DNA from: Deltaproteobacteria bacterium
GTDB taxonomy: Bacteria; Desulfobacterota; Deferrimicrobia; J040
DNA length: 64,000 bases
Direction of reading: 5' to 3'
Assembly: GCA_011773515.1 (NCBI GenBank)
Contig: WVXK01000062.1
Coordinates: forward strand, 68,751-132,750
Part shown: positions 1 to 64,000 of the stretch, piece after piece
How the letters are laid out: each line of letters opens with the position of its first letter
Numbering within the stretch: the first letter of the stretch is position 1
Made by a program: the position numbers and the translations under genes
Notes under the pieces: model-generated
Seen by the model: only the letters and a program-made list of their open reading frames with translations
What the model was told of the DNA's origin: nothing
Databases searched by the model: none

Positions 1-651
1 GAGTATCACGGCAATCTTTCCTCTCACGTCACCGATGATCTTCGTGAGCTCGGCCACATTCGGGCCGACCCTGCGCTTATCAATAATGGCCAGCGTGGCA
101 TCGAGCCTCTTTGCAAACGCTCGTGCCCTCTCGACCCCCCCAGCATCAGGGGAAACGACAACGATTTCATTTTGATAGGCCTCCCGTAAATAGGCAAGGA
201 TCACCGGTGACGCATACAGGTGATCGACAGGTATATTGAAAAAACCCTGTATCTGGCCTGCGTGGAGATCCATCGTAAGAAGCCGGGAAATTCCTGCTGC
301 CGAAAGAAGGTCAGCCACGAGTTTCGCCGTGATGGACGTTCTCGGGGCAACTTTCCTATCCTGCCGGGCGTACCCGTAATAGGGTATGACGGCATTTATC
401 CGGTTTGCAGAAGCCCTCTTCAGGGCATCGGTCATGACAAGTATCTCCATGAGGTTCTCGTTGACGGGTGGACAGGTCGGCTGAATGAGGAATACATCCA
501 TACCGCGAACGTTCTCCCCGATATCCACGTTTAGCTCTCCGTCGCTGAATCGCTTTACCGCCGCCTCGCCGAGACCGATGCCGAGATAGTCGCAAATACG
601 CTTTGCAAGATCCCTGTTGGCATTTCCTGAAAACACTTTAAGATTGTTCAT
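1..651 (-). CDS. prs: ribose-phosphate pyrophosphokinase (PRPP synthetase); 3' end truncated by window edge
   Basis: Minus-strand translation from ATG (649-651) gives [54 protein letters not shown]..., co-linear with E. coli Prs (FSDGE, NLMEL, ARQDR motifs). Absent from the ORF track because no stop lies within the window. Confidence 0.9.
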
Positions 652-688
652 CGACTGTTTCCTCAACGGGATATCCCGAAGGTTGGCT

Positions 689-716
689 ATTATACACCAA
701 AAAGATAGATATTCAA
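689..716 (-). promoter_or_regulatory. sigma-70-like promoter for prs (TTGAAT-N16-TATAAT), followed by a 12-bp palindrome CGGGATATCCCG in the leader (667-678)
   Basis: Minus-strand reading TTGAAT atctatctttttggtg TATAAT between tRNA-Gln and the prs ATG; near-consensus hexamers. Confidence 0.5.
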
Positions 717-730
717 CAACAAAAAGAAAG

Positions 731-804
731 TGGCTGGGGGGGGAGGATTCGAACCTCCACTAGAGGCTCCAAAGGCCCCTGTCCTGCCCTTAGACGACCC
801 CCCA
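731..804 (-). tRNA. tRNA-Gln (anticodon TTG)
   Basis: Minus-strand 74 nt: TGGGGGG-TC-GTCT...AGGGGCC-TTTGGA-GCCTC...GGAGGTTCGAATCCTCC-CCCCCCA-G-CCA. 7-bp acceptor stem (TGGGGGG/CCCCCCA), T-loop GGTTCGAATCC, anticodon loop CTTTGGA with TTG at positions 34-36, encoded CCA end. Confidence 0.85.
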
Positions 805-828
805 GTCAAGCCGAAAAGTGCACATTCA

Positions 829-1110
829 TCACATCGTCGGCTGCTCGTCAAGGTTTTTCAACTCACTCTCATATTCAGTGAGCACCGCCTTTTCAATCAT
901 GGAGCGCGTTTCGTTGTTCAAGGGATGGGCAGTGTCCCTGTAGGTCCCATCTTTTCTCTTTTTGCTCGGCATGGCAACGAAAAGCCCCTCGTTTCCTTTG
1001 ATTATTTTCAGGTCCCTGACGATAAAACAGTCATCGAAAATAATCGTGGCGTACGCTTTCAACCTCTCATCATTCTGCACGGGAAACACTTTCACCTCGG
1101 TAATGTCCAT
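829..1110 (-). CDS. spoVG: septation protein SpoVG
   Basis: 93 aa, MDITEVKVFPV...AYATIIFDDCFIVRDLKIIKG: classic SpoVG family; ATG with GAGGAGGGGGAG RBS. Confidence 0.9.
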   Translation of the reverse strand: MDITEVKVFPVQNDERLKAYATIIFDDCFIVRDLKIIKGNEGLFVAMPSKKRKDGTYRDTAHPLNNETRSMIEKAVLTEYESELKNLDEQPTM

Positions 1111-1131
1111 CTCCCCCTCCTCATTTGATCT

Positions 1132-1989
1132 CTAAAAGTTGCTCACCAGCTTGGAAAAAAAACCTTCATTACCGTCGAAATCTTTCTGCGCCCTCTCCCC
1201 ATCCTCCTTTCTTTCATATAGTCCAAACACCGATGAACCCGATCCGCTCAAAAGGGCAGCTCCTGCTCCCAGAGCGAGCAGTCTTTCCTTTACCACCCCT
1301 AACTCAGGATACCGCTGAAATATCACATCCTCAAAATCATTGCGCAAAAAACCCTCAAGATCGCCGAGAGAGTTTATCATGTCGGGCTGCGGGCAGTCAA
1401 AAACAACCGGTTCACCACCCCTATCAAGCATCCTGTAGGCGGCTTTTGTGCTCACTGACACATCGGGCTTCACAATGAGAACATGAAACCTTTTTCCGAA
1501 CCGAATTTTTTTCACCTTTTCTCCCCTTCCCGCCACTACTGAGGGACCGGGAAAGATAAAAAAGGGCACATCGGAACCTATCTCCGGAGCAAGACCCATG
1601 AGGTCCCCTGCTCTCATCTCGCCAAGGAAAAGCAGGGACAACCCTTTCAAGACAGCGGCCGCATCACTGCTTCCGCCTCCGAGCCCGGAAGAAACGGGAA
1701 TATTCTTGTCGATTTCTATCTTCACCCCCCCGGACAGGGAATAGTGCTGAAAAAACAGATCGGCGGCCCTGAAGGCTATATTTTCCTCTCCCTCAGGAAC
1801 TTTGAAGTTGCCATCGCATGAAACTTCGATGCCCCTCTGTTTTTGGGAAATTGAAATCAGATCGAACAGGGAAACCGGCACCATGAGACTCACAATCTCA
1901 TGGTAACCATCGCTTCTCCTATGCAATACGTAAAGATAAAGATTGATTTTTGCCGGAGCGAGGATGTTTACTCTCTTAAATTTATTCAC
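1132..1989 (-). CDS. ispE: 4-diphosphocytidyl-2-C-methyl-D-erythritol kinase
   Basis: 285 aa GHMP kinase with LAPAKINLYL and PVSSGLGGGSSDAAA motifs; start is GTG at 1987-1989 per track (start call tentative). Confidence 0.9.
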   Translation of the reverse strand: MNKFKRVNILAPAKINLYLYVLHRRSDGYHEIVSLMVPVSLFDLISISQKQRGIEVSCDGNFKVPEGEENIAFRAADLFFQHYSLSGGVKIEIDKNIPVSSGLGGGSSDAAAVLKGLSLLFLGEMRAGDLMGLAPEIGSDVPFFIFPGPSVVAGRGEKVKKIRFGKRFHVLIVKPDVSVSTKAAYRMLDRGGEPVVFDCPQPDMINSLGDLEGFLRNDFEDVIFQRYPELGVVKERLLALGAGAALLSGSGSSVFGLYERKEDGERAQKDFDGNEGFFSKLVSNF

Positions 1990-2017
1990 CTGATTATCAA
2001 ACGCTGTTTTTTAAACT

Positions 2018-2045
2018 ATTTTAATTTTCACACATCTTTTGTCAA
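2018..2045 (-). promoter_or_regulatory. sigma-70-like promoter upstream of ispE (TTGACA-N16-TAAAAT)
   Basis: Minus-strand ccTTGACAaaagatgtgtgaaaatTAAAATag in the 80-bp gap between clpB stop and ispE start. Confidence 0.45.
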
Positions 2046-2069
2046 GGAATAATCTCTTCAGAACGGCAG

Positions 2070-4649
2070 TCAACTCTCAATCGAAAAGCGCAATCCCTCT
2101 TCACCCCGGTCAACGCTGACGACTGCACCTTCGGGGATCTCGCCGGAGATGATCCTGTGAGCGATGACATCGAGCACATGTTTCTGGATAGCCCTTTTCA
2201 GGGGTCTTGCCCCAAACACGGGATCCCATCCGCTCTCCACGATGAACTTCTTTGCACCTCCCGTAAGGTGTATCGATATATTCCTGTCCTTCAGGAGTGC
2301 CTCAACACTTTTGAGCTGAATATCGACAATTTTGACCAGGTCATCCTTTCCAAGGTTTCTGAATAGAACCGTCTCGTCGATCCTGTTGAGAAATTCCGGC
2401 TTGAAATGTCTCTTCAACTCTTCGAGAACCAGTTCTCCGCCCCGGTCAAAATCCTTTTCCGCCCATTCCTGGATTATGTGGCTTCCCACGTTTGACGTCA
2501 TAATTATAACAGTGTTTTTAAAATCCACGGTTCTGCCCTGGTTGTCGGTAAGACGCCCATCATCGAGTACCTGAAGGAATATATCGAAGACGCTCGAGTG
2601 GGCCTTTTCGATCTCGTCGAAAAGTATGACCGTGTAGGGCCTTCTTCTCACCGCTTCCGTCAACTGTCCCCCCTCCTCGTAGCCCACGTATCCGGGCGGA
2701 GCGCCTATCAGCCGGGCCACCGAGTGTTTTTCCATATACTCTGACATGTCGATCCTCACCATCGCGCTCTCTTCATCGAAGAGAAATTCGGCCAGGGCCC
2801 TGGCAAGCTCCGTCTTCCCGACTCCCGTGGGACCGAGAAATACAAAAGATCCTATCGGGCGGCCCGGGTCCTTGAGGCCGGCACGCCCCCTTCTCACGGC
2901 GTTTGAAACAAGTTCCACCGCCTTATCCTGACCGACCACCCGCTCCATGAGCTTTTCCTCCATTTTCAGGAGCTTGATGGACTCCGACTCCAGCAACCTC
3001 GTAACGGGTATCCTCGTCCACGTCGAGACGATTTCCGCAATGTCATCCTCGGTAACCTCCTCCTTCAGAAATCTTCTTTCCCCGGACAACCCCTCGATCT
3101 CTTCCTGCACCCGGCCCAGCTCCCGCATGAGCTCGGGCAAAACTCCGTAATTCAACCTGGATGCCCGCTCGAGGTCACCCTCCCGCTCGGCTATTTCTAT
3201 CTCGTTCTTGTTCGATTCGATCTTTTCTTTGATCTCCTGAACACGGGATATTATCCCCTTTTCTTTTTGCCATTGCCCGGTGAGCTCTTCCATCTCGCCA
3301 CGTAACTTTTGGATCTCCGTTTCAAATCGACCCAGTTTCTCCCGCGATGCGGCGTCATCTTCTCGCGACAGAGCCTTTTTCTCCATCTCGAGCTGCATGA
3401 TCTTCCTCTGGATCTCATCTATTTCGGTCGGTTTGCTGTCAATTTCTATTCTCAGCCTGGACCCTGCCTCATCAATGAGATCGACCGCCTTGTCGGGGAG
3501 AAATCTGTCGGAGATGTAGCGATGGGATAGAACGGCGGCAGCGATCAGGGCCGAGTCCCTGAACCTGACCCCATGGTGAACCTCGTACCGTTCCTTGAGA
3601 CCCCGGAGGATAGCAATGGTGCCCTCGACGGTCGGTTCCGTCACCATGACGGGCTGAAATCTCCGTTCGAGGGCCGGGTCCTTCTCGATGTTTTTCCTGT
3701 ACTCATCGAGAGTCGTTGCTCCGATACATCTCAGTTCCCCCCGTGCAAGGGGGGGCTTCAGCATGTTTGAAGCATCGATGGCCCCTTCGGCACTGCCTGC
3801 CCCAACAACCGTGTGCAGCTCGTCTATGAAGAGGATGATATCCCCCCCGGAATCGACGACCTCCTTGATCACCGCTTTTAGTCTCTCCTCAAACTCACCT
3901 CTGAACTTTGCCCCCGCAACCAGGGCCCCCATGTCAAGGGCTATGATTCTCTTCTCCTTCAGAGACTCCGGCACATCCTTTGCGAGAATCCTCCTTGCAA
4001 GTCCCTCCACGATAGCGGTTTTTCCCACACCGGCCTCACCGATGAGAACGGGGTTATTTTTCGTCCTCCTCGAGAGCACCTGGACTATCCTTCTTATCTC
4101 CTCATCCCTCCCGATTACGGGGTCGAGTTTTCCTGCCCTCGCAAGGTCGGTAAGATCCTTTCCGTATTTTTCCAGTGGCCTGTACCTGTCCTCCGGAGAT
4201 TCATCGGTTATCCGCATGCTCCCCCTCATTTCCGAAAGGGCCTTCAGGACCGCCTCCCTGGATACCCCCTGGCCGGCAAGAATTTTTGCAACGGATCCGC
4301 TCTCCTTATGGATTGCCCCCAGGAGAACGTGCTCGCCGGAAATATATTCGTCATTGAGCGCTTCCATCTCCCGTAAGGAAAGATCGAGCAGTTTTTCCAT
4401 TTCAGGGGTGATGTATTTCTGTGTAACCCCTGAAACCCTGGGAAGTTTTTCGAGCGCCCCGTCAATTTCTGACACGACCCTCTCAGGGGAGATCCCGATT
4501 TTTTTCACGATATCGCGCGCACTGCTCTCTTTTTCGGACAACAAAGCGTGGATCAGATGGGCACTGTCGATGAACTGGTGCCCCCGGGAATCTGACAGGT
4601 TTCTCGCCTTTTCTATGGCTTCCCGTGTTTTTATGGTAAACCTCTCCAT
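2070..4649 (-). CDS. clpB: chaperone ClpB (AAA+ disaggregase)
   Basis: Track ORF 2070..4814; true start ATG at 4647-4649 ([15 protein letters not shown]) preceded by GGAGG RBS. Two AAA+ modules ([13 protein letters not shown]; [12 protein letters not shown]) and the long coiled-coil middle domain typical of ClpB; no ClpP-binding loop. Confidence 0.95.
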
Positions 4650-4703
4650 GCTAATCACTGGAGAAACCTCCTCTTTTTTACCGTCGTCAATTATGAAAAC
4701 AAC

Positions 4704-4735
4704 AAAAAAAAACCCTCCCGGCAGGGCCGGGAGGG
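4704..4735 (-). terminator. rho-independent terminator after degP
   Basis: Minus strand CCCTCCCGGC-CCT-GCCGGGAGGG (perfect 10-bp GC stem) followed by a U9 run, 12 nt after the degP TAG stop. Confidence 0.8.
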
Positions 4736-4746
4736 GCTCGTGCCGG

Positions 4747-6192
4747 CTATTGCTTTTTGACAACCACGTACATTCTCCTTTCCCCTCTCTCGACGAGAAA
4801 AAGAACGCTGTCATCAGCTGAACCCTTTTTCAGGGCTTCCCTGAACTCATTCAAACTCCCGATGCGGTTTCTGTTCACCTGCCTTATGATGTCTCTCTCA
4901 CGAATACCGGCATCATCGGTGGGAGATCCCGACGCCACGCCGGTGACAATCACCCCTTTCATGTCCTCAATCTCCATGTGCTTCGCTATTTCCTCGGTGA
5001 TGTCCTGAACGGTCAGTCCCAGGTCCCCAATAATGTCCGTCTTTGCCATGGTGACCTCTTCGGGCATCTCTCCGAGTTTTACCTCCACAGTCTGCTCTTT
5101 ACCGTCCCTTATTATCCCGACCTTGACCTTCGTGCCAGGTGGGGTATCTGCAACGATGGCAGGGAGTTGCTGCGCATCCTCGATCTTCTTGGCGTTGAAT
5201 TCCTTCAGCACATCTCCCTCTTTCAATCCGGCGCTCTCGGCTGGTGAGTCTTTCATCACCTCCGTGATGATCACCCCGTCCTTGGACTCGAGGTTGAGAG
5301 ATTTCGCCATGTCATCGGTTATGCTCTGCATGTAGATTCCGAGCCACCCCCGAACGACCTTTCCCCGCTCCTTCAGCTGCGCGAAAACGGTCTTGGCCAT
5401 GTTGACGGGTATGGCGAAACCGATCCCCTGCCCACCCTGAACGATGGCTGTGTTGATCCCCACCACTTCTCCCTTCAGGTTGAAGAGGGGACCTCCGCTG
5501 TTTCCGGGGTTGATGGAGGCGTCGGTCTGGATGAAGTCATCGTAGGGTCCCGATCCGATTACCCTTCCTTTCGCGCTCACGATTCCCGTCGTTACCGTGT
5601 GATCGAGGCCGAAGGGGTTCCCTATCGCAACGACCCACTCACCCACTTTCAGAGAATCCGAGTCACCCATCTCCACCGTTGGCAGGGTATCTCCGTTCCT
5701 TATCCGTATAAGCGCTATATCCGTCTTCGGATCGGTCCCTATGATTTCCGCCTCGAACTCCTTCCCGTCGTGCAGCTTCACCGTTATCTCGTCAGCCCGC
5801 TGTACAACGTGACTGTTCGTAAGTATGAACCCGTCTCCCGACACGATAAAGCCCGACCCGAGAGATCGCCTCTTCTGCTCCCTCGGCATCCTGCCGAAAA
5901 AATCCTCGAAAAACTCCTCAAAGGGATCCCGGGAGAAAGGGCTTCTGAATTGCGGCTTTCTGAACTTCACGATGGTCGTGGTGCTGATGTTCACGATGGA
6001 ATCTTTCACCCCCTCTACGAGCTCCGGGATGTTCGTGGGAAGATTGAAGTTGCTTTCTTTCTGTTCGCCGGGCTTCTTCTCGATATAGGCAGCATCCGTT
6101 TTTTCCAGCAATTTTCCATCTTTGCCGTGAATAATCAGCCCAACCAAAATCACCAGTGCCAGAAGGAGCACACCGATTCTTACCTTCCTCAT
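4747..6192 (-). CDS. degP: periplasmic serine endoprotease DegP/HtrA family (trypsin domain + 2 PDZ)
   Basis: 481 aa; signal peptide [19 protein letters not shown]; catalytic motifs [15 protein letters not shown]; two PDZ-like regions; ATG with AAAGGAGGTGG RBS. Confidence 0.9.
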
Positions 6193-6230
6193 CGCAATCC
6201 ACCTCCTTTTATCGGGTAGACGCCCCTCAT

Positions 6231-6713
6231 CTATGGATTATTCGATACGCCCTGCGCAACCTTCACGTAAACCATCCTCAGCTGGGAAAGGTATTCTTTG
6301 ATCAATGAATCTTCTTCCTCGGACAGGTTTCCCCTCGTTTTACGCTCCAGGACCCCGAGAAGGTCGATATATTGCCTGGCAATCTCCAGATTCGGCTCCC
6401 CGGGTGTCATCCCCTCACCTTCGAGCATGCCCAGTGAGGCCAGTGCCTGCATAAAAAAAGACTTCACGATGTCGGTGAAATCGGGTTCGTGGTATCGGGG
6501 GGGGGTCTCCCGGGCGTAATCTCCGCTCCCACCCGTTTTTTCGGCGGGCCCTTCGCTCTTTTTCGGCTCTTGACTCGCGTCTTTTGCCTGCTTGGCCCCC
6601 TCAGCTGCCCTGGACCCCACGGGAGGGACATCGCTTTTTTCTTCCGGTGCGTCCTCTCTTCCGATTCTCCTCTTGTCGATAACCCTGAACCCCTTCTCCT
6701 TCTCATCACCCAT
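6231..6713 (-). CDS. DUF1844-family hypothetical protein, translationally coupled to upstream Clp ATPase
   Basis: 160 aa; Lys/Glu-rich N-terminus then PDFTDIVKSFFMQALASLGMLEG (DUF1844-like core). Its ATG (6711-6713) directly abuts the TAG stop of the ClpA-like gene (TAGATG). Confidence 0.7.
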   Translation of the reverse strand: MGDEKEKGFRVIDKRRIGREDAPEEKSDVPPVGSRAAEGAKQAKDASQEPKKSEGPAEKTGGSGDYARETPPRYHEPDFTDIVKSFFMQALASLGMLEGEGMTPGEPNLEIARQYIDLLGVLERKTRGNLSEEEDSLIKEYLSQLRMVYVKVAQGVSNNP

Positions 6714-8981
6714 CTATACACCAACCTCCTTTTGGTTCACCACGAGATCCCCCTCAACGAGATCGAGGTAAAACATGTCCGACTCATTCCACATGAGCGT
6801 TATCGGGATCTTCACTTTCTCATCTATCGTCCTCTTGAGAAACCGTGCGCCGTATTTGATGCTGAACCCGATTTCAGAGAGAAAACCCAGAGATTCATCC
6901 GAGTACTGGAGGTCCTTTCCGTATTCGGCCATCGTCTTCTTGATCGTTTTCAGGTACATTTCCGCTATTTTCCTCACCTCCTCCATCGGGAGGAACCTGA
7001 AGACGATCACATCGTCAATTCGATTTATAAACTCGGGCGAAAAGCGTTCCTCAACGAGATTTATCACGCTCTTTTTCACCGATTCGTAGTTGGCATCTCC
7101 CACGTCAAAGCCCAGCGGCTTTGTCAGCCTCGAATACTCGCCGGCACCCAGGTTGCTCGTCATGATTATGATCGAATCGCTGAAGTATACCTTTTTGCCC
7201 CTGCCGTCGGTGAGCCACCCTTCATCGAAAACCTGGAGGAAAAGGTTGAGAACGTACTGGTCAGCCTTTTCGATCTCGTCCAGGAGGACCACGGTGTAGG
7301 GGTTGTCTTTTATCTGATTCGTCAAAATCCCGCCTCTCTCGGAGCCGACGATTCCCCGGGGCATGCCGATAAGTTTATCTACCGAGACGGTGCCGTCCCG
7401 GTACTCCGACATATCCACCCTCACCATCTTCTGATCATCACCGAAAAGGCATTGTGACAGCGCCTTTGCCATCTCCGTCTTGCCCACACCCGTCGGCCCC
7501 AGGAAAAGCAGAACGCCGTCCGGCTTGTAATAATTTTCCTTCAGGGGCCCCTTGTTCAGGCGCAGCGCCCTGCCCACGGCCTGGATTGCCTCGATCTGTC
7601 CCACCACTCTCGCCGTAAGGTCCTCCTCGATATGGGCGAACCTGTCCACAACATCCCGCTTGATTATGTCTACCGGTGTCTTGATCTCCTTCGATATCAC
7701 GCCGATGATATCCTCGGATGTGACGACTTTGTCCTTGTTCTCGATTTCAACCCTAACCGCTGCCGTATCGATCCAGTTGATAACCTTATCGGGGAGCCTC
7801 AGCGACCTTGCATATCTCTTGGACATGGAAAGAGCCATCTCTATTGCCTCATCGTCTATCACCACGCCATAATTAGACTCGAGACGGGGTTTGAGGCCGT
7901 AGAGTATCTCCCGCGTTTCCTCTATGGTGGGCTCGTCGATTTTTACGATTCTGAACCTCCTCGACAGAGCCTCGTCTTCCTGGATAATTTCCTTGTATTC
8001 CGTCGTGGTCGTTGCCCCTATCATCTGCACTTCACCCCGCGCCAGGGAGGACTTGAATATGTTCGCCGCATCGGAAGGAACACCCATGGCGGACCCGGCC
8101 CCGATAATTGTGTGGGCCTCGTCGACAAAGAGAATTATGTTCTTTTTCTCTCTGAGCTCATTTATGATCTTCTCGATCCTGTCCTCGAACATACCCCTGA
8201 ATACCGTACCGGCGACAACCGTGTTCATCTGAAGGTTGACCACCTGGTGGCCTCTCAGCCGCGGGGGCACCCTGTGGGGCTCGAACTCGAGGCGCAGCGC
8301 AACGCCCTCCACAACGGCGGTCTTACCCACACCGGGATCCCCCGTAACCATCACCGAATTGCACCTGTCCTTGTGGCAGAGAATTTCGAGAATCATATCG
8401 ATCTCATCTTCCCTTCCGATGACGGGGGGAATTTTTCCCTCCCTTGCCAGCAGGTTCAGGTTCACACCAAAGGTGCGAAGGTTAGTGGGAAGCTCGTATC
8501 TCTTCTTGAGGTCTTCGTATTTTTCCTCCCGCGTCTTCAGGTGCATGCTGAACTTCGAAAGGGCTGCCTGCGGATCGACCCCGTAACTCTTGAAAATTCT
8601 TGCCGGTATCGAATGTGTCTCGTGGAAGATTGCAAGAAAAATATCGGGAGGTTCGATGAGATTTCTCTTGTTCCTCTGTGTGGTTTCCCACGCGATGCGA
8701 AACACCTGTTTCGTCGCAGGGGGGATCTTCATGCCCACACCCAGGTATTGCCGCGAGATGCTCAAGTACTCCTTCAGGCTGTATATTACCGACTCAGGCT
8801 CGAGGCCGACGCTCTTTACCAGGTCCTGAAAGAGCTGCTTTTCAACCCCCGAAAAGGATATGAAGAGGTGTTCGAGCCCGAGGTAGTAGTGATGCCTCTT
8901 CTGGGACTCCTCGATGGCACTTGAAAGCATCTTCTGTGCTTTCTCGGTAAGTCTCTCTCTGTAGAACGCGATCTCCATCAT
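6714..8981 (-). CDS. ClpA/ClpC-family AAA+ unfoldase (Clp_N repeats + two AAA modules + ClpP-docking LGF loop)
   Basis: 755 aa; N-terminal double Clp_N repeat; Walker A GDPGVGKTAVVEG and [13 protein letters not shown]; KPLGFDVG tripeptide loop in D2 consistent with ClpP binding; ATG with GAGGG RBS. Confidence 0.9.
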   Translation of the reverse strand: MMEIAFYRERLTEKAQKMLSSAIEESQKRHHYYLGLEHLFISFSGVEKQLFQDLVKSVGLEPESVIYSLKEYLSISRQYLGVGMKIPPATKQVFRIAWETTQRNKRNLIEPPDIFLAIFHETHSIPARIFKSYGVDPQAALSKFSMHLKTREEKYEDLKKRYELPTNLRTFGVNLNLLAREGKIPPVIGREDEIDMILEILCHKDRCNSVMVTGDPGVGKTAVVEGVALRLEFEPHRVPPRLRGHQVVNLQMNTVVAGTVFRGMFEDRIEKIINELREKKNIILFVDEAHTIIGAGSAMGVPSDAANIFKSSLARGEVQMIGATTTTEYKEIIQEDEALSRRFRIVKIDEPTIEETREILYGLKPRLESNYGVVIDDEAIEMALSMSKRYARSLRLPDKVINWIDTAAVRVEIENKDKVVTSEDIIGVISKEIKTPVDIIKRDVVDRFAHIEEDLTARVVGQIEAIQAVGRALRLNKGPLKENYYKPDGVLLFLGPTGVGKTEMAKALSQCLFGDDQKMVRVDMSEYRDGTVSVDKLIGMPRGIVGSERGGILTNQIKDNPYTVVLLDEIEKADQYVLNLFLQVFDEGWLTDGRGKKVYFSDSIIIMTSNLGAGEYSRLTKPLGFDVGDANYESVKKSVINLVEERFSPEFINRIDDVIVFRFLPMEEVRKIAEMYLKTIKKTMAEYGKDLQYSDESLGFLSEIGFSIKYGARFLKRTIDEKVKIPITLMWNESDMFYLDLVEGDLVVNQKEVGV

Positions 8982-8993
8982 GGCTCTTTACCC

Positions 8994-9851
8994 TCAAGCT
9001 GACGTTCCCGCCATTTTTGACAGCCTCTGTATTCTTTCCTCAAGTGGCGGGTGAGTTGAGAAAAGAGCCCCGAACGCCCTTCGTCCGGAAAAATTGTTGA
9101 CGATAAACAGATGGGATGTGGCCGGGTTCGCCGCGATCGGGCGCGAGGGCCGGTATCCTCCAAGTTTTCTCAATGCGCTTGCAAGGTTCTCGGGTTTCCC
9201 GGATAGCTTCGCTCCTGAGGCATCGGCGAGATATTCCCTGCCCCGTGAGATTCCCAGCTGTATAACCATGGCGGCAATCGGCGCAAAGATCGCCACCGCC
9301 AGCAGCCCGAGAATTCCTCCTTCCCCGTCGTCGTCTCTGCCGCCGATGCCGAATATTGCAGCGAATCGTGCCATGGAGGCGAGCATCATGACTGCGCCGG
9401 CAAGGGTGGCAGCAACTGTCTGTATCAGCGTATCCCGGTTTCTGATATGGGCAAGCTCATGGGCCAAAACGCCCTCTATTTCGTCCTCCGTGAGCAAACC
9501 GAGCAATCCCGTGGTTACTGCCACGGCAGAGTTTTCCGGGTTTCGCCCGGTGGCAAAAGCGTTCGGCGTCGGATTCGGCACCACACACACTTTGGGCATG
9601 GGGAGGCCACCGGCCCGCGTCAATTCCCTTACGATGCGGTACAACTGGGGATACTCACCTTCATCGGCCTCCTTGGCCCTGTACATGCCGAGTACGATCC
9701 TGTCTGAAAACCAGTAGCTTCCGAAGTTAAAGAGAATGGCAAAGACAAAAGCGATGAGCATCCCCTGTCTTCCGCCAAACAAGCTCCCAATAACCAGCAG
9801 AAGGCCCGTCAGGAGGCTGAGAAGTATTGCCGTTCTAAACGTGCTCGTCAT
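8994..9851 (-). CDS. htpX: membrane zinc metalloprotease HtpX (M48)
   Basis: 285 aa, TM helices, HELAHIRNRD (HExxH) motif, typical HtpX length and topology. Confidence 0.9.
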   Translation of the reverse strand: MTSTFRTAILLSLLTGLLLVIGSLFGGRQGMLIAFVFAILFNFGSYWFSDRIVLGMYRAKEADEGEYPQLYRIVRELTRAGGLPMPKVCVVPNPTPNAFATGRNPENSAVAVTTGLLGLLTEDEIEGVLAHELAHIRNRDTLIQTVAATLAGAVMMLASMARFAAIFGIGGRDDDGEGGILGLLAVAIFAPIAAMVIQLGISRGREYLADASGAKLSGKPENLASALRKLGGYRPSRPIAANPATSHLFIVNNFSGRRAFGALFSTHPPLEERIQRLSKMAGTSA

Positions 9852-9896
9852 CTCTGTTCACCCCATTCTTGCATTTTTCGAAACCTGTTCCCCGAT

Positions 9897-10979
9897 CTAC
9901 TCTGAGTACCTACTCCTTATATCATTATCTTCCCATTTTGCCATTTCTTTAACAAGTCTTCTGTACGCCTCGTCCTGATTTCTGGGAAGGACAACCCTGA
10001 CCACGACATACTGGTCACCCCTTCCCCCGCCGCTTTTGTATGCGCCCTTGCCCTTCAACCGTATCTTCTTTCCGCTCTCGGTACCCGGGGGAATCTTCAC
10101 CTTCACCGTGCCGTCTATGGTCGGCACCTCGATCGTGGCCCCGAGAACAGCCTCAGAGTAATTGAGAGGAACTTCCATGAATATATCGAATCCCTCTCTC
10201 TTGAAGAACCGGTGGGCTCCTACCTCGACTTCCAGGTAGAGATCCCCTGAGCCTCCACCAGCTCTGCCCATCTCTCCTTTTCCTGCAACTCTCACCTTCG
10301 TTCCCCTGCTTGCGCCCGGTGGGATTTTGACCTTAATCCTTTCCGAGACATCTTTCATCCCCGCGCCAATGCATGACCCGCAGGGGGAACCGGTAAATCC
10401 TGCCCCCCTGCAACTTTCACAGGGCTGGGCTATACCCAATATCCCTCCCCCGCGCTTCATCCGCCCGCTGCCCCCGCAGGTTGCACAGGTGGATCGGGCA
10501 CCCGCCTGAATTCCTACTCCCCCGCAGTCAGGGCATTCCACGCGCCTTCTGTAGCTCAGCTCCCTTTCGGTCCCCTTTGCCGCCTCCAGAAAAGAGAGTT
10601 CGGCCCTGATCACGAGATCTCTTCCCCGCGTTGGTCCCCACTCACCATGTCCGGAACGCCCGAAAATATCCCCGAATATGTCTCCCAGGTCGAAGGACAT
10701 TCCCCTTCCGCCGGGATAGTCAAACCCTGAAAAACCCTCGAATCCGCCGGAGGAAAAGGCTCCCCTCTTCACGGCATCGTACTGCGCTTTCTTGCTCTCG
10801 TCGGATAGAACATCATGAGCTTCGTTTATTTCTTTGAACTTTTTCTCCGCTTCCTCATTCCCCGGATTTACGTCGGGATGATATTTCTTCGCAAGTCTTC
10901 TGAACGCTCTCTTTATCTCCTCTTTCGTGGCGCTTTCCGGGATGCCAAGTATTTTGTAATAGTCCCTTGAAAAATCCAT
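9897..10979 (-). CDS. dnaJ: chaperone DnaJ
   Basis: 360 aa; J-domain (YYKILGIPESATKEEIKRAFRRLAKKYHPDVN), G/F region, four CxxCxGxG zinc-finger repeats, C-terminal domains. Confidence 0.95.
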   Translation of the reverse strand: MDFSRDYYKILGIPESATKEEIKRAFRRLAKKYHPDVNPGNEEAEKKFKEINEAHDVLSDESKKAQYDAVKRGAFSSGGFEGFSGFDYPGGRGMSFDLGDIFGDIFGRSGHGEWGPTRGRDLVIRAELSFLEAAKGTERELSYRRRVECPDCGGVGIQAGARSTCATCGGSGRMKRGGGILGIAQPCESCRGAGFTGSPCGSCIGAGMKDVSERIKVKIPPGASRGTKVRVAGKGEMGRAGGGSGDLYLEVEVGAHRFFKREGFDIFMEVPLNYSEAVLGATIEVPTIDGTVKVKIPPGTESGKKIRLKGKGAYKSGGGRGDQYVVVRVVLPRNQDEAYRRLVKEMAKWEDNDIRSRYSE

Positions 10980-11020
10980 CCGCCACTTCCTGTCGGTCCA
11001 GCTTTAAGTAAGATGAACCG

Positions 11021-11048
11021 AAAAAAAATAGGGTGCAGATTAAACCCT
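11021..11048 (-). terminator. probable rho-independent terminator between hsp20 and dnaJ
   Basis: Minus strand GAGGGT-ttaatctgc-ACCCT followed by U8; located 12 nt after the hsp20 stop. Short stem, so readthrough into dnaJ is likely. Confidence 0.55.
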
Positions 11049-11059
11049 CAACGCCTGGA

Positions 11060-11512
11060 TTACCCAGCGTTGATGTCTATCTTCTTGGGTCTCACCTCTT
11101 CTTTCTTCGGAAGAATGATCTCGAGGACGCCATCTTTGAACGTAGCCGATACCTTCTCCTGATCAATCTTGGAGTTCAGGGAAAAGGATCTCCTAAAGGA
11201 TCCATACTCGCGCTCCATGAGATGGAAATGCTCCTTGTCCACCTCTTTCTGATACTTCCTCTCGCCCCGTATCGTCAGGATCCCGTCCTTGACCTCGATG
11301 CTTACATCATCCCGGCCTATCCCGGGAAGCTCGGCTGTTACCATCACCTGTGAATCCGTTTCACATATATCCACAGAGGGTGACCAGACGCCTTTTCCCG
11401 GGACATCCTCCTTTTTCCGGGAGCCTCGAAATTTTTCTTCGAAGAGCCTGTTCATCCTGTCCTGAATTAGCGCAAGCTCCCTTAGAGGATCATACCACCT
11501 TACGATAGCCAT
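11060..11512 (-). CDS. small heat-shock protein (Hsp20/alpha-crystallin family)
   Basis: 150 aa; alpha-crystallin domain (AELPGIGRDDVSIEVKDGILTIRGER); AGGAGG RBS 7 nt upstream; only 27 bp downstream of dnaK. Confidence 0.9.
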   Translation of the reverse strand: MAIVRWYDPLRELALIQDRMNRLFEEKFRGSRKKEDVPGKGVWSPSVDICETDSQVMVTAELPGIGRDDVSIEVKDGILTIRGERKYQKEVDKEHFHLMEREYGSFRRSFSLNSKIDQEKVSATFKDGVLEIILPKKEEVRPKKIDINAG

Positions 11513-11539
11513 GACCTGAACCTCCTCTTGTCTTTATCG

Positions 11540-13462
11540 TCATGAACTCGACTTATCCTGATCTTCAAACTCCGCGTCGATAACATCGGAATCGCCCGCC
11601 GCTCCCTCACCGGACGGCTGAGACGCTGTCGCCTCTCCGGCTCCTTCTTCCGGCTCGGCTGTTTTTGCCTGCTTGTACATTATCTCCGCAATCTTGTGGG
11701 CCTCCTTCATCAGCTCGTCTGCAGCAGAGCGAAGGGCGTCTTCGTCATCCGACTTCAGCACTTCTTTTGCCCTGCTCAACCCATCTTCTGCTTTTGAGAC
11801 TTCATCCGGTGGCAGTTCAGAACGGTTCTCGTTCAAAGTCTTCTCTATGTTATAGATGAGGTTGTCGAGATTATTCCTGGCCTCGACGATCCTCCTTTGC
11901 TTTTTGTCCTCTTCAGAGTGAACTTCCGCTTCATCGACCATCCTCTTGATCTCCTCATCGGTTAGTCCCGTAGAGGACGTGACGGTTATCCTCTGTTCCT
12001 TGTTGGTTGCGAGGTCTTTCGCCGAAACATTGAGAATCCCGTTGGCGTCAATGTCGAAGGTCACCTCCACCTTGGGGATTCCCCTGGGTGCCGGGGGAAT
12101 ACCCTCGAGGTGAAATCGACCGAGGGTCCTGTTGGCCCTTGCCATTTCACGTTCACCCTGGAGAACGTGAATCTCCACCGATGTCTGGTTGTCGGCCGCA
12201 GTGGTAAATATCTCGCTCTTTTTGACCGGTATGGTCGTATTTCGCTCGGTAATTTTGGTCATTACGCCCCCGAGTGTCTCTATGCCGAGCGAGAGAGGAG
12301 TAACATCGAGGAGGAGAACGTCCTTGACCTCTCCGCCGAGGACGCCCGCCTGAACCGCCGCCCCGAGGGCAACGACTTCATCGGGGTTCACACCCTTGTG
12401 GGGCTCTTTTCCGAAGAAATTTTTGACCGCCTCCTGAACCTTGGGGATCCTGGTGGAGCCCCCGACGAGAATGATTTCATCGATGTCATCTCCCTTCAAG
12501 TCAGCATCGGAGAGGGCAAGCCTGCAGGGTTCAAGGGTACGCTCAACGATCTGTTCAATCATGGTTTCGAGCTTCGCCCTGGTCAATTTCATGCTGAGGT
12601 GTTTCGGTCCGGAAGCGTCTGCGGTGATAAACGGCAGGTTTATCTCCGTCTCGAGAACAGACGAGAGCTCGATCTTTGCTTTCTCGGCCGCTTCCTTCAG
12701 CCTCTGGAGAGCCATCTTGTCCTTGGACAGGTCTATTCCCTGGTCCTTCCTGAACTCCTCTATGATCCAGTCGATTACCCGCTGATCGATGTTGTCACCG
12801 CCAAGGTGCGTATCCCCGTTGGTCGCTTTCACCTCGACCACATTCTCTCCCACCTCGAGAATGGATATATCGAAGGTACCACCACCAAAATCATACACCG
12901 CTATGACCTCGTTCTTCTTCTTGTCCAGCCCGTATGCCAGTGCTGCAGCGGTGGGCTCGTTGATGATCCTCATCACCTCGAGGCCCGCGATGGTCCCGGC
13001 ATCTTTGGTTGCCTGCCGCTGCGAGTCGTTGAAGTATGCAGGAACGGTGATGACAGCTTTCTTGACCTCCTCGCCGAGATATGCCTCTGCGGCTTTTTTC
13101 AGCTTCCCCAGGACCATGGCCGATATCTGCTGTGGGGTGTAATCCTTGCCTGCAACCAGGATACGAGCGTCGTTGTTCGGCCCGCTCTGTACCTGGTACG
13201 GCACCATCTCTTTTTCTTCCTTTACCTCATCATGGCGCCGTCCCATGAATCGCTTTATCGAAAAGACGGTATTGTCCGGGTTCGTGATTGCCTGTCTTTT
13301 CGCTACCTGCCCGACAAGAACCTGCCCATCCTTTGCGAAAGCAACGACCGACGGGGTCAGCCTGGATCCCTCTTCATTGATGATGACTTTGGGCTCCCCA
13401 CCCTCCATCACCGCGACAACCGACATCGTGGTACCAAGGTCAATACCGATAATCTTTGACAT
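11540..13462 (-). CDS. dnaK: chaperone DnaK (Hsp70)
   Basis: 640 aa; [30 protein letters not shown], full NBD + SBD + lid; GGAGG RBS overlapped by the stop codon of the upstream REC gene. Confidence 0.97.
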
Positions 13463-13478
13463 CGCAAACCTCCGCTCT

Positions 13479-13862
13479 TTATTTTTTGGGCGTTCTGGTA
13501 ATCAACCGTGCGATAAACCGTGAAAGTGTCTCCGGATGGAGGGGCCTGGTGACGAAACCGACGGCACCAGACTCCAGAGCCCGCGTCCACCGCTCCAGAC
13601 TCCCACTTTCAGACATAAAAACCGAGGGGATCGAAGAGGTAATGTCCAGAAGGTTCCCCAGCGGATCATATCCACCGTAGGGTATGTCATCTAGGTCTAT
13701 GAGCGCCATGGAAAACCCGCCTTTTGCCCATTTCTGCCCAAAATCGAGAAGGTCGAGGCAGACCTCGGCTTCGATACCGAAAACACCGAGTTCCTCGACG
13801 AGCTCCCTTATCTCATCTCCCATCTCTTTCCTGCCTACTATGAGCAGAACCCTCGCAAACAT
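13479..13862 (-). CDS. stand-alone atypical receiver (REC/CheY-like) domain protein
   Basis: 127 aa; CheY-like spacing with phosphoacceptor-position Asp (MALIDLDD), Ser at beta4 (VFMSESG), but the acidic Mg-binding pair after beta1 is replaced (IVGRKE) and the beta5 Lys is Arg (VTRPL). GGAGG RBS; TAA stop at 13479-13481 lies inside the dnaK RBS. Confidence 0.75.
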
Positions 13863-13898
13863 TTCGAGATCCTCCAGGTATCCGCGTAGTGATAAGTT

Positions 13899-13913
13899 TC
13901 AAAAGTCATGCCA
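13899..13913 (-). promoter_or_regulatory. weak sigma-54-like -24/-12 element upstream of REC-dnaK (TGGCATG-N4-TTGA)
   Basis: Minus strand aattgTGGCATGacttTTGAaac. -24 GG present; -12 is GA rather than the consensus GC. About 25-nt leader to the REC ATG. Confidence 0.25.
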
Positions 13914-14011
13914 CAATTTGCTTTAGAAAAAAATTAACACAAGATACCGAAAAGAAATGGCTTTTACATTTTATGCCGATGATGGCAATCAGGGAAAGAC
14001 ACCGATGAGGC

Positions 14012-14044
14012 CTGCCAAAATGGCCTGGCGTGTCATTTTGGCAG
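14012..14044. promoter_or_regulatory. perfect 10-bp inverted repeat CTGCCAAAAT-N13-ATTTTGGCAG (candidate enhancer/operator)
   Basis: Seen directly; sits between the 3' end of the sigma-54 activator gene and the REC-dnaK start (~165 bp upstream of REC ATG); half-sites contain TGGCA. Confidence 0.5.
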
Positions 14045-14053
14045 ACCCTTTGC
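14038..14053 (+). promoter_or_regulatory. sigma-54-type -24/-12 motif TTGGCAG-accct-TTGC on plus strand (antisense to activator gene)
   Basis: GG-N10-GC spacing satisfied (GG 14040-41, GC 14052-53); overlaps right arm of the inverted repeat; would fire into the 3' end of the minus-strand activator gene. Confidence 0.3.
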
Positions 14054-14058
14054 CGACC

Positions 14059-15468
14059 TTACGGTAATCCGTATTCCTTGATCTTTCTGTAGAGGGTCCT
14101 CACTCCGATACCCAGCATCTTGGCCGCTTTTGTCTTGTTGTTTCCCGTTGCTTTCAAGGCTTCGATTATGGCATTTTTTTCAACCTCATCCAGCGGAATG
14201 ACCACGGCACCCCCATCGTCTTCAGCGGGGGATTCCACCCTTCCCGCGACGGGTATCGGATCCCTTCCTTCTCTGTACCGCTTTCTTTTGAGTTCGGTCG
14301 GGAGAACCTCTTTGGAGATAACCTCCCCCTCCGTGAGCAGAACCATGGATTCGATCACATTTCTCAACTCCCTCACGTTGCCCGGCCATGGGTACTGCTG
14401 AAAAACCCGCATCGCATCAGCCGAAATCCTCTTCTCCTCGAGACCGTTTTCCCTGCACAGGTTTTTTGTGAAATGGATCGCCAGGGTGGGTATATCCTCG
14501 GTTCTCTCTCTCAAAGGCGGAATATGTATCGTAAAGACGCTCAATCTGAAAAAGAGGTCTTCCCGAAACTTTTTCGACGAAACCAAGCCTCTCAGGTCAG
14601 AGTTCGTAGCGGCCACTATCCTCACGTCAACGTTGATGACCTTGCCTCCTCCGACTCTCAGGATCTCTTTCTGCTCGATTGCCCTGAGAAGCTTCGCCTG
14701 CGTCGAGAGAGTGAGGTCACCAATCTCATCGAGGAAGAGTGTCCCATCGGACGCAATTTCGAATTTTCCCTTTACCGCACCGACTGCGCCGGTGAATGCG
14801 CCTTTTTCATGGCCGAACAGTTCCGACTCAAGAATGCTTTCGGTGAGGGCGGCGCAGTTTATCGGCATAAAAAGTTTATCCTTCCGTGGGCTCATCTCGT
14901 GAATCGCACGCGCAACCAGCTCCTTCCCCGTGCCCGACTCACCGAGAATCAGGACGTTTGCCTTCGTGGGGGCGACCATGCGCACCATCTGCATTACCTT
15001 CTCCATTTCCCGCGACCGGTAGAGAATTTCACCGACTTCGGTTTTAACCAGTCTTCTCAGTGTCCCCAGCTCTTCCATCATCCCCCGAGCTCGAATCGTC
15101 TTGATCAGGACACCTTTCAGCTCTTCCATGTCAATGGGTTTTTGAAGGTAATCCGTCGCCCCTTCTTTGATTGCGTGGACTGCATTTCCGATCGTCCCGA
15201 AAGCCGTGAGGACGATTACCGGAGCGTGAGGATGGGCCTCTTTCACTTTCCTGATTACTTCCATGCCGTCTAAACCCGGCATTTTCATGTCTGTTATGAT
15301 TATGTCGCCCCCGGAATCATCGATGCGGGAGATAAACTCCAGGGGGGAATTGAAAAGCCTCACCTCGAAACCCAGGTTCGTAAGTGCCCTCCCGATGCTC
15401 GTGAGATTTTCTTTGTCATCATCGATAACCGTTACGCTTTTTCCGGAAAATTCCGGGAGCGATTTCAT
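14059..15468 (-). CDS. sigma-54-dependent response regulator (NtrC family: REC + AAA sigma-54 activator + Fis-type HTH)
   Basis: Track ORF extends to 15711 (alt start); true start ATG 15466-15468 (MKSLPEFSGKSVTVIDDDKEN) with GGAGG RBS. Canonical REC (DDD, D in IITDMKMPG, T, K); GESGTGKE Walker A, GAFTGA sigma-54 contact motif; C-terminal HTH AAKMLGIGVRTLYRKIKEYGL. Confidence 0.93.
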   Translation of the reverse strand: MKSLPEFSGKSVTVIDDDKENLTSIGRALTNLGFEVRLFNSPLEFISRIDDSGGDIIITDMKMPGLDGMEVIRKVKEAHPHAPVIVLTAFGTIGNAVHAIKEGATDYLQKPIDMEELKGVLIKTIRARGMMEELGTLRRLVKTEVGEILYRSREMEKVMQMVRMVAPTKANVLILGESGTGKELVARAIHEMSPRKDKLFMPINCAALTESILESELFGHEKGAFTGAVGAVKGKFEIASDGTLFLDEIGDLTLSTQAKLLRAIEQKEILRVGGGKVINVDVRIVAATNSDLRGLVSSKKFREDLFFRLSVFTIHIPPLRERTEDIPTLAIHFTKNLCRENGLEEKRISADAMRVFQQYPWPGNVRELRNVIESMVLLTEGEVISKEVLPTELKRKRYREGRDPIPVAGRVESPAEDDGGAVVIPLDEVEKNAIIEALKATGNNKTKAAKMLGIGVRTLYRKIKEYGLP

Positions 15469-16226
15469 TTCACAACCTCCGGAAGGTACCGCCCCCTCTG
15501 TTTCTTCGCCAACACCTCCCGGAAACTTTCCTCCGGAAGGAAAGAGAGGGTAAACTCCGTCCCCTTTCTCTTCCTGCTCCTTATGCGTACCTTGCCGTGA
15601 TGCTCCCTCATTATCCTCTTCACTATCGGCAAACCCAACCCGCTCCCTTCGGTCTTGGTCGTGTAAAACACCGAGAACACTTTTCCCCTGTCCTTCCTTT
15701 CGATCCCGCAACCGTTGTCCTTGACCTTTACGAAATAGAAATTCTCCTCTTTTCCCGTTGTCACCCTGATCGTCTTGTCCTCCTTGTCAAGCGATTCCGC
15801 AGCGTTTAAAAGCACGTTCAAAAGAGCCTGTTTCACCATTTTTTCATCGACGAGAACAGGAAAAGGAGCCTCGTCGGGCAAGTATCGCACCTTAATGTCC
15901 CTGCCACGAAAGTCGACCTCCACGAACCGGACCACTTCCTCGACAACCCTGTTTAGGTCAGTAACGACAAACTCCGGCTTCTTCGGGCGGGTCAGCCGCA
16001 AAAATTCCGAAACGATGTCGTTGAGCCTGTTCAAAACTCGAAGATTCGAGTCGATGATCTCCTGCATTTCTCCTTTCTTTTCAAACCACTCAGGCAGAAG
16101 AAACGTATATTCCGAGAGAAGCTGATTATTGATGCTCAGCGCATTGAGCGGATTTCGAATCTCATGGGCAATGCCGGACAGAGCCGATTCGAGCTCTTCC
16201 TGGGAAACTTTTTTTTTCCGGGCCAT
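15465..16226 (-). CDS. cytoplasmic histidine kinase lacking any sensor/TM domain (HisKA + HATPase_c only)
   Basis: 253 aa; H-box GIAHEIRNPLNAL begins ~17 aa from the N-terminus; G-boxes DNGCGIE, GSGLGLPIVKRIM. 4-nt overlap (ATGA) with the activator gene. Confidence 0.9.
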   Translation of the reverse strand: MARKKKVSQEELESALSGIAHEIRNPLNALSINNQLLSEYTFLLPEWFEKKGEMQEIIDSNLRVLNRLNDIVSEFLRLTRPKKPEFVVTDLNRVVEEVVRFVEVDFRGRDIKVRYLPDEAPFPVLVDEKMVKQALLNVLLNAAESLDKEDKTIRVTTGKEENFYFVKVKDNGCGIERKDRGKVFSVFYTTKTEGSGLGLPIVKRIMREHHGKVRIRSRKRKGTEFTLSFLPEESFREVLAKKQRGRYLPEVVK

Positions 16227-16270
16227 CAGGCCTCTCCGTATAGATCTCAGTTACCTTAAGGATATATTTT

Positions 16271-16639
16271 TCAAGGATTATTTTCAATCAGGTGGGGGAT
16301 AAAAACATTTTTGATATCGGGAAGATAAATCTTTTCAGCGGGCGTTTCAAGGACCAGTCTCGCTCCTTTTACCGGCAATATAATCCTGTTCGGAGGGATG
16401 TTCCTGATTATCTTCACCACCTCCCCGCTGGATGACACGAAGAAAGCATCTATCCTGAATCTCATGAAAAACGTGTGGATCGAACTGCAGGGAAACAGAA
16501 TCACCGGTTCCCCTACCGTGTGAACTTTCCTGAATGCAAGACCGAAAAACCTCTCAAGGAAAGAGTCAAGAAGACGCGCTTCGACGACCAGGTCCCCCAT
16601 TGAAGAACGGGCCTCTACCGTGACTCTCCCACCGGCCAT
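16271..16639 (-). CDS. DUF192 (COG1430) family protein
   Basis: Track ORF 16271..16741; internal ATG at 16637-39 (MAGGRVTVEAR) chosen because the upstream lipoprotein gene ends at 16662. DUF192-like core (LERFFGLAFR...GEPVILFPCSSIHTFFMRFRIDAFFV). Start uncertain. Confidence 0.65.
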   Translation of the reverse strand: MAGGRVTVEARSSMGDLVVEARLLDSFLERFFGLAFRKVHTVGEPVILFPCSSIHTFFMRFRIDAFFVSSSGEVVKIIRNIPPNRIILPVKGARLVLETPAEKIYLPDIKNVFIPHLIENNP

Positions 16640-16661
16640 ACCAGCCCCCGACTGCGGTCGT

Positions 16662-17201
16662 TCAGAAATAGGTTGCCTCGATGAAGGGAACGAGACCGGT
16701 TCCCAGGTTATCCCCGCCGTCCTCGAGAAAAACGGCTCCATCCCTGGCTTCGAGGCTGATCTGAAAACGGTCCCCCCTTCCCTCCAGCGCGTCGATCAGA
16801 ATATCCGTCACATCGAGAAAGACATAGCTCATCTCATCGGACAGGAAAATCTCGAAGCTTCCCGCGTAGATACCGGACCCCTGGAAGATATCTATCACCA
16901 GCGAGTCTTCAGGAGCAAAGACAGAGTGAACACCGATGAACAGGAAAGCATGCGAAATGAAAGCATGGGGGGGGATGGCGTGAAGGGGGAAGGAAAAAAA
17001 CCCCGTTGAAAAATGACTCTCTACGAGTATCCCGTCGTGAAGGAATATACCCTCGGTATCCACATATCCATCTTCCGAATCGATGCTGACAAGTTCAACG
17101 ACCACGCCATCATCACCATCGAACAGAAACGACCCCTCAACATTGCAGCCGGCAAGCAGAAGGAGCAACGCAACGGGCCCAAGCATCTTTTTCATCTTCA
17201 T
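16662..17201 (-). CDS. acidic lipoprotein of unknown function
   Basis: Track ORF to 17261 (TTG). Likely start MKMKKMLGPVALLLLLAGC (lipobox LAGC) with GGAGG RBS; mature part is Asp/Glu-rich (DGDDGVVVELVSIDSEDGYVDTEG). Coordinates may be off by 1 nt (my line counting disagreed with the track by one base here). Confidence 0.6.
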   Translation of the reverse strand: MKMKKMLGPVALLLLLAGCNVEGSFLFDGDDGVVVELVSIDSEDGYVDTEGIFLHDGILVESHFSTGFFSFPLHAIPPHAFISHAFLFIGVHSVFAPEDSLVIDIFQGSGIYAGSFEIFLSDEMSYVFLDVTDILIDALEGRGDRFQISLEARDGAVFLEDGGDNLGTGLVPFIEATYF

Positions 17202-17353
17202 AGCCCTGACCTCCATGAAAGAGAAGACGGCACGGGCGAAAGCTATATTCACTGAGGGCAACTATATGGTAGCGTATGGCTGGGTGTTATACTATATGCT
17301 GATATGTGCCTTTTTGCTTCACGTGCCACTGAACACATAAGCAGACGGAACGG

Positions 17354-19417
17354 GTGCGGATGCTCACAGGAAAAATAAGAATCGCCGCAATCACCTTGAC
17401 CTGCCTGGCTGCCGGCATGTTTTGCGGAATCCTCTTTGTCTACTTTTCCGGGCCTTTCCCCGATGTGTCGGTGCTGAAGGAATATCGTCCCTACAACGCC
17501 ACGAAAGTGTACGACAAAGACGGCAGAAACATAGCCGAATTTGCCATTGAGCAGAGAACAACCATTCCCCTCGAAGAGATACCGGAGCTCATCAAAAAAG
17601 CCTTCATCGCAGCCGAGGACTCCAAGTTTTACATGCACGGCGGGATAGACCTTTCAGGCATCATGCGCGCCCTCATCAAGAATATCCAAAAATTCAAATT
17701 CTCCCAGGGAGGTTCGACCATCACGCAGCAACTCGTAAAGCTCCTCTACCTGACGCCCGAGAAAAGCATCCGGAGAAAAATCCTCGAGATACTGCTGGCG
17801 ATAAAGGTTGACAATAACCTATCGAAAGACGAGATCCTCGGCCTTTATCTGAACCAGATCTACCTCGGAGAGGGACAGTACGGCGTGAATGCCGCTGCGA
17901 GGACTTACTTCGGGAAGGATCCCGGTGAGCTCACCCTTGGCGAAATAGCCCTCATCGCGGGGCTCCCAAAATCACCCGGTTACTATTCCCCCCGGACTCA
18001 TCCTGAAAGATCCCTCATGCGACGCAGGTACGTCCTCGAACGGATGGTGGACGAGGATTACATAACACAGGAAGATGCCATACTTGCAGCTCTCGAACCG
18101 GTAACGCTCGTTGCGAAAAAGGACAGGTCGACGGGATCTTACTTCGTCGAGTACGTAAGAAGGTACCTCCATGAGAAATATGGTTACGATGTTCTCTACA
18201 AGGGGGGGCTGCAGGTCTACACCACCATGGACAGGGAACTCCAGGAGGTGGCGGAAACGAGCCTGCGCGAGTGGATCGAGGAACTCGAACCAACCATAGA
18301 AAAAAAGAAACGTGATACCGGGCAGGCAGAGATAGAAAAAATCGAAATAGCAGATGAAAGCGGAGATCAGGAGGCAAAGGAGGTCGAACTCCAGGGCGCG
18401 CTTCTGGCGATCGACATCACAAACGGGGAGGTCCTCTCCATAGTTGGGGGCAGGGACTTCTCCCGCTCCCAGTTCAACCGGGCGATCCAGTCCAGGAGGC
18501 AACCGGGTTCGGCTTTCAAACCGGTCATATACGCAGCAGCAATTGATTCGGGCTACACCCCCGCAGACAGGATTGGGGACAATCCCGTGGAATATGTGAA
18601 AAACGAAAAGGAGAACTGGAAACCGACAAACTATGACGAAAAATTCCTCGGCGACATAACCCTCAGGGAGGCGCTTGCCAGATCCAGAAATCTGGCTACC
18701 GTGAGGCTTCTGGAAAAGATTGGCATACAGAAAGCCATTTCGATGGCAAGGACCCTGGGTATCGATTCAAACATACCCGGTGACCTCTCCATAGCACTCG
18801 GCAGCCTCTCACTCTCCCTGATTGACTTATGCCAGGCATACGCAGCCATAGGAAATCTCGGGAAGCAGCCAGAACCCCTCTATATCAGGGAGGTCAGGGA
18901 CATGGGCGGGGAAATACTCGAGAGCAACAAACCCACCCTCACACAAGTATTATCTCCAGAAACGTCGTATATAATGACATACATGCTTCAATCAGTCATC
19001 AGGGATGGAACGGGAAGAAAGGCGAAGTTTCTGGGAACGAATCTTTCGGGGAAAACGGGGACCACGAACGACTACATCGATGCCTGGTTCATCGGTTTTT
19101 CGCCGAGAGTTCTCGCCGGAGTTTGGGTCGGGTTCGACAACCCCATAACCATGGGAAAGGGGAAAACGGGGGCCGTTGCAGCCCTTCCAATCTGGATACG
19201 ATACATGAAAAAGGCGATACGGAAGTATCCCGCCTCCCAGTTCGATCTCGCACCGGGAATCGTGTTTGCAAAAGTCGACCCCAAAAGCGGGTTGAGGGTT
19301 GGCAAAGATAAGAGGGGAATAATGGTACCATTCAGGCTGGGAACCACGCCACCCTGGCTCCAGCCGGAGGTGAAAATGCGGGAGGAGAAGAAAAAATTTC
19401 TGGACGACATTTTATGA
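17354..19417 (+). CDS. mrcA: penicillin-binding protein 1A (bifunctional transglycosylase/transpeptidase)
   Basis: 687 aa; TM anchor; GT51 motifs EDSKFYMHGGID, GGSTITQQL; transpeptidase SAFKP, SGKTGTT. GTG at 17354 or ATG at 17360. Confidence 0.92.
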   Translation: MRMLTGKIRIAAITLTCLAAGMFCGILFVYFSGPFPDVSVLKEYRPYNATKVYDKDGRNIAEFAIEQRTTIPLEEIPELIKKAFIAAEDSKFYMHGGIDLSGIMRALIKNIQKFKFSQGGSTITQQLVKLLYLTPEKSIRRKILEILLAIKVDNNLSKDEILGLYLNQIYLGEGQYGVNAAARTYFGKDPGELTLGEIALIAGLPKSPGYYSPRTHPERSLMRRRYVLERMVDEDYITQEDAILAALEPVTLVAKKDRSTGSYFVEYVRRYLHEKYGYDVLYKGGLQVYTTMDRELQEVAETSLREWIEELEPTIEKKKRDTGQAEIEKIEIADESGDQEAKEVELQGALLAIDITNGEVLSIVGGRDFSRSQFNRAIQSRRQPGSAFKPVIYAAAIDSGYTPADRIGDNPVEYVKNEKENWKPTNYDEKFLGDITLREALARSRNLATVRLLEKIGIQKAISMARTLGIDSNIPGDLSIALGSLSLSLIDLCQAYAAIGNLGKQPEPLYIREVRDMGGEILESNKPTLTQVLSPETSYIMTYMLQSVIRDGTGRKAKFLGTNLSGKTGTTNDYIDAWFIGFSPRVLAGVWVGFDNPITMGKGKTGAVAALPIWIRYMKKAIRKYPASQFDLAPGIVFAKVDPKSGLRVGKDKRGIMVPFRLGTTPPWLQPEVKMREEKKKFLDDIL

Positions 19418-20409
19418 GGGCCAACAGCGTGCCATTACTTTCAGATCACACTGGCAGGACGGTCAACTACCTGAGAATCTCTGTCACCGACAGGTGCAAC
19501 CTCAGATGCACCTACTGTATGCCACCCGCCGTCGTGTCAGCGAGAAAGGATAAGCGACTCCTTCGCTACGAAGAGATGACCAGGCTCATCGAGATGCTCC
19601 TCCCCCTCGGGATCAGCAAGATACGGATAACGGGCGGGGAGCCACTCGTCCGCAAAGACCTGCCCCTCTTTATCGAAATGATCAAAAAGTCGGCTCCCCA
19701 CGCTGAACTCTGCATGACGACAAACGGTATTCTCGTAACCAGGTACCTGGAAGACCTGAGGAAGGCGGGCATAGACCGATTCAACGTGAGCCTGGACACG
19801 CTGAAGGCAGACAGGTTCAGGAAGATCACCGGTTACGACCTGCTCGATCAGGTGCTCGAGGGAATAAACGGGATAATAGCGAAAGAACTATTTCCGTTAA
19901 AGTTAAACGTCCTTCTCATCCCGGGAGTGAACAGCGATGAGATAGAAAGCTTCATCGAGTTTGCCAGAACCCACCCCGTGGAAGTGCGATTCATAGAAAA
20001 GATGCCGATAGGAAGCCTCAGGGACACAGGTTTTGTTCCCGTGTCGAAGGTTGAGGCGGCTCTCTGGAATAAGTATGGTGAAGTGAGGGGAAGAAGGGCC
20101 AGAGGTGAAACTTCCCTTCAGTACGACCTAAAGGGGTTCGCAGGGAAAATAGGGCTGATTGCTCCCCTCTCCAGAACCTTTTGTTCCGACTGCAACAGGT
20201 TGAGGATTACCGCCGGCGGAGAAATTCTCAACTGTCTCCTCAATAGGACGGCATATGATGTGGGGTCGGCCCTTGAAAACGGCAGCGGAGACTCCGAGAT
20301 CATGGATGTAATAAAGAGGGCTCTGTCAGAAAAACCCGCACGGTACGACCAGGGGTATCTGTTCAGAAGCGGCCAGATGAAAAGGTGCATGACCAGCATC
20401 GGGGGGTGA
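19414..20409 (+). CDS. moaA: GTP 3',8-cyclase MoaA (radical SAM)
   Basis: 331 aa; YLRISVTDRCNLRCTYCMP radical-SAM cluster motif; C-terminal MoaA-specific domain; overlaps PBP1A stop by 4 nt. Confidence 0.92.
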   Translation: MRANSVPLLSDHTGRTVNYLRISVTDRCNLRCTYCMPPAVVSARKDKRLLRYEEMTRLIEMLLPLGISKIRITGGEPLVRKDLPLFIEMIKKSAPHAELCMTTNGILVTRYLEDLRKAGIDRFNVSLDTLKADRFRKITGYDLLDQVLEGINGIIAKELFPLKLNVLLIPGVNSDEIESFIEFARTHPVEVRFIEKMPIGSLRDTGFVPVSKVEAALWNKYGEVRGRRARGETSLQYDLKGFAGKIGLIAPLSRTFCSDCNRLRITAGGEILNCLLNRTAYDVGSALENGSGDSEIMDVIKRALSEKPARYDQGYLFRSGQMKRCMTSIGG

Positions 20410-20463
20410 TTGAAAGGTAAACCCTTGGCTGTATTCGGGGAACTGTCAGGTCAGCAGCGCTTC

Positions 20464-21912
20464 CTATCCCTTCACAACGAGAAGTGGCTTGAGTTTCGCC
20501 ACCTTTTCCGCAATGCCGAGCCTGTGCACGACCTCAACCACCTCCGACACATCCTTGTATGCTTCGGATACTTCCTCCAAGAGGGTTGCCCTCCCGGCCG
20601 CAAAAACCCTTATACCCCTCTTCAGGAGTTCACCCTTGATATCTCTTTTCCGGAACTGTCTCTTGGCGCTGGCCCTGGACATCGTTCTTCCCGCACCGTG
20701 GCAGGTGCTTCCGAAAGAAAGAGTCAGAGCATTCTCGGATCCCACGAGCACATATGAGCTTCGCCCCATATCTCCCGGTATGAGTACCGGCTGCCCCACG
20801 TCCCTGTATACCGGGGGAAGCTCGGGCCTTCCTGCAGGCAGTGAGCGGGTTGATCCTTTCCTGTGGACGAGGAGTTTCTTCTGTTTCCCTCCCACGTCGT
20901 GATTTTCTATCTTCACTATGTTGTGACCGCAGTCATACACGAGGTCCATCCCGAGTCCGGCAGGTCCCGTCTGGAGTACCTGCTGAAACGTCTCCCTCGT
21001 GAAGTGGCTGAGGACCTGCCTGTTGGCCCATGCATAATTTGCTGCACATGCGAGTCCCTTTAAATACCTTTTCCCCTCAGGTGATTGTATGTGCGCGCAG
21101 GCAAGCTGCCTGTCCGGAAGGTCGAGACCCTTTTCCCTCATGTATCTGACCATCTCGCCCAGGAAATCATCACACACCTGGTAACCGAAGCCTCGGGAGC
21201 CTGAGTGAACCTGGACGACAACCTGCCCCCCCCTCAAGCCGAAAGCATCGGCGGCTTCGGGGTTATATATCTCCTCAACCAGATCAATCTCGAGAAAATG
21301 GTTGCCCGAGCCGAGAGTTCCCAGCTGGTCTCTCCCTCTTTTCAGGGCTTTTTCGGAAACAACGTCGGGGTCGGCGCCGTGAAAAGTCCCCCCATCTTCC
21401 GTCCTTTCCAGGTCTTCCTCGGAACCGAACCCCTGCTTGACCACCCAGCGCGCACCCTGGCTGAGAACGTCTCTCTGCTCCGCCCTGCCGAGCCTTATCT
21501 TCCCCGTCGAGCCGACACCGGATGGTATGTTCGTAAAAAGCGCCGCTCCGAGCCTGTCCAGCTGTTGTTCAATGTCCTCGAGTTCGAGGTCGCTTCTCAA
21601 CAGCCTGCATCCGCAGTTGATGTCATATCCCACGCCCCCGGGGCTTATGACCCCCCTGTCCATGTCCATTGCCGCAACCCCACCGATGGGGAAACCGTAT
21701 CCGCGATGGATGTCGGGCATGGCAATGCTGTATTTTTCGATACCCGGAAGGTGCGCCACGTTCACAACCTGCCGGAGGCTATCATCCTTCACGATGTCCT
21801 GGAGCATTTCCCTGGAGGAAAACACAACACCGGGAACCTTCATTTTGCCGGCCTTTGGAATTTCCCACATGTAATCGTTTACTTTTACCAGCTCAATGCC
21901 TTCGAACTTCAT
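20464..21912 (-). CDS. rtcB: RNA-splicing ligase RtcB
   Basis: 482 aa; full-length RtcB with conserved metal/GTP-binding His/Cys residues. Confidence 0.95.
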   Translation of the reverse strand: MKFEGIELVKVNDYMWEIPKAGKMKVPGVVFSSREMLQDIVKDDSLRQVVNVAHLPGIEKYSIAMPDIHRGYGFPIGGVAAMDMDRGVISPGGVGYDINCGCRLLRSDLELEDIEQQLDRLGAALFTNIPSGVGSTGKIRLGRAEQRDVLSQGARWVVKQGFGSEEDLERTEDGGTFHGADPDVVSEKALKRGRDQLGTLGSGNHFLEIDLVEEIYNPEAADAFGLRGGQVVVQVHSGSRGFGYQVCDDFLGEMVRYMREKGLDLPDRQLACAHIQSPEGKRYLKGLACAANYAWANRQVLSHFTRETFQQVLQTGPAGLGMDLVYDCGHNIVKIENHDVGGKQKKLLVHRKGSTRSLPAGRPELPPVYRDVGQPVLIPGDMGRSSYVLVGSENALTLSFGSTCHGAGRTMSRASAKRQFRKRDIKGELLKRGIRVFAAGRATLLEEVSEAYKDVSEVVEVVHRLGIAEKVAKLKPLLVVKG

Positions 21913-21920
21913 GACTCCCC

Positions 21921-22340
21921 CTACACGTCGAGGATGAAGGTTGCCATGTACCCCTCAGCGCTTTTTTCGACCCTCAGGTCATGATAGGTTACCGCTTTAA
22001 TCTCAGTTTTGAGGACATGCCTGCCCTCGTGAAAAGGCTCTCCCCAGGCTTCCGGGCGGTATATACATTCGCCTCTCTCCAGCTTACCGTTTATGGATCT
22101 GATCAGGAAGCCCTCGCCGTAAAACTGAAAATGCACCCACCGCAGAAAGTTAAAGAAGAGATCCTCGATACCCGCGCCTTCTACGAAGGCCTCTTTTTTA
22201 CCGGCTTTCCTGACCCGCCTTCTGTCAACGATGATGCTCACCAGTGACTCCCCTGCCCGGGCAAACAGCTCCTCCAGCGACGCGGCCTCGATGAGAATCT
22301 TGAGGTCCGCCGTGTGGGGAAGGACCTTGTAGCCAGCCAT
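21921..22340 (-). CDS. archease (RtcB activator)
   Basis: 139 aa; MAGYKVLPHTADLKILIEAASLEELFARAGE... matches archease family; 8-nt gap to rtcB. Confidence 0.85.
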   Translation of the reverse strand: MAGYKVLPHTADLKILIEAASLEELFARAGESLVSIIVDRRRVRKAGKKEAFVEGAGIEDLFFNFLRWVHFQFYGEGFLIRSINGKLERGECIYRPEAWGEPFHEGRHVLKTEIKAVTYHDLRVEKSAEGYMATFILDV

Positions 22341-23080
22341 CAGTATCCAGCCTCGAGCCTCTCTGCCAGGAAGGGGGGCAAACCGGCGGTCATTATCTTT
22401 TCCTGGCAGGTTTTTATATCGTAGGGAGCCCTGACCCAGGTCACCACCATTTTATCCCGATCGAACATGACGTATGACGCCCTTACATCGCCGTCCCTTG
22501 GCTGTCCCGTCGAGCCGGGATTTACCAGGTAGCTCGAGTCCTCCTCCAGGGTGATGGATCCCTCTCCCCGATAGGAAGAAAATTTTCCGTCGGGGCCTAT
22601 CTTGTATGCCAGGGGAAAATGGGTGTGGCCAAAAAAACACACCTTCCTCTTGAGATTGCGTACCATGTACAATAACTCACTTTTAGCTGCCTCTTCGGAA
22701 AGGATATACCTGTCGGGATCCGAAGGGGCTCCGTGGACGATGAGTACGGTATCGTCAAAAACAACGGCGCTCCTCAACCTCTTGAGAAACTCCATGTTGG
22801 AGCGTTTCAGTACTTTCCTCGACCACATCACCGCCTCTTTCGCCACCCTGTTGAAGTGGGAGGGCTCGGTGTTACCGACAACGGCGCTGTCGTGGTTTCC
22901 CATGATCGCTATGCTGCACCTGTCTTTTACGATTTCACAGCACTGGTCGGGGTCGGCATTGTAACCGACAACATCGCCCAGACACCAGAGCTGCTCAGCG
23001 CCTCTTTTCTTCGCGTCCTCAACCACAGCCGTGAGGGCTTCAAGGTTGGAATGAACGTCCGATATGACGGCAACCTTCAT
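22340..23080 (-). CDS. calcineurin-like metallophosphoesterase (ApaH/PrpA-like)
   Basis: Track ORF to 23167; probable start MKVAVISDVHSN at 23080. Motifs DVHSN, GDVVGYNADP, GNHD, GHTH. 1-nt overlap with archease start. Confidence 0.85.
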   Translation of the reverse strand: MKVAVISDVHSNLEALTAVVEDAKKRGAEQLWCLGDVVGYNADPDQCCEIVKDRCSIAIMGNHDSAVVGNTEPSHFNRVAKEAVMWSRKVLKRSNMEFLKRLRSAVVFDDTVLIVHGAPSDPDRYILSEEAAKSELLYMVRNLKRKVCFFGHTHFPLAYKIGPDGKFSSYRGEGSITLEEDSSYLVNPGSTGQPRDGDVRASYVMFDRDKMVVTWVRAPYDIKTCQEKIMTAGLPPFLAERLEAGY

Positions 23081-23081
23081 T

Positions 23082-24347
23082 TCAGGAGACCCTGCCAGCC
23101 GGAACCACCCTTTCGCCTCCTCCGAAATCTCCGGCGATGTCCATGAATATCTCGAGGTCATACTCAATATCCCGGTGGGTTTCGTCGAAATAGAAAATCT
23201 TTATCGGCATCCCCCCAAGGTCCCCTGAGAGCTTGTAATAGATCGACTCAGATACGATTCCGTTCATACACGAGAAGGGACTTATGTCGATAACGCCCTT
23301 TGCCCCTTTTCGGTGATAGTAAACCGCTTTCCCGACGCTGAGAATCATCTCTCCCAGAGCCCCCCCCTGGGAGAGGTAGGGACTTGCGAGCCTGAGTATA
23401 TCCATCACGTCTCCGGGCTCCTCCCTTCCGATGAAAGTCTCTTTGAAGGGAGAGTAGAGCGCATGCTCTGTCTTTTTCTGGTAGTAATACTTCAGTTTGG
23501 CCGCAGCCATGTCCTTTGAAAAACCTTTTCCCAGCCTCTTTAAGCCCCTTTCGTTCTCCCTGTCCGTGTACCATATCCACTCGGCCACGTCGCTCTGCCA
23601 TGCCTCCCCTCCCAGCGCTTCGACTTTCCTGATGACATCCATGTTGCTGTACCTGTTCAGCCTGCAGAAAATCTCGCCGACTACACCGATGAGAGGTCTT
23701 TTTTCCCGCTTCACGGGCATGCGGTCGAAATCGTCCCTTATTTTCACAAAAGCCATCTTGAGATAACTGATGCACTTATCTGGCCGCTTCCCGTGGGCTC
23801 TTATGGTCTCGCATATTGCATCGAGAGCTATTTCGAAGAGCCTATCCGCCTCGCCCTCGTTGACCTCGTATGGCCTGTACATCAGCAGCAGTTTCCTCAA
23901 TATGTCGGCAGCCACGATCCCAAGCCAGGCAGGCTTCATGATCCTGCCGACGTATTTTTCAAAGCTTCCGTATCCGTCCTCGCAACTGGGGGAGATAATT
24001 TCCACGTCCCCGAGGCCGCTTTCGGCGAGTATTTTCTGCATGAATGGGGCATACTGCCCGAACCTGCAGGGGCCGTTCGATGTGGGGAACAAAATGGCCG
24101 TCTCCTCGGGTTTGTGCCCATCGACGAGAAAGAGTTTCAATATGTCTCCCGCCGTGATCTTCAGGGGATAACACTCCTCGCCGGAAGCATGCATCGCTCC
24201 CAGTTCCTGGGTCTTCTCATCGGAGGGCCCGATGACCCTGCCGTCCAGGTTAAGAGACTGCAGAACCGCCGCCATGGCCCTCGCTCCAGTGTAGGTCATG
24301 GGATGGATGAAAATTTTTCGATTCTCAAGCCCTCTTTGCTTCACCAT
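23082..24347 (-). CDS. DUF2229 / COG3581-like protein, partner of CoA-substrate-specific enzyme activase proteins
   Basis: 421 aa; resembles the uncharacterized partner family usually encoded next to BadF/HgdC-HgdB fusion proteins; alternative start at 24299 (MTYTGARAM). Confidence 0.6.
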   Translation of the reverse strand: MVKQRGLENRKIFIHPMTYTGARAMAAVLQSLNLDGRVIGPSDEKTQELGAMHASGEECYPLKITAGDILKLFLVDGHKPEETAILFPTSNGPCRFGQYAPFMQKILAESGLGDVEIISPSCEDGYGSFEKYVGRIMKPAWLGIVAADILRKLLLMYRPYEVNEGEADRLFEIALDAICETIRAHGKRPDKCISYLKMAFVKIRDDFDRMPVKREKRPLIGVVGEIFCRLNRYSNMDVIRKVEALGGEAWQSDVAEWIWYTDRENERGLKRLGKGFSKDMAAAKLKYYYQKKTEHALYSPFKETFIGREEPGDVMDILRLASPYLSQGGALGEMILSVGKAVYYHRKGAKGVIDISPFSCMNGIVSESIYYKLSGDLGGMPIKIFYFDETHRDIEYDLEIFMDIAGDFGGGERVVPAGRVS

Positions 24348-27300
24348 CTCTCCACCACCTCATCACACCTCTGCTATCCAGGTGTGCCTCTATTCGGGTC
24401 ATGTACCCGGCGTCGTTGCCGTGCCCGTCAAACTGAAGTATCAGGAAGGGCCTGCCTGAAGCCTGCTCAATGTAATGGCGGATAAAAGAGTCGGGACCGC
24501 AATTGAAGTTGGTTATGAAGATGACGCTCATGTTTTCCCTGTCCTTTGCCCACCTGGCGGCCTTGATCAGCTTGCCCCCGAGGTTCCAGAACATATTCCA
24601 GTTCAGATCGTGGATGTCGATATCATCAAGGTGCGGGATAAACTCATAGGGGACGACATCCAGCCCGTAGTGCTCCCTGATTTTTGAGGGAATATTGAGG
24701 TTCATCTCCCTGTCGTAGATATTGTAGGGCCTTCCCAGCAGCAATATGGCCTTGCCCCCATTTGCATCGATCTCTCTCAGCGCCCTTTCTCCTGCCCCCC
24801 TGATCTTTTCCAGGAACTCGTCATAACTCTCGTACCCTGATTGTATGGCGTCCCGTATGGCCGACTTTTTCCAGCCGAATTTTCTGAAAGAACTGTACAG
24901 GTCATTCGTCACGAACTTTTCCCCGTCCCGGAAATATATCGTTGGGGATAGAACCTTTGAATTCATGTATTTAGCAAGCTCGGGGTTCGCTGAAACCACA
25001 AAGGGCAGGGTTTGTCCCCACGGGCAGTAATGGGTTTCCGTCGTTTTCTTTCTGTACTCGGCGTTTATTACGTTTGGAAGGAAATAGAAATCCGCGTCTT
25101 CCATCTCCTTCATCATGAAAGATACATGACCCAGGGCGGCTTTGACGGGAAAACAGGGCTCTGAGAGAGAGACATCGAAGCCCTTTTCTGCGATCCTTCT
25201 CGAGGTGTTTGGCGTCGCCCTGAGAGAAACATCGAGGTGTTTGAAAAAACCATGCCAGAAGGGAAATCTCTCGTAAAAGTAGAGGGACCGCGGAACAGCA
25301 GCCAGATATTTCCCTCTCTCACCACCCTCGTCGAGGTAACCGTTCAAGAGGGAAACCTTGTACGCCAGGAGGTCTTCCGATTTCGGCCTGACCGGTACCT
25401 TAGGCGGCTTTCTGAAGCGCTCCGAGCACTTATCTCCCCAGTAGGTCTTTTCCCCTTCGATGGTAATCTCCTTTACCTCGCATTCGTTTGAGCACCCCTT
25501 ACAGAGGAACTCTCTTCGGTCGAGCCTCAATCCATCCAGGTCAAATCCTCTGAACTTGGTAACCTCGCCCACCCTCTCGAACTTCTCCTTTGCCACGAGT
25601 GCGGCTCCAATCGCCCCCATGACCCCGTTATGGGGAGGGACTATTACCTGTTTCCCCAGTATTATGGAAAAAGCGGCGGCAACAGAGTCGTTGTAGGCCG
25701 TCCCTCCCTGGAAAAATATCCTCTCTCCCAGGGGCCTTCCTCTCACGACTCTGTTCAGGTAATTGATGACGACCGCGTATGCGAGCCCTGCAACGATGTC
25801 TTCCTTCACCGCCCCCTTCTTCATGAAGCTGCTCACGTCCTGCTCCATGAATACCGTGCACCGCTCTCCGAGCCGAAGGGGATTTTTAGAGGAGAAGGCG
25901 AGCGCGGCAAATTCGTCCTTAATTTTCACCCCTATTTTTGTCGCCTGCTCCTCGAGGAACGAGCCCGTTCCCGCAGCACAGGCATCGTTCATGGCAAAAT
26001 CGACGACGACACCGTCCCTTATGGATATGAATTTCGAATCCTGGCCGCCGATCTCGAAAATAGTATCCACCCTGCTTCCGAAGGACTGCATGGAAACAAA
26101 TGATGCGCCCGTCTTGTGGGCGGTGATCTCATCGATGATCACATCGGCCCCCACGAGTTCGCCGATCAACTCCCTTCCCGAACCGGTAGTCGCAATCCCC
26201 CGAACGTGAACCTTCCCCTGCAGTTTGCCGCCCAATTCCCTCATGTTTTTCGAAACCACGTAAACGGGTCTTCCATCGGTGCCGACATACACCTCCTCGA
26301 TAACTTTCCCATCGTTGTCCACCACGGCAAAGTTCGTGCTCACCGATCCCACGTCTATGCCGATGAAGACATCCCTTCCCGGGATGGCAGCCATTTCATG
26401 AGCAGCCCTGTTCTCGTTATTTCTCAGAAAGACGACATTGTCCCGGACCAGAGGGGGCTGGGATTGCGTGCTCCTTTGCTGCGCTGCCACTTTTATTCCT
26501 TTCTCTCTGAGAACCGGCTCTTCCGCCTCCTTGCATTTTCCCGACACGAGCATCGCAACGCCCGCAGCAGAGTAGTGGCGGTAGTGGGGGGGACGGATAA
26601 TATCCCCTTCCCTCAACTGGAACGTTTCTACCAGGGCGTCAAATACGCCTCTGTTTCCCGCCACACCGCCGAGAAAGAGCACCGGAGGGACCAGCTTTCT
26701 TCCCCGGAACACGTTGCTCTTGAAGTTCCTCGCGACGGCGATCATGAGCCCTTTCAATATCTGCTCGGGAGTGGCTCCCTTTTGCTGGGCGTGAACCATG
26801 TCCGTCTTCGCAAATACCGAACATCTTCCCGCTATCCGGGCCGCATGCTTCACGTCTCTTACATTTTCCCCGATAGTTTCCACTTCGACTTTCATCCTCG
26901 ACGCCTGCTGATCTATGAAAGATCCCGTTCCCGCTGCACATTCTCCATTCGTTCCGTACTCGTCTATGATGAGCTGTCCTTCCTTTTCCCTCTTGAGGCT
27001 TATGAACTTAGAGGTCTCGGCACCAATTTCAAAAACGGCATTGGCTTCAGGGAAGCATTCCGAAACTGCGCTCGCTATCGAACCAAATTCGTTTTCATAG
27101 TAGCCTCCGAAATGATTCGCAACAGTTTTTCCCAATCTCCCCGTCGAACAGAGGATCACCTGACAGCCGATTTTATCCAGCATATCGAGGCAGGTTCGCA
27201 AATGGTCCTCGACGGTCTTCAGAGGCTCGCCGAAAAACCTGACGCATTCCAGGAAGTAAACCCTTCCCCGGGAAACATCAAGATATCCCGTGTGGGGAGG

Positions 27301-27393
27301 TATTGAACCGGGTGGAAAATGAGTATCTGCAGGGATGAGCAGTGACGATTTGAGATAGGACGTCCCCGCATCTATCCCCAGGTATGCCCGCAT
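24325..27393 (-). CDS. CoA-substrate-specific enzyme activase fusion: two BadF/BadG/BcrA/BcrD (HgdC-like) ATPase domains + 2-hydroxyglutaryl-CoA dehydratase D-component (HgdB-like) domain
   Basis: 1022 aa; two ASKHA activase modules (IDAGTSYLK...; IGIDVGSVSTNFAVVD...FEIGGQDSKFI) followed by an HgdB-like C-terminal region with a Cys motif (CKGCSNECEV). Confidence 0.85.
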   Translation of the reverse strand: MRAYLGIDAGTSYLKSSLLIPADTHFPPGSIPPHTGYLDVSRGRVYFLECVRFFGEPLKTVEDHLRTCLDMLDKIGCQVILCSTGRLGKTVANHFGGYYENEFGSIASAVSECFPEANAVFEIGAETSKFISLKREKEGQLIIDEYGTNGECAAGTGSFIDQQASRMKVEVETIGENVRDVKHAARIAGRCSVFAKTDMVHAQQKGATPEQILKGLMIAVARNFKSNVFRGRKLVPPVLFLGGVAGNRGVFDALVETFQLREGDIIRPPHYRHYSAAGVAMLVSGKCKEAEEPVLREKGIKVAAQQRSTQSQPPLVRDNVVFLRNNENRAAHEMAAIPGRDVFIGIDVGSVSTNFAVVDNDGKVIEEVYVGTDGRPVYVVSKNMRELGGKLQGKVHVRGIATTGSGRELIGELVGADVIIDEITAHKTGASFVSMQSFGSRVDTIFEIGGQDSKFISIRDGVVVDFAMNDACAAGTGSFLEEQATKIGVKIKDEFAALAFSSKNPLRLGERCTVFMEQDVSSFMKKGAVKEDIVAGLAYAVVINYLNRVVRGRPLGERIFFQGGTAYNDSVAAAFSIILGKQVIVPPHNGVMGAIGAALVAKEKFERVGEVTKFRGFDLDGLRLDRREFLCKGCSNECEVKEITIEGEKTYWGDKCSERFRKPPKVPVRPKSEDLLAYKVSLLNGYLDEGGERGKYLAAVPRSLYFYERFPFWHGFFKHLDVSLRATPNTSRRIAEKGFDVSLSEPCFPVKAALGHVSFMMKEMEDADFYFLPNVINAEYRKKTTETHYCPWGQTLPFVVSANPELAKYMNSKVLSPTIYFRDGEKFVTNDLYSSFRKFGWKKSAIRDAIQSGYESYDEFLEKIRGAGERALREIDANGGKAILLLGRPYNIYDREMNLNIPSKIREHYGLDVVPYEFIPHLDDIDIHDLNWNMFWNLGGKLIKAARWAKDRENMSVIFITNFNCGPDSFIRHYIEQASGRPFLILQFDGHGNDAGYMTRIEAHLDSRGVMRWWRDGEAKRA

Positions 27394-27480
27394 CTTACCC
27401 TCCTCCTGTGTATACCAGTTAAATATAGTATTTTACCCCACTCAAGGCAGAGTTTGCATCTCAAGAGAAAAAAAAATCAT

Positions 27481-27499
27481 CGGGAAAAAGTTTTTCCCG
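27481..27499. promoter_or_regulatory. palindrome CGGGAAAAA-G-TTTTTCCCG in divergent promoter region (activase operon / tatB)
   Basis: Perfect 9-bp arms with 1-nt centre, seen directly; position suits an operator in the bidirectional promoter region. Confidence 0.3.
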
Positions 27500-27647
27500 G
27501 TACGGCCGACTCCCGCCATTTTTTTATCCCGGAAGACCGACATATCCCGCCGAGGCCCTCTCTCCATTGAATCCGGGGAAAATATATTCCCAAATACCGG
27601 CTGTTTGGATTTATAATTACAGGTGCAACTCAAATTTCGGGGGAGAG

Positions 27648-27995
27648 ATGTTTGGAATCGGATTTCAAGAAATCCTCCTGATTCTTCTTATTGCCCTCAT
27701 TTTTTTCGGGCCCAAGAAATTGCCTGACCTCGCAAGGAGCCTGGGCAAAGGGTTTGCAGAATTCAAAAAAGCAGCTGACGAAGTCAAGAAAAGCTTCGAG
27801 GATGTTGTCGAGGAGGAAGAGCTGAAATCGGAGTTGAAGGAAGAGATGGAAAAATTGAGGGAATTGGGCAACGACATTCACAGAGAAGTCAAAAAGGATG
27901 TAGGAGACCTGGAGAAAGCACTGGATCACAAGGAAGAGGATGAAGAGAAGGCCGATGGGTTAGGGAAGGAGTCCAGCTCCCCCGATGAAGGATGA
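27648..27995 (+). CDS. tatB: twin-arginine translocase subunit TatB-like (TatA/B family with long acidic C-terminus)
   Basis: Track ORF from 27567; true start [42 protein letters not shown] (TatA/B signature), 115 aa; immediately followed by tatC. Confidence 0.85.
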
Positions 27996-28725
27996 GAAAT
28001 TACCGATCACCGAACACCTTGAAGAGCTTCGGAAGAGACTGATAAAAGCCCTTGTCGCCGTTTTCGGACTGGCAATCATATCTTACATCTTTGCGGAAAA
28101 GATACTCGAAGTTTTGCTGAAACCCCTTCTGTCCTCGATACCCGAAGGTTCGACACTCGTTTTCGTCAATCTCACCGAGGCGTTTATCGCTTACATAAAA
28201 ATTTCAATTTTGAGCGGCCTTGTCATTGCCAGCCCCTATGTCTTCTACCAGCTGTGGATGTTCGTTGTCCCCGGCCTTTACAGCAGGGAGAAAAAAGCCA
28301 CAATTCAGTTTGTCTCCATGGCCGTCCTGGCACTTTTTCTGGGAATCCTGTTTTGCTACTTTATCATTCTCCCCGTTCTTTTTCCCTTCCTGCTGTCCTT
28401 TGGAAAGGAGCTCATCAAGCCGATGCCGACGATAAAGAGCTCTGTTTCCGTTGTGATAAGGCTGTTTTTGATATTCGGGGTGATCTTCGAGATCCCGGTT
28501 ACTTCATTTTACCTCGCGAAGATCGGGCTGCTGAGAAGTGAGTTCTTCAAGGGGGCAAGGAAGTTCTATTTCCTCCTCTCCTTTATAATCGCAGCGATCA
28601 TTACCCCTCCTGACATCATCTCTCAGTTGATCGTCGGGTTTCCCCTCTTCTCAATCTTCGAGGTGAGCATGCTGCTTGCAAAACTGGGCGAGAAAATGTA
28701 CCTGAAAAACCTGAAAGGATCCTAA
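27985..28725 (+). CDS. tatC: twin-arginine translocase subunit TatC
   Basis: 246 aa; six TM segments; N-terminal [25 protein letters not shown] is the TatC signature. Confidence 0.92.
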
Positions 28726-28774
28726 AGAAGGAAATTTCTCCCATGGAGGTGAAAAGTCGAATACATCTGTTGGC

Positions 28775-28803
28775 TTGTACGCGTGCCACAATTTTACTAT
28801 ATT
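28775..28803 (+). promoter_or_regulatory. sigma-70-like promoter for hpt (TTGTAC-N17-TATATT)
   Basis: Seen directly in the 111-bp gap between tatC and hpt. Confidence 0.5.
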
Positions 28804-28836
28804 TAGATATAGCCACCTGAAGATCGCTATATATAC

Positions 28837-29397
28837 ATGGGCAGGGACAAATTCAAAATACTTTTCCCATCCGGGGAAATAGAGCTCAAAGTCAAGGAAT
28901 TAGCCAAGCAGATCTCACAGGACTACCGTGGCAAGACGCCGGTTTTGATCGGAATCTTAAAAGGGGCCTTCATCTTTCTTGCAGACCTCGTGCGGAGCAT
29001 AGAGGGAGTCGACGTAGAGATAGACTTCCTCGGTGTCTCTTCCTACGGAAAAAAAACCGCGCCGGACAGGTCCCCCATCATTACGAAAGACCTCTCCATC
29101 GATGTTGCGAACAGGGACGTAATTATCGTCGAGGACATTGTAGACACGGGTGCAACATTCGATTCTATCGTCGGGTACATCGCGGGGAAAAATCCTTCTT
29201 CCCTGAAAATCTGCTCCCTCGTCGACAAAAGGGGGCGACGCAAGGGAACCCTGAAAATCGACTACGTTGGATTTGAAATCGAATCCGGCTTCATCATAGG
29301 ATATGGTATGGACTTTTCTGAAAAATACCGTAACATAAAAGACATCCTTCTCTATCTAGAGGATGCCATACAGACACCTAGAGCAGGAGGCAATTGA
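28837..29397 (+). CDS. hpt: hypoxanthine(-guanine) phosphoribosyltransferase
   Basis: 186 aa; PRPP-binding motif VIIVEDIVDTGATF; N-terminal LIGILKGAFIFLADLVR. Confidence 0.92.
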   Translation: MGRDKFKILFPSGEIELKVKELAKQISQDYRGKTPVLIGILKGAFIFLADLVRSIEGVDVEIDFLGVSSYGKKTAPDRSPIITKDLSIDVANRDVIIVEDIVDTGATFDSIVGYIAGKNPSSLKICSLVDKRGRRKGTLKIDYVGFEIESGFIIGYGMDFSEKYRNIKDILLYLEDAIQTPRAGGN

Positions 29398-31016
29398 TGA
29401 TAATTCAGTGTGACAGTTGCAAGACGAAGTACCGGCTCAACGAAGACAAGATAGCGGGAAAAGGGGCGAGGGTAAAATGCAGAAAGTGCTCGGATTACAT
29501 AATCGTCATGAAGCCCGAATACGAACATTTAAAGGGTGAGTTCATAAGCGGTATCCAGGCAGAAGAGCTGAAAAAACAGATGGAGGAGGAAGCTTCTGAA
29601 GAACAGCGGGATACGGCCCCGGCAGAGCCGCCCGCCCCGCCTTCCGAACAATACGAAACAGAGCAGGAGGTTGCTGAGGACGTTTCGGCGCCCGCTGCGG
29701 AAGATACAGGCGAGGCTCTCCTTTCTGCCCCCCAGGCCCCGGGGGAAGATTTGCCGCACGGAGAGGGCATTCCGGCAGAAAACGCAACGGAAGGGTTGCC
29801 CTCCGCACACGATACAGCGCCCGAGGAGGACGGCATAGACACCGTGACAGAACCGGTTCCGGGGGATATGCAAAGAGAGGATGCAGGGCAAGACGACATG
29901 GACATGGCTTTCGAGAAGTTTCTCGGCTCTCTCAGGGATGAATCCCAAATATTGCCGGAATCAGCGGATTACACGGAATTTGAAGGAACTCAAAGAAAGG
30001 AGACGACAGCCTCTGATGATGAGGAGGAAGCAATAACAGAAGGATTCCCCTTCGGCAAAGAGGAGGAAAAAGAGGGAGTAAGAGGAGAAGATGCCGAAGA
30101 CCCCCAAATCATGACTGCCGGCGAAACACTCGATTTTATCAGCAAGGACGCGGAAGTAACGGAGGCAAAAGAGGATTTCGACCTAAAACTTCAGGATACG
30201 AAAATCGATTTTGAAGATTCCCTGGACTTCACCAGCGCCATAAGCAGGGAACCCTCACAAGACGAGGGGGAGGCTGACCACGAATATCATCCATCTGTTT
30301 CTGCCGACTCCCTGATGGAATCCCCTGCAGAAACCCTGATGCAGGAAGAAGAAAAAATCAAAGGTGACATATCGTTTCCGGAAGGGGATATATCAGATAT
30401 GCATATCGACATTTCGGAGCCGATTTCGCATGAGACAGCTTCTCCCTATGAGTACGTCCCGAAGACATATGTCAGGAGGGGGAGAAAATCAAAAATCGCA
30501 GGATTCCTCCTCGTGCTCCTTGTTTTTCTCATCGCCATTGCAGGGGGAGGGGCATACCTTGCTTTTACGGAGCCGGGAAATGCATTGATAATCAAATATG
30601 CACCCCAGGTGCGCGCTCTATTGGGCATGAAAGGCGGAGTATCCGTGGGCCAGTTCGATATCACAAACCTCATCGGTTACTATGACACAAACCAGAATGA
30701 GGGTAAAATCTTCATCATAAAAGGAGACGTTGTCAATCTCTCAAATACCGTAAACAGCGGGATTGTCCTGAAAGGTCAGCTGCTCGATGAGAGGAGCAAC
30801 GTTCTCAGGGATAAAACCGTTTATGCCGGAAACCTCCTCGGGAACAAAATCCTTAAAAATTCCTCCAAAAGAGCTATCGAAGAAGCCCTCCAGAACAAGC
30901 TCGGAAAAAACCTCTCAAACATAGACATTCAGCCCGGCTCATCGGTGCCGTTTATGATCGTCTTTTTCGACCTGCCGGAAAAAATAGAGGCCTACAAAGT
31001 GGAGAGCATCGAATAG
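29394..31016 (+). CDS. MJ0042-type zinc-ribbon protein with acidic low-complexity linker, one TM helix and C-terminal DUF3426-like domain
   Basis: 540 aa; N-terminus MMIIQCDSCKTKYRLNEDKI...VKCRKCSDYIIV (two CxxC pairs); ~300 aa Glu/Asp-rich linker; TM IAGFLLVLLVFLIAIAGGGAYLAF; C-terminal ~160 aa globular domain. Confidence 0.8.
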   Translation: MMIIQCDSCKTKYRLNEDKIAGKGARVKCRKCSDYIIVMKPEYEHLKGEFISGIQAEELKKQMEEEASEEQRDTAPAEPPAPPSEQYETEQEVAEDVSAPAAEDTGEALLSAPQAPGEDLPHGEGIPAENATEGLPSAHDTAPEEDGIDTVTEPVPGDMQREDAGQDDMDMAFEKFLGSLRDESQILPESADYTEFEGTQRKETTASDDEEEAITEGFPFGKEEEKEGVRGEDAEDPQIMTAGETLDFISKDAEVTEAKEDFDLKLQDTKIDFEDSLDFTSAISREPSQDEGEADHEYHPSVSADSLMESPAETLMQEEEKIKGDISFPEGDISDMHIDISEPISHETASPYEYVPKTYVRRGRKSKIAGFLLVLLVFLIAIAGGGAYLAFTEPGNALIIKYAPQVRALLGMKGGVSVGQFDITNLIGYYDTNQNEGKIFIIKGDVVNLSNTVNSGIVLKGQLLDERSNVLRDKTVYAGNLLGNKILKNSSKRAIEEALQNKLGKNLSNIDIQPGSSVPFMIVFFDLPEKIEAYKVESIE

Positions 31017-31094
31017 CCAGCACGCGTGGAAAAGGACCGGGGGAACACGCAAAAATATGTGGGAATCGACTTCTTTGTGCGGGCTAGGAGGCGT

Positions 31095-31283
31095 TCACTC
31101 TTTTTTTTTCTCCTCATCATCCTTGGGAGTAACATCTATTGACTTCGAATCCTTGATTGCTTTCTTGAAATTCCCGATCGCTTGACCCAGACCCGCCCCT
31201 ATCTGAGGAAGCTTTCCGGCACCGAAAATGAGGACCACGATAACCAGAATGATGAGCAGTTCCGGCAAACCTAATCCGAACAT
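31095..31283 (-). CDS. tatA: twin-arginine translocase subunit TatA/E
   Basis: 62 aa; MFGLGLPELLIILVIVVLIFGAGKLPQIGAGLGQAIGNFKKA matches the TatA consensus. Confidence 0.9.
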   Translation of the reverse strand: MFGLGLPELLIILVIVVLIFGAGKLPQIGAGLGQAIGNFKKAIKDSKSIDVTPKDDEEKKKE

Positions 31284-31424
31284 AAATTTCCTCCGCTATC
31301 CGTATGTTTATTGTACCAGTTAAAAAAATGATATGGAAAGACTAATTAATCGATCCGAATAAGCTATAGGTCCTTCCCGTTAAAGGGAAGAAAGGCCCGG
31401 GTTGCCCACTTATCCGACGGGCAA

Positions 31425-32414
31425 TCACCTCTCCTCCACCGTTTCCTCTATTTTCATCCCGAAGTGCCTCGCCCCATCATCCAGGTAGCACATGACCTCC
31501 GTTCCCCTCCTGATGTCGGCTATTGATATCTGCTCGCCCTGGGGGGAAACGAGCCGTATCGTTTCCGCGTTCTGAAGTATCGCCGAAACTTCCCTCCCCT
31601 CAACGTCTCCCTTGACCAGGATAAGGGGCCTTTTCTCTATCTTCGACCGGCCGACCCAGGCAACCTCGCCGGTCCCATCGCTTCCAACGGTGAGAACCTG
31701 GCTTCCTGCAGAGATTTCCGAGAGATAGCCCGTCCTCCCCGATGGCAGCAGCGTGTACATATGCACGGCACCGGCATTCACCCTGAAGGGCCTCTCACTC
31801 ACATACTCTGATGCCACATTCTCCGCAGAGACAAGGAAAAAGCCCCGCGAGGAGTTACCTACGAGCATGCCGACAGCACCTCTCATAAGTGTGCAGGTGT
31901 CAACGCAAACTCTGTCGCCCAGCCCCAGGACGGTCACCTCGGTGATGACCCCTTTTCTCAGATCAAGGGATATCTTCCATTCATCGAACCGGGAAAGAAG
32001 GAAGGAGAGATCACCGGGGGAATGCAGATCAAAAAGGATCCCCCACACGCCCTTTTCGAGGACTCCCGAAAAAACCCGGAGGTCGTCTTCGCTCTTCACC
32101 GGCACGATGACCTTTTTCCCCATTGCCACGAGGTTTTCGAGGGGAATGATCTCATTTCTCTTCGCCTCGATGTAAATCAACGTGTCGGGCGGAAGGGACT
32201 CTATCTCTTCGAGGTTTCCCCGGTCTTTAATCTCGCAGACCATGAAGTCCACGCCGGGCCTGACGTCTCCGCTATTTGCCACAACCGTTACCCTTCCCAG
32301 TTTTTTTACCTCCGTGACAGACTCTTCGGGGACCCAGAACGTCGATACCCCCCGCTCGAGAGCAAAGGTTATTATTTCTTTGTCATACGGTATGCTCCTT
32401 ACCCAGAACTCCAT
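31425..32414 (-). CDS. 3-dehydroquinate synthase II (archaeal-type, AroB')
   Basis: 329 aa; family COG1465-like (MEFWVRS...VVANSGDVRPGVDFMVCEIKDRG...); adjacent to an AroA'-like DhnA aldolase. Confidence 0.8.
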   Translation of the reverse strand: MEFWVRSIPYDKEIITFALERGVSTFWVPEESVTEVKKLGRVTVVANSGDVRPGVDFMVCEIKDRGNLEEIESLPPDTLIYIEAKRNEIIPLENLVAMGKKVIVPVKSEDDLRVFSGVLEKGVWGILFDLHSPGDLSFLLSRFDEWKISLDLRKGVITEVTVLGLGDRVCVDTCTLMRGAVGMLVGNSSRGFFLVSAENVASEYVSERPFRVNAGAVHMYTLLPSGRTGYLSEISAGSQVLTVGSDGTGEVAWVGRSKIEKRPLILVKGDVEGREVSAILQNAETIRLVSPQGEQISIADIRRGTEVMCYLDDGARHFGMKIEETVEER

Positions 32415-32415
32415 C

Positions 32416-33216
32416 TCAAACTCCCTTTTTAAGGAACTTCATTGCCTCCTCGGCGGGCCTGCCGTTGTGCACGATCTCTGAAATTGCTCTCATCATTTCC
32501 GTCGGCATGTCGTGCTGGAAGACGTTTCTCCCGATGGAAACACCTGCCCCACCCGCAGCTATTGCCTCCTGAACCATCTTCAGCACCTCAAAATCACTGC
32601 TCATTTTCTCGCCCCCCGCAATAACGATCGGGATTGCGCACCCCTTTACAACCTCACTGAATGTCTCGGCCGAGCCGGTGTAGGGAACCTTTACGATATC
32701 GGCACCCATCTCGGCAGCGACTCTCGCGGCGTGCTTGACATATTTATGGTCGTACTGATTCGAAATTTTTGGCCCCCTCGTGTACATCATCGCCAGGAGC
32801 GGCATTCCCCACAGCTGGCAGGACGATGATACCCTGCCGAAATCGGATAACATTTCAGCTTCGTCGTCGGCACCCAGATTAATGTGGATGGATACTGCGT
32901 CGGCACCAAGCCGTATAGCGTCTTCTGTCGTTGCCACGAGGATTTTTCTGTTCGCATCCGGGGCAAGGTTCGTGGAAGCAGAAAGGTGGATGATGAGTCC
33001 TAGGTCTTTGCCATACCCCCGGTGGCCGAACATCGCCCCGCCCCGGTGAACGACCGCTGCATTCGCTCCCCCCTCGGCAATCAAATTGGCCGCCCGGGAA
33101 ACATCGACCAGGCCATCTATCGGACCCACCGTGAGTCCGTGGTCCAGAGGCACGATAACGGTTTTCCCGGTATTTCTGTCGATAATCCTTTCCAGCCGAA
33201 CCCTTTTACCTATCAT
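32416..33216 (-). CDS. 2-amino-3,7-dideoxy-D-threo-hept-6-ulosonate synthase (AroA', DhnA-type class I aldolase family)
   Basis: Track ORF to 33252 (GTG); better start ATG 33214-16 ([11 protein letters not shown]) with GGAGG RBS. DhnA-family class I aldolase with Schiff-base Lys context ADIVKVPY. Confidence 0.8.
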
Positions 33217-33241
33217 TTCCCGCCTCCAGAATTTCCTCAAT

Positions 33242-33271
33242 AAAAAAACCACCGGTTTTTGGCCCCGGTGG
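33242..33271 (-). terminator. rho-independent terminator after the GspE_N-PilT gene
   Basis: Minus strand CCACCGG-ggccaaaaa-CCGGTGG followed by U7; between the pilT-like stop (33393) and the aroA' start. Confidence 0.75.
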
Positions 33272-33392
33272 CTTGTGTGTCGAGGTCAAAGAGACCAAAA
33301 GCCACAGGAGGTTCACAACAGTGTATGGAGCCACAAGGAGTTCCACCGCACTTTTGACCCTGTTGCAAAGCATGTTCGAAACAATCTTCCCC

Positions 33393-34946
33393 TCACCGGT
33401 AAACGCCCCTTAATTTCAACAGATCGTTGAAATAATTCAGGTCATCGGAAAGCTTTATCGCCTCTTCGTACCGAACCTTCCCGGCGGCGACGAGCTCTGC
33501 AATTGTCCAGTCGATGCTCACGAGCTCCTCGAGGTTTGTATGCATCATGTTCTTGAGAAAATGGGTCTTTCCCTCCCGTATGGAATTCCTGACCCGGGGG
33601 CTGGTAGCCATTTTCTCCCACGCAAGAACCCTCCCCGCACCATCTGCTCTCTTTATCAGGCGCTGCGAAAAAACGAGCTGGAAGCTATCGGCAAACTGGG
33701 CCCGCACCTGCTGCTGTTGATTTGGGGGGAATATATCCAATACTCTGTCCACCGCGGAGACGGCATTGTTTGAGTGGAGCGTCCCCATAACGAGGTGGCC
33801 CGTCTCTGCCGCTGTCAGCGCGATAGATATGCTCTCGAAGTCCCGGAGCTCCCCGATCACTATCACGTCCGGGTTCTGCCTGAAGATGTGCTTCAGGCCA
33901 TCGGCGAAAGATCTGGTGTCGGTGCCGACCTCGCGCTGGTTGACATTCGAGTTCTTGTGTTTATGGGTGTACTCGATGGGATCCTCTATGGTGATGATAT
34001 TTGCCTTCCGCTCCCTGTTGATGATATCGACCATACATGCCAGCGTGGTGGACTTTCCATGACCATTCGGCCCCACGATGAGAATCAGCCCGCTCAGTTT
34101 GAGGGCATACTCGTGGACAAAGCCGGGGAGTCCGAGCTCTTCGGCATGCGGAACCTCCTCCACCACGTGTCGGGAAATAAATGCGATCGATCCCCTCTGC
34201 TTGTAAAGGTTGCACCTGAATCTGCCCACCCCTTCCAGGGAATAGGCAAAATCGAGCTCAAAGGTCTCTTCGAACCTCTCTTTCTGCGAAGGGGTGAGGA
34301 TCGTGGATACCATGTTTTCCATCTGTCCCGGAGAGAGAGCAGGAAAGTTAAGTCGTTTCAGCTCATTATCGACTCTAATGCTTGGTATGGCTCCCGCGGA
34401 TAGGTGAAGATCCTGTCCCCCTGATTCTACGAGGGTTGCCAGCAGGCTATCCACATCCTCTCCGAGAGGCTCGGTAATTCTCACCGCCTCCGCTTTCAAC
34501 TCGAAGGCAACCGTCCCGTAACCCCTGTCTTCGAAGTACAAAAGTGCTTCGCCAAACTGATGTGAGGATATGATGACCTGTTTCGTCGCCTTTCCCGTTT
34601 TGAATTCAATCTGTGAAAGCACTTCCAGGTCTGTCGGGTCCACCATCCCGACGATGAGTTTGGACCCCTCATATCCCAGCGGAAGGATCTTTTTTTCCTT
34701 GACTAAAGAGTAGGTTACGATTTTGAGCACATCATCGGGGACTGAAATTTTATGCAGGTTTACATGGGGGATGGACAGCTGTTTTGAAAGGGAACTCAAG
34801 ATCTGCTCTTCCGAGACGTATCCAAGCCTCACGAGGGCTTCGCCAACTGTTCCGCCCAGCTGCCTCTGGGATTTCAGGCCGTAATTGAGTTCTTGCTCCG
34901 TAATCAAGCCGGCTTCAACGAGTATTTCGCCGAGTTTTTTCTTCAT
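33393..34946 (-). CDS. PilT-family retraction ATPase with N-terminal T2SSE_N (GspE N-terminal) domain
   Basis: 517 aa; N-terminal ~150 aa GspE_N-like ([18 protein letters not shown]...[13 protein letters not shown]); C-terminal PilT core ([35 protein letters not shown]). Confidence 0.88.
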
Positions 34947-35038
34947 AGATATACCGCCACTATCTTCACCGCCTTACATGAAATAAACTTATAATAGTGC
35001 GAGTTGTTTTATCAAGCATTAATTGAGAGAGGTATTGC

Positions 35039-36025
35039 ATGGACAGGGAAAAATTTAACGGCATATTAAGGGGATACTGGGAAAGCCAGATACTCTTTAC
35101 TGCAACATATCTTGGCATATTCAATTTCCTGGGCAACACCCACCGGTCATCGGGGGAGGTAGCCGTTTCGCTCAGACTCGACAAAAGAGGCACGGAGATT
35201 CTCCTGAACGCCCTCACAGGGCTCGGTCTCATCGAAAAGCGGCAAAAGGCGTATCGGAACAGCTCTTTTGGGAGGAAACACCTGGTGGATGACGGGGATG
35301 AGCCCCTCACGGGCTTCGTCCTCCACAACATGGATATGTGGGAATCGTGGGGCGACCTTCCGTCGGTCATGAAAAAGGGGAAGCCGCAGAAGGGTTTCGC
35401 CGTTTTGAAATACAAGACAGGCCGGCATTCTCTCTTTAACTTTGCTCTCGCGATGCACCAGGGAGGGACCACTGTTGGAAGGGAGATCGCCCTTCTCTTT
35501 GACTTCTCCTTCGTCAACTCGATCCTCGACGTGGGAGGATGCACGGGAAGGTACGCTCTCTCCGTCATGGAAAGAGCCCCCACGGAAAGGGTGGACGTGC
35601 TCGACCTTCCCGAAATGGTTCGGGAGGCAAAACGAATCATCCGGGCAGAAAACAGGGAGGAGCTGAGAAAAATACGCTTCATCGAAGGAAACTTCTTTTC
35701 AACCGACCCCGGCAGGAAGTACGACCTGGTCATTCTGTCGAACATCATCCACAGCCTGAGCGAAGAAGAGTGCGTAACGCTCTTTACCCGGTTACGAGGC
35801 TGGCTCACACAGGGAGGGCAGCTTTTGCTCCACAACATGACCTCTGACAAAAGCGGCACCCATCCTCCCCACGCTGCCCTGTTCTCGGTAAACATGCTCG
35901 TAAATACCCTGAAGGGCAAAGTCCACGCGGAGAGGGACGTCTTGAAGATGCTGGGGGCCTCGGGGATCAAAAAGATAGCCAAAAAGCGAACAGAGGGGGG
36001 CAACCTGGCGCTACTGTGCGGGTAA
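35039..36025 (+). CDS. class I SAM-dependent O-methyltransferase (family 2, CrtF/ASMT-like)
   Basis: 328 aa; N-terminal dimerisation/winged-helix region, SAM motif LDVGGCTGRYA, family-2 OMT architecture. Confidence 0.8.
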   Translation: MDREKFNGILRGYWESQILFTATYLGIFNFLGNTHRSSGEVAVSLRLDKRGTEILLNALTGLGLIEKRQKAYRNSSFGRKHLVDDGDEPLTGFVLHNMDMWESWGDLPSVMKKGKPQKGFAVLKYKTGRHSLFNFALAMHQGGTTVGREIALLFDFSFVNSILDVGGCTGRYALSVMERAPTERVDVLDLPEMVREAKRIIRAENREELRKIRFIEGNFFSTDPGRKYDLVILSNIIHSLSEEECVTLFTRLRGWLTQGGQLLLHNMTSDKSGTHPPHAALFSVNMLVNTLKGKVHAERDVLKMLGASGIKKIAKKRTEGGNLALLCG

Positions 36026-36853
36026 CGCTCTGCACACTTCCCATGCCTGGCAGTCGCGGCAGCGGCTCACGGAGAATACCCCCCGACAACCCTCTACGAT
36101 ACCGATCCTGGTCAACGCAAAATCATATTTGACAGGGTCGTGAGGGTCGAAGCGCCGCAGAAATTCGGTTATCTCGAGGGCCATCGATAAGTTCCTGATT
36201 TTTTTCCGCGTAAAACCGAAAAGCCCGGACAGCCGGGCAACGTGCGTATCGAGGGGGATGACCAGATCTCCCGGGCTCACGGAATCAAAGATCCCGAAAT
36301 CCACACCATCATCCCTCCTCACCATCCAGCGAAGGTAGAGGAAGAGCCTCTTGCAGGCACTTCCCCTTTCCGGGTCTGGAAGGAGAAATTTCAGCAAATC
36401 CCCCCTTCCGCCAGCCGCCCTTCTCAGGTTTCTTATAAAACGGCTCAAGCTGCCCACCATGTCTCCCGGGGCATAGTCATCAACAAACGCATTTTTGATC
36501 GACCCTCGCTGCGCTATGACCTTTCTCAATGAAAGGATAAGGGTTGCAACCTGTTCTCCCCCCACGAAGCGGTGCCGGAAACCGTCGAGCGCTGATTTCT
36601 TCCTGAAGGTGAAATTTTTTACGAAACCTGCGGGGTGAGGGCCCAGTATCTCGAGAAGGGCTTCTATAGACCTTTTGATCTGGAGAACGTTCCCGAAAGC
36701 GAGAAGGGCTGCGAAAAAACCCACCACCTCGATATCCTCCTCCGAGGAAAACCTGTGAACCAGGCCGACGGGGTCTGTGTCGAGGTATGAGTTTCCATAC
36801 TTTGCGAAGACAGAATCCAGAAGATGGGCGATCTTTTCCTCGTGGTCTTTCAA
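36011..36853 (-). CDS. conserved hypothetical protein (possibly TIGR02757/DUF2400 family) with C-terminal Cys cluster
   Basis: 280 aa; consistent codon usage; C-terminus [19 protein letters not shown]; family assignment from memory only. Convergent 15-nt overlap with OMT. Confidence 0.55.
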
Positions 36854-37728
36854 GGAATGACCTTGTTCAACGGATATTCAACGATGCCGGTGGCGCCCTT
36901 CTCCACGAGTTCGGGAATCAGGTCCCTTACCGTCCTCTCGTTTACGATGACCTCGAGGCTGACCCATCGATCATCTGTCTGAGCCGATACGGTGGGGCTC
37001 TGAAGAGATGGGAGCACCTCCAGTATGGTAGGGAGGTTCTTTTTCTGCACGTTCATCTTCAGCCCCACATTCTCCTCTGCATTCAGGGCACCGTTTAAAA
37101 GAAGGGCTACCTTGCCGATCTTGGTCCTTTTCCAGGGATCTTTCATGGACTGCCTGTTTGCGATGAGCAGCGTCTTGGACTCGAGGATGGTCTCGATTAT
37201 TTTCAATTTGTTCGCCTTCAGCGTAGAACCCGTTTCGGTTACCTCCACAATGGCATCTGCAAGCACCGGCGCCTTCACCTCCGTTGCCCCCCAGGAAAAC
37301 TCCACGAGGGCGCTGACACCCCTCTCCCGGAGATATCTCTTTGTAACGTTGACAAGTTCGGTGGCAATTCTCTTCCCCTGAAGGTCTTCGACCCTCCGAA
37401 TCTTTGATCCTTCCGGAACTGCAATAACCCAGCGGACGGGCCGCAGACCTCCCTTTGCGTAATTGAGTTCGCACACTTCTTTGACCCTGGATCGCTGTTC
37501 CAGGACCCAATCCCTGCCGGTAAGACCCACATCCAGGATCCCGTCCTGAACATAGCGCGCCATTTCCTGTGCCCTGATCAGAAGGCCTGTTATTTCAGGG
37601 TCGTCTATCGCGGGTATGTAAGACCTGGGACCGACGGAGATATTGAACCCGGCCTTCTTGAAGATCTTCAGGGTGGATTCCTGCAGGGATCCCTTCGGCA
37701 AACCGAGTCTCAGAATTTTTTTATCCAT
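36850..37728 (-). CDS. hisG: ATP phosphoribosyltransferase, long form (HisG with C-terminal regulatory domain)
   Basis: [25 protein letters not shown]-terminal signature; ~290 aa with C-terminal regulatory domain. Start at MDKKIL (37728) preferred over track start 37743. Confidence 0.9.
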
Positions 37729-37985
37729 GCTGTCAGACCCCATTGATAGTCAAGGTAAACGATGATATCGCACCTCTTCCTGAAAATAAACTGCTTTTAT
37801 TCTATCCCAAAACCCTCCAAACCTGATCCCCAAGAGAAGACAGCCGGCCAGGGAAGCTCATTACCACCAACCATATCACATTATCCCTTTCTATTCTGGC
37901 AACTTAATCTATAATTTCCATAGTCGATAATCAAAAAATCTTTGCGAGAGAGGGCTTTACATTGCATCATTTCTCTGTTCTGGCC

Positions 37986-38660
37986 ATGGCCAAGGAACCT
38001 GTTCCCGGCAGGGTAAAAACCCGCCTTACACCTCCCTTCACCCCTCACGTCGGCGCAAATCTCTACGAGGCGATGCTATCGGACACCATGGATGTTTTAA
38101 TCTCCCTCAAGGGGGCAAAAAAATACCTCTTTATCGAACCGGAAAACTCCCGGTACTTTGATAGATTCCACGGCTCGGGGATAACAATCTTTCCTCAGTC
38201 CGGCCGTGACCTCGGAGAAAAAATGCTGCGGGCGGTAAAACTCGTCATGGCGCAAACCGGACTTCCCACGGTAATCGTGGGGACAGACATCCCTCTCCTG
38301 AAGGCTTCGACAATTATCAATTCCGTATCCATGCTCTCGAGGGCGGATGTGGTCCTTGGCCCCTGTGAAGACGGCGGCTACTACCTCATCGGCTTGAATA
38401 AATTTACCCCCCTCCCGTTTCTCGGGATTCCCTGGTCAACGGACAGGGTGCTCAGGAAAACAGTTTCAAACCTGAAAGCGGAAAAACTATCCTACGCCCT
38501 GACGGAAAAGCTCTTCGACATAGACACCGCCGGCGACATCGGAAAGCACATCAACTTTATCGGTAAAAACCGGGGGGATGACATATCCCGGACAAGATTC
38601 TCCCGGGCGGCGATGAAGCTCCACACCCATCTGGGCCGGCTCATCGAGCCCGAAACATAG
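37986..38660 (+). CDS. DUF2064 / TIGR04282-like nucleotidyltransferase-fold protein
   Basis: Track start TTG 37962; likely start ATG 37986 (MAKEPVPGRVKTRL, family signature); GPCEDGGYYLIGL. Confidence 0.75.
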   Translation: MAKEPVPGRVKTRLTPPFTPHVGANLYEAMLSDTMDVLISLKGAKKYLFIEPENSRYFDRFHGSGITIFPQSGRDLGEKMLRAVKLVMAQTGLPTVIVGTDIPLLKASTIINSVSMLSRADVVLGPCEDGGYYLIGLNKFTPLPFLGIPWSTDRVLRKTVSNLKAEKLSYALTEKLFDIDTAGDIGKHINFIGKNRGDDISRTRFSRAAMKLHTHLGRLIEPET

Positions 38661-38729
38661 CTCTCGTCTCGATGCCATTTTTCGGCGAATGGCACTCTCT
38701 TAAAAACTTCCGCACTTCAATCCGGCCCT

Positions 38730-40220
38730 CTAATCATATGACTTGACAAGCTCTGTCACCAGCCTCACACCGGCACCGGTTGCACCGGGCATATACCCCA
38801 TATTTTCTTTGTCCCTCCAGGCCACCCCCGCTATGTCCAGGTGCACCCAGGGAGCGTCACCGACGAAATGGCTGAGAAAGTAACCGGCGGTTATCGCTCC
38901 CGCTTCGGGACCTCCCAGGTTCTTGATGTCGGCAACTTCACTCTTGATTTGCTCGCCATACTCCTCAAAAAGAGGAAGTTCCCATGACCTCTCCCCGCTT
39001 TGTTTCGATGCCTCCGCAAATTTGTCGAGCAGGCCCCGGTCATTTCCCATCATACCCATGGAGATACCTCCGAGAGCAACCACACAGGCCCCGGTCAGGG
39101 TAGCAATGTCGATGATGGCTTTCGCACCGAACTTTGTCCTGGCAAAGTGAATTGCATCGGCAAGGATCAGTCTTCCCTCTGCGTCGGTGGTTAGAACCTC
39201 GACGGTTTTTCCCGACATCATCTTGATAACATCGCCCGGCCTGTAGGCGGTTCCCGACGGCATGTTTTCCGCAACGGGCACCACAACGAGAACATTCTTT
39301 TTCACTCCCAGAGAAGAGATAGCCTTGAGTACCCCCAGTGCCGCAGCGGCTCCCGCCATATCGTATTTCATCTTGTCCATACCTTCCCATTTTTTCAGGG
39401 AAATCCCCCCGGTATCGAAGGTCACCCCCTTCCCGATGACTGCCAGTGGCTTATCTTTTACCCTGCCCCCCCGGTAGTTCGCCACGATAAGGCGGGGTGG
39501 AGACGGCGAGCCCATCCCGACCGCATACAGACCCCTCATCCCCATCTTCTTTATCTCCCTCTCATTGTAAACTCTTACCCTGACCTTCCCCACTGAGAGC
39601 TTCGCCGCTTCCTTCGCAAGGTCATCGGGCCGGAGGTAAACGGGGGGGGTATTGACGAGGTCCCGGGCATAATTGACTCCCGCGGCTGTTCCTCTGGCCT
39701 CGAAAACGCCCCTGTTTATTTCTTTCGCGGATCCACCCTTCTCATCGACAATGGTCAGCCGATCCAGACGATGTGCCTTCTCTTCCCTGAACCTGTCGTA
39801 AGAATAGTTGGAAAGGAGATACCCGAGGGTCAGGAACCTGGATAGATCCCTCACATCAAAGCCGCCCTCACCGTCACCGGGCAGCACCGTGGCAAGGTGT
39901 TTTTTCTTGAGACTCTTGGCGATCTTCACCGGGTACAGCGAAAGGTGTCTGGCCCTGTCCAGAGAGAATTTCTCCTTTGAACCGAGTCCGACCACAACGA
40001 CGCGGTCCGATGCAAGTCTGCCCTCCGACAAAAAGACCATGGTTTCGCCGAATTTGCCTTTCAGTTCACCCCTTTTGACGGCCCGGGCGATAGCGCCCCC
40101 GATTATTTCATCGACTATCTTCGTGACACCAAGCAGCCTCTTCGTTCCTTCAAAGAGGCCGACTGCAAGGATATCTGCAGCAACCCCCCGGATATGATCC
40201 GAGATAACCGTGATCTTCAT
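38730..40220 (-). CDS. pepA: leucyl aminopeptidase (M17)
   Basis: 496 aa; M17 signature NTDAEGRLILADAIHFA; metal ligands conserved. Confidence 0.92.
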   Translation of the reverse strand: MKITVISDHIRGVAADILAVGLFEGTKRLLGVTKIVDEIIGGAIARAVKRGELKGKFGETMVFLSEGRLASDRVVVVGLGSKEKFSLDRARHLSLYPVKIAKSLKKKHLATVLPGDGEGGFDVRDLSRFLTLGYLLSNYSYDRFREEKAHRLDRLTIVDEKGGSAKEINRGVFEARGTAAGVNYARDLVNTPPVYLRPDDLAKEAAKLSVGKVRVRVYNEREIKKMGMRGLYAVGMGSPSPPRLIVANYRGGRVKDKPLAVIGKGVTFDTGGISLKKWEGMDKMKYDMAGAAAALGVLKAISSLGVKKNVLVVVPVAENMPSGTAYRPGDVIKMMSGKTVEVLTTDAEGRLILADAIHFARTKFGAKAIIDIATLTGACVVALGGISMGMMGNDRGLLDKFAEASKQSGERSWELPLFEEYGEQIKSEVADIKNLGGPEAGAITAGYFLSHFVGDAPWVHLDIAGVAWRDKENMGYMPGATGAGVRLVTELVKSYD

Positions 40221-40237
40221 ATCGCCTATCTCCTTCG

Positions 40238-40693
40238 CTAAAATTTTTTTTTCGAATCCAGCATTACCGTGTACGGGCCGTCATTTATTATTTCCACCTG
40301 CATGTGTTCCCGGAATGCCCCCGAGACGACACTGTGCCCCTTTCTTTCAAGGGCCGCCAGTACCATCGAGAAGAGTTTCCGGGCGATCTCCGGCTCCTCC
40401 GCGTCTGAGTAGGAGGGCCTGTTCCCCTTTCTCGCATCCCCTGCAAGGGTAAATTGGGGAACGAGGCAGATCTCGCCGCCCACATCGAAAACGGAGAGTT
40501 CGCTCTCCTTTTTTCCATCTTCCGACGGGAAAATTCTAAGGCTGAAAATCTTGCGGGAGATGTATTCGACATCAGCCTCGCCATCGCCCCTCTGCACGGC
40601 GAGAAATACCAGGATCCCCCTGGAGATTGCAGCGACTTCCCTGCCGCCAGCGGTTATCTTCGCCCGCAGGACTCTCTGGATGACTGCCCGCAA
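40238..40693 (-). CDS. dtd: D-aminoacyl-tRNA deacylase
   Basis: Dtd family (RAVIQRV...SGAFREHMQVEIINDGPYTV). Likely TTG start giving MRAVIQRV with GGAGG 5 nt upstream; track gives a GTG 15 nt further upstream. Confidence 0.88.
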   Translation of the reverse strand: MRAVIQRVLRAKITAGGREVAAISRGILVFLAVQRGDGEADVEYISRKIFSLRIFPSEDGKKESELSVFDVGGEICLVPQFTLAGDARKGNRPSYSDAEEPEIARKLFSMVLAALERKGHSVVSGAFREHMQVEIINDGPYTVMLDSKKKF

Positions 40694-40817
40694 CCAGGCC
40701 TCCGTCACAGATCACACAGGCATCTTATTGATCAAAGCCGTTTATACGAAAAAAAGAGCAAACATCGCTTGATATCTGAAAGAACCGGCATGGCTTCCCG
40801 CTTTTTTAAACAATCGA

Positions 40818-41459
40818 TTATTTTGCCTGATGGTGTTGTTTTACGATGCCGGCAAGGAAAATATCTATGAGCTCCCCCGTTATACCCACTACCGCGGCCT
40901 CATCGAGGGCTTCTTGCTTCCTCAAAGATGCGACGACCGGTTCCGTGAGGAAGATAAAGAGTATGAGGCCGAACAGCGTTGCCGCCGTCAATTCGATGTC
41001 AACTTCTCTGAACCGCCCGGTGTCGATGCCCCGCTCGAGGATGTCACGAACGGTGTCGAGGCTCTTTCTGAAGTAGAGGCTGACAAAGTCGCTCAAATGC
41101 CCGTCATCTGCAAACATCTCCCTGTGCATTATTTTTACGATATCCCTGTTGAGGTAGTGGGCCCTTGCATATTCAATGCAGAACTCCCTCAACTGCTCAG
41201 AAGGGTCTCTTTTTCCCTTGAATGCCCGAAGGAGCATCCTGTAGGTTTCATTCGAGCAGAGATCTATGATGCTCCTGTAGAGCCCCTGCTTGTCGTCGAA
41301 GTAATAGTAGATCATGGCACTGTTGACGTCTGCCCTGGCGGCTATTTCCCTGATTGAAGTTGCCGCAAATCCTTTCTCGGCAAAGAGTTCCTCTGCAGCA
41401 ACGAGTATTTTCTGCCTGACCTCTTCTGGAGATCTGTTTCTTTTCTTTCGTGTCGTCAT
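40818..41459 (-). CDS. TetR/AcrR-family transcriptional regulator
   Basis: 213 aa; N-terminal HTH ILVAAEELFAEKGFAATSIREIAARADVNSAMIYYYFDDKQGLY. Confidence 0.9.
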   Translation of the reverse strand: MTTRKKRNRSPEEVRQKILVAAEELFAEKGFAATSIREIAARADVNSAMIYYYFDDKQGLYRSIIDLCSNETYRMLLRAFKGKRDPSEQLREFCIEYARAHYLNRDIVKIMHREMFADDGHLSDFVSLYFRKSLDTVRDILERGIDTGRFREVDIELTAATLFGLILFIFLTEPVVASLRKQEALDEAAVVGITGELIDIFLAGIVKQHHQAK

Positions 41460-41694
41460 AATTAATCAAGCGATTGAAAAACTGAGTTCACCTTATATTA
41501 TGTCCTTTTCCTCTGTCAAGACGAAAAACTCCAAAACAGCGCATACATCCGTCAGTTGCGGAAAGACCGGGAAAGGCGCTTCCAAATAAATTGTCTGGCC
41601 AGCTGTCTGAGACCCCCATCCAACTTTTGCTTTTTCGAGACTTCTTTTTACCCTATAATCAAACCATTAAAACCGGACCAAGTGCTTCCAACCA

Positions 41695-42447
41695 ATGTGC
41701 AAAACAGCGGTGGGCATAGTTTGCGGCTTTTTTCTCGCAGCTTGCATCTCTGGGTGCCAGACAGGGAAAGTGAGAGAGAAAACAGAGGATACCGTGACTC
41801 TTCGGGCTGCGGAAAGCCTCATTGAGGAGGAAGATTACCGGGATGCAATAGAGGTGCTAAAGAATATGATAAACGACCACCCGTCCTCCCCCCTGCTCGA
41901 GAAAGCATATTTCGATATCGGGAAGGCGTATCACCTGGACGAACAGAACGTCGAGGCAGAGGTAGCCCTCGATGATTTCATGCGCCTTTACCCCGACAGC
42001 GAGCTGATCCCGGAGGCTCTTTTCTTGAAGGGAAAAAACACGGAAAGGGACAAGGAAAAACCGGGAAGAGACCAGAGCTTTACCGAAAGCGCAATCGGCA
42101 CATACTCCCAGATTGTCACCAAGTATCCCGAAAGCGCATCAGCAAAGGAGGCCCGGGAGAGGATAAGCGCTCTGAAGGACACCCTCGCGAAACATGAATT
42201 GCTGGTTGCGCGGTTTTATTTCAAGACGAAAAAGTTTTTGAGCGCCGAAAAGAGACTCAAAATGGCTTTTGAAAAATATGCCGATACCGGCACAGCCCCT
42301 GAAATAGTGAGTTTGCTCGCTGAGACATACCTGGCTGAGGAAAAGAGAGATGAAGCGCTGAAGCTCCTTGAATTCATGGAGAGGAACTATCCGGAGAGCG
42401 ATGAGACAGACAATATCAGAGAGGAAATCAAAGGAGCAGGACGATGA
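41695..42447 (+). CDS. TPR-repeat outer-membrane lipoprotein, BamD/ComL-like
   Basis: 250 aa; lipobox LAACISGC; TPR-like repeats; size and architecture of BamD. -10 TATAAT at ~41651-41656 upstream. Confidence 0.65.
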   Translation: MCKTAVGIVCGFFLAACISGCQTGKVREKTEDTVTLRAAESLIEEEDYRDAIEVLKNMINDHPSSPLLEKAYFDIGKAYHLDEQNVEAEVALDDFMRLYPDSELIPEALFLKGKNTERDKEKPGRDQSFTESAIGTYSQIVTKYPESASAKEARERISALKDTLAKHELLVARFYFKTKKFLSAEKRLKMAFEKYADTGTAPEIVSLLAETYLAEEKRDEALKLLEFMERNYPESDETDNIREEIKGAGR

Positions 42448-43148
42448 ATAAACACGCCCTTGTCACGCTGGGGAAAAAAACCTTCGAGGAAAAAGATTAC
42501 GAAGCCGCAGAGAGGATTCTCATAAACGCTATCGACAAGGGAGCAAAATACCCCGACGTGTACTACACCCTCGGACTCACCTGCCACTCCCTGGGTGAAA
42601 TAAACAGGGCGATACACTATTTCAGGGAGGCGCTCAAGCTAAACGCGGAATATGTCGAGGCCCTTCTTGGCCTCTCGATAACGCTAAACGACACGGGAAA
42701 ATACCGGGAAGCAAAAGAGGCCTTCAACAAAGCGATCGACGCCGTATCGGGAAAAAAGACGGTAATATCCGATACGATCGTAAAACCGCGCATGGCGAAC
42801 CTTCACCGGGAACTCGGCAGGGTTTCCATGTCCATAAACCGATACGAAGATGCCGTGTTCTATTTCAAAAAAGCCCTCGAGATCGCTCCCGAGTACATCG
42901 ATGTAAAGCTGGAGTATGCAGGTGCCCTCAGGGAAAAGGGAGACTTTGCCGAAGCCAAAGAGGTGCTCGAAGAAATACTCAAAGAGAAGCCCGCCTTTGT
43001 TCCTGCGCTGCTTGGCATCGGCATAATCAATTACGTCGAGGGGGACGTTGCAGAAGCGAGAGCGTTCTGGGAAAAATCACTGACCATCGAGCCTACAAAC
43101 AGGCTCGCCCACCTCTACCTCAAGTCGATACCGAAGGGAAGGGATTAG
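42444..43148 (+). CDS. tetratricopeptide-repeat protein
   Basis: 234 aa; multiple TPR units (AIHYFREALKLNAEYVEALLGLS...). Confidence 0.8.
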   Translation: MNKHALVTLGKKTFEEKDYEAAERILINAIDKGAKYPDVYYTLGLTCHSLGEINRAIHYFREALKLNAEYVEALLGLSITLNDTGKYREAKEAFNKAIDAVSGKKTVISDTIVKPRMANLHRELGRVSMSINRYEDAVFYFKKALEIAPEYIDVKLEYAGALREKGDFAEAKEVLEEILKEKPAFVPALLGIGIINYVEGDVAEARAFWEKSLTIEPTNRLAHLYLKSIPKGRD

Positions 43149-43162
43149 TTCCAGCCCCGGCA

Positions 43163-45799
43163 TCAGATCCGTTCCAGGTATTCCCGGGCCTTTTCAACGG
43201 CGATCTGTAACAAACGGTTGTCGGAGGAGCCGGTCTGCGCAAGGTCGGCCCTCCCGCCTCCCTTTCCTCCAACGGAGCGGGAAATCTCGTCAACAATTTT
43301 TCTCGCGTCGACCCGTGGAGAAACCTCCTTCGCCACTCCCACGAGAACGGTACTTTTCCCTTCCATTTGCGTTCCAAGGACGATCACCCCTCTTTTTACC
43401 TTCCCCTTCAGCTCGTCCATGACTTCCCTTAATATTTTTACATCCACTTCCTCAAAAAACCGATACGCGAACTGTACCCCTGCAAGCTCCTCCACCGTTA
43501 ACTCACCGCCGGCGAGACCTCCTTTGATGGCCTTTTTCCTGATATCCTCTTTCTCCTTCTCGAGCCTTTTCATATCGGAGAGAAGCTTTTCCACCCTTCC
43601 GTCGACTTCCCCCGGCGCAACGGCCAGAAGGTGAGCGGTGTTATCGAGGATCCTGCGGATACCGTTGAGATAGGTGACGGCCTCAACACCCGTCAAAGCC
43701 TCCATTCTTCGAACACCCGAGGCCAGGGCCCTCTCTTCAATGAGCACGAACACACCCAGTTCTCCCGTGTTCGCCGCATGAGTCCCACCGCAGAGCTCGG
43801 CGCTCACCGCGTCCACCTTTACCATCCTGACGATATCGCCGTACTTCTCCCCGAAGATAGCCACCGCGCCCTTCGTCAGCGCTACGTCGTACGGCAACAG
43901 CTCCCAGGATACATCTCTGCCCTGAAAAATGACCCTGTTCACGTACTCCTCGACGTGGTTTCTCTGGACCGGCGAGACCTGATCGAAATGGGTGTAGTCA
44001 AACCTCAGTTTATCGGGACCGACATAGGACCCCGCCTGTCTCACATGGTCGCCGAGAACGTTTCTCAAAGCCGCCTGGAGAATATGTGTCGCCGTGTGGT
44101 TTGCCCGGATCCTGCGCCGGCGGTCTTCATCCACCGTCAGGGTGGCCCTGTCCCCGACAGATACGATACCGGAGGTCACCGTTCCCCTGTGTCCAATGAT
44201 ATTCTCGGCAGCGTAGAACGTTTCCTCGATTTCAACCTCCCCCTCCGCTGCCGATATTCTGCCCCTGTCACCTATCTGCCCGCCGGCCTCGGCGTAGAAC
44301 GGAGTCCTGTTGGTGACTATTTCGACCTCATCCCCCTCACCCGCCTGCTCCACCGACTCCTGCCCGCGCACGATTCCTGCGATCTCACCGGTATCGGAGG
44401 TAAAATTATACCCGGTAAATTCCGTAACAAATCCCTTTTCCAGAATTTCCACATACGCCGAAATATCCGATGCGTACTCCCCACCCTTCCACGCCTGCCT
44501 TGCCCTTTCTCTCTGCTTCTCCATCTCAGTGTCGAACTCTTCCGTATCGACCGTGAGACCCCTTTCCCGGCAGATATCCTGGGTCAGGTCAAGGGGGAAG
44601 CCGTAGGTATCGTAAAGCTTGAAGGCAACACTGCCCTTGAAGACCTTCTCGCCCCGCATCACGCTTTTTCTCGCCTCTTCCTCGAATATCTTCAGTCCTC
44701 CATCGAGGGTCGCAAGAAACCGCGCCTCCTCATTGACAACCACTTTCCCGATGAACTCTCTGTTTGCCGAAAGCTCAGGGTACTGCTCCTTCATCTCCTC
44801 GATCACCTGCTCGGCGACACCATGTAAAAAAGGCTTTACAAAACCCAGCTTTTTACCGTGGCGCAGAGCCCTGCGCATAATCCTCCGCAGGACGTATCCC
44901 CTCCCCTCGTTTGCAGGCAAGACCCCATCGGCTATCAGAAATGCCGTTGCCCTTCCGTGATCGGCAATGACTCTCATTGCAGCATCTAAAGCTTTGTCTG
45001 ATCCGTATTCGATCCCCGCCATCCCGGCTATTTTCCCAATGAGGCCGGTGAAGAAATCTGTGTCATAATTGCTCTTCACCCCCTGCATGGCCACTGTTAC
45101 CCGCTCGAGTCCCATCCCGGTGTCGATGCTCGGCTTCGGCAGCGGCTGCAGGTTGCCCCCCTCGTCCCTGTTAAACTGCATGAAGACAAGGTTCCATATC
45201 TCGAGATACCTGTCACAGTCACAACCAACGGTGCAGGAGGGTCTCCCACATCCCACATCTTCTCCCTGATCATAAATAATTTCGGAACAGGGTCCGCAGG
45301 GACCCGTCTCTCCCATGGCCCAGAAGTTGTCCTCTTCACCGAACCTGAAAATTCTCTCTTCCGGTAAGCCCATATCCCTGTTCCACATATCGTAGGCCTC
45401 ATCATCATCCCTGAAAACAGAAACGTAAAGACGATCGGGTTCCAGGCCGAGGTCCCTCACGAGAAAGTCCCAGCCGTAAAAAATGGCCTCTTTCTTGAAA
45501 TAATCGCCAAAGGAAAAGTTTCCGAGCATTTCGAAAAATGTGTGATGCCTCGCCGTGTAGCCCACATTTTCCAGGTCGTTATGCTTCCCGGAAACCCTCA
45601 GGCATTTCTGAGAGGTAACAGCCCTCTTCGTCCCCACATTCTCAAGACCGAGAAACGCACCCTTGAACTGCACCATGCCGGCGTTGGTGAAGAGCAGGGA
45701 TGGGTCCTTCCCGGGAACGAGAGAAGAACTGGGAAGTATCCTGTGCCCATGTTTCTCAAAATACTTCAAAAACCTTTCTCTAACTTCCTTCCCCGTCAT
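43163..45799 (-). CDS. alaS: alanine--tRNA ligase
   Basis: 878 aa; class II core, editing domain HxxxH motifs, C-terminal DHHA1-like domain. Confidence 0.96.
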   Translation of the reverse strand: MTGKEVRERFLKYFEKHGHRILPSSSLVPGKDPSLLFTNAGMVQFKGAFLGLENVGTKRAVTSQKCLRVSGKHNDLENVGYTARHHTFFEMLGNFSFGDYFKKEAIFYGWDFLVRDLGLEPDRLYVSVFRDDDEAYDMWNRDMGLPEERIFRFGEEDNFWAMGETGPCGPCSEIIYDQGEDVGCGRPSCTVGCDCDRYLEIWNLVFMQFNRDEGGNLQPLPKPSIDTGMGLERVTVAMQGVKSNYDTDFFTGLIGKIAGMAGIEYGSDKALDAAMRVIADHGRATAFLIADGVLPANEGRGYVLRRIMRRALRHGKKLGFVKPFLHGVAEQVIEEMKEQYPELSANREFIGKVVVNEEARFLATLDGGLKIFEEEARKSVMRGEKVFKGSVAFKLYDTYGFPLDLTQDICRERGLTVDTEEFDTEMEKQRERARQAWKGGEYASDISAYVEILEKGFVTEFTGYNFTSDTGEIAGIVRGQESVEQAGEGDEVEIVTNRTPFYAEAGGQIGDRGRISAAEGEVEIEETFYAAENIIGHRGTVTSGIVSVGDRATLTVDEDRRRRIRANHTATHILQAALRNVLGDHVRQAGSYVGPDKLRFDYTHFDQVSPVQRNHVEEYVNRVIFQGRDVSWELLPYDVALTKGAVAIFGEKYGDIVRMVKVDAVSAELCGGTHAANTGELGVFVLIEERALASGVRRMEALTGVEAVTYLNGIRRILDNTAHLLAVAPGEVDGRVEKLLSDMKRLEKEKEDIRKKAIKGGLAGGELTVEELAGVQFAYRFFEEVDVKILREVMDELKGKVKRGVIVLGTQMEGKSTVLVGVAKEVSPRVDARKIVDEISRSVGGKGGGRADLAQTGSSDNRLLQIAVEKAREYLERI

Positions 45800-46274
45800 T
45801 TTCAGCCCTCGTCTTTCTCTCGTATTCAGAAATTATATCCGCACATTCGCCAGGGTCAAACCCTCTGGCCGCGAGAAATCCAAACACCCTCCTTCTGTTG
45901 TCAAGAATATCCCTCTTTCCCCGTTCCTGCTTCCTCGTCAACAGCTCCACGCCTCTTTCTACCGACCTGTCCCTGGTTAGAGCCTTTGACAACTCCCCGT
46001 TAATTATATCCTCCGGGATTTTCCTCCTCGCGAGATATTCCCGGATCTTCCTCCTGCCGTATCCCGAAGATTTGAATTTAAAGCCGATGAGGGTTCTGGC
46101 AAGCTCCCTGTCATTAAGGTATCCGAATTCCTTGAGCCTGCGAATCGCTTCCTCGACGAGGACCCCGTCAAACCCTTTTTGCAGGAGCTTCCGCCGCACC
46201 TCTGAAACGGAATACTGTCTGATGGAGACGATCCTGAGCGATTCTTTCAAGCAGTCTCTTGGGTCCATCGTCAA
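45780..46274 (-). CDS. recX: recombination regulator RecX
   Basis: 164 aa; RecX three-helix repeats (YSVSEVRRKLLQKGF...); 3' end overlaps alaS start by 20 nt. Confidence 0.88.
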   Translation of the reverse strand: MTMDPRDCLKESLRIVSIRQYSVSEVRRKLLQKGFDGVLVEEAIRRLKEFGYLNDRELARTLIGFKFKSSGYGRRKIREYLARRKIPEDIINGELSKALTRDRSVERGVELLTRKQERGKRDILDNRRRVFGFLAARGFDPGECADIISEYERKTRAENDGEGS

Positions 46275-47413
46275 GAACTGTCGTCATCACCATCAACCCT
46301 ATCAAACTCGTCCCAGGTGAGGTCGGAACTGCTCGTCACACCTTTTACCCGAAGGGCAAAATCTTCAGGATTGGTAGCCTGGCGCATAGCCTCATCAAGG
46401 GTTACCAAATCTTTTCTGTAGAGGTTCATGAGGGACTGGTCGAAGGTCTGCATTCCATACGTGGTAAACCCTTCGGCAATGGCATCCCGTATCTTTTTCG
46501 TCTTTTCCTTGTCTTCGATATACTCCCTTATGCGAGCCGTATTGAGGAGGATTTCCACAGCAGGTACCCTCCCTTCACCGTCAGTGCGCATCACCAGGCG
46601 CTGGGATATGATTGATTTGAGTATCGAAGAAAGCTGCAGCCTGATCTGCTTCTGCTGGTAGGGCGGGAAGACCGTTATGATACGGTTGATAGTCTCCGCC
46701 GCATCCAGCGTGTGCAGCGTGCTGAGGACGAGATGGCCCGTCTCAGCCGCAACCAGCGCAGTCTCGATCGTTTCGTAATCTCTCATTTCACCGACGAGTA
46801 TCACATCCGGGTCCTGCCTGAGAGCGCTCTTCAGGGCTGCGGCGAAGTTGGGGGTGTCAACCTCTACTTCTCTCTGGGTGATTATGCTCTTTTTGTCCTT
46901 CAGGAGAAACTCGATGGGGTCTTCTATCGTAATTATGTGGCAGGTCCGGTGATTGTTTATGTACTCGATAATCGATGCGAGAGTGGTCGATTTTCCGCTC
47001 CCCGTGGTTCCCGTGCAGAGAATGAGCCCCCTTGATTCTGAAGCGACCTTTTCGAGGATTTCCGGAAGATTCAACTCCTCGAAGGAAAGGACCCCCCCGG
47101 GAACAACTCGCAGCGCAACGCCGAGAGTACCTCTCTGCATGAATATGTTCGCCCGAAAACGGCCGAGTCCAGAAACGCTGTACGCCACGTCGAGTTCTCT
47201 CATCTCCCTGAATCTTTCCTTCTGAGCATCGCTCAGCACCATGTTCGTGATACCCATGAGATCTTCCTGCTTCAGCCGGTAATCCATTTTCAGGGGGACG
47301 AGCCTACCATTGACACGAAGGACAGGAGGCAGGCCCACCTTCAGGTGGACATCTGAAGCCTTGTTTTTTACGGCAACTTTCAATATTTCATTTAGGTTCA
47401 GGGACATGTTCAC
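46271..47413 (-). CDS. pilT: type IV pilus retraction ATPase PilT
   Basis: 380 aa; [33 protein letters not shown]; sits between recA and recX with 4-nt overlaps on both sides. Confidence 0.93.
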
Positions 47414-48456
47414 ACTCCCTTTTCTTCATTATTTTGTCTTACCTCGGCAACACTCAGGCCCGTTTTTTCCCGCACCTCTCTCTCTATGCTCTCCTTCAGG
47501 TCCGGATGCTGTTTCAAAAACCCCCTCGCGTTTTCCTTTCCCTGCCCTATTTTTTCACTCTGGAAAGAATACCAGGACCCGCTCTTCTCCACTATTTCGA
47601 GGTTGGTTGCAAGATCTATCAGATCGCCTTCCCTGGATATTCCCTCTCCGTAGAGGATATCGAACTCTACGTCTCTGAATGGGGGTGCAAGCTTGTTTTT
47701 CACGATCTTCGCCCTCGTCCTGTTCCCGATCACCTCGTTTCCAACCTTGATTTGCGCTATTCGCCTGATATCGATCCTCAGAGACGAGTAAAACTTGAGG
47801 GCCATCCCGCCCGTGGTGGTCTCGGGATTTCCGAACATCACGCCTATTTTCATCCTCGTCTGATTGATAAATATGACCGCCGTGTGCGACTTGCTGATGG
47901 TAGCCGTTAGCTTCCTCAACGCCTGGGACATGAGCCTGGCCTGGAGACCCATGTGTGCGTCACCCATCTCGCCTTCGAGTTCAGCTCTGGGAACGAGCGC
48001 GGCAACCGAGTCTATGACGACCAGGTCGACCGCCCCGCTGCGGACGAGTGTCTCCACGATGTCGAGAGCCTGTTCGCCTGAATCCGGCTGGGAAATAATC
48101 AGGTCATCGGTATTCACCCCGAGCTTGCCTGCATAGTGAACATCCAGGGCATGTTCCGCATCGATGAATGCCGCAACACCCGACATTTTCTGCGATTCAG
48201 CGAGTATGTGGAGGGCAAGCGTGGTCTTACCGGACATCTCGGGACCGAAAATCTCGGTAATCCTCCCACGGGGGATCCCGCCGATTCCCAGGGCTATATC
48301 GAGAGAAATGGAACCGGTGGGTATTGCCGGGACCTCCTGAACACTTCCCTGCTCCCCCAGGCGCATGATGGAGCCCTTACCGTACTGTCTCTCTATGGAA
48401 GAGAGGGCAATATCGAGTGCTTTTTTTCTATTAGGATCCATGGCTACCTCCGCCAT
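47410..48456 (-). CDS. recA: recombinase RecA
   Basis: 348 aa; GPEMSGKTT Walker A; canonical RecA. Confidence 0.97.
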
Positions 48457-48499
48457 ATTATTTTTATCGGTAAATTAAGAGAAGTTAATAACTATCCTC

Positions 48500-49039
48500 T
48501 CATAATTCTATCGTCTCGATTATATCGTATATCGGCCCACTCTTTAAAATGGTACTTTTGTAGAGGCAGAAATTCTTTGCCACGAATTCGCCAAAAGAGC
48601 TTTTTTCCGGGGCAAACTGTATATCCCTGGCAAATTTTCTCACCCTCCCGATGGTGCAGTGGGGATGAAACCTCCTGCCTTCTGCAGCAAACCCTAACTT
48701 CCGCATTTCCCTCTGGATATCATCATGCAAATTTTTTACCATTTCGCTTCCTTTTTCCACCCCTATCCAGTAAACCCGGGGATATTTCAACGAGGGAAAA
48801 GCCCCGACCGAGGAGAGGGAAATGAGAAACGGCTCTTTCCCGGCAGCCGATTCCAAAAGCCCCTCGATTATTGAAGAAACGATATCTCCCTCCACCTCTC
48901 CGAAAAATTTCAGGGTTATGTGAAAATTATTTTTTCCCACCCACTTAACCCCTTTCATGTTAACAGGCGCGTCGGCAATAAAGGCAGCTATATCTTCCCG
49001 GATATCACCGGGTATCGGTATTCCGGTGAACAACCTCAC
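48500..49039 (-). CDS. thpR: RNA 2',3'-cyclic phosphodiesterase (ThpR/LigT, 2H family)
   Basis: 179 aa; two HxT/SxK motifs (HITLKF, HCTIGR). Confidence 0.88.
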   Translation of the reverse strand: MRLFTGIPIPGDIREDIAAFIADAPVNMKGVKWVGKNNFHITLKFFGEVEGDIVSSIIEGLLESAAGKEPFLISLSSVGAFPSLKYPRVYWIGVEKGSEMVKNLHDDIQREMRKLGFAAEGRRFHPHCTIGRVRKFARDIQFAPEKSSFGEFVAKNFCLYKSTILKSGPIYDIIETIEL

Positions 49040-49728
49040 AGATTGCCTCCGCTTCTTATTGCCTTCATCAGATTGAAAATCGCAAAAGAGGACACCTTGC
49101 GTTTTATCTCCTGTCTCGTGCCGGCAAACTGTATGCGCTTCCTCTCCCGGCCAAAAGGAGTCACGATACCGAACCAGACCGTCCCGACCGGTTTTTCCTC
49201 CGTCCCGCCCTCGGGCCCGGCAACCCCCGTAATCGAAAGTGCATAATCCGAACCGGTAATTCCCGCTATCCCGCCTGCCATCTCCTCTGCAACGACGGCG
49301 CTGACCGCGCCGAAATCCCTGATAGCCCCCTCCGATACGCCCAACTGAGAAACCTTCATTTGGTTACTGTAGGCAACGACGGACCCGATAAAATAGTTTG
49401 AACTGCCGGGGACATTCGTAATTCTGTCCGCAACCTGACCTCCCGAGCACGATTCGGCAACCGACACCGTCACACCCCTTCCGACGGCAATTTCCTTGAG
49501 GTATTCCTCCATGATGCTTTCCCCCGTACCCGCAAAATGAGAGGCGGCAAACGGGGGTATCATAAATTCAGAATCTTTTTCGGAAATATCCTTGATTTCG
49601 AACAGATACTCGAAATAATTTCCTCTTACATCAGCTACATACATATTCCTTGCCCGGTAGTATCCCCTGATTTTCTCTAAAAGATCTGCCGTTGCGATAA
49701 AGAATTTCACCTTCAGCGTTCCCAACAT
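49036..49728 (-). CDS. CinA C-terminal-domain (PncC-like NMN deamidase) protein with unique ~70-aa N-terminal extension
   Basis: 230 aa; C-terminal 160 aa match CinA_C (AESCSGGQVADRITNVPGSS...GSVVAYSN); ATG directly abuts the pgpA TAG stop (TAGATG), supporting the long form. Confidence 0.8.
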   Translation of the reverse strand: MLGTLKVKFFIATADLLEKIRGYYRARNMYVADVRGNYFEYLFEIKDISEKDSEFMIPPFAASHFAGTGESIMEEYLKEIAVGRGVTVSVAESCSGGQVADRITNVPGSSNYFIGSVVAYSNQMKVSQLGVSEGAIRDFGAVSAVVAEEMAGGIAGITGSDYALSITGVAGPEGGTEEKPVGTVWFGIVTPFGRERKRIQFAGTRQEIKRKVSSFAIFNLMKAIRSGGNL

Positions 49729-50208
49729 CTACCTCCAGAAAGGAATGAGAATCTTCACGATAAGAAAATAGTGGATAATTGCGGCATACATGCCTGCGAT
49801 CAGGTCATCGAGAATGATAAACTGCACCCCCTCCTCTCTGTTTGCCCAGGAAGCGGGCCATGGTTTAAGAATATCAAATAACCTAAAGAGGATAAACAGG
49901 CTCACCCCTGTCAAAAGATCCCTCTCGAAAATGCCTCCTGCAACCATGAAGCCAAGGATCTCATCGACGACAACGTATGAGGGGTCTTTGAACCCCGTTT
50001 CTACAACCACCGATTTTATCCCCGGGATGGAGAAAAAAAGAATAATGGCAAAAAGTCCCCAGTAAAGGAGGAAATCGGTCACGAAATACCATATGGCAAA
50101 ACCGACACAGGAACCGAAAGTACCCGGGATGAGGGGAATATTTCCTGTATAGAACCCCCGGGCGACCAATTCGGAGCATGTGAGAAACAGACCTTTTTCC
50201 TTGTCCAT
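49729..50208 (-). CDS. pgpA: phosphatidylglycerophosphatase A
   Basis: Track ORF to 50292; start MDKEKGLFLTC at 50208 gives 160 aa; PgpA motifs LIPGTFGSCVG, VVDEILG, RLFDILKPWP. Confidence 0.85.
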   Translation of the reverse strand: MDKEKGLFLTCSELVARGFYTGNIPLIPGTFGSCVGFAIWYFVTDFLLYWGLFAIILFFSIPGIKSVVVETGFKDPSYVVVDEILGFMVAGGIFERDLLTGVSLFILFRLFDILKPWPASWANREEGVQFIILDDLIAGMYAAIIHYFLIVKILIPFWR

Positions 50209-50302
50209 AAAAAAGCTCCCCGGGGATACGGAAAGAACCCGAAAGTACCCTATTATAGCGGTAATATCCCCTGCAAAACAGGGCGAAGTCAATTATAAAT
50301 TA

Positions 50303-50332
50303 TTGACTTTCAAAGAATTATAAAAATAGAAT
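50303..50332 (+). promoter_or_regulatory. sigma-70-like promoter (TTGACT-N18-TAGAAT) for the HEAT / HD-GYP gene pair
   Basis: Seen directly in the 80-bp gap upstream of 50373. Confidence 0.4.
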
Positions 50333-50372
50333 ATTTCTGATATGCTCAAACCCGGTTTCAATCGAGGCAATT

Positions 50373-51941
50373 TTGAAAAACAATCTCGGCGATCCTCGGC
50401 TTGAAAAGATAGTTAAAGCAGTCACGGAAATGTCGAAGGGTTTAAAGGCAGTCGCTTTCTACCCGGAAAACCATCCCTCGCTCAATGCAATTTTACAAAA
50501 AATCTGTGAATCATTCGATGCAATCCCCCCACCGGAAAAGGGGCTCGAAATTTCCGTGAGCAAGACGGACCTCCTGATAGACGAGCAGAAGCTTTCCGAA
50601 AGACACGAGGCCGTGTCGGACTTTCGCAATGCCCTTTTCGTCAACAGAACGAAAAAACTCATCATCCTTCCCGGAACAACACCACTGGAAATGATGAATT
50701 TTTTGGAAGCGGTAAACGTAGACCCCGATGAGATCCTGAAAAAGGGAGGGCTGCAGAGGATACTCATCGGTAAAAGAATTGCCAGGATATGGATAAACAA
50801 GGTGGAGTACGACAAACTCATGGAGGAACTCAAAAAGGAGCAGGAGCACAAGGCCCAGGAGGAGGAGTTTGTCGTGATCGATAAGTCCCCCGCGGAAAGC
50901 GAGGTGGACATCGAAGAGGAGGACATAGAAACGCTTCTCAAATCCCTCCGGCAAACGACGGTGTCCGATCTTTACAGGGACCTCGTTCAGCGAATTTCGA
51001 GAAGAATTAATGAATTGATCAAAAACCAGCTGCTCCTTTACGCGGAAAAGGCAATAAAGATATATGCGCATCACATAGAATACCCCCCGGGAGAGGACAG
51101 AGTAATGGCCGATCTCGCCGCTGGCGGTATTCTCGAGGTCACAAACGATGACATAATCGATCTCTACGTAAAGAAATTCGGCAGCAAATCGTTGCAGGAA
51201 AGGATGGAAGCGCAAACGGTTCTGATGGTACTCGGAGAAGTTGGTGTGGCCAAGTTGCTCATTGCGCTCACGGAAGAAAAAAACATTATCGTGCGAAAGG
51301 CGATGGTAGAGCTGATAACAAAGATGGGGGATCCGGCAGTTCCATATATCATCAAGTATCTCAATGATGAGCGATGGTACGTTGTGCGAAACATGGTTAC
51401 CATACTTGGCGGAATAGAAAACGAAGAGGTGGCCTCTTACATAGCAAGTACCCTTCAGAACAAAGATATACGGGTAAAAAAAGAAGCGATAAAGGCCCTT
51501 TCGAAAAACCCGAGCCCAGACGCGACCACTGCCCTGGGGGGATGCTGTTTCGACAGTGACGAAAACATCACGACAATAGCCGTCTCGTCCCTGGGAAGAA
51601 AAAAAGACGATAAGGCCGTCCAAATCCTCGAGGAGAGATTCCATAAAAAAAAGTTCATTTATCCGGAGTATCGAGTTTCGTTGGAAATCATCGAGTCTTT
51701 GAAAAATATCGGCACAAACAGGGCTGTTTCGGCCCTGGAGAAAATCGCAACCTACAATCCTCTCTTCAAGCCCAAGAGGATGAAGGAGCTAAAAAGCGCC
51801 GCCGTGCAGGGCATAGGGAGGGTAAAATCAGAAAAAGCAAGAGAAGTGCTTGAAAAGTTATCCCGAAGTTCCGATATCATATGTAAGCGGGAAGCATCCA
51901 AATCATTACAGAGGTTGGATGATGGAAAGGCTGGAACTTGA
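50373..51941 (+). CDS. HEAT-repeat (PBS-lyase HEAT-like) protein with N-terminal domain shared with the downstream HD-GYP protein (DUF3391-like)
   Basis: 522 aa; TTG start per track; C-terminal half shows HEAT_2-type repeats (VRKAMVELITKMGDPAVPYIIKYLNDERWYVVRNMVTILG...); N-terminal ~130 aa align with the N-terminus of ORF 51919. Confidence 0.75.
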   Translation: MKNNLGDPRLEKIVKAVTEMSKGLKAVAFYPENHPSLNAILQKICESFDAIPPPEKGLEISVSKTDLLIDEQKLSERHEAVSDFRNALFVNRTKKLIILPGTTPLEMMNFLEAVNVDPDEILKKGGLQRILIGKRIARIWINKVEYDKLMEELKKEQEHKAQEEEFVVIDKSPAESEVDIEEEDIETLLKSLRQTTVSDLYRDLVQRISRRINELIKNQLLLYAEKAIKIYAHHIEYPPGEDRVMADLAAGGILEVTNDDIIDLYVKKFGSKSLQERMEAQTVLMVLGEVGVAKLLIALTEEKNIIVRKAMVELITKMGDPAVPYIIKYLNDERWYVVRNMVTILGGIENEEVASYIASTLQNKDIRVKKEAIKALSKNPSPDATTALGGCCFDSDENITTIAVSSLGRKKDDKAVQILEERFHKKKFIYPEYRVSLEIIESLKNIGTNRAVSALEKIATYNPLFKPKRMKELKSAAVQGIGRVKSEKAREVLEKLSRSSDIICKREASKSLQRLDDGKAGT

Positions 51942-53298
51942 TGAAAAAATAAGGGAAATAACGAAAGTACTCGGGGGCAGCCTCAAAAGCCTGGGGCTGT
52001 ATCCGAAAGACCATCCCCTCGTTAAGAAGTCGATAACCCAGGCATTCGACCTCATCAGTTCCCTGCTCGAAGAGCTCGGGGAGCTTGTGCTTGCTATCGT
52101 CGATGACACTCTCGTTTTCGAGGGAACTCCCATCTACAAGCTCACATCGTCTCTTGAGCTCTTTATCGAATCCCTCAGGGACTGCGGAATAGAGGCAATG
52201 ATTTTTCACAGGGGGCTCAAAAGGGACGAGGTGGAAGGTGCGATTTCCCTTCTCCACGAAAACCGGGGCATCAAATTGACCGACAGGAAGGTAAAAACTC
52301 TTTTCAGGGAGAGGGGGATAACGAAGATCGTCATTGTCACCATCGAAAAAGAAGAGGAAGAAGATGATCTGTCGATGGCAAAGGAGATCTACCAGAATGC
52401 CCTCTCCGCGGTAACGGCGGTGCTGAATGATATTCGCCTCGGCAAGATACCTTCGGGAAAGGAATCGAGAAAGGTGGTCCAGGACATATCGAGCATGCTC
52501 ACGAGGAATAAGGACGCCATGCTGGCCCTCACCATGATAAAGAACTACGATGAATACACATACACCCACTCTGTGAACGTGTCCGTCATCTCTCTTGCAA
52601 TAGCCGAGTCCCTCTCTTTATCCGATACGGAAAAGGTGGACATAGGAGTTGCCGGCCTTCTCCACGATGTGGGAAAAACCCAGCTCGCTCTCGACCTGAT
52701 CAGGAAACCTTCGACGCTGACGATAGAGGAATTTGAAGAAATAAAGAAACACCCCGATGAAGGATACAGGATCCTTTCAGAAATGGAGTTCATCAATCCC
52801 GTATCGGGAAAAATAGTAAGGGAACACCACATGGGATACGATCTTTCCGGGTATCCCCACACCGAACCCAGATACACGATGGAACCTTACAGCCAGATAG
52901 TTAGCATCGCAGACTGCTACGACGCCCTCTCAACGCTGAGGACCTATCAGAAACCGAGACCCCCGAAAGAATCGCTCGAGGTAATGACGAAAATGGCCGG
53001 AAAATCCCTGGACCCGGCCATGGTAAAAGTCCTGATAAAAATACTGGGAATCTATCCCATCGGAACAATGGTGCGCCTTGACACAAACGAGGCAGCAGTC
53101 GTATCTGCTCAGAACGTAGAGGATTCGACAAGGCCAAAGGTCATCGTACTGACGGACTCAGAGGGGAAGCAGCTCGAATTTCCCGTTCACCTTGACCTTT
53201 CAGAGAAAGACCCCACCACCGGGAAATATAAGAGGAACATAGTCACGACAGTCAACCCTCTCCTCGAAAATGCCAACCCATCAAGATCCGTGGCTTAA
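51919..53298 (+). CDS. HD-GYP domain phosphodiesterase-like protein (degenerate HHE motif) with DUF3391-like N-terminal domain
   Basis: Track ORF from 51850; start at MMERLELDEK (51919). HD motif GLLHDVGK; GYP motif present as HHMGYDLSGYP (canonical HHExxDGxGYP); overlaps upstream gene by 23 nt. Confidence 0.85.
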   Translation: MMERLELDEKIREITKVLGGSLKSLGLYPKDHPLVKKSITQAFDLISSLLEELGELVLAIVDDTLVFEGTPIYKLTSSLELFIESLRDCGIEAMIFHRGLKRDEVEGAISLLHENRGIKLTDRKVKTLFRERGITKIVIVTIEKEEEEDDLSMAKEIYQNALSAVTAVLNDIRLGKIPSGKESRKVVQDISSMLTRNKDAMLALTMIKNYDEYTYTHSVNVSVISLAIAESLSLSDTEKVDIGVAGLLHDVGKTQLALDLIRKPSTLTIEEFEEIKKHPDEGYRILSEMEFINPVSGKIVREHHMGYDLSGYPHTEPRYTMEPYSQIVSIADCYDALSTLRTYQKPRPPKESLEVMTKMAGKSLDPAMVKVLIKILGIYPIGTMVRLDTNEAAVVSAQNVEDSTRPKVIVLTDSEGKQLEFPVHLDLSEKDPTTGKYKRNIVTTVNPLLENANPSRSVA

Positions 53299-53856
53299 CG
53301 GGATCGCGCCGAGGGCGAAGGCTACTGCTTTTCGCACCGATGGGCTTTCCGATTCCGCCTTGCTCATGATTTCACCCAACGCATCGGAAGAACCTATCCG
53401 GCCGAGGGCTTCAATCGTTCTCGCCTGTATCTCGGTATCGGGGTGGTTTATGAAATTCATCAGCACGGGGCCGAGCTCCCTTCTTCCCGAGTTTCCAAGG
53501 ACGCTTATCACATTACCGAGCACGTAACCTTTTTCCAGGGGTAAACGGTCCACCAGGGCCTTCAGTACTGCACCCCTCGGATAGTTTTCGAGGATCCTGA
53601 TCGCCGCTCCCCGCACATCGTCGGCTGCGTCCCCCACGGCCTTCATGAGAAGCTTCAACCCCTCCTCCCCGCCCATCTCCTCCGCTGCGTAAACCACCCT
53701 GAGCCTCTCCTCCGGCTTTCCAGAGCTCAAGACACCCATGAACTCAGGGAAGTTTTTTCTGGCGGCAAGCCTGCCGAGAGCAATCGAAGCCTCTTCTTTC
53801 ACCGGAGCCACCTTATCATTGACAAGCGCATGTAAAATTCTTTCAATTTCCTCCAA
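53281..53856 (-). CDS. small HEAT-repeat protein
   Basis: 191 aa; 4-5 HEAT_2-like repeats; 3' end overlaps the convergent HD-GYP gene by 18 nt; 5' end overlaps S58 peptidase stop by 14 nt. Confidence 0.75.
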   Translation of the reverse strand: MEEIERILHALVNDKVAPVKEEASIALGRLAARKNFPEFMGVLSSGKPEERLRVVYAAEEMGGEEGLKLLMKAVGDAADDVRGAAIRILENYPRGAVLKALVDRLPLEKGYVLGNVISVLGNSGRRELGPVLMNFINHPDTEIQARTIEALGRIGSSDALGEIMSKAESESPSVRKAVAFALGAIPLSHGS

Positions 53857-54871
53857 TGTTTCCTCCTCTTCCGGTTATTTCCCTGGCGCAGGGCAACCCT
53901 CCTCTGGATTTTGCCGAAAAGACGGCAGAAGTGAGCGATTCATACGTAACTTCTTCCGTCATTGCAATGAATTTCATAAGATTTTCAACCCTTTTCTTCT
54001 TCCCCGTAGACAGGGAAAAAACGATATCCCCGTCAAAGATCGACCCATACGGGCGTATATGCGATGAGAGGAAGTTATTGAGTTGCGACGCCACGATGTA
54101 ATGCTCCTTTTTCTCGAGCAAAGCGTCTGTCACCACCACCGTTATGGTTGTGCTATCCATCCCTCCAAAGGGCTTCCTCGTGTAGCCCTCCAGGAACATC
54201 TTCCTCGTATTCCCGTACCCGCTTTTCCCGGACAACCGAACCCCGGCAATTATTTCACCGCTTTTGTCGTATACATCACCAAAGGCATTGAGTACCATCA
54301 TCGAACCGATAGCATAGCCCTCGTCCGCCAGGCGAAGTCCAATGCCTTTTGTGGTCTTGGTCGCACTCTCGATCCCGAGAATCTTGCCTACCGAAGCCCC
54401 GGCACCGGCTCCCTCCAGGTTATTTCTTCCTTCATCAGAAAGTGCATCGGCAACAGCTTTTCTCCCCAGGTCATGGTAGTCCATACCCACATTTTCTTTG
54501 AATGACAGGTCGTAGATAACCGCGGTCGGAACAACAGGGATACTCGTTGTTCCCGTGAACAACCCGATATTTCGCTCATTGAGCTCGCGCACAACAGCCG
54601 ATGCCGCAGCGAGGCCGAAAACGGAACCCCCGGAAACGACAAGTCCAAAAATTTTTTCCACCGTGTGTGTCAGGGAGAGAGAATCCATCTGCCGGGTACC
54701 CGTTGCAAAACCCCGCGCTTCAGCTGAACCCACCGCACCGTGGGGAAAAAGAAGAACTGAGGTCCCTGTGAGCCCGCTCTCAGAAACGGCGCTTCCGACG
54801 CGTACTCCCTCAATCGACTGCCAAGGACAAATTTTTCCGGCCATTGAGGATATTTGATACAATTTACGCAT
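53843..54871 (-). CDS. P1/S58-family peptidase (DmpA-like L-aminopeptidase/D-esterase)
   Basis: 342 aa; S58/DmpA fold signatures (GTSVLLFP, autoproteolytic Gly-Ser/Thr region GTTSIP); start may be at 54844. Confidence 0.75.
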   Translation of the reverse strand: MRKLYQISSMAGKICPWQSIEGVRVGSAVSESGLTGTSVLLFPHGAVGSAEARGFATGTRQMDSLSLTHTVEKIFGLVVSGGSVFGLAAASAVVRELNERNIGLFTGTTSIPVVPTAVIYDLSFKENVGMDYHDLGRKAVADALSDEGRNNLEGAGAGASVGKILGIESATKTTKGIGLRLADEGYAIGSMMVLNAFGDVYDKSGEIIAGVRLSGKSGYGNTRKMFLEGYTRKPFGGMDSTTITVVVTDALLEKKEHYIVASQLNNFLSSHIRPYGSIFDGDIVFSLSTGKKKRVENLMKFIAMTEEVTYESLTSAVFSAKSRGGLPCAREITGRGGNIGGN

Positions 54872-55002
54872 CTTATGTCAAGAATTGAGAATTCATTGCG
54901 GGGGAAAGAATGCTCCCTGTTGAGCCCGATGTTTTGCTCGAACGGCGGCAAATATCTCCCTTCGTCGACTTTTCCCCCTGTGCTACCATAGAGTGATTTA
55001 TT

Positions 55003-55443
55003 ATGGGTAAAAAAACGGCAGGAAGGCGGCTTTGTTTGGACTATGGGAAGAAAAAGATTGGAATTGCAATTTCCGACCCCACAGCTACCATTGCTCAGCC
55101 TCACTCCGTTATGGAAAGAGAGACCGAAGAGCTGGATATAGAGAAAATTCATGATCTCGTAGCAACTTATGGCATCAAAAAAGTGATCATGGGCTTGCCC
55201 CTGGAACTTTCAGGGGAAGCCGGACAGAGCGCTATGGATGTTTTCCAATTTATCGAAAAGTTGAAAGTTGCCCTCGAGGGGGTGGAAATCGAGACCTGGG
55301 ATGAACGCCTATCGACCGTTTTCGCAGAAAAAGAGATGATCAGGGACAATGTGAGGCGAAAGAAGAGAAAAAAGGTAATCGACCAGCTCGCGGCAACCAT
55401 AATTCTCCAGAGTTTCCTTGATGCAGAATCGAGAGATGGATGA
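55003..55443 (+). CDS. ruvX: putative pre-16S rRNA nuclease / Holliday-junction resolvase-like YqgF
   Basis: 146 aa; RLCLDYGKKKIGIAISD N-terminal RNase H-like motif; conserved pairing with mltG. Confidence 0.9.
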   Translation: MGKKTAGRRLCLDYGKKKIGIAISDPTATIAQPHSVMERETEELDIEKIHDLVATYGIKKVIMGLPLELSGEAGQSAMDVFQFIEKLKVALEGVEIETWDERLSTVFAEKEMIRDNVRRKKRKKVIDQLAATIILQSFLDAESRDG

Positions 55444-56485
55444 AAAAGCGGGGTTGGAAAAACCAACCTTGAGAAGAGTTGCCGAACTGTTCCTCGTCGC
55501 GATTTGCGCCTATGTGATCATTACCTCTATCCTGTTCGTCGCCTACCTCTATTCGACTCCTGCCGCTGAAAATTTTTCAGCCAAGAAAATTTATATCGAG
55601 AAGGGCACGCCTTTCAGGTCGGTAGTCGATGATCTCTACAGGGAGGGAATAATCAGCTCCAAAACCTTTTTCAACCTCCTTGCCCATGTAACTTTCAGCA
55701 CAAAAAAGATAAAGGCAGGTGAATATATAATCCCTACCCCCCAGAAACCCCTCTTCGTGCTGAAAAAGCTCGTCCTCGGGCTCGTAGCAAAATACTACAT
55801 CACGGTCCCTGAAGGGAGCAGCATCTACAACATAAGCTCCCTTCTCGACTCGTATAAAATAGCACAAAAGGAGAGGTTTCTTGCCCTTGCCGGCTCAAAG
55901 GAAGTAGCAAGGCAATACGGGATCGACTCCCGGTCTCTCGAGGGATATCTCTTCCCCGATACCTACGTCTTCACGCGCGGTATGGATGAAAAAGCCATAA
56001 TAGACATGATGATCAACCGTTTTCGCAAGGCCTACCCCGAGGATATGGACGAGAAAAGGAAAAAGCTGGGAATTACAGTCGACGATCTGATCACCATAGC
56101 ATCGATAGTTGAGAAGGAGACCTCCCTTGACAGGGAAAAACCGATCATCGCCTCCATAATATATCGGCGGCTGAAAAAAAACATGCGCCTTCAGATGGAT
56201 CCGACGGTCATTTACGGCCTGAAAAAATGGGACGGGAAGTTGACGAAAAAAGACCTCTCGACCGATCACGATTTCAACACGTACGTGAGGAGGGGTTTGC
56301 CCCCGGGACCGATTTCAAATCCAGGCCTGGCTTCCATAAAAGCGACCCTGAATCCGTCTGAGACAACATACCTCTACTTCGTCTCAAAAAACGATGGGTC
56401 CCACCACTTCTCGCGAACACTGCGGGAGCACATTAATGCGGTGAACCGTTATCAGAAATTTACGAAAGGTTCGAGAAAAAAGTAG
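55418..56485 (+). CDS. mltG: endolytic murein transglycosylase MltG (YceG family)
   Basis: 355 aa; N-terminal TM; YceG signature LYFVSKNDGSHHFSRTLREH. Confidence 0.9.
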   Translation: MMQNREMDEKAGLEKPTLRRVAELFLVAICAYVIITSILFVAYLYSTPAAENFSAKKIYIEKGTPFRSVVDDLYREGIISSKTFFNLLAHVTFSTKKIKAGEYIIPTPQKPLFVLKKLVLGLVAKYYITVPEGSSIYNISSLLDSYKIAQKERFLALAGSKEVARQYGIDSRSLEGYLFPDTYVFTRGMDEKAIIDMMINRFRKAYPEDMDEKRKKLGITVDDLITIASIVEKETSLDREKPIIASIIYRRLKKNMRLQMDPTVIYGLKKWDGKLTKKDLSTDHDFNTYVRRGLPPGPISNPGLASIKATLNPSETTYLYFVSKNDGSHHFSRTLREHINAVNRYQKFTKGSRKK

Positions 56486-56552
56486 TTATCGTCCATGGAT
56501 CGGTTGATAGCCGCGGGGATCGCCCCACAGCAGGCGGGAGCAGTGGGCCTTC

Positions 56553-56963
56553 CTATTCTTCCTCTTCGAAATCGACTATGGAAATCTTCCTCAATGTCTC
56601 TTCGGGTTCCTCTGTCCAGGTTTTTTCCTCTTTTTCGATCATTTCCTTGCAGTCGACACAATAGAGGGCAAATGGCATAACCTTAAGACGCCCCTTCGGT
56701 ATCTTGGCGCCGCACTCCTCACAAACTCCGTAACTTCCCTCGTCAATTTTTTCGAGGGCCTCCTCTATCAAACGGAGTTTCTCTTTCTCCCTCTTGGAGA
56801 GGAGAAGGTCGAACTCCCTCGCTCTTTCCTGGAAACAGGAGTCAACGTCATCTCCGATATCCTCGTTTATGTTCTTGCTCGTCTCTTTGAGCCTCCACGT
56901 GATATCACGGATAAGCTCGTCGCGCATTTTAACGAGGACCTCTTTCATCGATTTCATCGACAT
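56553..56963 (-). CDS. DksA/TraR-family C4 zinc-finger regulator
   Basis: 136 aa; coiled-coil N-region and CEECGAKIP...CVDC zinc finger. Confidence 0.85.
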   Translation of the reverse strand: MSMKSMKEVLVKMRDELIRDITWRLKETSKNINEDIGDDVDSCFQERAREFDLLLSKREKEKLRLIEEALEKIDEGSYGVCEECGAKIPKGRLKVMPFALYCVDCKEMIEKEEKTWTEEPEETLRKISIVDFEEEE

Positions 56964-57010
56964 CCTCCTGCGTTGACATCACAAGGTTCAAAAAATATAC
57001 CCTTTTCACC

Positions 57011-58384
57011 TTAAAAGTCAATCTCTTTTTCATTGATAACTGTCCCGGAGAGGTCATAATGGTCACAACTGTCAATCTTCACCGTAACAAATTCCCCCTC
57101 CTTGACGGGCCGCGTGTATTCTGCCGTCACGAAACCATCCACCTCGGGTGCCTGGCCGTAATATCTTCCTGTCAGCGTGGCCTCACGTCTGCTAACGGCA
57201 TCCACGAGAACCTTTGCTTTTTTCCCCAGGTACCTTTTATTCTTCTCAAAGGATATGCGGGACTGAACCGTGATGAGCTCTTCCAGTCGGGAGATTGCAA
57301 CATTTTTTTTCACCTTCGGAACCATTCCCCAGGCAGGTGTCCCTTCCTCCCTTGAATAGGTGAACCCACCGAGCCGTTCAAATCCCACGTCCTCGATGAG
57401 TCGAAGCAGCAATTCAAAATCATTCAGACCCTCTCCCGGGAAACCCACCATGACCGTCGTTCGAAGGACGAGGTCATCCAGGTTTGTCCGGAGCATGGCA
57501 AAGAGTTCGTAGAGGTATTCCCGCGTATAGCCCCTGTTCATCCTTTCCAGAATTCTGGTGCTTCCATGTTGAATGGGAATATCGAGATAGTTGAGTACAA
57601 GCGGGCTCTCCCGGATGATCTTCACGAGTTTTTCCGTGATACGGGCCGGATGAAGGTAGAGCAGCCTCAACCAGATGTCGCCCGATGCATGGCAGGAAAG
57701 CTCTTCGAGCAAGTTTTCGAGGATAAAACCCCGGGCGCCGTCCTTTCCAAAAGAGCCGATATCCTGACCAACCAGGTTGACCTCGGAAACCCCCTTCTGT
57801 ATCATTGCGCGAAATTCAGAGACAATTCTCTTCGTCTCCCTGCTTGCAAGGGGTCCCCTTATATCGGGAATGGTGCAATAAGAGCAGTGGTTTGAACAGC
57901 CATCTGTTATTTTCAAATATCTCCAGGCCCGTCCTTTCCCTCTGATTCTCTCGATATACAGATCCTCCAGGTCGGTTTTTTCTTCAATACCCATCCCCCC
58001 CCGTCCGACCCCCATCACGTCCATTAAAATTTCGTCTATTCTGCCCACGTCTGTTATTTTGAAACATTTATCGATCTCGGGGATTTCCATTTCAAGCTCA
58101 ACCATGTACCTCTGCGAGAGACAGCCTCCAACGAGAATTTTTCCAACCTTTCCCTTCCTCTTGAGCTCCACGAACCTGAAAATTTCGCCGAGCGATTCCT
58201 CCTTGGCTGCATCGATGAATCCACAGGTATTTATGATCACGGCATCGAGGAAGCCCCTTTTCCTCAGTGAAACACCCCGCCTGGCAAGGACGGTCTCCAT
58301 CACCTCGGTATCGACCATATTTTTTGCGCACCCCAGATGCACCAAGCCGACACGAAACACCCTGTCTTTAACCAATACGCTCAT
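57011..58384 (-). CDS. rimO: radical-SAM methylthiotransferase, RimO-like (MTTase N-domain + radical SAM + TRAM)
   Basis: 457 aa; VGLVHLGCAKNMVDTE (UPF0004 N-domain), CSNHCSYCTIP radical SAM, C-terminal TRAM. RimO vs MiaB not resolved; N-terminus is RimO-like. Confidence 0.8.
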   Translation of the reverse strand: MSVLVKDRVFRVGLVHLGCAKNMVDTEVMETVLARRGVSLRKRGFLDAVIINTCGFIDAAKEESLGEIFRFVELKRKGKVGKILVGGCLSQRYMVELEMEIPEIDKCFKITDVGRIDEILMDVMGVGRGGMGIEEKTDLEDLYIERIRGKGRAWRYLKITDGCSNHCSYCTIPDIRGPLASRETKRIVSEFRAMIQKGVSEVNLVGQDIGSFGKDGARGFILENLLEELSCHASGDIWLRLLYLHPARITEKLVKIIRESPLVLNYLDIPIQHGSTRILERMNRGYTREYLYELFAMLRTNLDDLVLRTTVMVGFPGEGLNDFELLLRLIEDVGFERLGGFTYSREEGTPAWGMVPKVKKNVAISRLEELITVQSRISFEKNKRYLGKKAKVLVDAVSRREATLTGRYYGQAPEVDGFVTAEYTRPVKEGEFVTVKIDSCDHYDLSGTVINEKEIDF

Positions 58385-58393
58385 TGGCTCCTG

Positions 58394-59038
58394 CTACTGT
58401 ATACGAAAAAGGAGAGAAGAGATTGGCCGGTTTACCTCCACCCGGCTGAAGGAGAGGGTATTTGAGGTACCGGTGAGAGAAAAAATCGTAAGCTCTTCGA
58501 CAAGCTTGCTCTTTCTGTTCCAGGTCAGGACTATTCTCCTGACATCCCTCTTCAATTTCTCCAGAGGAACCAGTTCAACCTTTGCATAACTTTCCCCATC
58601 GGTTTCAACGCGCGAAAATTCAAACAGCTCGGGGAGGTTGCCCTCTCCTCCAAGCAGAACATTATATATTCCGATGAGGTGTGCCGAAATCTTGGTCTCC
58701 CTGAAGCTTTCATCCTTTTCCTTCTTGAAGTAGAGAAATTCCCCGTTCACGATAAATACCTGCCTGACGGGCTCGGCATACTCCCACCTGCTCTTTCCGG
58801 GCTTCTTTATGTAAAAAACCCCCCTGGCTTCCCGGGTAATACCCATTCCCTCGAGTGGCATGACCTGGTTGAACTCTCCCGATATGGATGTCACGGTGCG
58901 ATAACGCCTCTCTATCTCGGCGATGACTTCACTCCCTTCGCTGGTAGCAAGCGCAGGGGATGCGAGATAGAGCAACGAGAGAGACAAAAGCAGGCACAGG
59001 GGTGCACGCTTTTTAGCGGAGCGAAGGGATGACGTCAT
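58394..59038 (-). CDS. lolA: outer-membrane lipoprotein carrier protein LolA
   Basis: 214 aa; signal peptide; LolA-like beta-barrel sequence (FNQVMPLEGMGITREARGVFYIKKPGKSRWEY). Confidence 0.85.
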   Translation of the reverse strand: MTSSLRSAKKRAPLCLLLSLSLLYLASPALATSEGSEVIAEIERRYRTVTSISGEFNQVMPLEGMGITREARGVFYIKKPGKSRWEYAEPVRQVFIVNGEFLYFKKEKDESFRETKISAHLIGIYNVLLGGEGNLPELFEFSRVETDGESYAKVELVPLEKLKRDVRRIVLTWNRKSKLVEELTIFSLTGTSNTLSFSRVEVNRPISSLLFRIQ

Positions 59039-61167
59039 TCTCGAATCCTCACCTCTCTCTGTTTTCCTCCCGGACCTACCGGTGTTACGATCCCCTCTTC
59101 CTCCATTTTTTCGATGAGCCTGGCTGCCCTGTTGAAGCCTACCCCCAGTTTCCTCTGCAGATAGGATATCGAGGCCTTCCGTGTCTCAACGACTATTCTC
59201 ACCGCCTCCTCGTATCTTTCGTCCAGAAACTCGACGCCGCCTCCGGCCTCATCCATATCTTCACTGACAACCGACTCGTCGTACGCTGCCTCCCCCTGCT
59301 TCTTGAGAAAGTGCACCACTCTTTTGATCTCATCCTCGGATACGTATGGCGCATGAACCCTGATGAGCCCTTCGGGGCCGGGCCGCAGGAACAGCATGTC
59401 CCCCTGTCCCAGGAGGAACTCGGCGCTGTACTGCCCGAGAATGGTATAGGAGTCGTAGCGCGAGGAAACTTTAAAGGAAATTCTGCAGGGGAAATTGGCC
59501 TTAATTACGCCCGTAACCACATCGACAGATGGTCTCTGGGTGGCGACGATGAGGTGGATTCCCGACGCCCGTGCCATCTGTGAAAGCCGCGTAATAGCTT
59601 CCTCGACCTCCCGTGCCGAACTGAGCATCAGGTCCGATAGCTCGTCGATCACGATAACGATGAAGGGAAGCAGCGATGATTCATCGTCGTCCTTCCTTGC
59701 CGACCTCCTCTTGCGCACCATGTTGTTGTAGGAATCGATGTTTCTCACACCGTTTTCCATCATCAGCCTGTATCTTCCTTCCATCTCGGCCACTGCCCAT
59801 CTGAGGACCTTGGCGGCATCCTTGGGCTGGGTAACGACAGGGTGGAGAAGGTTTGGTATACCGTCGTATGGATTGAACTCGAGCATCTTGGGGTCCACGA
59901 GGATCAGGCGGAGCTCGTCCGGGGTCGTCCTGAACAGAAGCGACAGTATCATGGCGTTCAACGACACACTTTTTCCGGAACCCGTCGTGCCGGCAATCAA
60001 AAGATGAGGCATCTTGGACAGGTCGGTAACGACAGGCCTCCCGAGAATGTCCATGCCCACGGATATGGTCAGGGGGGGCTTGGAGGAAAGGTACTCTTCG
60101 CTCTGTAAGATCTCTTTGAGATAGACCCGCTCCCTTTTCTTATTGGGCACCTCGATGCCCATAACCCCCTTCCCCGGAATATTTTTTATGATTCTCAGGC
60201 TCTCCGCTTTCAGGGCCAGGGCCAGGTCTTCCGAAAGCTTCACTATCCGGTTCAACTTCTCACCCGGTGCAGGTTTGAACTCGTAGAGCGTAACCATGGG
60301 ACCAGCCATTACCGAGGTTATCTCTCCGTCAACCCCAAACTGCCTGAGCTCCTTTATCAGCACCCGTACGTTTTCCTTGAGATCATCCTCATCAGGAATC
60401 AGCCTCGTCGCCGGTGGGCTGTCGAGGAGATTCCGGGACGGCAGCGAGAACTCCGAATGGACAGGCCCGGCAAACGTCCTGACACCACTCTTTTCTTTCC
60501 CGCTCTCTTCGGGGCCCCGCACAATCTTTACTTCTTCTGCCTCATCTATGCTGTCGCTGAACACTATCCCTTTTCGCGCAAGGCTGCGGAGGGATGCATC
60601 CTCCTTTATCTTTTCCCTCACCTTTTTCCTCTTCTCCTTCTTCCTGTTGAGAAATGAGCGTAAATCCCCTATCGATATCCCCGTGGACATCATCAGAGAA
60701 ATGACGAAAAATGAAAAGAGAACTATGCTCCCCCCAACGCTCCCGAAAATTGCCTTCACGGCATTTTTCCCTATGATATAGCCGGTTATACCGGAAAGGT
60801 AAAAATCCACGCCGAAAAGCCTCACGTATTCCGAGTAGATGCTCAAGATGGCCACGGATGAGACGAGGGCGAGAAATATGCCGATACTCCTCAGGAGAAT
60901 TTTCCGCGTCCCGAGCCCCCGGAAAGACAGAATTGCCTGGGAGAAGAATATCAGTGGTATCAGGAAAGCCCCTATTCCGAACCACTGAATGAGAAGATCC
61001 GAGGAGTATGAACCGACCTTTCCGCTCCAGTTGGATATTTTCATCATCTCCGATGAAAAGGTCGAGAAGGATGGATCGAAGGGGTTGTAGGATACAAGAG
61101 ATATGAGCAGTAAGAGGCCGATTGCAGCGTTTATGACCCCCAGGACCTCTTTTTTCACATCCCTCAT
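59035..61167 (-). CDS. ftsK: DNA translocase FtsK/SpoIIIE
   Basis: 710 aa; 4-5 N-terminal TM helices; motor domain GTTGSGKSV; C-terminal gamma domain (YLQRKLGVGFNRAARLIEKMEEEGIV). Confidence 0.95.
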   Translation of the reverse strand: MRDVKKEVLGVINAAIGLLLLISLVSYNPFDPSFSTFSSEMMKISNWSGKVGSYSSDLLIQWFGIGAFLIPLIFFSQAILSFRGLGTRKILLRSIGIFLALVSSVAILSIYSEYVRLFGVDFYLSGITGYIIGKNAVKAIFGSVGGSIVLFSFFVISLMMSTGISIGDLRSFLNRKKEKRKKVREKIKEDASLRSLARKGIVFSDSIDEAEEVKIVRGPEESGKEKSGVRTFAGPVHSEFSLPSRNLLDSPPATRLIPDEDDLKENVRVLIKELRQFGVDGEITSVMAGPMVTLYEFKPAPGEKLNRIVKLSEDLALALKAESLRIIKNIPGKGVMGIEVPNKKRERVYLKEILQSEEYLSSKPPLTISVGMDILGRPVVTDLSKMPHLLIAGTTGSGKSVSLNAMILSLLFRTTPDELRLILVDPKMLEFNPYDGIPNLLHPVVTQPKDAAKVLRWAVAEMEGRYRLMMENGVRNIDSYNNMVRKRRSARKDDDESSLLPFIVIVIDELSDLMLSSAREVEEAITRLSQMARASGIHLIVATQRPSVDVVTGVIKANFPCRISFKVSSRYDSYTILGQYSAEFLLGQGDMLFLRPGPEGLIRVHAPYVSEDEIKRVVHFLKKQGEAAYDESVVSEDMDEAGGGVEFLDERYEEAVRIVVETRKASISYLQRKLGVGFNRAARLIEKMEEEGIVTPVGPGGKQREVRIRE

Positions 61168-61186
61168 GCAGGTTACCCCCGAGACA

Positions 61187-62827
61187 TCAATAATCTATCC
61201 AAACGGGAAATATCACCGGTTTTCTCGAAAGCTGCCTGTTGAAAAAACGCCTCAGTTCCCGCCGGATCTCCAAAACCGCTTCCTCGCCCCCGACCTGGCC
61301 GCATTCCATCACCACATCCCTCAAAATATTCTCTGCCCCTTCGATGATCCCGTTTCCGGCATCGATATCGGTAACCCCCACACAGATCAACTCCGGACCG
61401 TATCTGATCTTCTGCTTCCCGGCATCGTAACAGACCACCGCCACCGCCACACCATCCCGGGAGAGATGTTTTCTCTCTCGCAGCACCATTTCACACACAT
61501 CGCCAACACCCTTTCCATCGACGAAGACTTTTCCCACATTCAAAACCCCTTCCTTACGAAGAACCCCGCCTTCAAGAACGAGCACCTCACCATTTTCCAC
61601 GACGAAGGGAGTGCAATCAACCGCCTTCTGTGCGACCATCGCGTGCTGCACGAGTTGCCGGTACTCGCCATGAACCGGAACGAAGTATTTCGGTGCCGCA
61701 GCCCGGGCCATACGCTCCAGCTCTTTCTGACCCCCGTGGCCGGAAACGTGGACGTCCGATATGGCCTGGTAAACCACATCAGCCCCTCTCCTGTAGAGGT
61801 TGTCAATAAGCCGGAAAATCGCCTTTTCATTACCGGGGATAAATCTCGATGATATTATTACCGTGTCCGTCTCCTTCACCTTTACATAGCGGTGTTGATT
61901 TCTCGCCATGAGTGAGAGAGCACTCAGGGGCTCTCCCTGGGATCCGGTGGTCACGATGGCAAGAGATCTGTCATCGACCTTTCCTATCCCATCGATATCC
62001 ACAAACAGGCTCCCATCTCCGTCATGAACATACCCGAGTTTTCTGGCTATTTTCAAATTCTGCTCCATGCTCCTTCCCGTTACGGCCACCTTTCGGCCGT
62101 CCTGCGCAGCGCTTTCGATGGTATCGGCCAGGCGGGCGATATTCGAGGAAAACATGGAGACTATGGCTCTTCCTGGAATCTTTCTCATGAGACCGTCGAG
62201 AGTTTCCCTGACATACCTCTCTGACATGGTTCTTCCCCTGTTCTCCACATTGGTGGAGTCGGAAAAAAGCAGGGACACTCCCTCTTTTCCAACCTCCTCA
62301 ATTCTTTTAAGATCCGTGAAGACTCCGTCTGAAGGCGTGTCGTCCATCTTGAAATCCCCCGTGTGCACGATAACGCCGTCGCCGGTTCTCACTATGTAGC
62401 CCACCCCTTCCGAGATTGAATGACACACCGGAAAGGCCTCGAACGCAAAATCCTCGAGAAGAACGACCCCATCTCTCTCTATAACCCGTATGTCCGGTGT
62501 ATATTCCGGACCGTGCTCCTCCAGCCTCAGCCTCAATAGTTCGGCAGTTAGATTTGTGGCATAAACGGGAACATTCGCCAGCTGGAGCAAATAGTGCACG
62601 GCACCGATGTGATCATCGTGGCCGTGAGTCAAAAAGATGCAGCGGATTCTGTCCTTCACCGGCTCGAGAGAGGAAAAGTCAGGGATAACATAATCGACTC
62701 CGAACATACCGTCATCGGGAAACATGATCCCGGCATCTATTATCACCGCCTCTCTTCCGCTGTCCAGAAGAAGGCAGTTCATGCCTATCTCTCCCAGGCC
62801 GCCGAGGGCACAAATCGTTATGGTCAT
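61187..62827 (-). CDS. rnj: ribonuclease J (metallo-beta-lactamase / beta-CASP)
   Basis: 546 aa; HGHDDHIGAV motif, beta-CASP and C-terminal domain; typical RNase J length. Confidence 0.93.
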   Translation of the reverse strand: MTITICALGGLGEIGMNCLLLDSGREAVIIDAGIMFPDDGMFGVDYVIPDFSSLEPVKDRIRCIFLTHGHDDHIGAVHYLLQLANVPVYATNLTAELLRLRLEEHGPEYTPDIRVIERDGVVLLEDFAFEAFPVCHSISEGVGYIVRTGDGVIVHTGDFKMDDTPSDGVFTDLKRIEEVGKEGVSLLFSDSTNVENRGRTMSERYVRETLDGLMRKIPGRAIVSMFSSNIARLADTIESAAQDGRKVAVTGRSMEQNLKIARKLGYVHDGDGSLFVDIDGIGKVDDRSLAIVTTGSQGEPLSALSLMARNQHRYVKVKETDTVIISSRFIPGNEKAIFRLIDNLYRRGADVVYQAISDVHVSGHGGQKELERMARAAAPKYFVPVHGEYRQLVQHAMVAQKAVDCTPFVVENGEVLVLEGGVLRKEGVLNVGKVFVDGKGVGDVCEMVLRERKHLSRDGVAVAVVCYDAGKQKIRYGPELICVGVTDIDAGNGIIEGAENILRDVVMECGQVGGEEAVLEIRRELRRFFNRQLSRKPVIFPVWIDY

Positions 62828-62982
62828 GTTTTCACCACCACCGTATCAAAACGATCAGGAACATTCACTCCCTTTGTCATACCATTTCCCACATTATCGG
62901 AAATCTCATGCACTGTCCATTCCCTGAACTTATTTGACCAGACCAGATCGATAATACCCGCACCTCCGGGAAACATGGTCAT
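62824..62982 (-). CDS. possible small ORF (about 52-67 aa) translationally coupled to rnj
   Basis: Stop TGA overlaps rnj ATG (ATGA). Track gives 62824..63027 (GTG start); an internal ATG (MTMFPGGAG...) gives ~52 aa. No recognisable family; AT-rich third positions, so it may be spurious. Confidence 0.25.
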   Translation of the reverse strand: MTMFPGGAGIIDLVWSNKFREWTVHEISDNVGNGMTKGVNVPDRFDTVVVKT

Positions 62983-63278
62983 CGATCTCCCACGCGAGAC
63001 TCCCACTCTATCAACCACTCTGACCATTTTACTGCACTTTGCGCAGCCAGGACGGAATCCGTGAAAGTCTCACACGTCGGCAATGGTTCTCTATCGAGCA
63101 GTGCGTTGTGGGGAAATATATTATCCGGGTCCTGGCGAATATGGTAAGTCTTCTTCCTGTTTTTCTCACGTTCAAGGTAACAGCAGATCCCTTTGATTAT
63201 GTAAATTATCCACCGAAAGAGAGCTTCGGTCAAGAATGGGGTGATAAAGAAGCTTTTGGCCACCAGGAAGCCGGTTCG

Positions 63279-63761
63279 TCAATCAGGTTTCCTCTCGTAG
63301 TCGCCCGATTTGCCGCCTTTTTTCTTTAAGACCTTGATATCGCCTATTACCGCGTCCCGGTCGACAGACTTTATCATATCGTAGACGGTTACAGCGGAGA
63401 TAGAAACAGCGACGAGGGCCTCCATCTCGACTCCGGTGCTCCATCTTGCCCGCACGTCGGAGACGATCCTTATCTCCTTTGCCTCTTCATCAAGATCGAC
63501 ATCTATTTCACAGACATCGAGGGGAATCTGGTGACACAATGGTACGAGATGGCTCGTCTTTTTGGCCGCCATGACTCCCGCCACTTTCGCCACTTCGAAG
63601 AGGTTGCCCTTTGGAAGCTTGTCTTCCTTGAGGAGAGCAATAACCCTGCCTGACACGGAAACCTTCCCGGCGGCCTGTGCCTCGCGGAGTGTTTTTTCCT
63701 TCCCGGTGACATCCACCATACGGGATGACCCATCGCTTTTCATGTGGGAAAAATTTTTCAT
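63279..63761 (-). CDS. moaC: cyclic pyranopterin monophosphate synthase MoaC
   Basis: 160 aa; MoaC signature (MVDVTGKEKTLREA...SHLVPLCHQIPLD...EMEALVAVSISAVTVYDM). Confidence 0.92.
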   Translation of the reverse strand: MKNFSHMKSDGSSRMVDVTGKEKTLREAQAAGKVSVSGRVIALLKEDKLPKGNLFEVAKVAGVMAAKKTSHLVPLCHQIPLDVCEIDVDLDEEAKEIRIVSDVRARWSTGVEMEALVAVSISAVTVYDMIKSVDRDAVIGDIKVLKKKGGKSGDYERKPD

Positions 63762-64000
63762 GCGCTGCTCCGATCAAACAGAATGAAATTTTACGGTTTA
63801 CCGTGATGTTTCTTATGTGAAACAAATGCTTACATCTTTATCGGGGAGGAAAGCCCGTACAGAAAAATCATCTCCCCTCTCCGCTATTTCCGGCACCATT
63901 TTTTACCTTTTTACCATCGGGTGTTATTTCGTTCAACCTCTTTCCTTCTGCATGCAGATCATTCATCACCAAAGATCCCCAGATCGCGAAAAAATGTATG

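Follow-up and report, generated by a model that had tools for sequence, protein, structure and literature searches.

A candidate sigma-54-controlled chaperone and protease operon beside a sensor-less kinase and an NtrC-type activator in a deltaproteobacterial genome

What controls a cluster of protein-quality-control genes that carries its own two-component system? In the window, as we call the whole 64,000-nucleotide (64-kb) stretch of DNA analysed here, thirteen minus-strand genes occupy 2070-17261, and every gene and element located below is on that strand. A first-pass annotation had spoken of twelve genes although its own list holds thirteen; its identities, from clpB through the lipoprotein, agree with those obtained from Pfam and NCBIfam. 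Our analysis makes it likely that, in this uncultured, Deferrimicrobia-like lineage, a sensor-less kinase and an NtrC-type activator drive one sigma-54 chaperone and protease operon.

Conventional heat-shock control

Geobacter, Desulfuromonas and Desulfovibrio have hrcA-grpE-dnaK-dnaJ operons under HrcA/CIRCE together with sigma-32 regulons (PMC545781). Our locus resembles the HrcA/CIRCE operons in apparently being a multi-gene dnaK/dnaJ operon, and it resembles the Desulfovibrio 'dnaJ-?-clpA' operon in that a single gene separates dnaJ from the clpA-like gene behind it (PMC545781). In contrast to the loci of these genera, it has no hrcA, grpE, CIRCE or sigma-32-like promoter, and the control that we propose would lie with an activator instead of a repressor or an alternative factor of the sigma-70 family.

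No CIRCE was found at up to three mismatches in the 64-kb window or at up to six inside the cluster, and the cluster spacers contain neither a HAIR nor a sigma-32-like site. The annotation had likewise seen neither CIRCE nor HAIR, and the CIRCE or sigma-32-type promoters that it named as evidence against its own proposal did not appear in the cluster scans. The Pfam tables spanning the 64-kb window contain no grpE, hrcA, rpoN, rpoH or groESL, in line with the earlier statement on grpE and hrcA, an absence that holds for these 64 kb and not for the remaining genome. No Rfam cis-regulatory RNA was found at the locus.

The regulatory unit and the spacer upstream of dnaK

The first four genes would form a separate upstream transcription unit with its own conserved sigma-70-like promoter, ATAACA-N18-TATAGT (17261-17290; consensus scan), both hexamer blocks of which are kept in four lineages (alignment A8). 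They encode an acidic lipoprotein of 179 aa with the lipobox LLAGC (16662-17201; ORF, gene call and sequence, with no match in a Pfam search), a DUF192 protein of 122 aa without a signal peptide (16271-16639; PF02643 and gene call), a histidine kinase of 253 aa with HisKA and HATPase_c domains (15465-16226; Pfam and translation) and an NtrC-family enhancer-binding protein (EBP) of 469 aa with REC, AAA+ and HTH_8 domains (14059-15468; Pfam and translation). The two-component pair is complete, as had been stated, but its position is at the head of the chaperone operon, in a unit of its own, and not at the centre of the island. The idea of a block assembled as one unit holds for the co-linear stretch from the kinase to clpB but not for the lipoprotein and DUF192 genes, which are missing from the related genomes L096 and L097 and are, on this comparison, accessory genes and no conserved part of the module.

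The phospho-acceptor histidine of the kinase is residue 21, so just 20 residues precede it in the translation, and the description of a kinase without a sensor domain is borne out. The protein is soluble, lacking any transmembrane or periplasmic segment, and its orthologs in L095-L097 have the same architecture (253-256 aa, H-box at residue 21-23). Its stop codon and the EBP start share 4 bp. The GAFTGA and Walker A/B motifs are intact in the EBP translation and kept by the orthologs in all lineages. Its score against NCBIfam ntrC (435) falls below the cutoff of 558, so the EBP is a member of the family and not NtrC itself; the closest EBPs outside the clade have at most 47% identity.

The 196-bp spacer between the EBP gene and REC/dnaK holds, in the correct orientation, a -24/-12 element and two palindromes. 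The sigma-54-type element, TGGCAT-N5-TTGA (13899-13913; motif scan, alignments A1 and A7), lies 51 nt upstream of the ATG of the receiver-like (REC-like) gene and is the one occurrence of TGGCAY-N5-TTG in 64 kb. The putative enhancer (UAS; 14013-14043), recognised in a scan of 64 kb and by its cross-lineage conservation, consists of the 13-bp sites TGCCAAAATGACA and GGCCATTTTGGCA, whose starts are 18 bp apart and which lie about 105-130 nt upstream of the -24 element; the palindrome pair TGYCA-N3-TGRCA also occurs once in 64 kb.

The sequence, orientation and spacing of promoter and UAS are kept in at least seven lineages amid surrounding DNA that cannot be aligned, and this supports the regulon under EBP and sigma-54 that had earlier been proposed from adjacency alone. 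The distance from UAS to -24 in seven lineages is 130, 130, 135, 133, 131, 142 and 132 nt, again with unalignable DNA between. In spacer alignments of five lineages TGGCA..TTG is the main invariant cluster besides the ribosome-binding site and start codon, and three further lineages, with EBP identities of 49-64%, have paired UAS sites and the elements TGGCAC-N5-TTGT (in two) and CGGCAC-N5-TTGA at 39-46 nt from the start codon (39-65 nt from -24 to start codon over all lineages examined). In 1.29 Mb of control loci the -24/-12 motif has a background of 2e-5 per position, and promoter and UAS co-occur once, in L048 adjoining another EBP gene, a case that we take as the signature's positive control. 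The UAS half-sites are kept in all lineages, and changes in their central triplets are not compensated, a pattern that speaks against an RNA hairpin. A search for IHF sites gave no consistent one, a point against the sigma-54 model.

The -12 element is TTGA or TTGT in every lineage and never TTGC. For a whole orthologous set to lack the canonical C is unusual and could reflect altered or weak sigma-54 recognition; however, the validated E. coli pspA sigma-54 promoter, TGGCACGCAAATTGT, has TTGT at -12, so a different base there is compatible with function (PMC2831329). The missing C, together with the similarity of the UAS half-sites TGGCA/TGCCA to the -24 element, could also be taken to mean that a repressor, or the HTH of the EBP acting without sigma-54, uses the TGGCA blocks as operators, and that they are not promoter and enhancer. 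We give this reading hardly any credence: the downstream block is non-palindromic, its GG-N10-TG spacing is exactly that of -24/-12 promoters, its distance from the ribosome-binding site is right, and the EBP motifs preserved in all lineages would be unnecessary for a simple repressor.

From these elements we infer that the operon depends on sigma-54 and the EBP. The sigma-70-type promoter would transcribe the regulatory unit constitutively, supplying the soluble kinase and its cognate regulator. The phosphorylated regulator would bind the two palindromes upstream of the TGGCAY-N5-TTGW promoter, and its GAFTGA loop would remodel sigma-54 RNA polymerase there, driving one long operon that encodes the receiver protein, DnaK, Hsp20, DnaJ, HtpX, the ClpA-like protein, the DUF1844 protein and DegP. 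Hairpins after hsp20 and degP may grade expression, with clpB reached by read-through.

The chaperone and protease genes

Heading the target genes is the small single-domain REC-like protein of 127 aa (13479-13862; Pfam and alignments), which scores 24.5 bits against Pfam Response_reg, below the cutoff of 30.2; in alignments its phospho-Asp is kept, the acidic pair is lost and KP has become RP. The orthologs in L095-L097 score as Response_reg, and the Lys is kept in L096 and L097. The protein is probably a feedback element that competes within the kinase/activator pair's signalling or serves it as a phosphate sink; since the version in the window's sub-lineage lacks residues needed for phosphorylation, a phosphate sink may not apply here.

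After it come dnaK (640 aa, 11540-13462; NCBIfam equivalog scores 1017 > 648 and 982 > 823), the small heat-shock gene hsp20 (11060-11512; Pfam HSP20) and dnaJ (360 aa with four CxxCxGxG motifs, 9897-10979; Pfam, NCBIfam and motifs). The hsp20/dnaJ spacer is 87% conserved, and the hairpin and T-run 3′ of hsp20 (11021-11049), a stem-loop present in the window, L092, L095 and L096 (alignments A5 and A10), may be an internal attenuator or an mRNA-stabilising element. For htpX, a membrane zinc protease of 285 aa (8994-9851; NCBIfam HtpX, Pfam M48), the longer start was preferred because it gives full coverage of the NCBIfam profile (positions 1-280 of 285).

The next gene (6714-8981; NCBIfam and motifs) encodes a divergent class-I Hsp100 of 755 aa that is ClpA/ClpC-like. 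It was rejected as a ClpA or ClpB equivalog (594 < 993 and 606 < 1232), has no M-domain, carries the tripeptide LGF (residues 623-625) at the site of ClpA's ClpP-docking loop and is conserved at 70-82% across Deferrimicrobiaceae-type MAGs. The DUF1844 gene (6231-6713; PF08899 and synteny) abuts it, the Hsp100 stop ending at 6714 and the DUF1844 start beginning at 6713, and is always the next gene in L092 and L095-L097. It is followed by degP/htrA, for a Do-family periplasmic serine protease with two PDZ domains (4747-6192; NCBIfam TIGR02037, 517 > 416), and by the disaggregase gene clpB (862 aa, 2070-4658; NCBIfam equivalog, 1313 > cutoff 1232), for which a 914-aa ORF reaching 4814 was discarded as an over-extension.

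The genes share a strand, as had been stated, but a conserved terminator-like hairpin (4703-4735) separates degP from clpB, and further same-strand genes, ispE, spoVG and others, continue past clpB. This hairpin is strong (10-bp stem, 9 GC pairs, T9) and conserved with compensatory stem changes (alignment A4), with a stem-loop there in five lineages (A9). From it to the clpB start there are about 45 nt in the window and about 22 nt in L096, a stretch that is not conserved and holds no recognisable promoter for clpB. The gene is probably expressed at least partly by read-through, the one ground for tying it to the operon being this lack of room for a promoter. In all, dnaK, hsp20, dnaJ, htpX, the gene for the ClpA-like unfoldase, degP and probably clpB appear to form a single operon.

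Lacking an input domain, the kinase probably senses its signal by contact with other proteins, for instance through titration by the DnaK/DnaJ that the operon encodes, or by an intrinsic dependence on temperature. The inducer could instead be envelope or some other stress, unrelated to temperature, rather than heat or cytoplasmic misfolding. The envelope quality-control proteases HtpX and DegP, the opening of the regulatory unit by the lipoprotein and DUF192 genes in the window's sub-lineage and a kinase sequence that offers no clue to its input would fit this. We regard it as rather unlikely, however: those two genes are not conserved with the module, the kinase is soluble and seven operon products are classical cytoplasmic heat-shock proteins.

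Relatives and known systems

Comparative genomics had been suggested as a check on whether the block recurs, and from kinase to clpB it is co-linear in the Candidatus Deferrimicrobiaceae-type MAGs L092, L095, L096 and L097. In all lineages it sits in the conserved housekeeping neighbourhood ispE-spoVG-prs-rplY-pth-rpsF. A more distant relative, the outgroup L098, has only a syntenic dnaK-dnaJ-clpA-like set behind a strong sigma-70 promoter, and among the 80 nearest EBPs from other phyla none has such a chaperone block beside it. Because of these two absences the block is, on present comparisons, lineage-specific, and the earlier view of a lineage-specific assembly built as one unit is upheld.

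It could be argued that the adjacency is coincidental, the two-component system having other targets and the chaperone operon an unrecognised promoter of the sigma-70 or sigma-32 type, given that EBP genes are numerous in these phyla, that chaperones adjoin none of those 80 EBPs and that the -12 element is non-canonical. This is very unlikely, since the EBP-REC/dnaK spacer conserves neither a sigma-70 nor a sigma-32-like pair of hexamers and has -24/-12 and UAS as its main conserved blocks, in fixed geometry over seven lineages, and since the order HK-EBP-REC-dnaK is invariant down to 49% EBP identity.

A weightier alternative, which we think quite possible while leaning against it, is that the sigma-54 module is an auxiliary, stress-specialised set, with a conventional hrcA-grpE-dnaK (CIRCE) operon and/or an rpoH regulon elsewhere in the genome. 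This would be compatible with the promoter mechanism and would alter its significance, the locus being an add-on to classical heat-shock control and not its replacement. Sigma-54 promoters are well established to have essentially no basal activity, so a sole housekeeping dnaK would call for a kinase that is always active or for another dnaK copy at a different locus. No lineage has grpE in the cluster, so at least one essential DnaK partner must be encoded and regulated elsewhere. In addition, some former deltaproteobacterial orders commonly have paralogous dnaK genes (PMC11019930), and rpoH was present in six of six deltaproteobacterial genomes, with hrcA/CIRCE in all except Desulfotalea psychrophila (PMC545781). 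Against this, DnaK, ClpB and DegP pass curated equivalog or subfamily cutoffs and resemble canonical orthologs, the genes form a single block in the housekeeping neighbourhood, and the syntenic set of L098 has the strong sigma-70 promoter expected of a main copy.

The assertion that such regulatory logic is undescribed was overstated, as several precedents exist. In Myxococcus xanthus the HsfB/HsfA system switches on lonD, a heat-shock gene (Ueki & Inouye, J Biol Chem 277:6170; also listed and assayed in PMC3892784), and as here a kinase and an NtrC-family sigma-54 activator are dedicated to heat-shock or protein-quality-control genes, positive control replacing sigma-32 or HrcA; the target described there is a single Lon protease gene, whereas here it would be a dnaK-led operon of 8-9 genes. 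A small receiver gene heads the target operon here and not in the Myxococcus system. Myxococcus HsfB has a receiver domain, whereas our kinase consists of DHp+CA and nothing else.

In E. coli, pspA and ibpB already provide known examples of stress and heat-shock promoters of the sigma-54 type (PMC2831329). The PspF/pspA system is likewise a sigma-54 stress operon whose promoter lacks the C at -12 (PMC2831329), and pspA, the first gene of the activated operon, encodes the negative regulator of the activator, which parallels the feedback proposed for the REC-like protein. Unlike the EBP here, however, PspF lacks both a receiver domain and a kinase, and it is the binding of PspA that controls it; the psp operon serves membrane stress and not chaperones, and PspA is unrelated to the REC-like protein. 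The E. coli dnaK gene is sigma-54-independent and was the negative control in the study that describes the ibpB promoter (PMC2831329). Sigma-54 promoters have also been predicted at groEL, groES, ibpA, grpE, dnaJ and dnaK in Planctomycetota and Bacteroidota (PMC12316311). These cases and ibpB place heat-shock chaperone genes behind -24/-12 promoters, as here, but they are individual promoters for which no adjacent dedicated kinase/EBP pair is described, whereas at our locus activator, putative enhancer, promoter and the whole proteostasis set form one conserved genomic unit.

Gene content and the classical heat-shock elements

The cluster comprises thirteen genes, all on the minus strand. In the direction of transcription these encode a lipoprotein (16662-17201), a DUF192 protein (16271-16639), a 253-aa histidine kinase (15465-16226), an NtrC-family enhancer-binding protein (EBP; 14059-15468), a 127-aa receiver (REC)-like protein (13479-13862), DnaK (11540-13462), Hsp20 (11060-11512), DnaJ (9897-10979), HtpX (8994-9851), a 755-aa ClpA/C-like Hsp100 protein (6714-8981), a DUF1844 protein (6231-6713), DegP (4747-6192) and ClpB (2070-4658). 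The gene identities named in the first-pass annotation were borne out by the ORF listing together with Pfam and NCBIfam; clpB scored as a ClpB equivalog (1313 against a cutoff of 1232), degP as a member of the Do family (517 against 416) and dnaK as an equivalog. That annotation spoke of twelve genes although its own list has thirteen, and it placed the two-component pair in the middle of the island, whereas the pair actually heads the chaperone genes. The same-strand gene run goes on past clpB. A 914-aa clpB ORF reaching 4814 was rejected as an over-extension that overlaps degP, and the 255-aa htpX in the gene call of the metagenome-assembled genome seems to be 30 residues short; the 285-aa ORF matches positions 1-280 of 285 in the NCBIfam HtpX profile.

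As had been noticed earlier, the kinase lacks a sensor domain, since its phospho-acceptor histidine already lies at residue 21. The EBP has the NtrC-family architecture of a phospho-Asp receiver, a sigma-54 AAA+ domain and a Fis-type helix-turn-helix (Pfam Response_reg 93.6 bits, Sigma54_activat 228.9 bits, HTH_8 64.1 bits), and its translation shows a canonical receiver with the DD..D..K residues, Walker A and B motifs and an intact GAFTGA loop. It falls into no named equivalog such as NtrC, AtoC or ZraR; the best score, to TIGR01818 (ntrC), was 435 against a cutoff of 558, and the rest were likewise below cutoff.

The reported lack of grpE and hrcA in the window agrees with the precomputed Pfam tables of the contig, which list no grpE, hrcA, rpoN, rpoH or groESL between about 1540 and 64000 except for 44947-47010, a gap in the tables that corresponds to the 5′ part of alaS, a short spacer and the start of a T2SSE ATPase gene. 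The earlier failure to find CIRCE or HAIR elements was also reproduced: no CIRCE was found with up to 3 mismatches allowed in the 64 kb or with up to 6 allowed within the cluster, and no HAIR at up to 4 mismatches upstream of dnaK, dnaJ or clpB, the sole HAIR match in a cluster spacer being one with 4 mismatches at 16255, between the DUF192 and kinase genes. A search for the sigma-32 promoter CTTGAAA-N11-16-CCCCAT at up to 3 mismatches gave no match at a functional position in any cluster spacer; the only spacer match overlaps the start codon of the REC-like gene, and the others in the cluster lie within coding sequence. No thermometer or other cis-regulatory RNA was found with Rfam. The cluster thus has the features of neither an HrcA/CIRCE, a sigma-32 nor an HspR/HAIR regulon.

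The spacer ahead of the REC-like gene

Between the stop codon of the EBP gene and the REC-like gene is a 196-bp spacer that holds a -24/-12-type element and a palindrome, and each motif occurs only once in the 64 kb. The element, TGGCATGACTTTTGA (13913..13899, minus strand), lies 51 nt upstream of the ATG and is followed by a GGAGG ribosome-binding site. The 31-bp palindrome (14013-14043, minus strand) resolves into two 13-bp TGYCA-N3-TGRCA sites, which we regard as a putative upstream activating sequence (UAS). The sigma-54 consensus used was TGGCAC-N5-TTGCW, with GG at -24, a TGC-type -12 and exactly one helical turn between them.

The phylogenetic footprint of this spacer drew on nine loci, obtained from homologs of the REC-like protein, from two metagenome loci and from three loci reached via Hsp100, and representing at least seven independent lineages. 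Identity to the window across these loci is 49-77% for the EBPs, 71-89% for the DnaKs and 32-96% for the REC-like proteins. The spacers are mostly unalignable, and their invariant columns gather at TGGCA...TTG, the ribosome-binding site and the start codon; neither the GG, CA(Y) and TTG bases nor the N5 spacing changes in any lineage. A YGGCAY-N5-YTGW element on the coding strand begins 39-65 nt upstream of the start of the REC-like gene in 9/9 loci. TGYCA-N3-YGRCR sites lie 150-185 nt upstream in every locus but L008, whose contig starts downstream of that position and so does not cover the UAS, and the first UAS site lies 130, 130, 135, 133, 131, 142 and 132 nt ahead of the -24. The promoter motif occurred at a rate of 2e-5 per strand position in unrelated control loci totalling 1.29 Mb, from which the chance of a correctly placed match in seven lineages is about 1e-23. 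The orientation of the element, its distance to the gene, the upstream sites at 130-142 nt (about 80-150 bp being usual) and the cognate EBP with a GAFTGA loop, seen in the window and in the relatives L095-L097, are those expected of a sigma-54 promoter.

The co-occurrence of promoter and UAS was found only once in the control loci, in L048 (Desulfobacteraceae Eth-SRB2). There, at 15400-15660, TGCCAAACTGGCA is followed after about 117 nt by CGGCAC-N5-TTGC, and the pair sits between a divergently transcribed second EBP gene and an operon encoding MTHFR and a large flavin/FeS oxidoreductase. Because of this position beside an EBP gene and upstream of the oxidoreductase operon, we regard L048 as a true sigma-54 unit, which makes it a positive control for the signature. 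The TGCCA-N3-TGGCA type of site may be common to a wider EBP subfamily.

One departure from the consensus is shared by the window and the comparison loci L003, L005, L008, L009, L093, L095, L096 and L097, in all of which the -12 is TTGA or TTGT and never the canonical TTGC. The validated sigma-54 promoters of E. coli include that of pspA, TGGCACGCAAATTGT, which likewise has TTGT at -12 (PMC2831329), so a non-C base at this position is compatible with function. Its presence throughout the clade might tune basal leakiness or activator dependence.

A role of the palindrome as terminator of the EBP gene was rejected, since no T-run follows it and since in other lineages the two sites do not complement each other although their half-sites are conserved. 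The half-sites are kept while the central triplets vary with no compensation between the two sites, which speaks for binding by a protein and not for an RNA hairpin. A possible second sigma-54 site upstream of the lipoprotein gene, TGGCAC-GTGAA-GCAA at about 17318-17332, was rejected since its GG-to-GC distance is two bases short. An IHF consensus between the UAS and the promoter was not consistently present.

The proposal of the first-pass annotation that an EBP and sigma-54 control this cluster gains, at the level of sequence, a -24/-12-type element and a putative UAS, and the kinase/EBP pair apparently drives the dnaK-led proteostasis operon. Sigma-54 promoters have no basal activity. Either the kinase would thus be partly active at all times or the genome would carry another copy of dnaK, and the significance of the locus turns on which of these holds.

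Distribution in relatives and organization of transcription

Recurrence of the co-linear block in relatives had been suggested as a check, and the block was indeed present in L095 (GCA_964429585.1), L096 (a 2.04-Mb contig of ERZ25039600) and L097 (JGI 3300035523), in the order HK-EBP-REC-dnaK-hsp20(x1-2)-dnaJ-htpX-Hsp100-DUF1844-degP-clpB, followed on its 3′ side by ispE-spoVG-prs-rplY-pth-rpsF-ssb-rpsR-rplI. The NCBI name attached to the Hsp100 of L097 is Candidatus Deferrimicrobiaceae; the candidate phylum Candidatus Deferrimicrobiota has no cultured models. Neither the lipoprotein gene nor DUF192 lies upstream of the kinase gene in L096 and L097, so these two are not core parts of the block. 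L096 carries two hsp20 genes in tandem (7021-7993), and in L097 the hsp20-dnaJ spacer (7360-8018) is a GC-rich, repeat-like stretch of 660 bp. A word-based search for homologs of the REC-like protein returned only 6 clusters and gave the impression of a very narrow lineage, which the loci found by way of Hsp100 corrected. The metagenome scan yielded two usable loci and one irrelevant 26% match (L094).

Outside the clade the organization differs. A distant relative (L098), whose Hsp100 is 63% identical, has only dnaK-dnaJ-Hsp100 and lacks the two-component genes; ahead of its dnaK, in the region 7040-7160, lies a sigma-70 promoter close to consensus, TTGACA-N17-TATATT. Its dnaK-dnaJ-clpA-like genes directly follow cytochrome bc-type genes, and a Usp gene stands where DUF1844 would be expected. 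Among the matches listed, the closest EBPs outside the clade are generic NtrC-family paralogs of at most 47% identity, and none of the 80 closest EBPs of other species adjoins chaperone genes. Since L098 lacks the module and these 80 listed EBPs are located elsewhere, the arrangement is, as judged from gene order, a clade-specific rewiring.

The regulatory genes have a conserved sigma-70-type promoter of their own, ATAACA-N18-TATAGT (17290..17261, minus strand), and the kinase stop and EBP start overlap by 4 bp. The surrounding region (17230-17300) is the divergent promoter region of the lipoprotein gene and a PBP1 gene and contains three ATATAG-type repeats; its blocks TATAGTATAACAC and CATATAGTT are conserved in four lineages and, besides the sigma-70-like promoter, may include an operator shared with the divergent class-A PBP gene. 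Downstream of the putative sigma-54 promoter the genes are closely spaced, with gaps of 16 nt (REC-dnaK), 27 nt (dnaK-hsp20), 80 nt (hsp20-dnaJ), 45 nt (dnaJ-htpX), 12 nt (htpX-Hsp100), 0 nt (Hsp100-DUF1844) and 38 nt (DUF1844-degP).

Two of the intergenic regions contain hairpins. The hsp20-dnaJ spacer (10980-11059) is 87% identical to its counterpart in the relative L092 (3881-3965), against 69-74% for the flanking proteins, and has a hairpin and T-run directly 3′ of hsp20; past the hairpin is a conserved block, TTTTTCGGTTCATCTTA, a candidate for an internal promoter or a site of RNA processing. A strong terminator-like hairpin with a 10-bp stem, 9 GC pairs and T9 follows degP; it is kept with compensatory changes, and the stem-loop occurs in five lineages. 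The distance from this hairpin to the clpB start is about 45 nt in the window and about 22 nt in L096, and the stretch is not conserved. A search for a clpB promoter in those 22-45 nt found only weak, non-conserved -10-like hexamers. Transcription of clpB probably depends, at least in part, on read-through, and the hsp20 and degP hairpins would grade expression, as internal attenuators or as mRNA-stabilising ends.

Three products of the cluster are of uncertain role. Hsp100 scores below both the ClpA and the ClpB equivalog cutoffs (594 against 993 for ClpA, TIGR02639); it has two Walker A motifs, no M-domain and an LGF at 623-625, the position of the ClpP-docking loop of ClpA, and is probably a ClpP-partnering unfoldase. 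Neither clpP nor clpS is in the window. The DUF1844 gene always follows the Hsp100 gene, and one may speculate that its product is an adaptor. The REC-like protein of the window scores 24.5 bits to Response_reg, below the 30.2 cutoff, and in the window's sub-lineage it keeps Asp56 (the phospho-Asp) and Ser84, with G-R-K replacing the acidic pair and RP replacing KP. In L096 and L097 its orthologs retain one acidic residue (Asp), the phospho-Asp and the Lys, and score as Response_reg. The protein probably began as a true single-domain response regulator and degenerated in the window's lineage. An AlphaFold2 model of the REC-like protein was discarded (pLDDT 47.7).

A possible circuit and its relation to known systems

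The arrangement suggests a circuit in which the sensor-less kinase, made constitutively, would phosphorylate the EBP, and EBP~P would assemble on the two palindromes and activate the sigma-54 holoenzyme at the -24/-12 element. The output would be the Hsp20 holdase, the DnaK/DnaJ foldase, the ClpB disaggregase, the ClpA-like unfoldase and the membrane and periplasmic proteases HtpX and DegP. The CheY-like first product, made in proportion to this output, would be in a good position to restrain the kinase and the EBP. Where the pocket is intact it could act as a phosphate sink, and in the window's lineage as a competitor that cannot be phosphorylated. Candidate inputs to the kinase are titration by DnaK/DnaJ and intrinsic thermosensitivity. 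We consider it rather unlikely that, at least in the Deferrimicrobiaceae-type members of the Deferrimicrobiota, classical control of the core chaperones has been replaced by a self-contained phosphorelay in which the bare DHp-CA kinase is itself the proteotoxic or thermal sensor, with a sigma-54 EBP and CheY-like negative feedback; DnaK/DnaJ might, for example, hold the kinase off and release it when titrated by unfolded proteins. Textbook heat-shock control has two solutions, sigma-32 or the chaperone-titrated repressors HrcA, HspR and CtsR. If the phosphorelay reading were true, a two-component, enhancer-dependent system would be a third general bacterial heat-shock architecture beside alternative sigma factors and HrcA/HspR/CtsR-type repressors.

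In studied deltaproteobacteria the heat-shock genes are under sigma-32 and HrcA/CIRCE, with hrcA-grpE-dnaK-dnaJ in Geobacter and a 'dnaJ-?-clpA' operon in Desulfovibrio (PMC545781), and E. coli dnaK is a standard sigma-54-negative control (PMC2831329). The claim that the regulatory logic is undescribed goes too far. This kind of control has precedents: HsfB/HsfA of Myxococcus activates lonD (PMC3892784), ibpB and pspA of E. coli have sigma-54 promoters (PMC2831329), and in Planctomycetota and Bacteroidota sigma-54 promoters have been predicted by PSSM at chaperone genes (PMC12316311). Our search of the literature found no account of a kinase/EBP pair that is encoded in cis with a dnaK-led proteostasis operon and apparently drives it. 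HsfB/HsfA resembles the present pair in architecture and target class, an NtrC-type activator and cognate kinase serving a heat-shock gene, but its target is lonD, whereas here it is a dnaK-led operon without a lon gene. Judged on the target and on the identity of at most 47% to the nearest listed outside EBPs, the pair would not qualify as orthologous to HsfA/HsfB. The likeness to PspA is one of logic only, in that the first gene of the psp operon encodes a negative regulator of its EBP (PMC2831329), as the REC-like first gene might here.

The locus unites a dedicated kinase and activator, a putative enhancer and sigma-54 promoter, and genes for almost the full set of quality-control proteins of cytoplasm and envelope in one portable, conserved unit of an uncultured phylum. 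It makes testable how a sensor-less kinase perceives proteotoxic stress, how an essential chaperone is kept up from a promoter class without basal activity, and how regulation was rewired, since in the nearest outgroup the same dnaK-dnaJ-clpA-like genes follow an ordinary sigma-70 promoter. Rebuilt in E. coli, the compact module could serve as a synthetic stress-responsive switch.

Several other features of the window were recorded. An operon on the minus strand (20464-23080) encodes an RtcB RNA ligase, archease and a metallophosphoesterase, with no RtcR-type sigma-54 activator nearby, and adjoins the cluster also in the loci L001, L003 and L005. An archaeal-type 3-dehydroquinate synthase gene (PF01959) beside a DeoC-family aldolase gene (31425-33216, minus strand) suggests an alternative (ADH/DKFP) entry to the shikimate pathway. 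On the plus strand (50373-53298), a gene for a 522-aa HEAT-repeat protein is followed by an overlapping gene for an HD-GYP-type (HD_5) protein, and a second protein, of the sCache/HAMP/HD_5 type, is encoded just past the window's end; a role of the HEAT-repeat/HD_5 genes in cyclic-di-GMP signalling is possible. The sole Rfam match at gathering score in the window is a tRNA gene (734-804, minus strand), which overlaps a spurious plus-strand ORF; ispE and the spoVG-like ORF (829-1110) lie upstream of it.

Follow-up and report, generated by a model that had tools for sequence, protein, structure and literature searches.

The locus and its control elements

Within the window, by which we mean the whole 64,000-nt stretch of DNA that was analysed, a minus-strand unit of eight genes encodes, from first to last, a receiver-like protein, DnaK, Hsp20, DnaJ, HtpX, a ClpA-like unfoldase, a DUF1844 protein and HtrA, and is followed by a strong predicted intrinsic terminator, with which the transcription unit ends (Table 1). 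Orthologues of the first gene give a Response_reg match in two related loci (L081 and L087). The htrA gene, which starts 38 nt past the DUF1844 stop, has an AAGGAGG Shine-Dalgarno sequence of its own, and in the clade of the window it is followed by ClpB-IspE-SpoVG-Prs-L25-Pth. The clpB gene is probably a separate transcription unit, likely starting at a GTG near 4656-4658 or at an ATG three codons on (MERFT...); a GAGGAGG Shine-Dalgarno sequence precedes this start.

Table 1. Genes and control elements around the DUF1844 gene (positions are those of the window)
Feature	Position	Strand	Details
ispE (GHMP kinase)	1132..1989	-	marks the DUF1844-(htrA)-ispE-prs-ctc-pth slot of other Desulfobacterota
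clpB	2070..4658	-	listed 914-aa ORF is over-extended
Predicted intrinsic terminator	4713..4735	-	10-bp stem with 9 G-C pairs, T9; 12 nt past htrA stop
htrA/degP	4747..6192	-	481 aa; trypsin-like domain, two PDZ, hydrophobic N-terminus
DUF1844 gene	6231..6713	-	160 aa; from PF08899, AlphaFold2 and motif census
TAG/ATG stop/start junction	6711..6716	-	spacing 0 nt; unfoldase stop 6714-6716, DUF1844 start 6711-6713
ClpA/ClpC-like class-I Hsp100 unfoldase gene	6714..8981	-	755 aa; divergent N-domain, D1, D2
Shine-Dalgarno AAGGAGG of DUF1844	6725..6731	-	11 nt upstream of ATG, within last unfoldase codons
HtpX-type M48 membrane protease gene	8994..9851	-	12 nt upstream of unfoldase gene
dnaJ	9897..10979	-	from Pfam on orthologous gene; tblastn
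hsp20 (small heat-shock protein)	11060..11512	-	
dnaK	11540..13462	-	
Receiver-like protein gene, first of unit	13479..13862	-	127 aa; weak Response_reg match, 24.5 bits, below cut-off
Sigma-54-type -24/-12 promoter TGGCATGACTTTTGAA	13898..13913	-	about 35 nt upstream of first gene
Two adjacent TGCCA-N3-TGGCA-like palindromic sites	14013..14043	-	presumed enhancer-binding protein sites
NtrC-type sigma-54 activator gene	14059..15471	-	receiver, Sigma54_activat and HTH_8
Histidine kinase gene	15465..16226	-	253 aa; HisKA and HATPase_c, no other Pfam domain

The unit has a -24/-12 promoter, paired upstream sites and an adjacent gene for an enhancer-binding protein, and it appears to be a conserved heat-shock unit driven by sigma-54 together with such a protein. 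By itself the promoter motif reaches no statistical significance within the window; L081, L083 and L089 have an equivalent TGGCA-N6-TTG some 50-100 nt ahead of the first gene, and in L087 we recognised a counterpart, TGGTAC-N5-TTGT, by eye. Moreover, paired palindromes of the same consensus are present in all four of these loci. A search of the window for a CIRCE/HrcA operator gave no match, and therefore the operon is not of the HrcA type. Our literature search returned no report of a sigma-54 dnaK operon in Deltaproteobacteria.

The unfoldase and the DUF1844 protein

The unfoldase shares with ClpA and ClpC the N-D1-D2 arrangement, both pairs of Walker motifs (Walker A GDPGVGKT at residue 214 and GPTGVGKT at 495; Walker B ILFVDE and VVLLDE) and an [LIV]GF loop, and it gives Pfam matches to AAA, AAA_lid_9, AAA_2 and ClpB_D2-small. 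As the sequence-only reading had proposed, a KPLGF motif at residue 621 (LGF at 623-625) corresponds to a ClpP-docking loop, aligning exactly with the VGF loop of B. subtilis ClpC. With its N-domain, D1, D2, intact Walker motifs, an [LIV]G[FL] loop after the D2 sensor-1 and no M-domain, the protein has the architecture of ClpA; however, although it matches the ClpA equivalog TIGR02639 over its full length, its score of 594.3 bits lies below the cut-off of 993.15 and it falls outside that family. Nor is it a ClpC, as the coiled-coil M-domain is absent: query residues 414 to 416 correspond to ClpC residues 405 to 467, leaving some 60 ClpC residues (406-466) without a counterpart. Its D1 is nevertheless closest to ClpC. 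The ClpB family does not accommodate it either, considering that the match to TIGR03346 is split into two stretches and scores 605.7 bits where the cut-off is 1232, and that the ClpP-type LGF loop is present. The double Clp_N repeat of the earlier reading holds in part. Residues 10-150 align with the whole ClpC N-domain, but the Pfam match is weak (30 bits) and covers only the second repeat, which is divergent and does not have the GTEH motif. Among the unfoldases of this clade the N-domain shows strong conservation. In the loci examined the gene always lies behind dnaK-dnaJ, a setting that is unusual for clpA or clpC.

DUF1844 is a conserved family to which no function is assigned; clustering at 50% identity leaves about 8,000 representatives. 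The 160-aa protein encoded here belongs to it, as the earlier reading had supposed, with a match to PF08899 over residues 76-151 (76.3 bits, cut-off 27, E 2e-21) that covers positions 1-76 of the 76 in the model; all 34 aligned homologues match as well and share the same starting Met, which supports the assigned start codon. It also has the KT[RK]GNL[ST]xxE motif and small standalone size of the family, with an invariant KT[RK]GNL turn in the core (K125, T126, G128, N129, L130 and E134 are invariant in the alignment). AlphaFold2 predicts a compact three-helix bundle (H79-93, H109-125, H132-158) with a pLDDT above 90, preceded by a tail at about 50. The tail holds an N-terminal peptide motif, KGFRVIDKRR, and a disordered charged linker of roughly residues 17-75, and its 75 residues (9 K, 7 R, 10 E and 6 D) have a net charge of 0. 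The charged disordered N-terminus and compact core described in the earlier reading are thus present, but peptide motif, disordered tail and three-helix core are found family-wide, including in phyla without an unfoldase neighbour, which counts against a dedicated adaptor: of 178 members, 123 have F-x-V-x-D-[KR]-[RK] and 36 have D-x-[DE]-W-K. In domain, size, turn and N-terminal peptide this protein is the same as the rest of PF08899, and with no structural difference between them only its genomic setting, behind a ClpA-like unfoldase in a heat-shock operon, is particular. The best 150 representatives in a search for gene fusions were all standalone proteins of 125-250 aa. One apparent 890-aa fusion of a ClpA-like protein with an extra part (P0149) proved to be a frameshift artefact, the unfoldase of L089 switching frame near 7990, and the DUF1844 gene of that locus is intact in a third frame.

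In pairing the gene of a small protein with that of a class-I Clp unfoldase bearing both an N-domain and a ClpP loop, the locus resembles ClpS-ClpA of E. coli and MecA-ClpC of B. subtilis. The clpS-clpA gene order is the reverse of that of the unfoldase and DUF1844 genes. Neither clpS nor mecA lies beside the unfoldase gene, which agrees with what had been read from the sequence, the neighbours being HtpX upstream and, past DUF1844, HtrA downstream. DUF1844 itself belongs to neither adaptor family, with no match to ClpS (PF02617) or MecA (PF05389) at E <= 10. The ClpS fold and the MecA C-domain are alpha/beta, whereas DUF1844 is predicted to be all-alpha, a generic three-helix bundle that is neither ClpS-like nor MecA-like. 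MecA also contacts the M-domain of ClpC, which this unfoldase does not have, and unlike in the ClpS and MecA pairs the association with an unfoldase is not shared by the DUF1844 family at large. Comparing the DUF1844 profile with PDB sequences gave no match even at E <= 10, and when 34 members were compared with the Pfam and NCBIfam models (E <= 10), no second family recurred.

Gene junction and gene neighbourhoods

The DUF1844 gene begins on the base right after the unfoldase stop, as had been noted (minus strand GTA TAG ATG GGT), and from the sequence we predict that it is co-transcribed with the unfoldase gene, translationally coupled to it and co-regulated with the genes for protein quality control. 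The earlier reading went further and took the TAGATG to imply stoichiometric co-expression, a view that we cannot uphold. Independent initiation of DUF1844 is possible because of the strong Shine-Dalgarno sequence ahead of its ATG (Table 1), which has purine-rich equivalents at the same place in six related genome loci; compact operons commonly have spacings of 0 or -1 nt; and DUF1844 is equally tightly joined to unrelated genes, as in Acidobacteriota, where its spacing to a gene for an MBL-fold protein is often -4/0 nt, and in L087, where its spacing to htrA is -1 nt. The tight junction reflects operon compaction and is no evidence for an obligate 1:1 complex of unfoldase and adaptor.

Viewed from the side of the unfoldase, the DUF1844 gene lies directly downstream in 61/61 evaluable metagenomic loci with an unfoldase orthologue of at least 68% identity, and likewise in the genome loci L001, L004, L055, L081, L083 and L087; the spacing is -1 (TGATG/TAATG) or 0 nt in all 61 of the metagenome loci and in 7/7 genome loci, and the loci with this junction span two families, Deferrimicrobiaceae and Syntrophorhabdaceae. 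Such constancy would suit a DUF1844 protein that serves in this lineage as a dedicated adaptor, anti-adaptor or regulator of the heat-shock unfoldase, using either the helical bundle or the N-terminal peptide to dock on its N-domain and altering substrate choice or activity toward ClpP. Additional support comes from the unfoldase itself, with its ClpP loop, conserved N-domain, lack of an M-domain and lack of a neighbouring clpS or mecA, and from two more distant loci (L163 and L164, 62% identity) in which DUF1844 is again found downstream, at 98 and 183 nt. However, the eight-gene order is kept in all loci of at least 68% identity, to the same degree as the pair, so that conservation of the pair is uninformative about the pair specifically because the whole operon is equally conserved. 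Among the 13 loci with an unfoldase of about 61% identity, moreover, L163 and L164 are the only two with DUF1844, and in the other 11 a tandem Usp gene stands downstream in its place, with dnaK-dnaJ still upstream. The unfoldase N-domain signature is the same with or without an adjacent DUF1844 gene, identity to the N-domain of the window unfoldase being 42-47% in the distant group linked to Usp as well as in the one linked to DUF1844, and DUF1844 diverges much faster than its neighbour, with 33-36% identity against 69-75% for the unfoldase.

Seen from the side of DUF1844 the association is narrower still. This unfoldase is directly upstream in only 3 of 80 species-level loci, leaving 77/80 without it, and any Hsp100 gene within 10 kb was found in 6/80, with 0/28 in Planctomycetota and 0/19 in Acidobacteriota. 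In Planctomycetota the context is SmpB-DUF1844-TrpC, with SmpB directly upstream in 14/28; in Acidobacteriota it is DUF1844-MBL-RibF, and of the 17 loci in which the MBL gene follows DUF1844 directly, nearly all belong to the 19 from that phylum. Many loci of Desulfobacterales have SerA-DUF1844-(HtrA)-IspE-Prs-L25-Pth, and in Omnitrophota DUF1844 is followed by an AroQ-like gene (named by eye from its sequence). In Desulfobacterota-like lineages a heat-shock gene lies within 10 kb of DUF1844 in 16/26 loci. Where Hsp100 genes are near, at least four arrangements occur, namely the ClpA-like gene directly upstream (L001, L004 and L055), ClpB-HtpX-DUF1844 (L033), DUF1844-ClpB (L049) and a ClpA-like gene about 1.3 kb upstream (L025). 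The case for a dedicated adaptor is weak because DUF1844 adjoins unrelated genes across bacteria. Taken together, the neighbourhoods surveyed support the co-occurrence of DUF1844 with Clp that the earlier reading had asked about within one lineage and not outside it, and of its candidate adaptor the adjacency stands at the level of the clade, but this adjacency is not specific to the pair, Usp can replace DUF1844, and the predicted fold is generic. We consider a dedicated partner of this unfoldase rather unlikely.

Possible roles of DUF1844

With a short conserved peptide at one terminus, a long linker of low complexity and a domain that is folded and compact, DUF1844 recalls the tethering adaptors of the SspB type, in mirror image, as the docking peptide is C-terminal in SspB and the peptide of DUF1844 is N-terminal. 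This N-terminal peptide may resemble the ClpX-binding peptide of SspB, LRVVK. By this analogy DUF1844 might be a family-wide tether-type Clp adaptor in which F-[KR]-V-[IV]-D-[KR]-R would dock on the ClpX zinc-binding domain or on Clp_N, the linker would provide reach and the bundle would hold cargo, and the SmpB neighbourhoods of Planctomycetota and the several Hsp100 neighbourhoods of Desulfobacterota would both reflect the degradation of aberrant proteins. Yet DUF1844 has no sequence or fold similarity to SspB, whose fold differs from a three-helix bundle, nor to ClpS or MecA; many of its contexts (TrpC, MBL-RibF, SerA, IspE) are unrelated to proteolysis; and SmpB adjacency is confined to one phylum, where it may be inherited synteny. 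Such a family-wide function we judge to be decidedly improbable. The same analogy could be joined to the present locus, making DUF1844 an unrecognised and widespread tether-type adaptor or regulator of Clp/Hsp100 machines in phyla without SspB, coupled here to a heat-shock-specific ClpA-like unfoldase; the N-terminal peptide would then dock on the unfoldase N-domain and the bundle would bind cargo, while the unfoldase would work with DnaK-DnaJ and ClpP. This we regard as quite unlikely. We found no literature, experimental data included, on DUF1844 as a Clp adaptor.

Within the operon DUF1844 might instead be tied to HtrA and envelope stress, or act as a co-chaperone of DnaK, rather than to the unfoldase. 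HtrA is its most recurrent proteostasis neighbour, adjacent downstream in 9/25 Desulfobacterota-like loci, directly upstream in L085 and present downstream as a one-PDZ form in L092, and in L087 the DUF1844 and htrA genes overlap by 1 nt (spacing -1 nt); in addition, the basic-hydrophobic N-terminal peptide may resemble a typical DnaK-binding segment. However, HtrA begins with a hydrophobic signal or anchor that DUF1844 does not have, and so the two proteins are probably in different compartments; HtrA genes are multi-copy, and therefore chance adjacency is not rare; and no link to HtrA is seen in Planctomycetota or Acidobacteriota. We hold this to be very unlikely.

A factor in translation quality control that acts on stalled ribosomes or on aberrant aminoacyl- or peptidyl-tRNA, its place in a heat-shock operon being incidental, would fit neighbours such as GlnS, SmpB in Planctomycetota and, in Desulfobacterota, L25/Ctc and Pth, which lie three to four genes further downstream. 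A link of DUF1844 with D-Tyr-tRNA deacylase in Deinococcus-Thermus is given in a table entry (PMC9425974), which was all that our literature search on DUF1844 returned ('PF08899' gave no match). But ispE-prs-ctc-pth is a widely conserved string by itself, each of these associations is limited to one phylum, and no RNA-binding fold or motif was detected in DUF1844, which makes such a role scarcely probable.

The most likely reading, to which we give a probability of about 0.5, is that DUF1844 is a co-regulated accessory of protein quality control kept in its ancestral slot. It would be a small cytosolic protein in which a three-helix bundle follows about 75 flexible, charged residues that include KGFRVIDKRR, and would be transcribed as the seventh gene of a heat-shock operon controlled by sigma-54 and an enhancer-binding protein. 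Its ancestral position would be the one that it has in other Desulfobacterota, ahead of (htrA)-ispE-prs-ctc-pth; in Deferrimicrobiaceae and Syntrophorhabdaceae the chaperone/unfoldase block lies directly before it, with the junction compacted to 0/-1 nt. The general accessory role in proteostasis is suggested by this context, and the family-wide terminal peptide and helical bundle may engage a partner common to many phyla and not only an unfoldase that is lineage-specific.

Some observations count the other way. The invariant unfoldase-DUF1844 junction across two families, together with L163 and L164, has the look expected of a real functional pair, and we also counted against an accessory role the variety of Hsp100 arrangements near DUF1844, the missing clpS-like partner and the conserved unfoldase N-domain.

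Should the link to proteostasis be true, it would give a role to a housekeeping-like protein of Desulfobacterota, Planctomycetota, Acidobacteriota and other phyla, and it could reveal a class of adaptors for Clp machines outside Proteobacteria and Firmicutes. As it stands, the evidence mainly shows that when genes are tightly coupled in a single clade, this gives weak guidance on what a widespread family does. Firmer ground is offered by the conserved heat-shock operon with a ClpA-like unfoldase always behind dnaK-dnaJ, which is amenable to direct testing in cultivable relatives.

A chaperone and protease operon and its putative control

The minus-strand genes that run from a receiver-like protein through dnaK to htrA (see the table below), the last of them 38 nt from the DUF1844 gene with its own Shine-Dalgarno and no terminator between, appear to be driven by sigma-54 together with an enhancer-binding protein. 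The promoter motif alone is not significant (12 matches against 11 expected in the window); an equivalent promoter with paired palindromes occupies the same place in three comparison loci (L081, L083 and L089) and, by eye, in L087, and a search of the window for a CIRCE element found none. DUF1844 is therefore one gene of a compact, apparently sigma-54- and enhancer-binding-protein-dependent unit. The searched literature yielded neither a description of a sigma-54-type dnaK operon of this kind nor this operon arrangement with DUF1844. The receiver-like protein matches Response_reg weakly (24.5 bits, under the cut-off), and might act in feedback on the two-component/enhancer-binding-protein system; a small receiver gene also lies 5' of dnaK in L081 and L087. 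In L081 and L083 the kinase gene likewise has a DUF192 gene on its 5' side.

Features of the operon and its surroundings (positions along the whole stretch)
Feature	Position	Strand	Remarks
tRNA-Gln(UUG)	731-804	minus	just 3' of spoVG, toward expected prs gene
spoVG	829-1110	minus
ispE	1132-1989	minus
Intrinsic terminator, strong	4713-4735	minus	10-bp stem + T9, 12 nt past htrA stop
HtrA (trypsin + two PDZ)	4747-6192	minus
DUF1844	6231-6713	minus	160 aa
ClpA-like unfoldase	6714-8981	minus	755 aa
HtpX (M48)	8994-9851	minus
DnaJ	9897-10979	minus
Hsp20	11060-11512	minus
DnaK	11540-13462	minus
Receiver-like protein	13479-13862	minus	127 aa; first gene of unit
-24/-12 element TGGCATGACTTTTGAA	13898-13913	minus	intergenic region 13863-14058, 5' of first gene
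Two TGCCA-N3-TGGCA-like palindromes	14013-14043	minus	5' of first gene
NtrC-type sigma-54 activator gene	14059-15471	minus	upstream of operon
Histidine kinase gene	15465-16226	minus	253 aa; Pfam: HisKA + HATPase_c only
DUF192 gene	16271-16741
Class-A penicillin-binding protein	17354-19417		beyond two-component genes
MoaA	19414-20409		beyond two-component genes
RtcB RNA ligase	20464-21912		beyond two-component genes

After the terminator come clpB, ispE, spoVG and tRNA-Gln. The clpB ORF as listed (914 aa) is over-extended, its likely start being a GTG near 4656-4658 or an ATG three codons on (MERFT...), preceded by a GAGGAGG Shine-Dalgarno (region 4640-4700); a start there leaves clpB hardly any space for a promoter of its own. 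A 132-aa plus-strand ORF at 730-1128, which overlies spoVG and tRNA-Gln, is probably not real.

The gene junction and the two proteins

The sequence-only reading placed the DUF1844 start on the base right after the unfoldase stop, and the minus strand indeed reads GTA TAG ATG GGT, with TAG at 6714-6716, ATG at 6711-6713 and a spacer of 0. It went too far in holding that this implies stoichiometric co-expression, since an AAGGAGG Shine-Dalgarno 11 nt 5' of the DUF1844 ATG makes independent initiation possible. In the window and in comparison loci L001, L004, L055, L081, L083 and L087 the junction is either TAAATG/TAGATG (0 nt) or cTGATG (1-nt overlap), and purine-rich Shine-Dalgarno-like codons precede it in the window and all six genome-derived loci. 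The two genes are predicted from sequence to be co-transcribed and translationally coupled, and we infer that the 0/-1 nt junction reflects operon compaction.

The unfoldase had been described correctly, with the caveat that its N-domain is divergent. Pfam finds AAA, AAA_lid_9, AAA_2 and ClpB_D2-small domains, and the best full-length NCBIfam match is ClpA (TIGR02639) at 594 bits, whereas the equivalog cut-off is far higher, at 993 bits. When the protein is aligned with B. subtilis ClpC, residues 10-414 match the N-domain and D1 and residues 416-727 match D2, both Walker A/B pairs are intact, and 'TKPLGFDVGDA' falls on 'NKYVGFNVQDE', the ClpP-docking VGF loop, which bears out the proposed KPLGF docking loop. 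The two proteins have the position of this [LV]GF loop in common, whereas the ClpC M-domain (~60 residues) has no counterpart in the window unfoldase. The double Clp_N repeat that had been proposed holds as far as the alignment to the ClpC N-domain goes, but the Clp_N match itself is weak (30 bits) and the second N-repeat is missing the GTEH motif of ClpC. The subfamily, with no M-domain, an LGF ClpP loop and a divergent N-domain, scores under all NCBIfam Clp cut-offs.

DUF1844 is a catalogued, uncharacterised family, and the window gene is already annotated as a member in public records (protein P0001); the Pfam search agrees (PF08899, 76.3 bits over residues 76-151, cut-off 27), while NCBIfam has no model for the 160-aa protein, a profile search of PDB sequences gave no match and weak-hit scans gave no second family. 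AlphaFold2, run on a 34-sequence alignment, models residues 1-75 as disordered (pLDDT ~50) and residues 79-93, 109-125 and 132-158 as a three-helix bundle (pLDDT >90). The invariant residues group in the turn between helices 2 and 3, KT[RK]GNL[ST]xxE, whose role is presumably structural, in part at least (C-cap, hydrophobic staple and N-cap). Nearly all members open with an acidic stretch followed by a short N-terminal motif of one of two kinds, F-x-V-x-D-[KR]-[RK] in 123/178 members (alignment A1 and proteins P0156-P0298) and D-x-[DE]-W-K in 36/178, mostly of the Planctomycetota type. A conserved peptide at the end of a disordered tail hints at docking on a widely conserved partner. Tethering adaptors such as SspB use a terminal peptide, a flexible linker and a folded domain, and DUF1844 has a like layout; its peptide is presumably loosely similar to the LRVVK tail of SspB, a lead only. 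That the whole family consists of tether-type Clp adaptors nevertheless seems doubtful to us. The disordered tail and compact core behind the adaptor-like architecture first proposed are indeed modelled, but motif, linker and bundle are all family traits, and for that reason cannot be adaptations to an unfoldase of one lineage.

Conservation from either side and the role of DUF1844

The unfoldase family is large and annotated mostly in Deferrimicrobiaceae, with some Syntrophorhabdaceae; its placement with DUF1844 inside a conserved heat-shock operon is confined to a single lineage. Querying metagenomes with the unfoldase retrieved 80 loci, 74 of which extend at least 350 nt 3' of the unfoldase gene. 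DUF1844 lies downstream in 61/61 loci at 68% identity or more (-1 nt in 55, 0 nt in 6), across which the order DnaK-Hsp20-DnaJ-HtpX-ClpA-like-DUF1844-HtrA-ClpB is kept. At ~61% identity 11/13 loci, and likewise comparison locus L088, read DnaK-DnaJ-ClpA-like-tandem Usp-MgtE-RecO without DUF1844, GCA_054032415.1 being one of the Usp-linked genomes; in the other two, L163 and L164, DUF1844 begins 183 and 98 nt after the unfoldase gene and has a ribosome-binding site of its own. Wherever a locus reaches far enough to show upstream genes, the subfamily stands behind dnaK-dnaJ, and DnaK and DnaJ are its invariant companions. The conservation of DUF1844 is that of the operon as a whole, in which all junctions are kept. 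Usp-linked and DUF1844-linked distant groups alike show 42-47% N-domain identity to the window protein and a common signature, so that the N-domain does not track whether DUF1844 is the neighbor. An 890-aa 'ClpA-like' protein (P0149, L089 6001-8673) was rejected as a ClpA-DUF1844 fusion, being an assembly frameshift artefact; dnaJ on that contig is likewise split over two frames.

That DUF1844 is a dedicated partner of the ClpA-like unfoldase we consider unlikely. The strongest arguments for an adaptor role are the invariant junction, the second lineage of L163 and L164, and the four or more different arrangements in which an Hsp100 gene lies near DUF1844. Against it, Usp replaces DUF1844 in the ~61% branch, the N-domain shows no co-variation, DUF1844 diverges much faster (33-36% identity versus 69-75% for the unfoldase) and its contexts in other phyla are unrelated. 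The adaptor idea is testable but weakly supported.

A library clustered at 50% identity contains 8,046 representatives of the DUF1844 family (E <= 1e-3), and each of the best 150 is a standalone protein 125-250 aa long. We fetched 80 species-level loci and compared them by tblastn and ORF clustering. The proposed co-occurrence with Clp ATPases, seen at all unfoldase loci of 68% identity or more, is rare from this side, a ClpA-like gene lying upstream in only 3/80.

DUF1844 neighborhoods by group
Group	Loci	Typical order	ClpA-like upstream	Heat-shock gene within 10 kb
Desulfobacterota-like	26	SerA-DUF1844-(HtrA)-IspE-Prs-L25-Pth	3	16
Planctomycetota	28	SmpB-DUF1844-TrpC	0	0
Acidobacteriota	19	DUF1844-MBL-fold hydrolase-RibF, often -4/0 nt	0	1
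Omnitrophota	3	DUF1844 then AroQ-like gene (by eye)	0	0

Among proteostasis genes HtrA recurs most often as a neighbor, adjacent downstream in 9/25 Desulfobacterota-like loci (Hsp100 within 10 kb in 5), directly upstream across a 22-nt gap in L085 (8650-10582), downstream with one PDZ in L092 (6001-7562) and overlapping DUF1844 by 1 nt downstream in L087 (8271-10246); MBL-RibF adjoins DUF1844 in L091, and L090 showed no informative neighbor. A tie to HtrA, or to DnaK, is improbable in our estimation. In the Planctomycetota loci (L002-L044) smpB, the tmRNA partner, lies directly 5' on the same strand in 14/28 loci, with trpC directly 3' in most of these 14, and the one paper in the searched literature to name the family ties it to D-Tyr-tRNA deacylase in Deinococcus-Thermus (PMC9425974); a role in translation quality control is the reading to which we give least credence. 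In the window clade ispE-spoVG-prs-ctc-pth still follows 3', after htrA and clpB, and on the simplest history DUF1844-(htrA)-ispE came first and the chaperone/unfoldase block now abuts it.

We favor, at roughly even odds, DUF1844 as a general protein-quality-control accessory whose partner would be common to many phyla and which, in the window clade, may be co-regulated with chaperones and proteases, its junction with the unfoldase reflecting operon compaction. The gene is a further DUF1844 member in a particular setting, a heat-shock operon, and the more solid points of interest are that operon, of sigma-54 type, and its DnaK-DnaJ-linked ClpA-like unfoldase.

Follow-up and report, generated by a model that had tools for sequence, protein, structure and literature searches.

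Regulators encoded within dnaK operons include HrcA (in the order hrcA-grpE-dnaK-dnaJ) and HspR (dnaK-grpE-dnaJ-hspR), both of which bind DNA and repress sigma-70-type promoters in a chaperone-dependent manner. Among stand-alone receivers, DivK (allosteric control of kinases), CpdR (an adaptor of ClpXP) and CheY exert their output by binding other proteins, often through alpha4-beta5-alpha5. Receivers usually employ this face for output or dimerisation and dock on kinases with alpha1. RssB likewise serves ClpXP, as one of the stand-alone or receiver-containing proteins that do so. Receivers that are recognised as such but do not have the conserved active-site residues are defined as pseudo-receivers (Bourret et al. 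2025, PMC12632262). They account for about 6% of bacterial receivers, and their typical signatures are loss of DD2, a bulky T+1 residue that should close off the Asp, and the absence of the D+4 Pro (PMC12632262). In the CmrRST system of Clostridioides difficile, the pseudo-receiver CmrT has been proposed to bind the kinase or the partner receiver, or to act via its level alone, and the system offers a precedent for an ordinary two-component system that perhaps does no more than determine how much of a constitutively active pseudo-receiver is present (PMC12632262). In Myxococcus xanthus, the histidine kinase HsfB and the NtrC-type activator HsfA control the heat-shock gene lonD (cited in PMC3892784), and sigma-54 promoters before chaperone genes have already been predicted in other phyla. 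The literature searched gave no stand-alone receiver or pseudo-receiver leading a sigma-54 dnaK operon beside a sensor-less kinase, which agrees with an earlier note on this DNA, whose author knew of no described example.

We analysed such an arrangement in a 64-kb window, by which we mean the whole stretch of DNA under study, where a stand-alone degenerate receiver, here termed pREC, heads a chaperone operon. As with HrcA and HspR, co-transcription of pREC with dnaK would couple the levels of the two proteins and make feedback possible; unlike those repressors, pREC has no DNA-binding domain, its predicted promoter is of the sigma-54 type and the operon contains no grpE. With DivK, CpdR and CheY it shares the architecture of a single receiver domain and, as we propose for pREC, protein binding as the output, but these proteins are switched by phosphorylation of an intact active site, whereas pREC has neither the acids at the end of beta1 nor the Lys. 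CmrT is similar in that a receiver fold without active-site residues stands beside an intact kinase and regulator, the latter probably driving its expression (PMC12632262). It differs in carrying an OmpR-type DNA-binding output domain and in lying in the kinase/regulator operon; pREC has no output domain, keeps its Asp and heads the target chaperone operon behind a sigma-54-type promoter. The HsfB/HsfA pair resembles the window at the level of protein families, with a histidine kinase and an NtrC-type activator set over a heat-shock gene, but its target is lonD and not a dnaK-hsp20-dnaJ-htpX-clp cluster, and no stand-alone receiver is described there as leading the operon under its control.

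We read pREC as a receiver-fold protein that has degenerated to a pseudo-receiver, heads a sigma-54 proteostasis operon and acts mainly without phosphotransfer, and assign this reading a probability of roughly 0.45. The predicted anatomy of the locus, that is pREC, the operon, the control region and the adjacent kinase and activator genes, we hold with high confidence, while the proposed mode of action, in which the two-component system sets the level of pREC and pREC acts free of phosphotransfer through alpha4-beta5, is tentative. The features are listed in Table 1.

Table 1. Features of the pREC locus, listed in the direction of transcription; positions refer to the window.
Feature	Position	Strand	Remarks
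Histidine kinase gene	15465..16226	minus	253 aa; HisKA + HATPase_c only; stop overlaps activator ATG
NtrC-type sigma-54 activator gene	14059..15468	minus	469 aa from ATG 15468
Palindromes (two, 13 bp each)	TGCCAAAATGACA 14043..14031; GGCCATTTTGGCA 14025..14013		about 115 bp upstream of promoter; presumed activator-binding sites
Predicted sigma-54-type promoter, TGGCAT-N5-TTGA, TGGCATGACTTTTGA	13899..13913	minus	-24 GG 13912/13911; -12 G 13900
pREC ribosome-binding site, GGAGG	13871..13875	minus	8 nt before ATG; kept in 5/5 aligned loci
pREC, stand-alone degenerate receiver	13479..13862	minus	127 aa; start ATG 13862..13860; stop TAA 13481..13479
Spacer, pREC stop to dnaK	13463..13478	minus	16 nt; holds dnaK GGAGG 13473..13469; dnaK ATG at 13462
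dnaK, HSP70	11540..13462	minus	640 aa
hsp20, small heat-shock protein	11060..11512	minus	150 aa
dnaJ	9897..10979	minus	360 aa
htpX-type M48 membrane protease gene	8994..9851	minus	285 aa
ClpA/ClpC-like double AAA+ unfoldase gene	6714..8981	minus	755 aa; without ClpB-length middle domain
DUF1844 protein gene	6231..6713	minus	160 aa; abuts unfoldase gene
HtrA/DegP-type serine protease gene	4747..6192	minus	481 aa; two PDZ domains
ClpB-type disaggregase gene	2070..4814	minus	ORF of 914 aa; conserved after htrA

The cluster runs in the order pREC-dnaK-hsp20-dnaJ-htpX-clpA/C-like-DUF1844-htrA-clpB, with the kinase and activator genes just upstream. The sequence of the ClpA/C-like unfoldase contains an [LIV]-G-F motif, which we take to be of the kind that docks ClpP. 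The operon extends from pREC to the DUF1844 gene and probably on into htrA and clpB, and its intergenic gaps contain no terminator-like sites. The htrA gene probably still belongs to the chaperone cluster, given that L009, L010, L017, L019 and L020 keep the same order, and the true start of clpB probably lies further downstream than the start of the ORF, since the orthologues measure 856-866 aa. At the head of the operon, the claim of the earlier note that the receiver gene is the first of the dnaK transcription unit is borne out by the predicted promoter 37-51 nt before the ATG and by the short spacer to dnaK, which leaves no room for a promoter or a terminator; in the orthologues this spacer is 16-37 nt long and has an identical layout. 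Its further claim, that the TAA of the receiver gene lies inside the GGAGG of dnaK and that receiver and DnaK are co-translated by way of that overlap, proved inaccurate, as 5 nt separate the stop from the Shine-Dalgarno sequence downstream of it.

The putative promoter is the sole match to TGGCAY-N5-TTGW within the window. When the upstream regions of related loci are aligned, the sigma-54-type motif forms a conserved island amid otherwise divergent sequence: TGGCAY-N5-TTG occurs 40-65 nt from the receiver start in 12/13 loci (in L018 the match needs a spacer one base shorter), and it is unique on its strand in each locus where it was found. Further upstream, a TGYC-N5-GRCA site is present 145-191 nt from the receiver start in 11/11 loci, L012 included, and the palindromes lie 100-140 bp upstream of the promoter in 11/11 loci; they are presumed to serve as the UAS to which the sigma-54 activator encoded next to them binds. 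This protein combines a canonical receiver (DDD, D, T, K) with an AAA+ domain containing GAFTGA and a Fis-type HTH, and it matches Sigma54_activat with 228.9 bits. The kinase has its H-box at about residue 21 and carries no sensor or membrane segment. The earlier note had tied the receiver to the adjacent NtrC-type regulator, and the conserved predicted promoter together with the upstream palindromes argues for that tie; from sequence and conserved neighbourhood we infer that kinase and activator drive the pREC promoter. Two observations count against sigma-54 control. The promoter, measured against the -24 GG / -12 GC pattern with its 10-bp spacing, departs from it in being without the C of the -12 GC, which is replaced by A, T or G in every locus, and the scanned large ORFs of the window comprise housekeeping genes only, with neither rpoN nor other regulators among them. 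A search for CIRCE operators found none, and an Rfam scan for RNA thermometers and similar elements returned one tRNA only.

The pREC ORF is a genuine gene, maintained by strong purifying selection. The dN/dS of pREC against its orthologues is 0.06-0.07 and the gene is conserved in every related locus, which rules out a chance ORF. A reading of pREC as a functionless, decaying remnant or spurious ORF could draw on a Pfam score under the gathering cut-off, on the loss of catalytic residues and on fast evolution relative to the neighbouring genes. It has to contend with the low dN/dS, with a reading frame that is intact and a ribosome-binding site that is conserved in every lineage, with blocks such as GGYDP that are nearly invariant, and with a confident fold prediction; its probability is negligible, and purifying selection refutes it for practical purposes.

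Profile evidence and modelling concur with the earlier note in describing the product as a receiver-only protein. The Pfam Response_reg match (PF00072) is sub-threshold, at 24.5 bits (E 3.2e-5) with a gathering cut-off of 30.2; orthologues score 38.0 (L009), 25.6 (L011), 47.6 (L012), 45.4 (L017) and 52.9 (L018) bits, and NCBIfam gives weak matches of pREC to many response regulators. A profile built from close homologues of pREC matches solved receivers, including PhoB, CtrA, CheY and others, and hhalign aligns pREC with a canonical receiver profile at 97.5% probability. An AlphaFold2 model from the six close homologues alone was unusable (pLDDT 47.7) and was replaced by one based on a 117-sequence alignment, which reached a pLDDT of 86.7 and a pTM of 0.82 and displays a clean (beta-alpha)5 topology, with strands at residues 3-8, 30-35, 52-56, 80-84 and 102-105 and helices at 16-27, 38-46, 71-77, 89-97 and 110-122. 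When compared with the PDB by Foldseek, this model retrieves receiver domains exclusively, at a TM of about 0.7-0.77. An origin of pREC by recent duplication of the receiver of the activator was rejected, the two being 17% identical.

How pREC came to its present form can be judged from its family, most of which escapes direct searches. A word-indexed search with pREC found six close homologues only (68-100% identity), and an exhaustive HMM search with a narrow profile of these six sequences gave one tight 50% cluster before running into generic receivers, so missing the wider family. This was recovered through homologues of the adjacent activator and their gene neighbourhoods: the same gene order is present at activator identities of 64, 62, 54, 53 and 51%, each time with a receiver of 125-127 aa before dnaK. 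A species-representative genome collection yielded four further MAG loci when searched with an alignment omitting L012; an alignment including L012 gave no conserved stretch. By tblastn, the order kinase, activator, receiver, DnaK, Hsp20, DnaJ, HtpX, ClpA/C-like is kept where the contig is long enough, and kinase, activator, receiver and chaperone genes are grouped in every lineage sampled, with purL lying between the activator gene and the operon in L012. The survey of receiver-dnaK adjacency in relatives that the earlier note had suggested thus found it conserved in all ten or so lineages sampled. A profile of two clades, that of pREC and its sister, retrieves 283 stand-alone receivers, many of them labelled Deferrimicrobiaceae or 'Deltaproteobacteria bacterium', and two more distant family members likewise precede dnaK.

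The sister-clade receivers, from Deferrimicrobiaceae-like MAGs (e.g. L017 11621-11998, P0278, P0281), have the same position, operon, sigma-54-type promoter and nearby kinase and activator as pREC, and profile E values of 1e-34 to 1e-43 place the two in one gene family. Unlike pREC, they score above the Pfam cut-off, at 45-53 bits, and keep Asp10, DD(F/W/Y), Lys106, the Ala at T+1 and the Pro at D+4. Between the clades, identity is 73-78% for DnaK, 49-56% for the activator and 44-51% for the kinase, but 23-32% for the receiver, whereas within the sister clade receivers are 65-77% identical, in step with kinase and activator. The latter contrast indicates a burst of receiver change on the window's branch. 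By these comparisons, pREC is a member of a small, fast-evolving degenerate clade inside a conserved receiver family; and because a more canonical receiver stands before dnaK across a whole clade of uncultured bacteria, the receiver-dnaK link is ancestral and the loss of ligands secondary.

Profile alignment shows which parts of the active site have changed. In agreement with the earlier note, an Asp occupies the phospho-acceptor position (D56 on PhoB D53), beta4 carries a Ser (S84 on PhoB T83) and the beta5 Lys is replaced by Arg (R106 on PhoB K105). Among 122 aligned family members, position 56 is D in 122, as is position 58; position 84 is S in 50, T in 39, A in 28 and G in 5; and position 106 is K in 113, these being the sister clade, and R in 9, which are all nine of the pREC clade. 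The note's claim that the acidic pair after beta1 is missing stands for the canonical positions, where V9-G10 of pREC align with PhoB E9-D10, equivalent to CheY D12-D13; it does not extend to a displaced metal ligand, which D16-E17 at the start of alpha1 may provide. Position 10 is D in 108 of the 122 sequences, G in 8 and E in 2. R11 had been considered as a natural equivalent of CheY D13K, a candidate rejected on the profile alignments, which place G10, not R11, at D13. The T+1 residue of pREC is Glu, as in 8 of the 122 (92 have Ala), in place of the usual Ala/Gly, the D+4 Pro is shifted by one residue, and the Y-T coupling residues S84 and F103, the latter being the aromatic K-3 residue, are retained. 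With DD1, DD2 and K all replaced, pREC satisfies the published definition, and the term pseudo-receiver in the earlier note is apt (PMC12632262); having kept D56, pREC lies outside the aspartate-less receivers (ALR), a subset of pseudo-receivers.

The beta1-alpha1 region bears on whether any phospho-acceptor activity is left. In the model, beta1 of pREC ends at residue 8 and alpha1 begins at 16, a loop of 7 residues compared with the usual 3, and D16-E/D/Q17 at the start of alpha1 is conserved in the pREC clade. The sister-clade receivers have a DD(F/W/Y) in this region, which Pfam, HMMER and hhalign all place on the canonical acidic pair, and a second conserved Asp directly after beta1. Whether D16-E17 is homologous to that DD depends on the placement of the indel, and the alignments disagree: MAFFT with CheY and the sister clade puts D16-E17 on the canonical pair, while the larger family alignment, as well as HMMER on the pREC clade, does not. 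It is possible that D16-E17 leaves pREC some phospho-acceptor activity. In the fullest form of this idea, pREC would be a working phospho-acceptor, a phosphate sink that competes with the activator for the phosphate of the kinase, with D16/E17 (or E13) supplied to the metal site by the long loop and the Lys replaced in function by R106; the outcome would be negative feedback, with the operon shut down as its products accumulate. Such a sink would be in keeping with the invariance of D56 and D58, with the retention of S84 and F103, with a parent family that looks phosphorylatable, its loop DD being aligned to the canonical pair, with the D or E kept at position 10 by two members of the degenerate clade, P0005 and P0006, and with the presence at the locus, in every genome, of two candidate receivers for the kinase. 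Set against it are the column-by-column family alignment, in which M14-G15 of pREC and not D16-E17 fall under the DD of the parent family, and positions 13-15, which have no conserved acid in the pREC clade. The Glu at T+1 should keep the Asp out of reach (PMC12632262), alpha1 is poorly conserved, and the burst of divergence is in line with a change of function. On balance we consider a phosphate sink unlikely. Four observations count, for their part, against a phosphotransfer-free reading: the phospho-site with its invariant D56 and D58 could still be used, P0005 and P0006 keep their acid at position 10, the conserved D16-E/D/Q17 might furnish, from the long loop, the missing part of a metal site, and the change from K to R is conservative.

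Among the nine members of the pREC clade, conservation peaks in alpha4 (LERWTRALE, 89-97), with a majority fraction of 0.98 and 7/9 positions invariant, followed by the adjoining loops and beta5; the least conserved are alpha2 (0.54), the beta1-alpha1 loop (0.60) and alpha1 (0.61). The helix also differs between the clades, being RRMWAV (KARRMWAVE) in the sister clade and ERWTRAL in pREC, with the Trp moved by two positions. This pattern of sequence conservation fits the binding of a partner via alpha4-beta5 and not recognition by a kinase. A comparison by eye, and a soft one, of the alpha1 'specificity' residues in pREC with those in the activator's receiver gave no convincing similarity in the window's clade.

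A surface as frozen as that of alpha4 points to a conserved partner, and this partner might be found among the products of the operon. Instead of acting on the two-component system, pREC could assist DnaK/DnaJ or the ClpA/C-like unfoldase as an adaptor or cofactor, or it could be a labile client of DnaK, the free amount of which would report chaperone load. The invariant order pREC-dnaK with its spacer of 16-37 nt would give near-stoichiometric synthesis with DnaK, an unfoldase with an [LIV]-G-F motif is encoded in the same operon, and replacement of the acids by G-R-K leaves R-VLLIV-GRK with basic residues on both sides of a hydrophobic core. Such a segment may be of the kind that DnaK prefers, but the argument holds for unfolded protein only. 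Receiver proteins as protease adaptors are established, with CpdR as an example (PMC8973945). The co-location of pREC with the kinase and activator genes is, however, as conserved as that with dnaK, and no receiver fused to a chaperone or protease domain occurs among the 283 family members. We regard a chaperone-directed role as improbable.

We return to pREC as a pseudo-receiver acting mainly without phosphotransfer, for which the following sequence of events is proposed. The kinase would phosphorylate the activator, which in its phosphorylated form would bind the palindromes and open the sigma-54 promoter. As one sigma-54 promoter would serve both pREC and dnaK, the pREC:DnaK ratio would be fixed, and pREC would be made in this ratio whenever the system fires. 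The ancestral receiver, more canonical and of a type still present in the sister clade, was probably a phosphate acceptor of this kinase. On the branch of the window, replacements have affected the end-of-beta1 Asp, the small residue at T+1, the Pro at D+4 and the Lys, while alpha4 was rebuilt and subsequently frozen, and on account of these changes pREC would now work mainly without phosphotransfer. The signal would be the concentration of pREC, set by the two-component system, and pREC would contact another protein via its alpha4-beta5 face. The likeliest partner would be the receiver of the activator or else the kinase, the two options also discussed for CmrRST, and either would give feedback on the operon's own expression; the poor conservation of alpha1 argues against the usual mode of kinase docking, which makes the kinase version of this feedback weak. 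The roles put forward in the earlier note, a phosphorylation-independent partner or anti-activator of the NtrC-type regulator or a DnaK client or sensor, likewise have the rank of hypotheses.

What activates and inactivates bacterial pseudo-receivers is recognised as an unsolved problem (PMC12632262). Those studied are mostly orphans with DNA-binding outputs, while pREC stands alone, with kinase and activator genes adjacent and a defined output operon. The chief value of the locus lies in a natural before-and-after pair of orthologues, one more canonical and one degenerate, that share their genomic setting, which would make the shift from phospho-signalling to phosphorylation-independent signalling testable. 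More broadly, the locus points to heat-shock control built from two-component and sigma-54 parts, with a small receiver made together with DnaK. A speculative extension, which we rate as rather unlikely to hold in full, is that the Deferrimicrobiota-like uncultured clade as a whole may have placed heat shock and proteostasis under a self-contained two-component circuit instead of a sigma-32 or HrcA-type system. In this circuit the sensor-less kinase and the sigma-54 activator would drive one large chaperone-protease operon, and the receiver at its head, as the feedback or sensing element, would couple chaperone load to the activity of the kinase or the activator; in the window's lineage, that receiver would have become independent of phosphorylation, signalling via its abundance and alpha4 only. 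If it is true that the receiver feeds back, this would be a new solution for matching chaperone supply to demand.

Orthologous loci can be recognized with the aid of neighbourhood synteny, which across the clade extends beyond the kinase-activator genes into two further blocks of genes (Table; compared in the related loci L003, L009, L010 and L017). The lone Rfam match in the window is one tRNA gene. Within orthologous loci, the public calls for the stand-alone receiver gene preceding dnaK vary in their start codon in L007, L010 and L019, giving proteins of 132, 110 and 115 aa, respectively, versus 125–127 aa. The alignment, together with a conserved RBS, indicates that the 125–127-aa form is the correct one; the L019 gene actually begins with a GTG, 30 nt upstream of the annotated ATG.

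Table. Coordinates of features in the window and in related loci carrying the same receiver-dnaK layout (L numbers)
Feature	Locus	Position	Strand	Remark
tRNA gene	Window	734-804	-	
ClpA/C-like double-AAA+ protein, 755 aa	Window	6714-8981	-	Without ClpB-length middle domain
pREC beta3-alpha3 loop	Window	13653-13694	-	Residues 57-70
Sigma-54-type promoter (predicted)	Window	13899-13913	-	Equivalents in L001, L003, L008, L009, L011, L012, L013, L016, L017, L019, L020
Histidine kinase, 253 aa	Window	15465-16226	-	HisKA + HATPase_c; H-box at about residue 21
DUF192 protein and 179-aa protein with lipoprotein-type signal (LLAGC)	Window	16271-17261	-	Upstream of kinase, same strand
Syntenic genes: class A penicillin-binding protein, MoaA-type radical SAM enzyme, RtcB, archease, metallophosphoesterase, BcrAD/BadFG-type ATPase	Window	17354-21912, 22340-27393		
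Receiver, public call, 132 aa	L007	840-1238		
Receiver, public call, 110 aa	L010	10631-10963		
Receiver, public call, 115 aa	L019	9001-9348		
MASE1-PAS hybrid histidine kinase with own receiver	L018	5642-8515		Inserted between activator and receiver-dnaK operon
purL	L012	6385-10323	Opposite	Inserted likewise
Multihaem cytochromes and chemoreceptor	L019	3820-8745		Inserted likewise

In some lineages (L018, L012 and L019), the activator and the receiver-dnaK operon are separated by extra genes, and in these loci the predicted promoter and the palindromes, the presumed activator binding sites, remain beside the receiver gene. In the window and in every locus with an equivalent, the −12 element of the predicted sigma-54-type promoter reads TTGA, TTGT or TTGG and has no C after the G, unlike the canonical GC; at the sequence level, the missing C is a clade-wide deviation from the consensus.

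No grpE was found within or adjoining the dnaK operon in any sampled locus (window 2070–13862, minus strand; L009, L010, L017, L019 and L020). The cluster instead carries hsp20, in one to three copies depending on the lineage, htpX, a gene for a 755-aa ClpA/C-like unfoldase, DUF1844, htrA and clpB. On a reading of its sequence, the 755-aa protein contains KPLGFD, with a tripeptide of the form [LIV]-G-[FL], the kind that docks ClpP. This motif and the lack of a ClpB-length middle domain suggest that the protein serves in unfolding coupled to a protease, not in disaggregation.

The histidine kinase, whose length is identical across all orthologues, has neither a sensor domain nor a membrane segment and might rely on a partner protein. 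The DUF192 and LLAGC-protein genes upstream, which may be part of the kinase-activator transcript, are both kept in most orthologous loci, with just one of the two present in some.

Across the clade, pREC, the degenerate receiver encoded ahead of dnaK, shows hardly any variation in its beta3-alpha3 loop (IPYGGYDP). This loop, which is also the lowest-confidence part of the model (mean pLDDT ~60 for residues 61–70), may constitute a second partner-binding element. In the alignment of the parent family, 33 of the 122 receivers have Ala or Gly at the Thr/Ser position, and the residue immediately preceding Asp10 is the non-acidic Ala, Thr or Ser. Judged by sequence, the ‘canonical’ receivers of the sister clade are themselves non-uniform at active-site positions, and the entire receiver family may be drifting from standard phospho-signalling.

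Follow-up and report, generated by a model that had tools for sequence, protein, structure and literature searches.

The 196-bp spacer between an NtrC-type activator gene and a chaperone operon very probably constitutes the sigma-54, enhancer-dependent control region of that operon, acted upon by the kinase and the NtrC-type activator encoded next to it. The spacer occupies positions 14058-13863 of the window, as we call the whole 64-kb stretch of DNA analyzed here, and the genes concerned are all on the minus strand, in the order kinase, activator, spacer, receiver-like (REC-like) gene and chaperone/protease genes (Table 1). Enhancer-dependent control of this REC-dnaK operon had been proposed in a first-pass annotation of the window; the proposal is upheld by a -24/-12 core that is invariant among related loci, by conserved dyads and by the intact activator gene upstream.

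The activator matches the Pfam families Sigma54_activat (3.8e-68), Response_reg and HTH_8. Its open reading frame extends to position 15711; translation almost certainly begins at the ATG at 15468, in overlap with the stop codon of the kinase gene. The functional motifs of the protein are intact, including GAFTGA, the Walker A sequence GESGTGKE and the receiver aspartate within IIITDMKMPG, and the gene adjoining the spacer is the sole GAFTGA-type activator gene in the 64-kb window. In the partner kinase, the N terminus leads directly into the H-box. An RpoN-box peptide was not found among the peptides encoded in the 64-kb window; rpoN and IHF are assumed to be present in the host genome from the intact GAFTGA activator. 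On the other side of the spacer, the first gene of the chaperone operon encodes a receiver-like protein that lacks the acidic pair (LLIVGRK stands in its place) and carries arginine instead of the conserved lysine (TRP). The operon lacks grpE, and clpB comes after the terminator at 4735-4713, up to which the chaperone transcript probably extends, for a length of ~9.2 kb.

Table 1. Features of the kinase-activator-chaperone locus, in window coordinates, with the dyads of related lineages.
Feature	Position	Strand	Details
Histidine kinase	15465..16226	-	Pfam: HisKA and HATPase_c only; no sensor or membrane domain
NtrC-type enhancer-binding protein, 469 aa	14059..15468	-	REC, sigma-54 AAA+, Fis-type HTH
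Plus-strand sigma-54-like sequence TTGGCAGACCCTTTGCC	14038..14054	+	10.35 bits; -24 element inside site 1
Inverted repeat, extended	14009..14047	.	13/14 matches, 14009-14022 / 14034-14047
Candidate activator site 1 TGCCAAAATGACA	14031..14043	-	13-bp dyad, center ~-150 from predicted start
Candidate activator site 2 GGCCATTTTGGCA	14013..14025	-	13-bp dyad, center ~-132, 18 bp from site 1
L005 dyads			Site 1 TGCCATTTTGACC; site 2 TGCCAAAATGACA
L007 dyads			Site 1 TGTCATTATGACC; site 2 TGCCAAATTGGCA
L093 / L094 dyads			Site 1 degenerate; site 2 TGCCATAATGACA / TGTCATAATGGCA
Possible IHF site TTTCGGTATCTTG	13940..13952	-	Center -59; 2 mismatches to WATCARNNNNTTR
Predicted sigma-54 promoter GTGGCATGACTTTTGAA	13898..13914	-	-24 GG 13912-13911, TTG 13902-13900, -12 = A13899
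Predicted transcription start, 25-nt leader	13887	-	12 nt downstream of -12
Shine-Dalgarno GGAGG	13871..13875	-	8 nt before REC ATG at 13862; conserved in alignments A1, A3 and A4
Degenerate receiver-like protein, 127 aa, first operon gene	13479..13862	-	Response_reg 24.5 bits, under Pfam cut-off
Rest of predicted operon	4704..13462	-	Pfam; intergenic gaps 0-80 nt
dnaK	13462-11540	-	Pfam
hsp20	11512-11060	-	Pfam
dnaJ	10979-9897	-	Pfam
M48 peptidase	9851-8994	-	Pfam
ClpA/ClpC-like double AAA+ protein	8981-6714	-	Pfam
DUF1844	6713-6231	-	Pfam
DegP/HtrA	6192-4747	-	Pfam
Strong intrinsic terminator	4735-4713	-	10 pairs, 9 G-C, then nine T

Relatives of the REC-like protein are rare: only eight were found in a collection of 5.8 billion proteins. 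A dnaK-type gene follows the REC-like gene in all eight of them, the kinase and activator genes precede it wherever the contig of the relative extends far enough upstream, and the operon gene order of the window recurs in lineage L094. A metagenome scan with the REC alignment added two contigs of a lineage already sampled and one unrelated match of 26% identity (L092). When the activator was used to scan reference genomes, 80 loci were recovered at 37-47% identity, none of which (0/80) has a REC, dnaK, hsp20 or dnaJ gene near the activator paralogue; these 80 unrelated loci (1.2 Mb) served solely as background for the matrix scores given below. The kinase-activator-chaperone module seems confined to one narrow clade. 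Spacers were compared from eight metagenome lineages, with REC identities to the window of 96, 90, 80, 72, 68, 60 and 58%; since the eight lineages belong to that one clade, their conservation is not fully independent. The spacers are ~58-62% identical per alignment column (alignments A3 and A4), and invariance is confined to columns in the promoter (TGGCA and TTG), in the cores of the dyads, at four T positions, in the ribosome-binding site and at the ATG.

The predicted promoter lies on the minus strand, where a sigma-54-like motif, TGGCATG-N4-TTGA, had originally been reported. That motif is indeed present, as TGGCATGACTTTTGA at 13913..13899. A scoring matrix was built from 42 intergenic, gene-oriented E. 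coli sigma-54 ChIP-seq sites (Bonocora et al., PMC4591121), which themselves score between 8.6 and 21.6 bits with a median of 15.9. By this E. coli matrix, the complete site GTGGCATGACTTTTGAA scores 15.65 bits, close to the training median, and ranks second of ~128,000 window positions. Plain consensus searches are less telling. The string TGGCAY-N5-TTG is found once in the window and is not significant alone, because 0.65 occurrences are expected, and TGGCAC-N5-TTGC at up to two mismatches has 37 window matches against 39.9 expected. Consensus counts are therefore not above chance, and the weight of the identification rests on position and conservation.

The TGGCA...TTG core is invariant in all eight lineages, with no insertion or deletion between the two elements and with a constant GG-N10-GN spacing; the GG at -25/-24 within TGGCA is likewise kept in eight of eight. 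Across the eight lineages the scores of the orthologous promoters range from 14.4 to 15.65 bits, and the promoters lie 35-37 nt before the ATG, except in one lineage, where the distance is 51 nt. In every related locus (5-12 kb each) the promoter is the top sigma-54-like site. The 80 unrelated loci reach 14.4 bits or more at a rate of 3.4e-5 per position. The predicted start was placed 19 nt downstream of the motif center, following the convention of PMC4591121. A matrix scan of the window revealed no further copy of the promoter near the promoter of the kinase-activator operon or near clpB, nor did a search of the window reveal another copy of the dyads (see below) at either place; hence there is no sign of autoregulation or of a wider local regulon.

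The hallmark C at -12 is missing from this promoter. Across the eight lineages the base at -12 is A, A, T, A, A, A, T and T, and never C; the GC at -13/-12 (TTGCW) is absent, an invariant G being followed by A or T to give TTGA or TTGT. The initial description of the motif as carrying GA instead of GC was correct as to the departure from consensus; the weakness that this implied is not borne out, as the A/T is conserved and also occurs in confirmed E. coli promoters. Four of the 42 ChIP-bound intergenic sites of E. coli have no C at -12, and a base other than C is found at this position in the confirmed promoters of pspA (TTGTA), pspG (TTGTA) and hydN (GTGAA) (PMC4591121). Because these three promoters share the feature, A/T at -12 is a recognized functional variant. 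Schaefer et al. (PMC4551910) reported that the consensus C at -12 restrains basal transcription and that poor conservation of this C correlates with low-level, activator-independent transcription, which is linked to elevated temperature as well. By analogy, the conserved A/T may represent a looser lock on basal transcription. It seems conceivable that A/T at -12 is a selected feature, in that a weaker lock at the fork junction could make the promoter leaky or easier to open at high temperature.

The dnaK operons of Proteobacteria are usually controlled by sigma-32 or by HrcA/CIRCE. It might thus be supposed that the TGGCA...TTG sequence is bound by some other factor, or that TTGAAA, which in the window fits a -35 hexamer of the sigma-70 or sigma-32 type, is the -35 element of such a promoter and that the operon does not depend on sigma-54. 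This we consider barely credible. A suitably spaced -10 element is absent, and no -10 element is conserved; the hexamer differs from lineage to lineage (TTGAAA, TTGAAC, TTGTAT, TTGATT), whereas the TGGCA six bases upstream of it is invariant. Inspection led us to reject TTGAAA as part of a sigma-32 promoter, for want of a conserved -10 element, and a scan for sigma-70-like promoters detected none on the coding strand of the spacer. A CIRCE element (TTAGCACTC-N9-GAGTGCTAA) had no match in the whole 64-kb window at up to three mismatches.

Upstream of the sigma-54 promoter, the spacer contains an inverted repeat with arms first reported as CTGCCAAAAT (14012-14021) and ATTTTGGCAG (14035-14044). 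This 10-bp perfect repeat exists and is in fact one base longer per arm, the perfect arms being 11 bp (14012-14022 / 14034-14044) with an 11-nt spacer between them. In the 64-kb window, distinct perfect inverted repeats with arms of 10 bp or more and a 3-20 nt loop number only three, against an average of ~1.0 in block shuffles, and the chance expectation for such a repeat in the 196-bp spacer is ~0.003. The repeat had been taken for a binding site of the activator. Its position, of the type expected for an upstream activating sequence, agrees with this idea (dyads at -130 to -155), but the 10-bp repeat as such is not the functional unit, its hairpin being lost in lineages where the dyads are kept. 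Judged from the alignments, the conserved unit is a pair of tandem 13-bp dyads, TGYCA-N3-TGRCA, whose centers are 18-19 bp apart. The long perfect repeat arises in the window because the two near-palindromic sites complement each other.

Candidate site 1 is the single exact match to TGYCA-N3-TGRCA in the window, where 0.17 are expected. Its conservation extends over the window, L001, L005 and L007/L091; in L093/L094, which have only one strong dyad, the site is degenerate. In candidate site 2, seven columns (G-CA...TG-CA) are invariant in alignment A4, and the dyad is perfect in L007 (TGCCAAATTGGCA), L093 (TGCCATAATGACA) and L094 (TGTCATAATGGCA). Relative to the predicted start, the dyad centers fall at -132/-150, -134/-153, -135/-153, -142 and -141, and are thus conserved within ~10 bp. 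Sites for enhancer-binding proteins usually lie 100-150 bp upstream, and looping assisted by IHF has been described (PMC7057263); the two dyads of the window, at -150 and -132, also agree with the usual picture of a bacterial enhancer, in which two or more dyad-symmetric sites lie ~80-150 bp upstream of the promoter (reference distance from the same source). A spacing of 18-19 bp places the two sites on different faces of the helix, an arrangement less usual than whole-turn spacing.

The inverted repeat could instead act as RNA, forming a hairpin that terminates or stabilizes the kinase-activator transcript at its 3' end. The repeat lies 15 nt past the activator stop codon, and the corresponding RNA folds strongly both in the window (-27.1 kcal/mol, z -3.2) and in L001 (-19.5 kcal/mol, z -2.8). 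Yet the repeat is not followed by a U-run on the coding strand, and the stem is A/U-rich. Moreover, L005 no longer forms the long hairpin (z -0.35), and L007 has two separate small hairpins in its stead, each site folding alone; what is conserved is the dyad inside each 13-mer, which pairing between the sites would not need. A role of the repeat as an RNA hairpin rather than a protein site is, on these grounds, quite unlikely, although the hairpin may have a secondary effect in the lineage of the window. Loss of the hairpin with retention of the dyads fits the pattern of protein-binding DNA sites rather than that of a conserved RNA structure. An intrinsic terminator in the spacer was considered and rejected: no terminator-like site is present on the minus strand between 13863 and 14058, and the hairpin is not conserved. 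An Rfam scan of the 64-kb window returned only a tRNA and matched no RNA family in the spacer.

If the dyads are protein-binding sites, they might still be operators for a different regulator, such as a repressor, with the adjacent activator controlling another promoter. Assignment of the dyads to the neighboring activator does rest on proximity alone. Against a different regulator, the order activator-dyads-promoter is constant in every lineage, the position and number of the sites are typical of enhancers, and the recognition helix of the activator (VRTLYRKIKEY) is invariant alongside the conserved dyad in six loci from five lineages, in a protein whose C-terminal 60 amino acids drop to 56% identity. 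Nor does any related locus contain, near the activator gene, a sigma-54 site of at least 11 bits other than the promoter described here. Control of the dyads by some other regulator appears very unlikely, and we retain the neighboring activator as their probable ligand.

Bending of the DNA between the dyads and the sigma-54 promoter would help the two to meet. The 65 bp preceding each promoter were searched for the sequence closest to the IHF consensus WATCARNNNNTTR. This sequence lies at -59 to -61, always on the same strand, in seven lineages, without mismatch in L007 (TATCAACAGGTTA) and L008 (AATCAAAAGGTTA), with one mismatch in L001, L091 and L093, and with two in the window and L094. The match in L005 is poor. 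The four invariant T columns (T105, T106, T120 and T121) lie between the dyads and the promoter, T120 and T121 being within the IHF-like site. The alignments are thus suggestive of IHF bending near -60.

The spacer also carries a sigma-54-like sequence on its plus strand, TGGCAG-N5-TTGC, noted in the first-pass annotation for its correct geometry. Its core, TGGCAGACCCTTTGC, was located at 14039-14053 and ranks seventh in the window by the E. coli matrix. This sequence had been suggested to be an antisense promoter exerting feedback on the activator. As a working sigma-54 promoter, it would yield RNA antisense to the 3' end of the activator gene; its geometry is correct, its score is above the minimum for ChIP-bound E. 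coli sites (8.6 bits), the motif also occurs in the L001 group (11.4 bits), and sigma-54-bound antisense sites exist in E. coli (PMC4591121). L001 is, however, the closest relative of the window (REC 96% identical), and retention of the motif would be predicted from this kinship. In the four more distant lineages, L005, L007/L091, L093 and L094, the motif is missing and antisense scores do not exceed 6. The -24 TGGCA of the motif is itself a half-site of dyad 1 and is held in place by the activator dyad, so that only the TTGC must arise by chance. In addition, a polymerase sitting on the motif would hide both activator sites and leave no enhancer at looping distance: the center of dyad 2 is ~46 bp before the putative start, and no other dyad is present in the spacer. 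With the motif limited to the window and the L001 group and no workable enhancer at hand, the antisense suggestion is not sustained, and a functional antisense promoter at this place is highly improbable. Since the TGGCA belongs to dyad 1 and there is no free enhancer, the plus-strand motif is most likely a fortuitous by-product of activator site 1. By analogy with E. coli, inert binding of sigma-54 to it may occur.

From the elements described above, their conservation and spacing and the intact activator, we infer which protein binds where, the transcription start and the participation of IHF. Sigma-54 RNA polymerase would form a closed complex on GTGGCATGACTTTTGAA (13914..13898, minus strand). 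The sensor-less histidine kinase would phosphorylate the NtrC-type regulator encoded immediately upstream of the spacer, and dimers of this regulator would bind the two tandem dyads (14043-14013; ~-150 and ~-132) and assemble into an active AAA+ ring. A bend at ~-60 (near 13946), probably made by IHF, would loop the ring onto the polymerase, and ATP hydrolysis would then open the promoter, with transcription starting near A13887 and yielding a 25-nt leader. Because no intrinsic terminator separates the activator gene from the promoter, transcription of the kinase-activator operon may continue into the chaperone operon and contribute to its basal expression.

The nearest parallel is the NtrB/NtrC-glnAp2 system of enteric bacteria, which likewise combines a kinase with a REC-AAA+-Fis-HTH activator, tandem dyads more than 100 bp upstream of a -24/-12 promoter, and looping. 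Here, in contrast, the target is a chaperone/protease operon and not nitrogen assimilation, the site is TGYCA-N3-TGRCA, the base at -12 is A or T, and the kinase is sensor-less. The PspF-pspA/pspG system of E. coli also has a stress-related sigma-54 promoter with a base other than C at -12 (TTGTA), an upstream enhancer and assistance by IHF such as is proposed here. PspF differs in having neither receiver domain nor kinase. PspA, the first product of the pspA operon, feeds back on PspF (PMC7057263), whereas the first gene product of the operon described here is a degenerate receiver-like protein. By analogy, the sensor-less kinase, together with the REC-like protein, DnaK and DnaJ encoded by the operon, could form a feedback loop in which titration of chaperones acts on the kinase or the activator.

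A further parallel is the HsfB/HsfA pair of Myxococcus xanthus. According to PMC3892784, which cites Ueki and Inouye (J Biol Chem 277:6170), it consists of a kinase and an NtrC-family regulator and functions in heat shock, activating lonD. Likened by description, the two systems share a kinase with an NtrC-family regulator and a delta-proteobacterial host, the role assigned to the M. xanthus pair being heat shock; the target in M. xanthus is a Lon protease gene and here it is a dnaK operon. Sigma-54 sites upstream of heat-shock genes are known elsewhere as well: the site at E. coli rpoH is marked as confirmed (PMC4591121), and predicted sigma-54 promoters are enriched at groEL, ibpA, grpE, dnaJ and dnaK in Bacteroidota and Planctomycetota (PMC12316311). 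In none of these instances does a dedicated two-component activator with a defined enhancer adjoin the target genes, and the phyla are different ones as well.

Sigma-32 promoters and HrcA/CIRCE serve the same class of target genes; the present operon differs in having no CIRCE, no conserved -10 element and no grpE. A more far-reaching proposal, that sigma-54 rather than sigma-32 or HrcA is the heat-shock or proteotoxic-stress regulator of the whole quality-control operon in this uncultivated delta-proteobacterial clade, is one that we regard as rather unlikely. Three traits would suit it, namely the A/T at -12 in all eight lineages, the sensor-less kinase, and an operon that includes a degenerate receiver-like gene besides dnaK and dnaJ; the feedback loop envisaged from the latter two would resemble the action of DnaK on sigma-32 as well as that of PspA on PspF.

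The mechanism outlined here is standard, its target is moderately unusual, and links between sigma-54 and heat shock are already known or predicted. To these scattered links with proteotoxic stress the locus adds a well-defined case, in which a dedicated two-component sigma-54 module appears to control ~9 kb of chaperone/protease genes. The comparison further provides a predicted binding motif, TGYCA-N3-TGRCA, for an uncharacterized activator family. Lastly, the orthologous promoters constitute a natural series with A or T at -12, offering a means to probe how basal versus activated transcription is tuned at that position.

The operon downstream of the predicted sigma-54 promoter opens with a degenerate receiver gene and continues as a tightly packed chaperone and protease block. 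In the first protein, the sequence LLIVGRK takes the place of the acidic pair after strand 1 and the conserved lysine is replaced by arginine (TRP). A search of 5.8 billion proteins recovered only eight relatives, and a dnaK-type gene follows the REC-like gene in all eight. Possibly the REC-like protein takes part in feedback, with either the kinase or the activator as its partner. The histidine kinase itself is devoid of a sensor or membrane segment; upstream of it, in conserved order, lie genes for a DUF192 protein and for a 179-aa protein that matches nothing in Pfam.

The M48 peptidase of the block is HtpX-like and its ClpA/ClpC-like AAA+ protein is 755 aa long; grpE is absent from the block. 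The gene content is reminiscent of the heat-resistance or protein-quality-control islands of enterobacteria and Pseudomonas. A strong terminator closes the block and is followed by clpB. The mechanically called clpB ORF starts at 4814 (minus strand), overlapping degP and spanning the terminator (4713-4735, minus strand); the true start is the ATG at 4648 (minus strand), with AGAGGAGG ahead of it. The gap from the terminator's T-run to clpB is only about 56 nt, and no clear promoter was seen within it.

Coordinates of features in and around the operon
Feature	Position	Strand	Remarks
Tightly packed gene block	4704-13862	minus	REC-like, DnaK, Hsp20, DnaJ, M48, ClpA/ClpC-like, DUF1844, DegP
Degenerate receiver domain, first operon gene	13479-13862	minus	Pfam score below cut-off
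Histidine kinase, 253 aa	15465-16226	minus	begins directly at H-box
Top-scoring sigma-54-like site of the window, CTGGCATGGTTTTTTCA	25242-25258	minus	15.95 bits
Perfect 10-bp inverted repeat, TTTCAGGGGT-N16-ACCCCTGAAA	4400-4435		within clpB coding region

The activator half-site TGGCA, found in the enhancer (14013-14043), matches the sigma-54 -24 core letter for letter, so both strands of the enhancer bear pseudo -24 elements, which accounts for the plus-strand motif at 14039-14053 that the first-pass annotation had proposed as a possible antisense sigma-54 promoter. The highest-scoring sigma-54-like site, which resembles the E. coli glnH promoter variant (TTTCA), lies inside a 1022-aa ORF, in the sense direction of that ORF, and no activator gene is found near it.

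Flanking gene order is also kept across the clade (17354-23167 in the window; 1-3072 in the related metagenome lineage L094), comprising a class A penicillin-binding protein gene, a radical-SAM MoaA-like gene and a metallophosphatase-archease-rtcB cluster. Only three inverted repeats of this kind occur in the whole window, the one within clpB among them.
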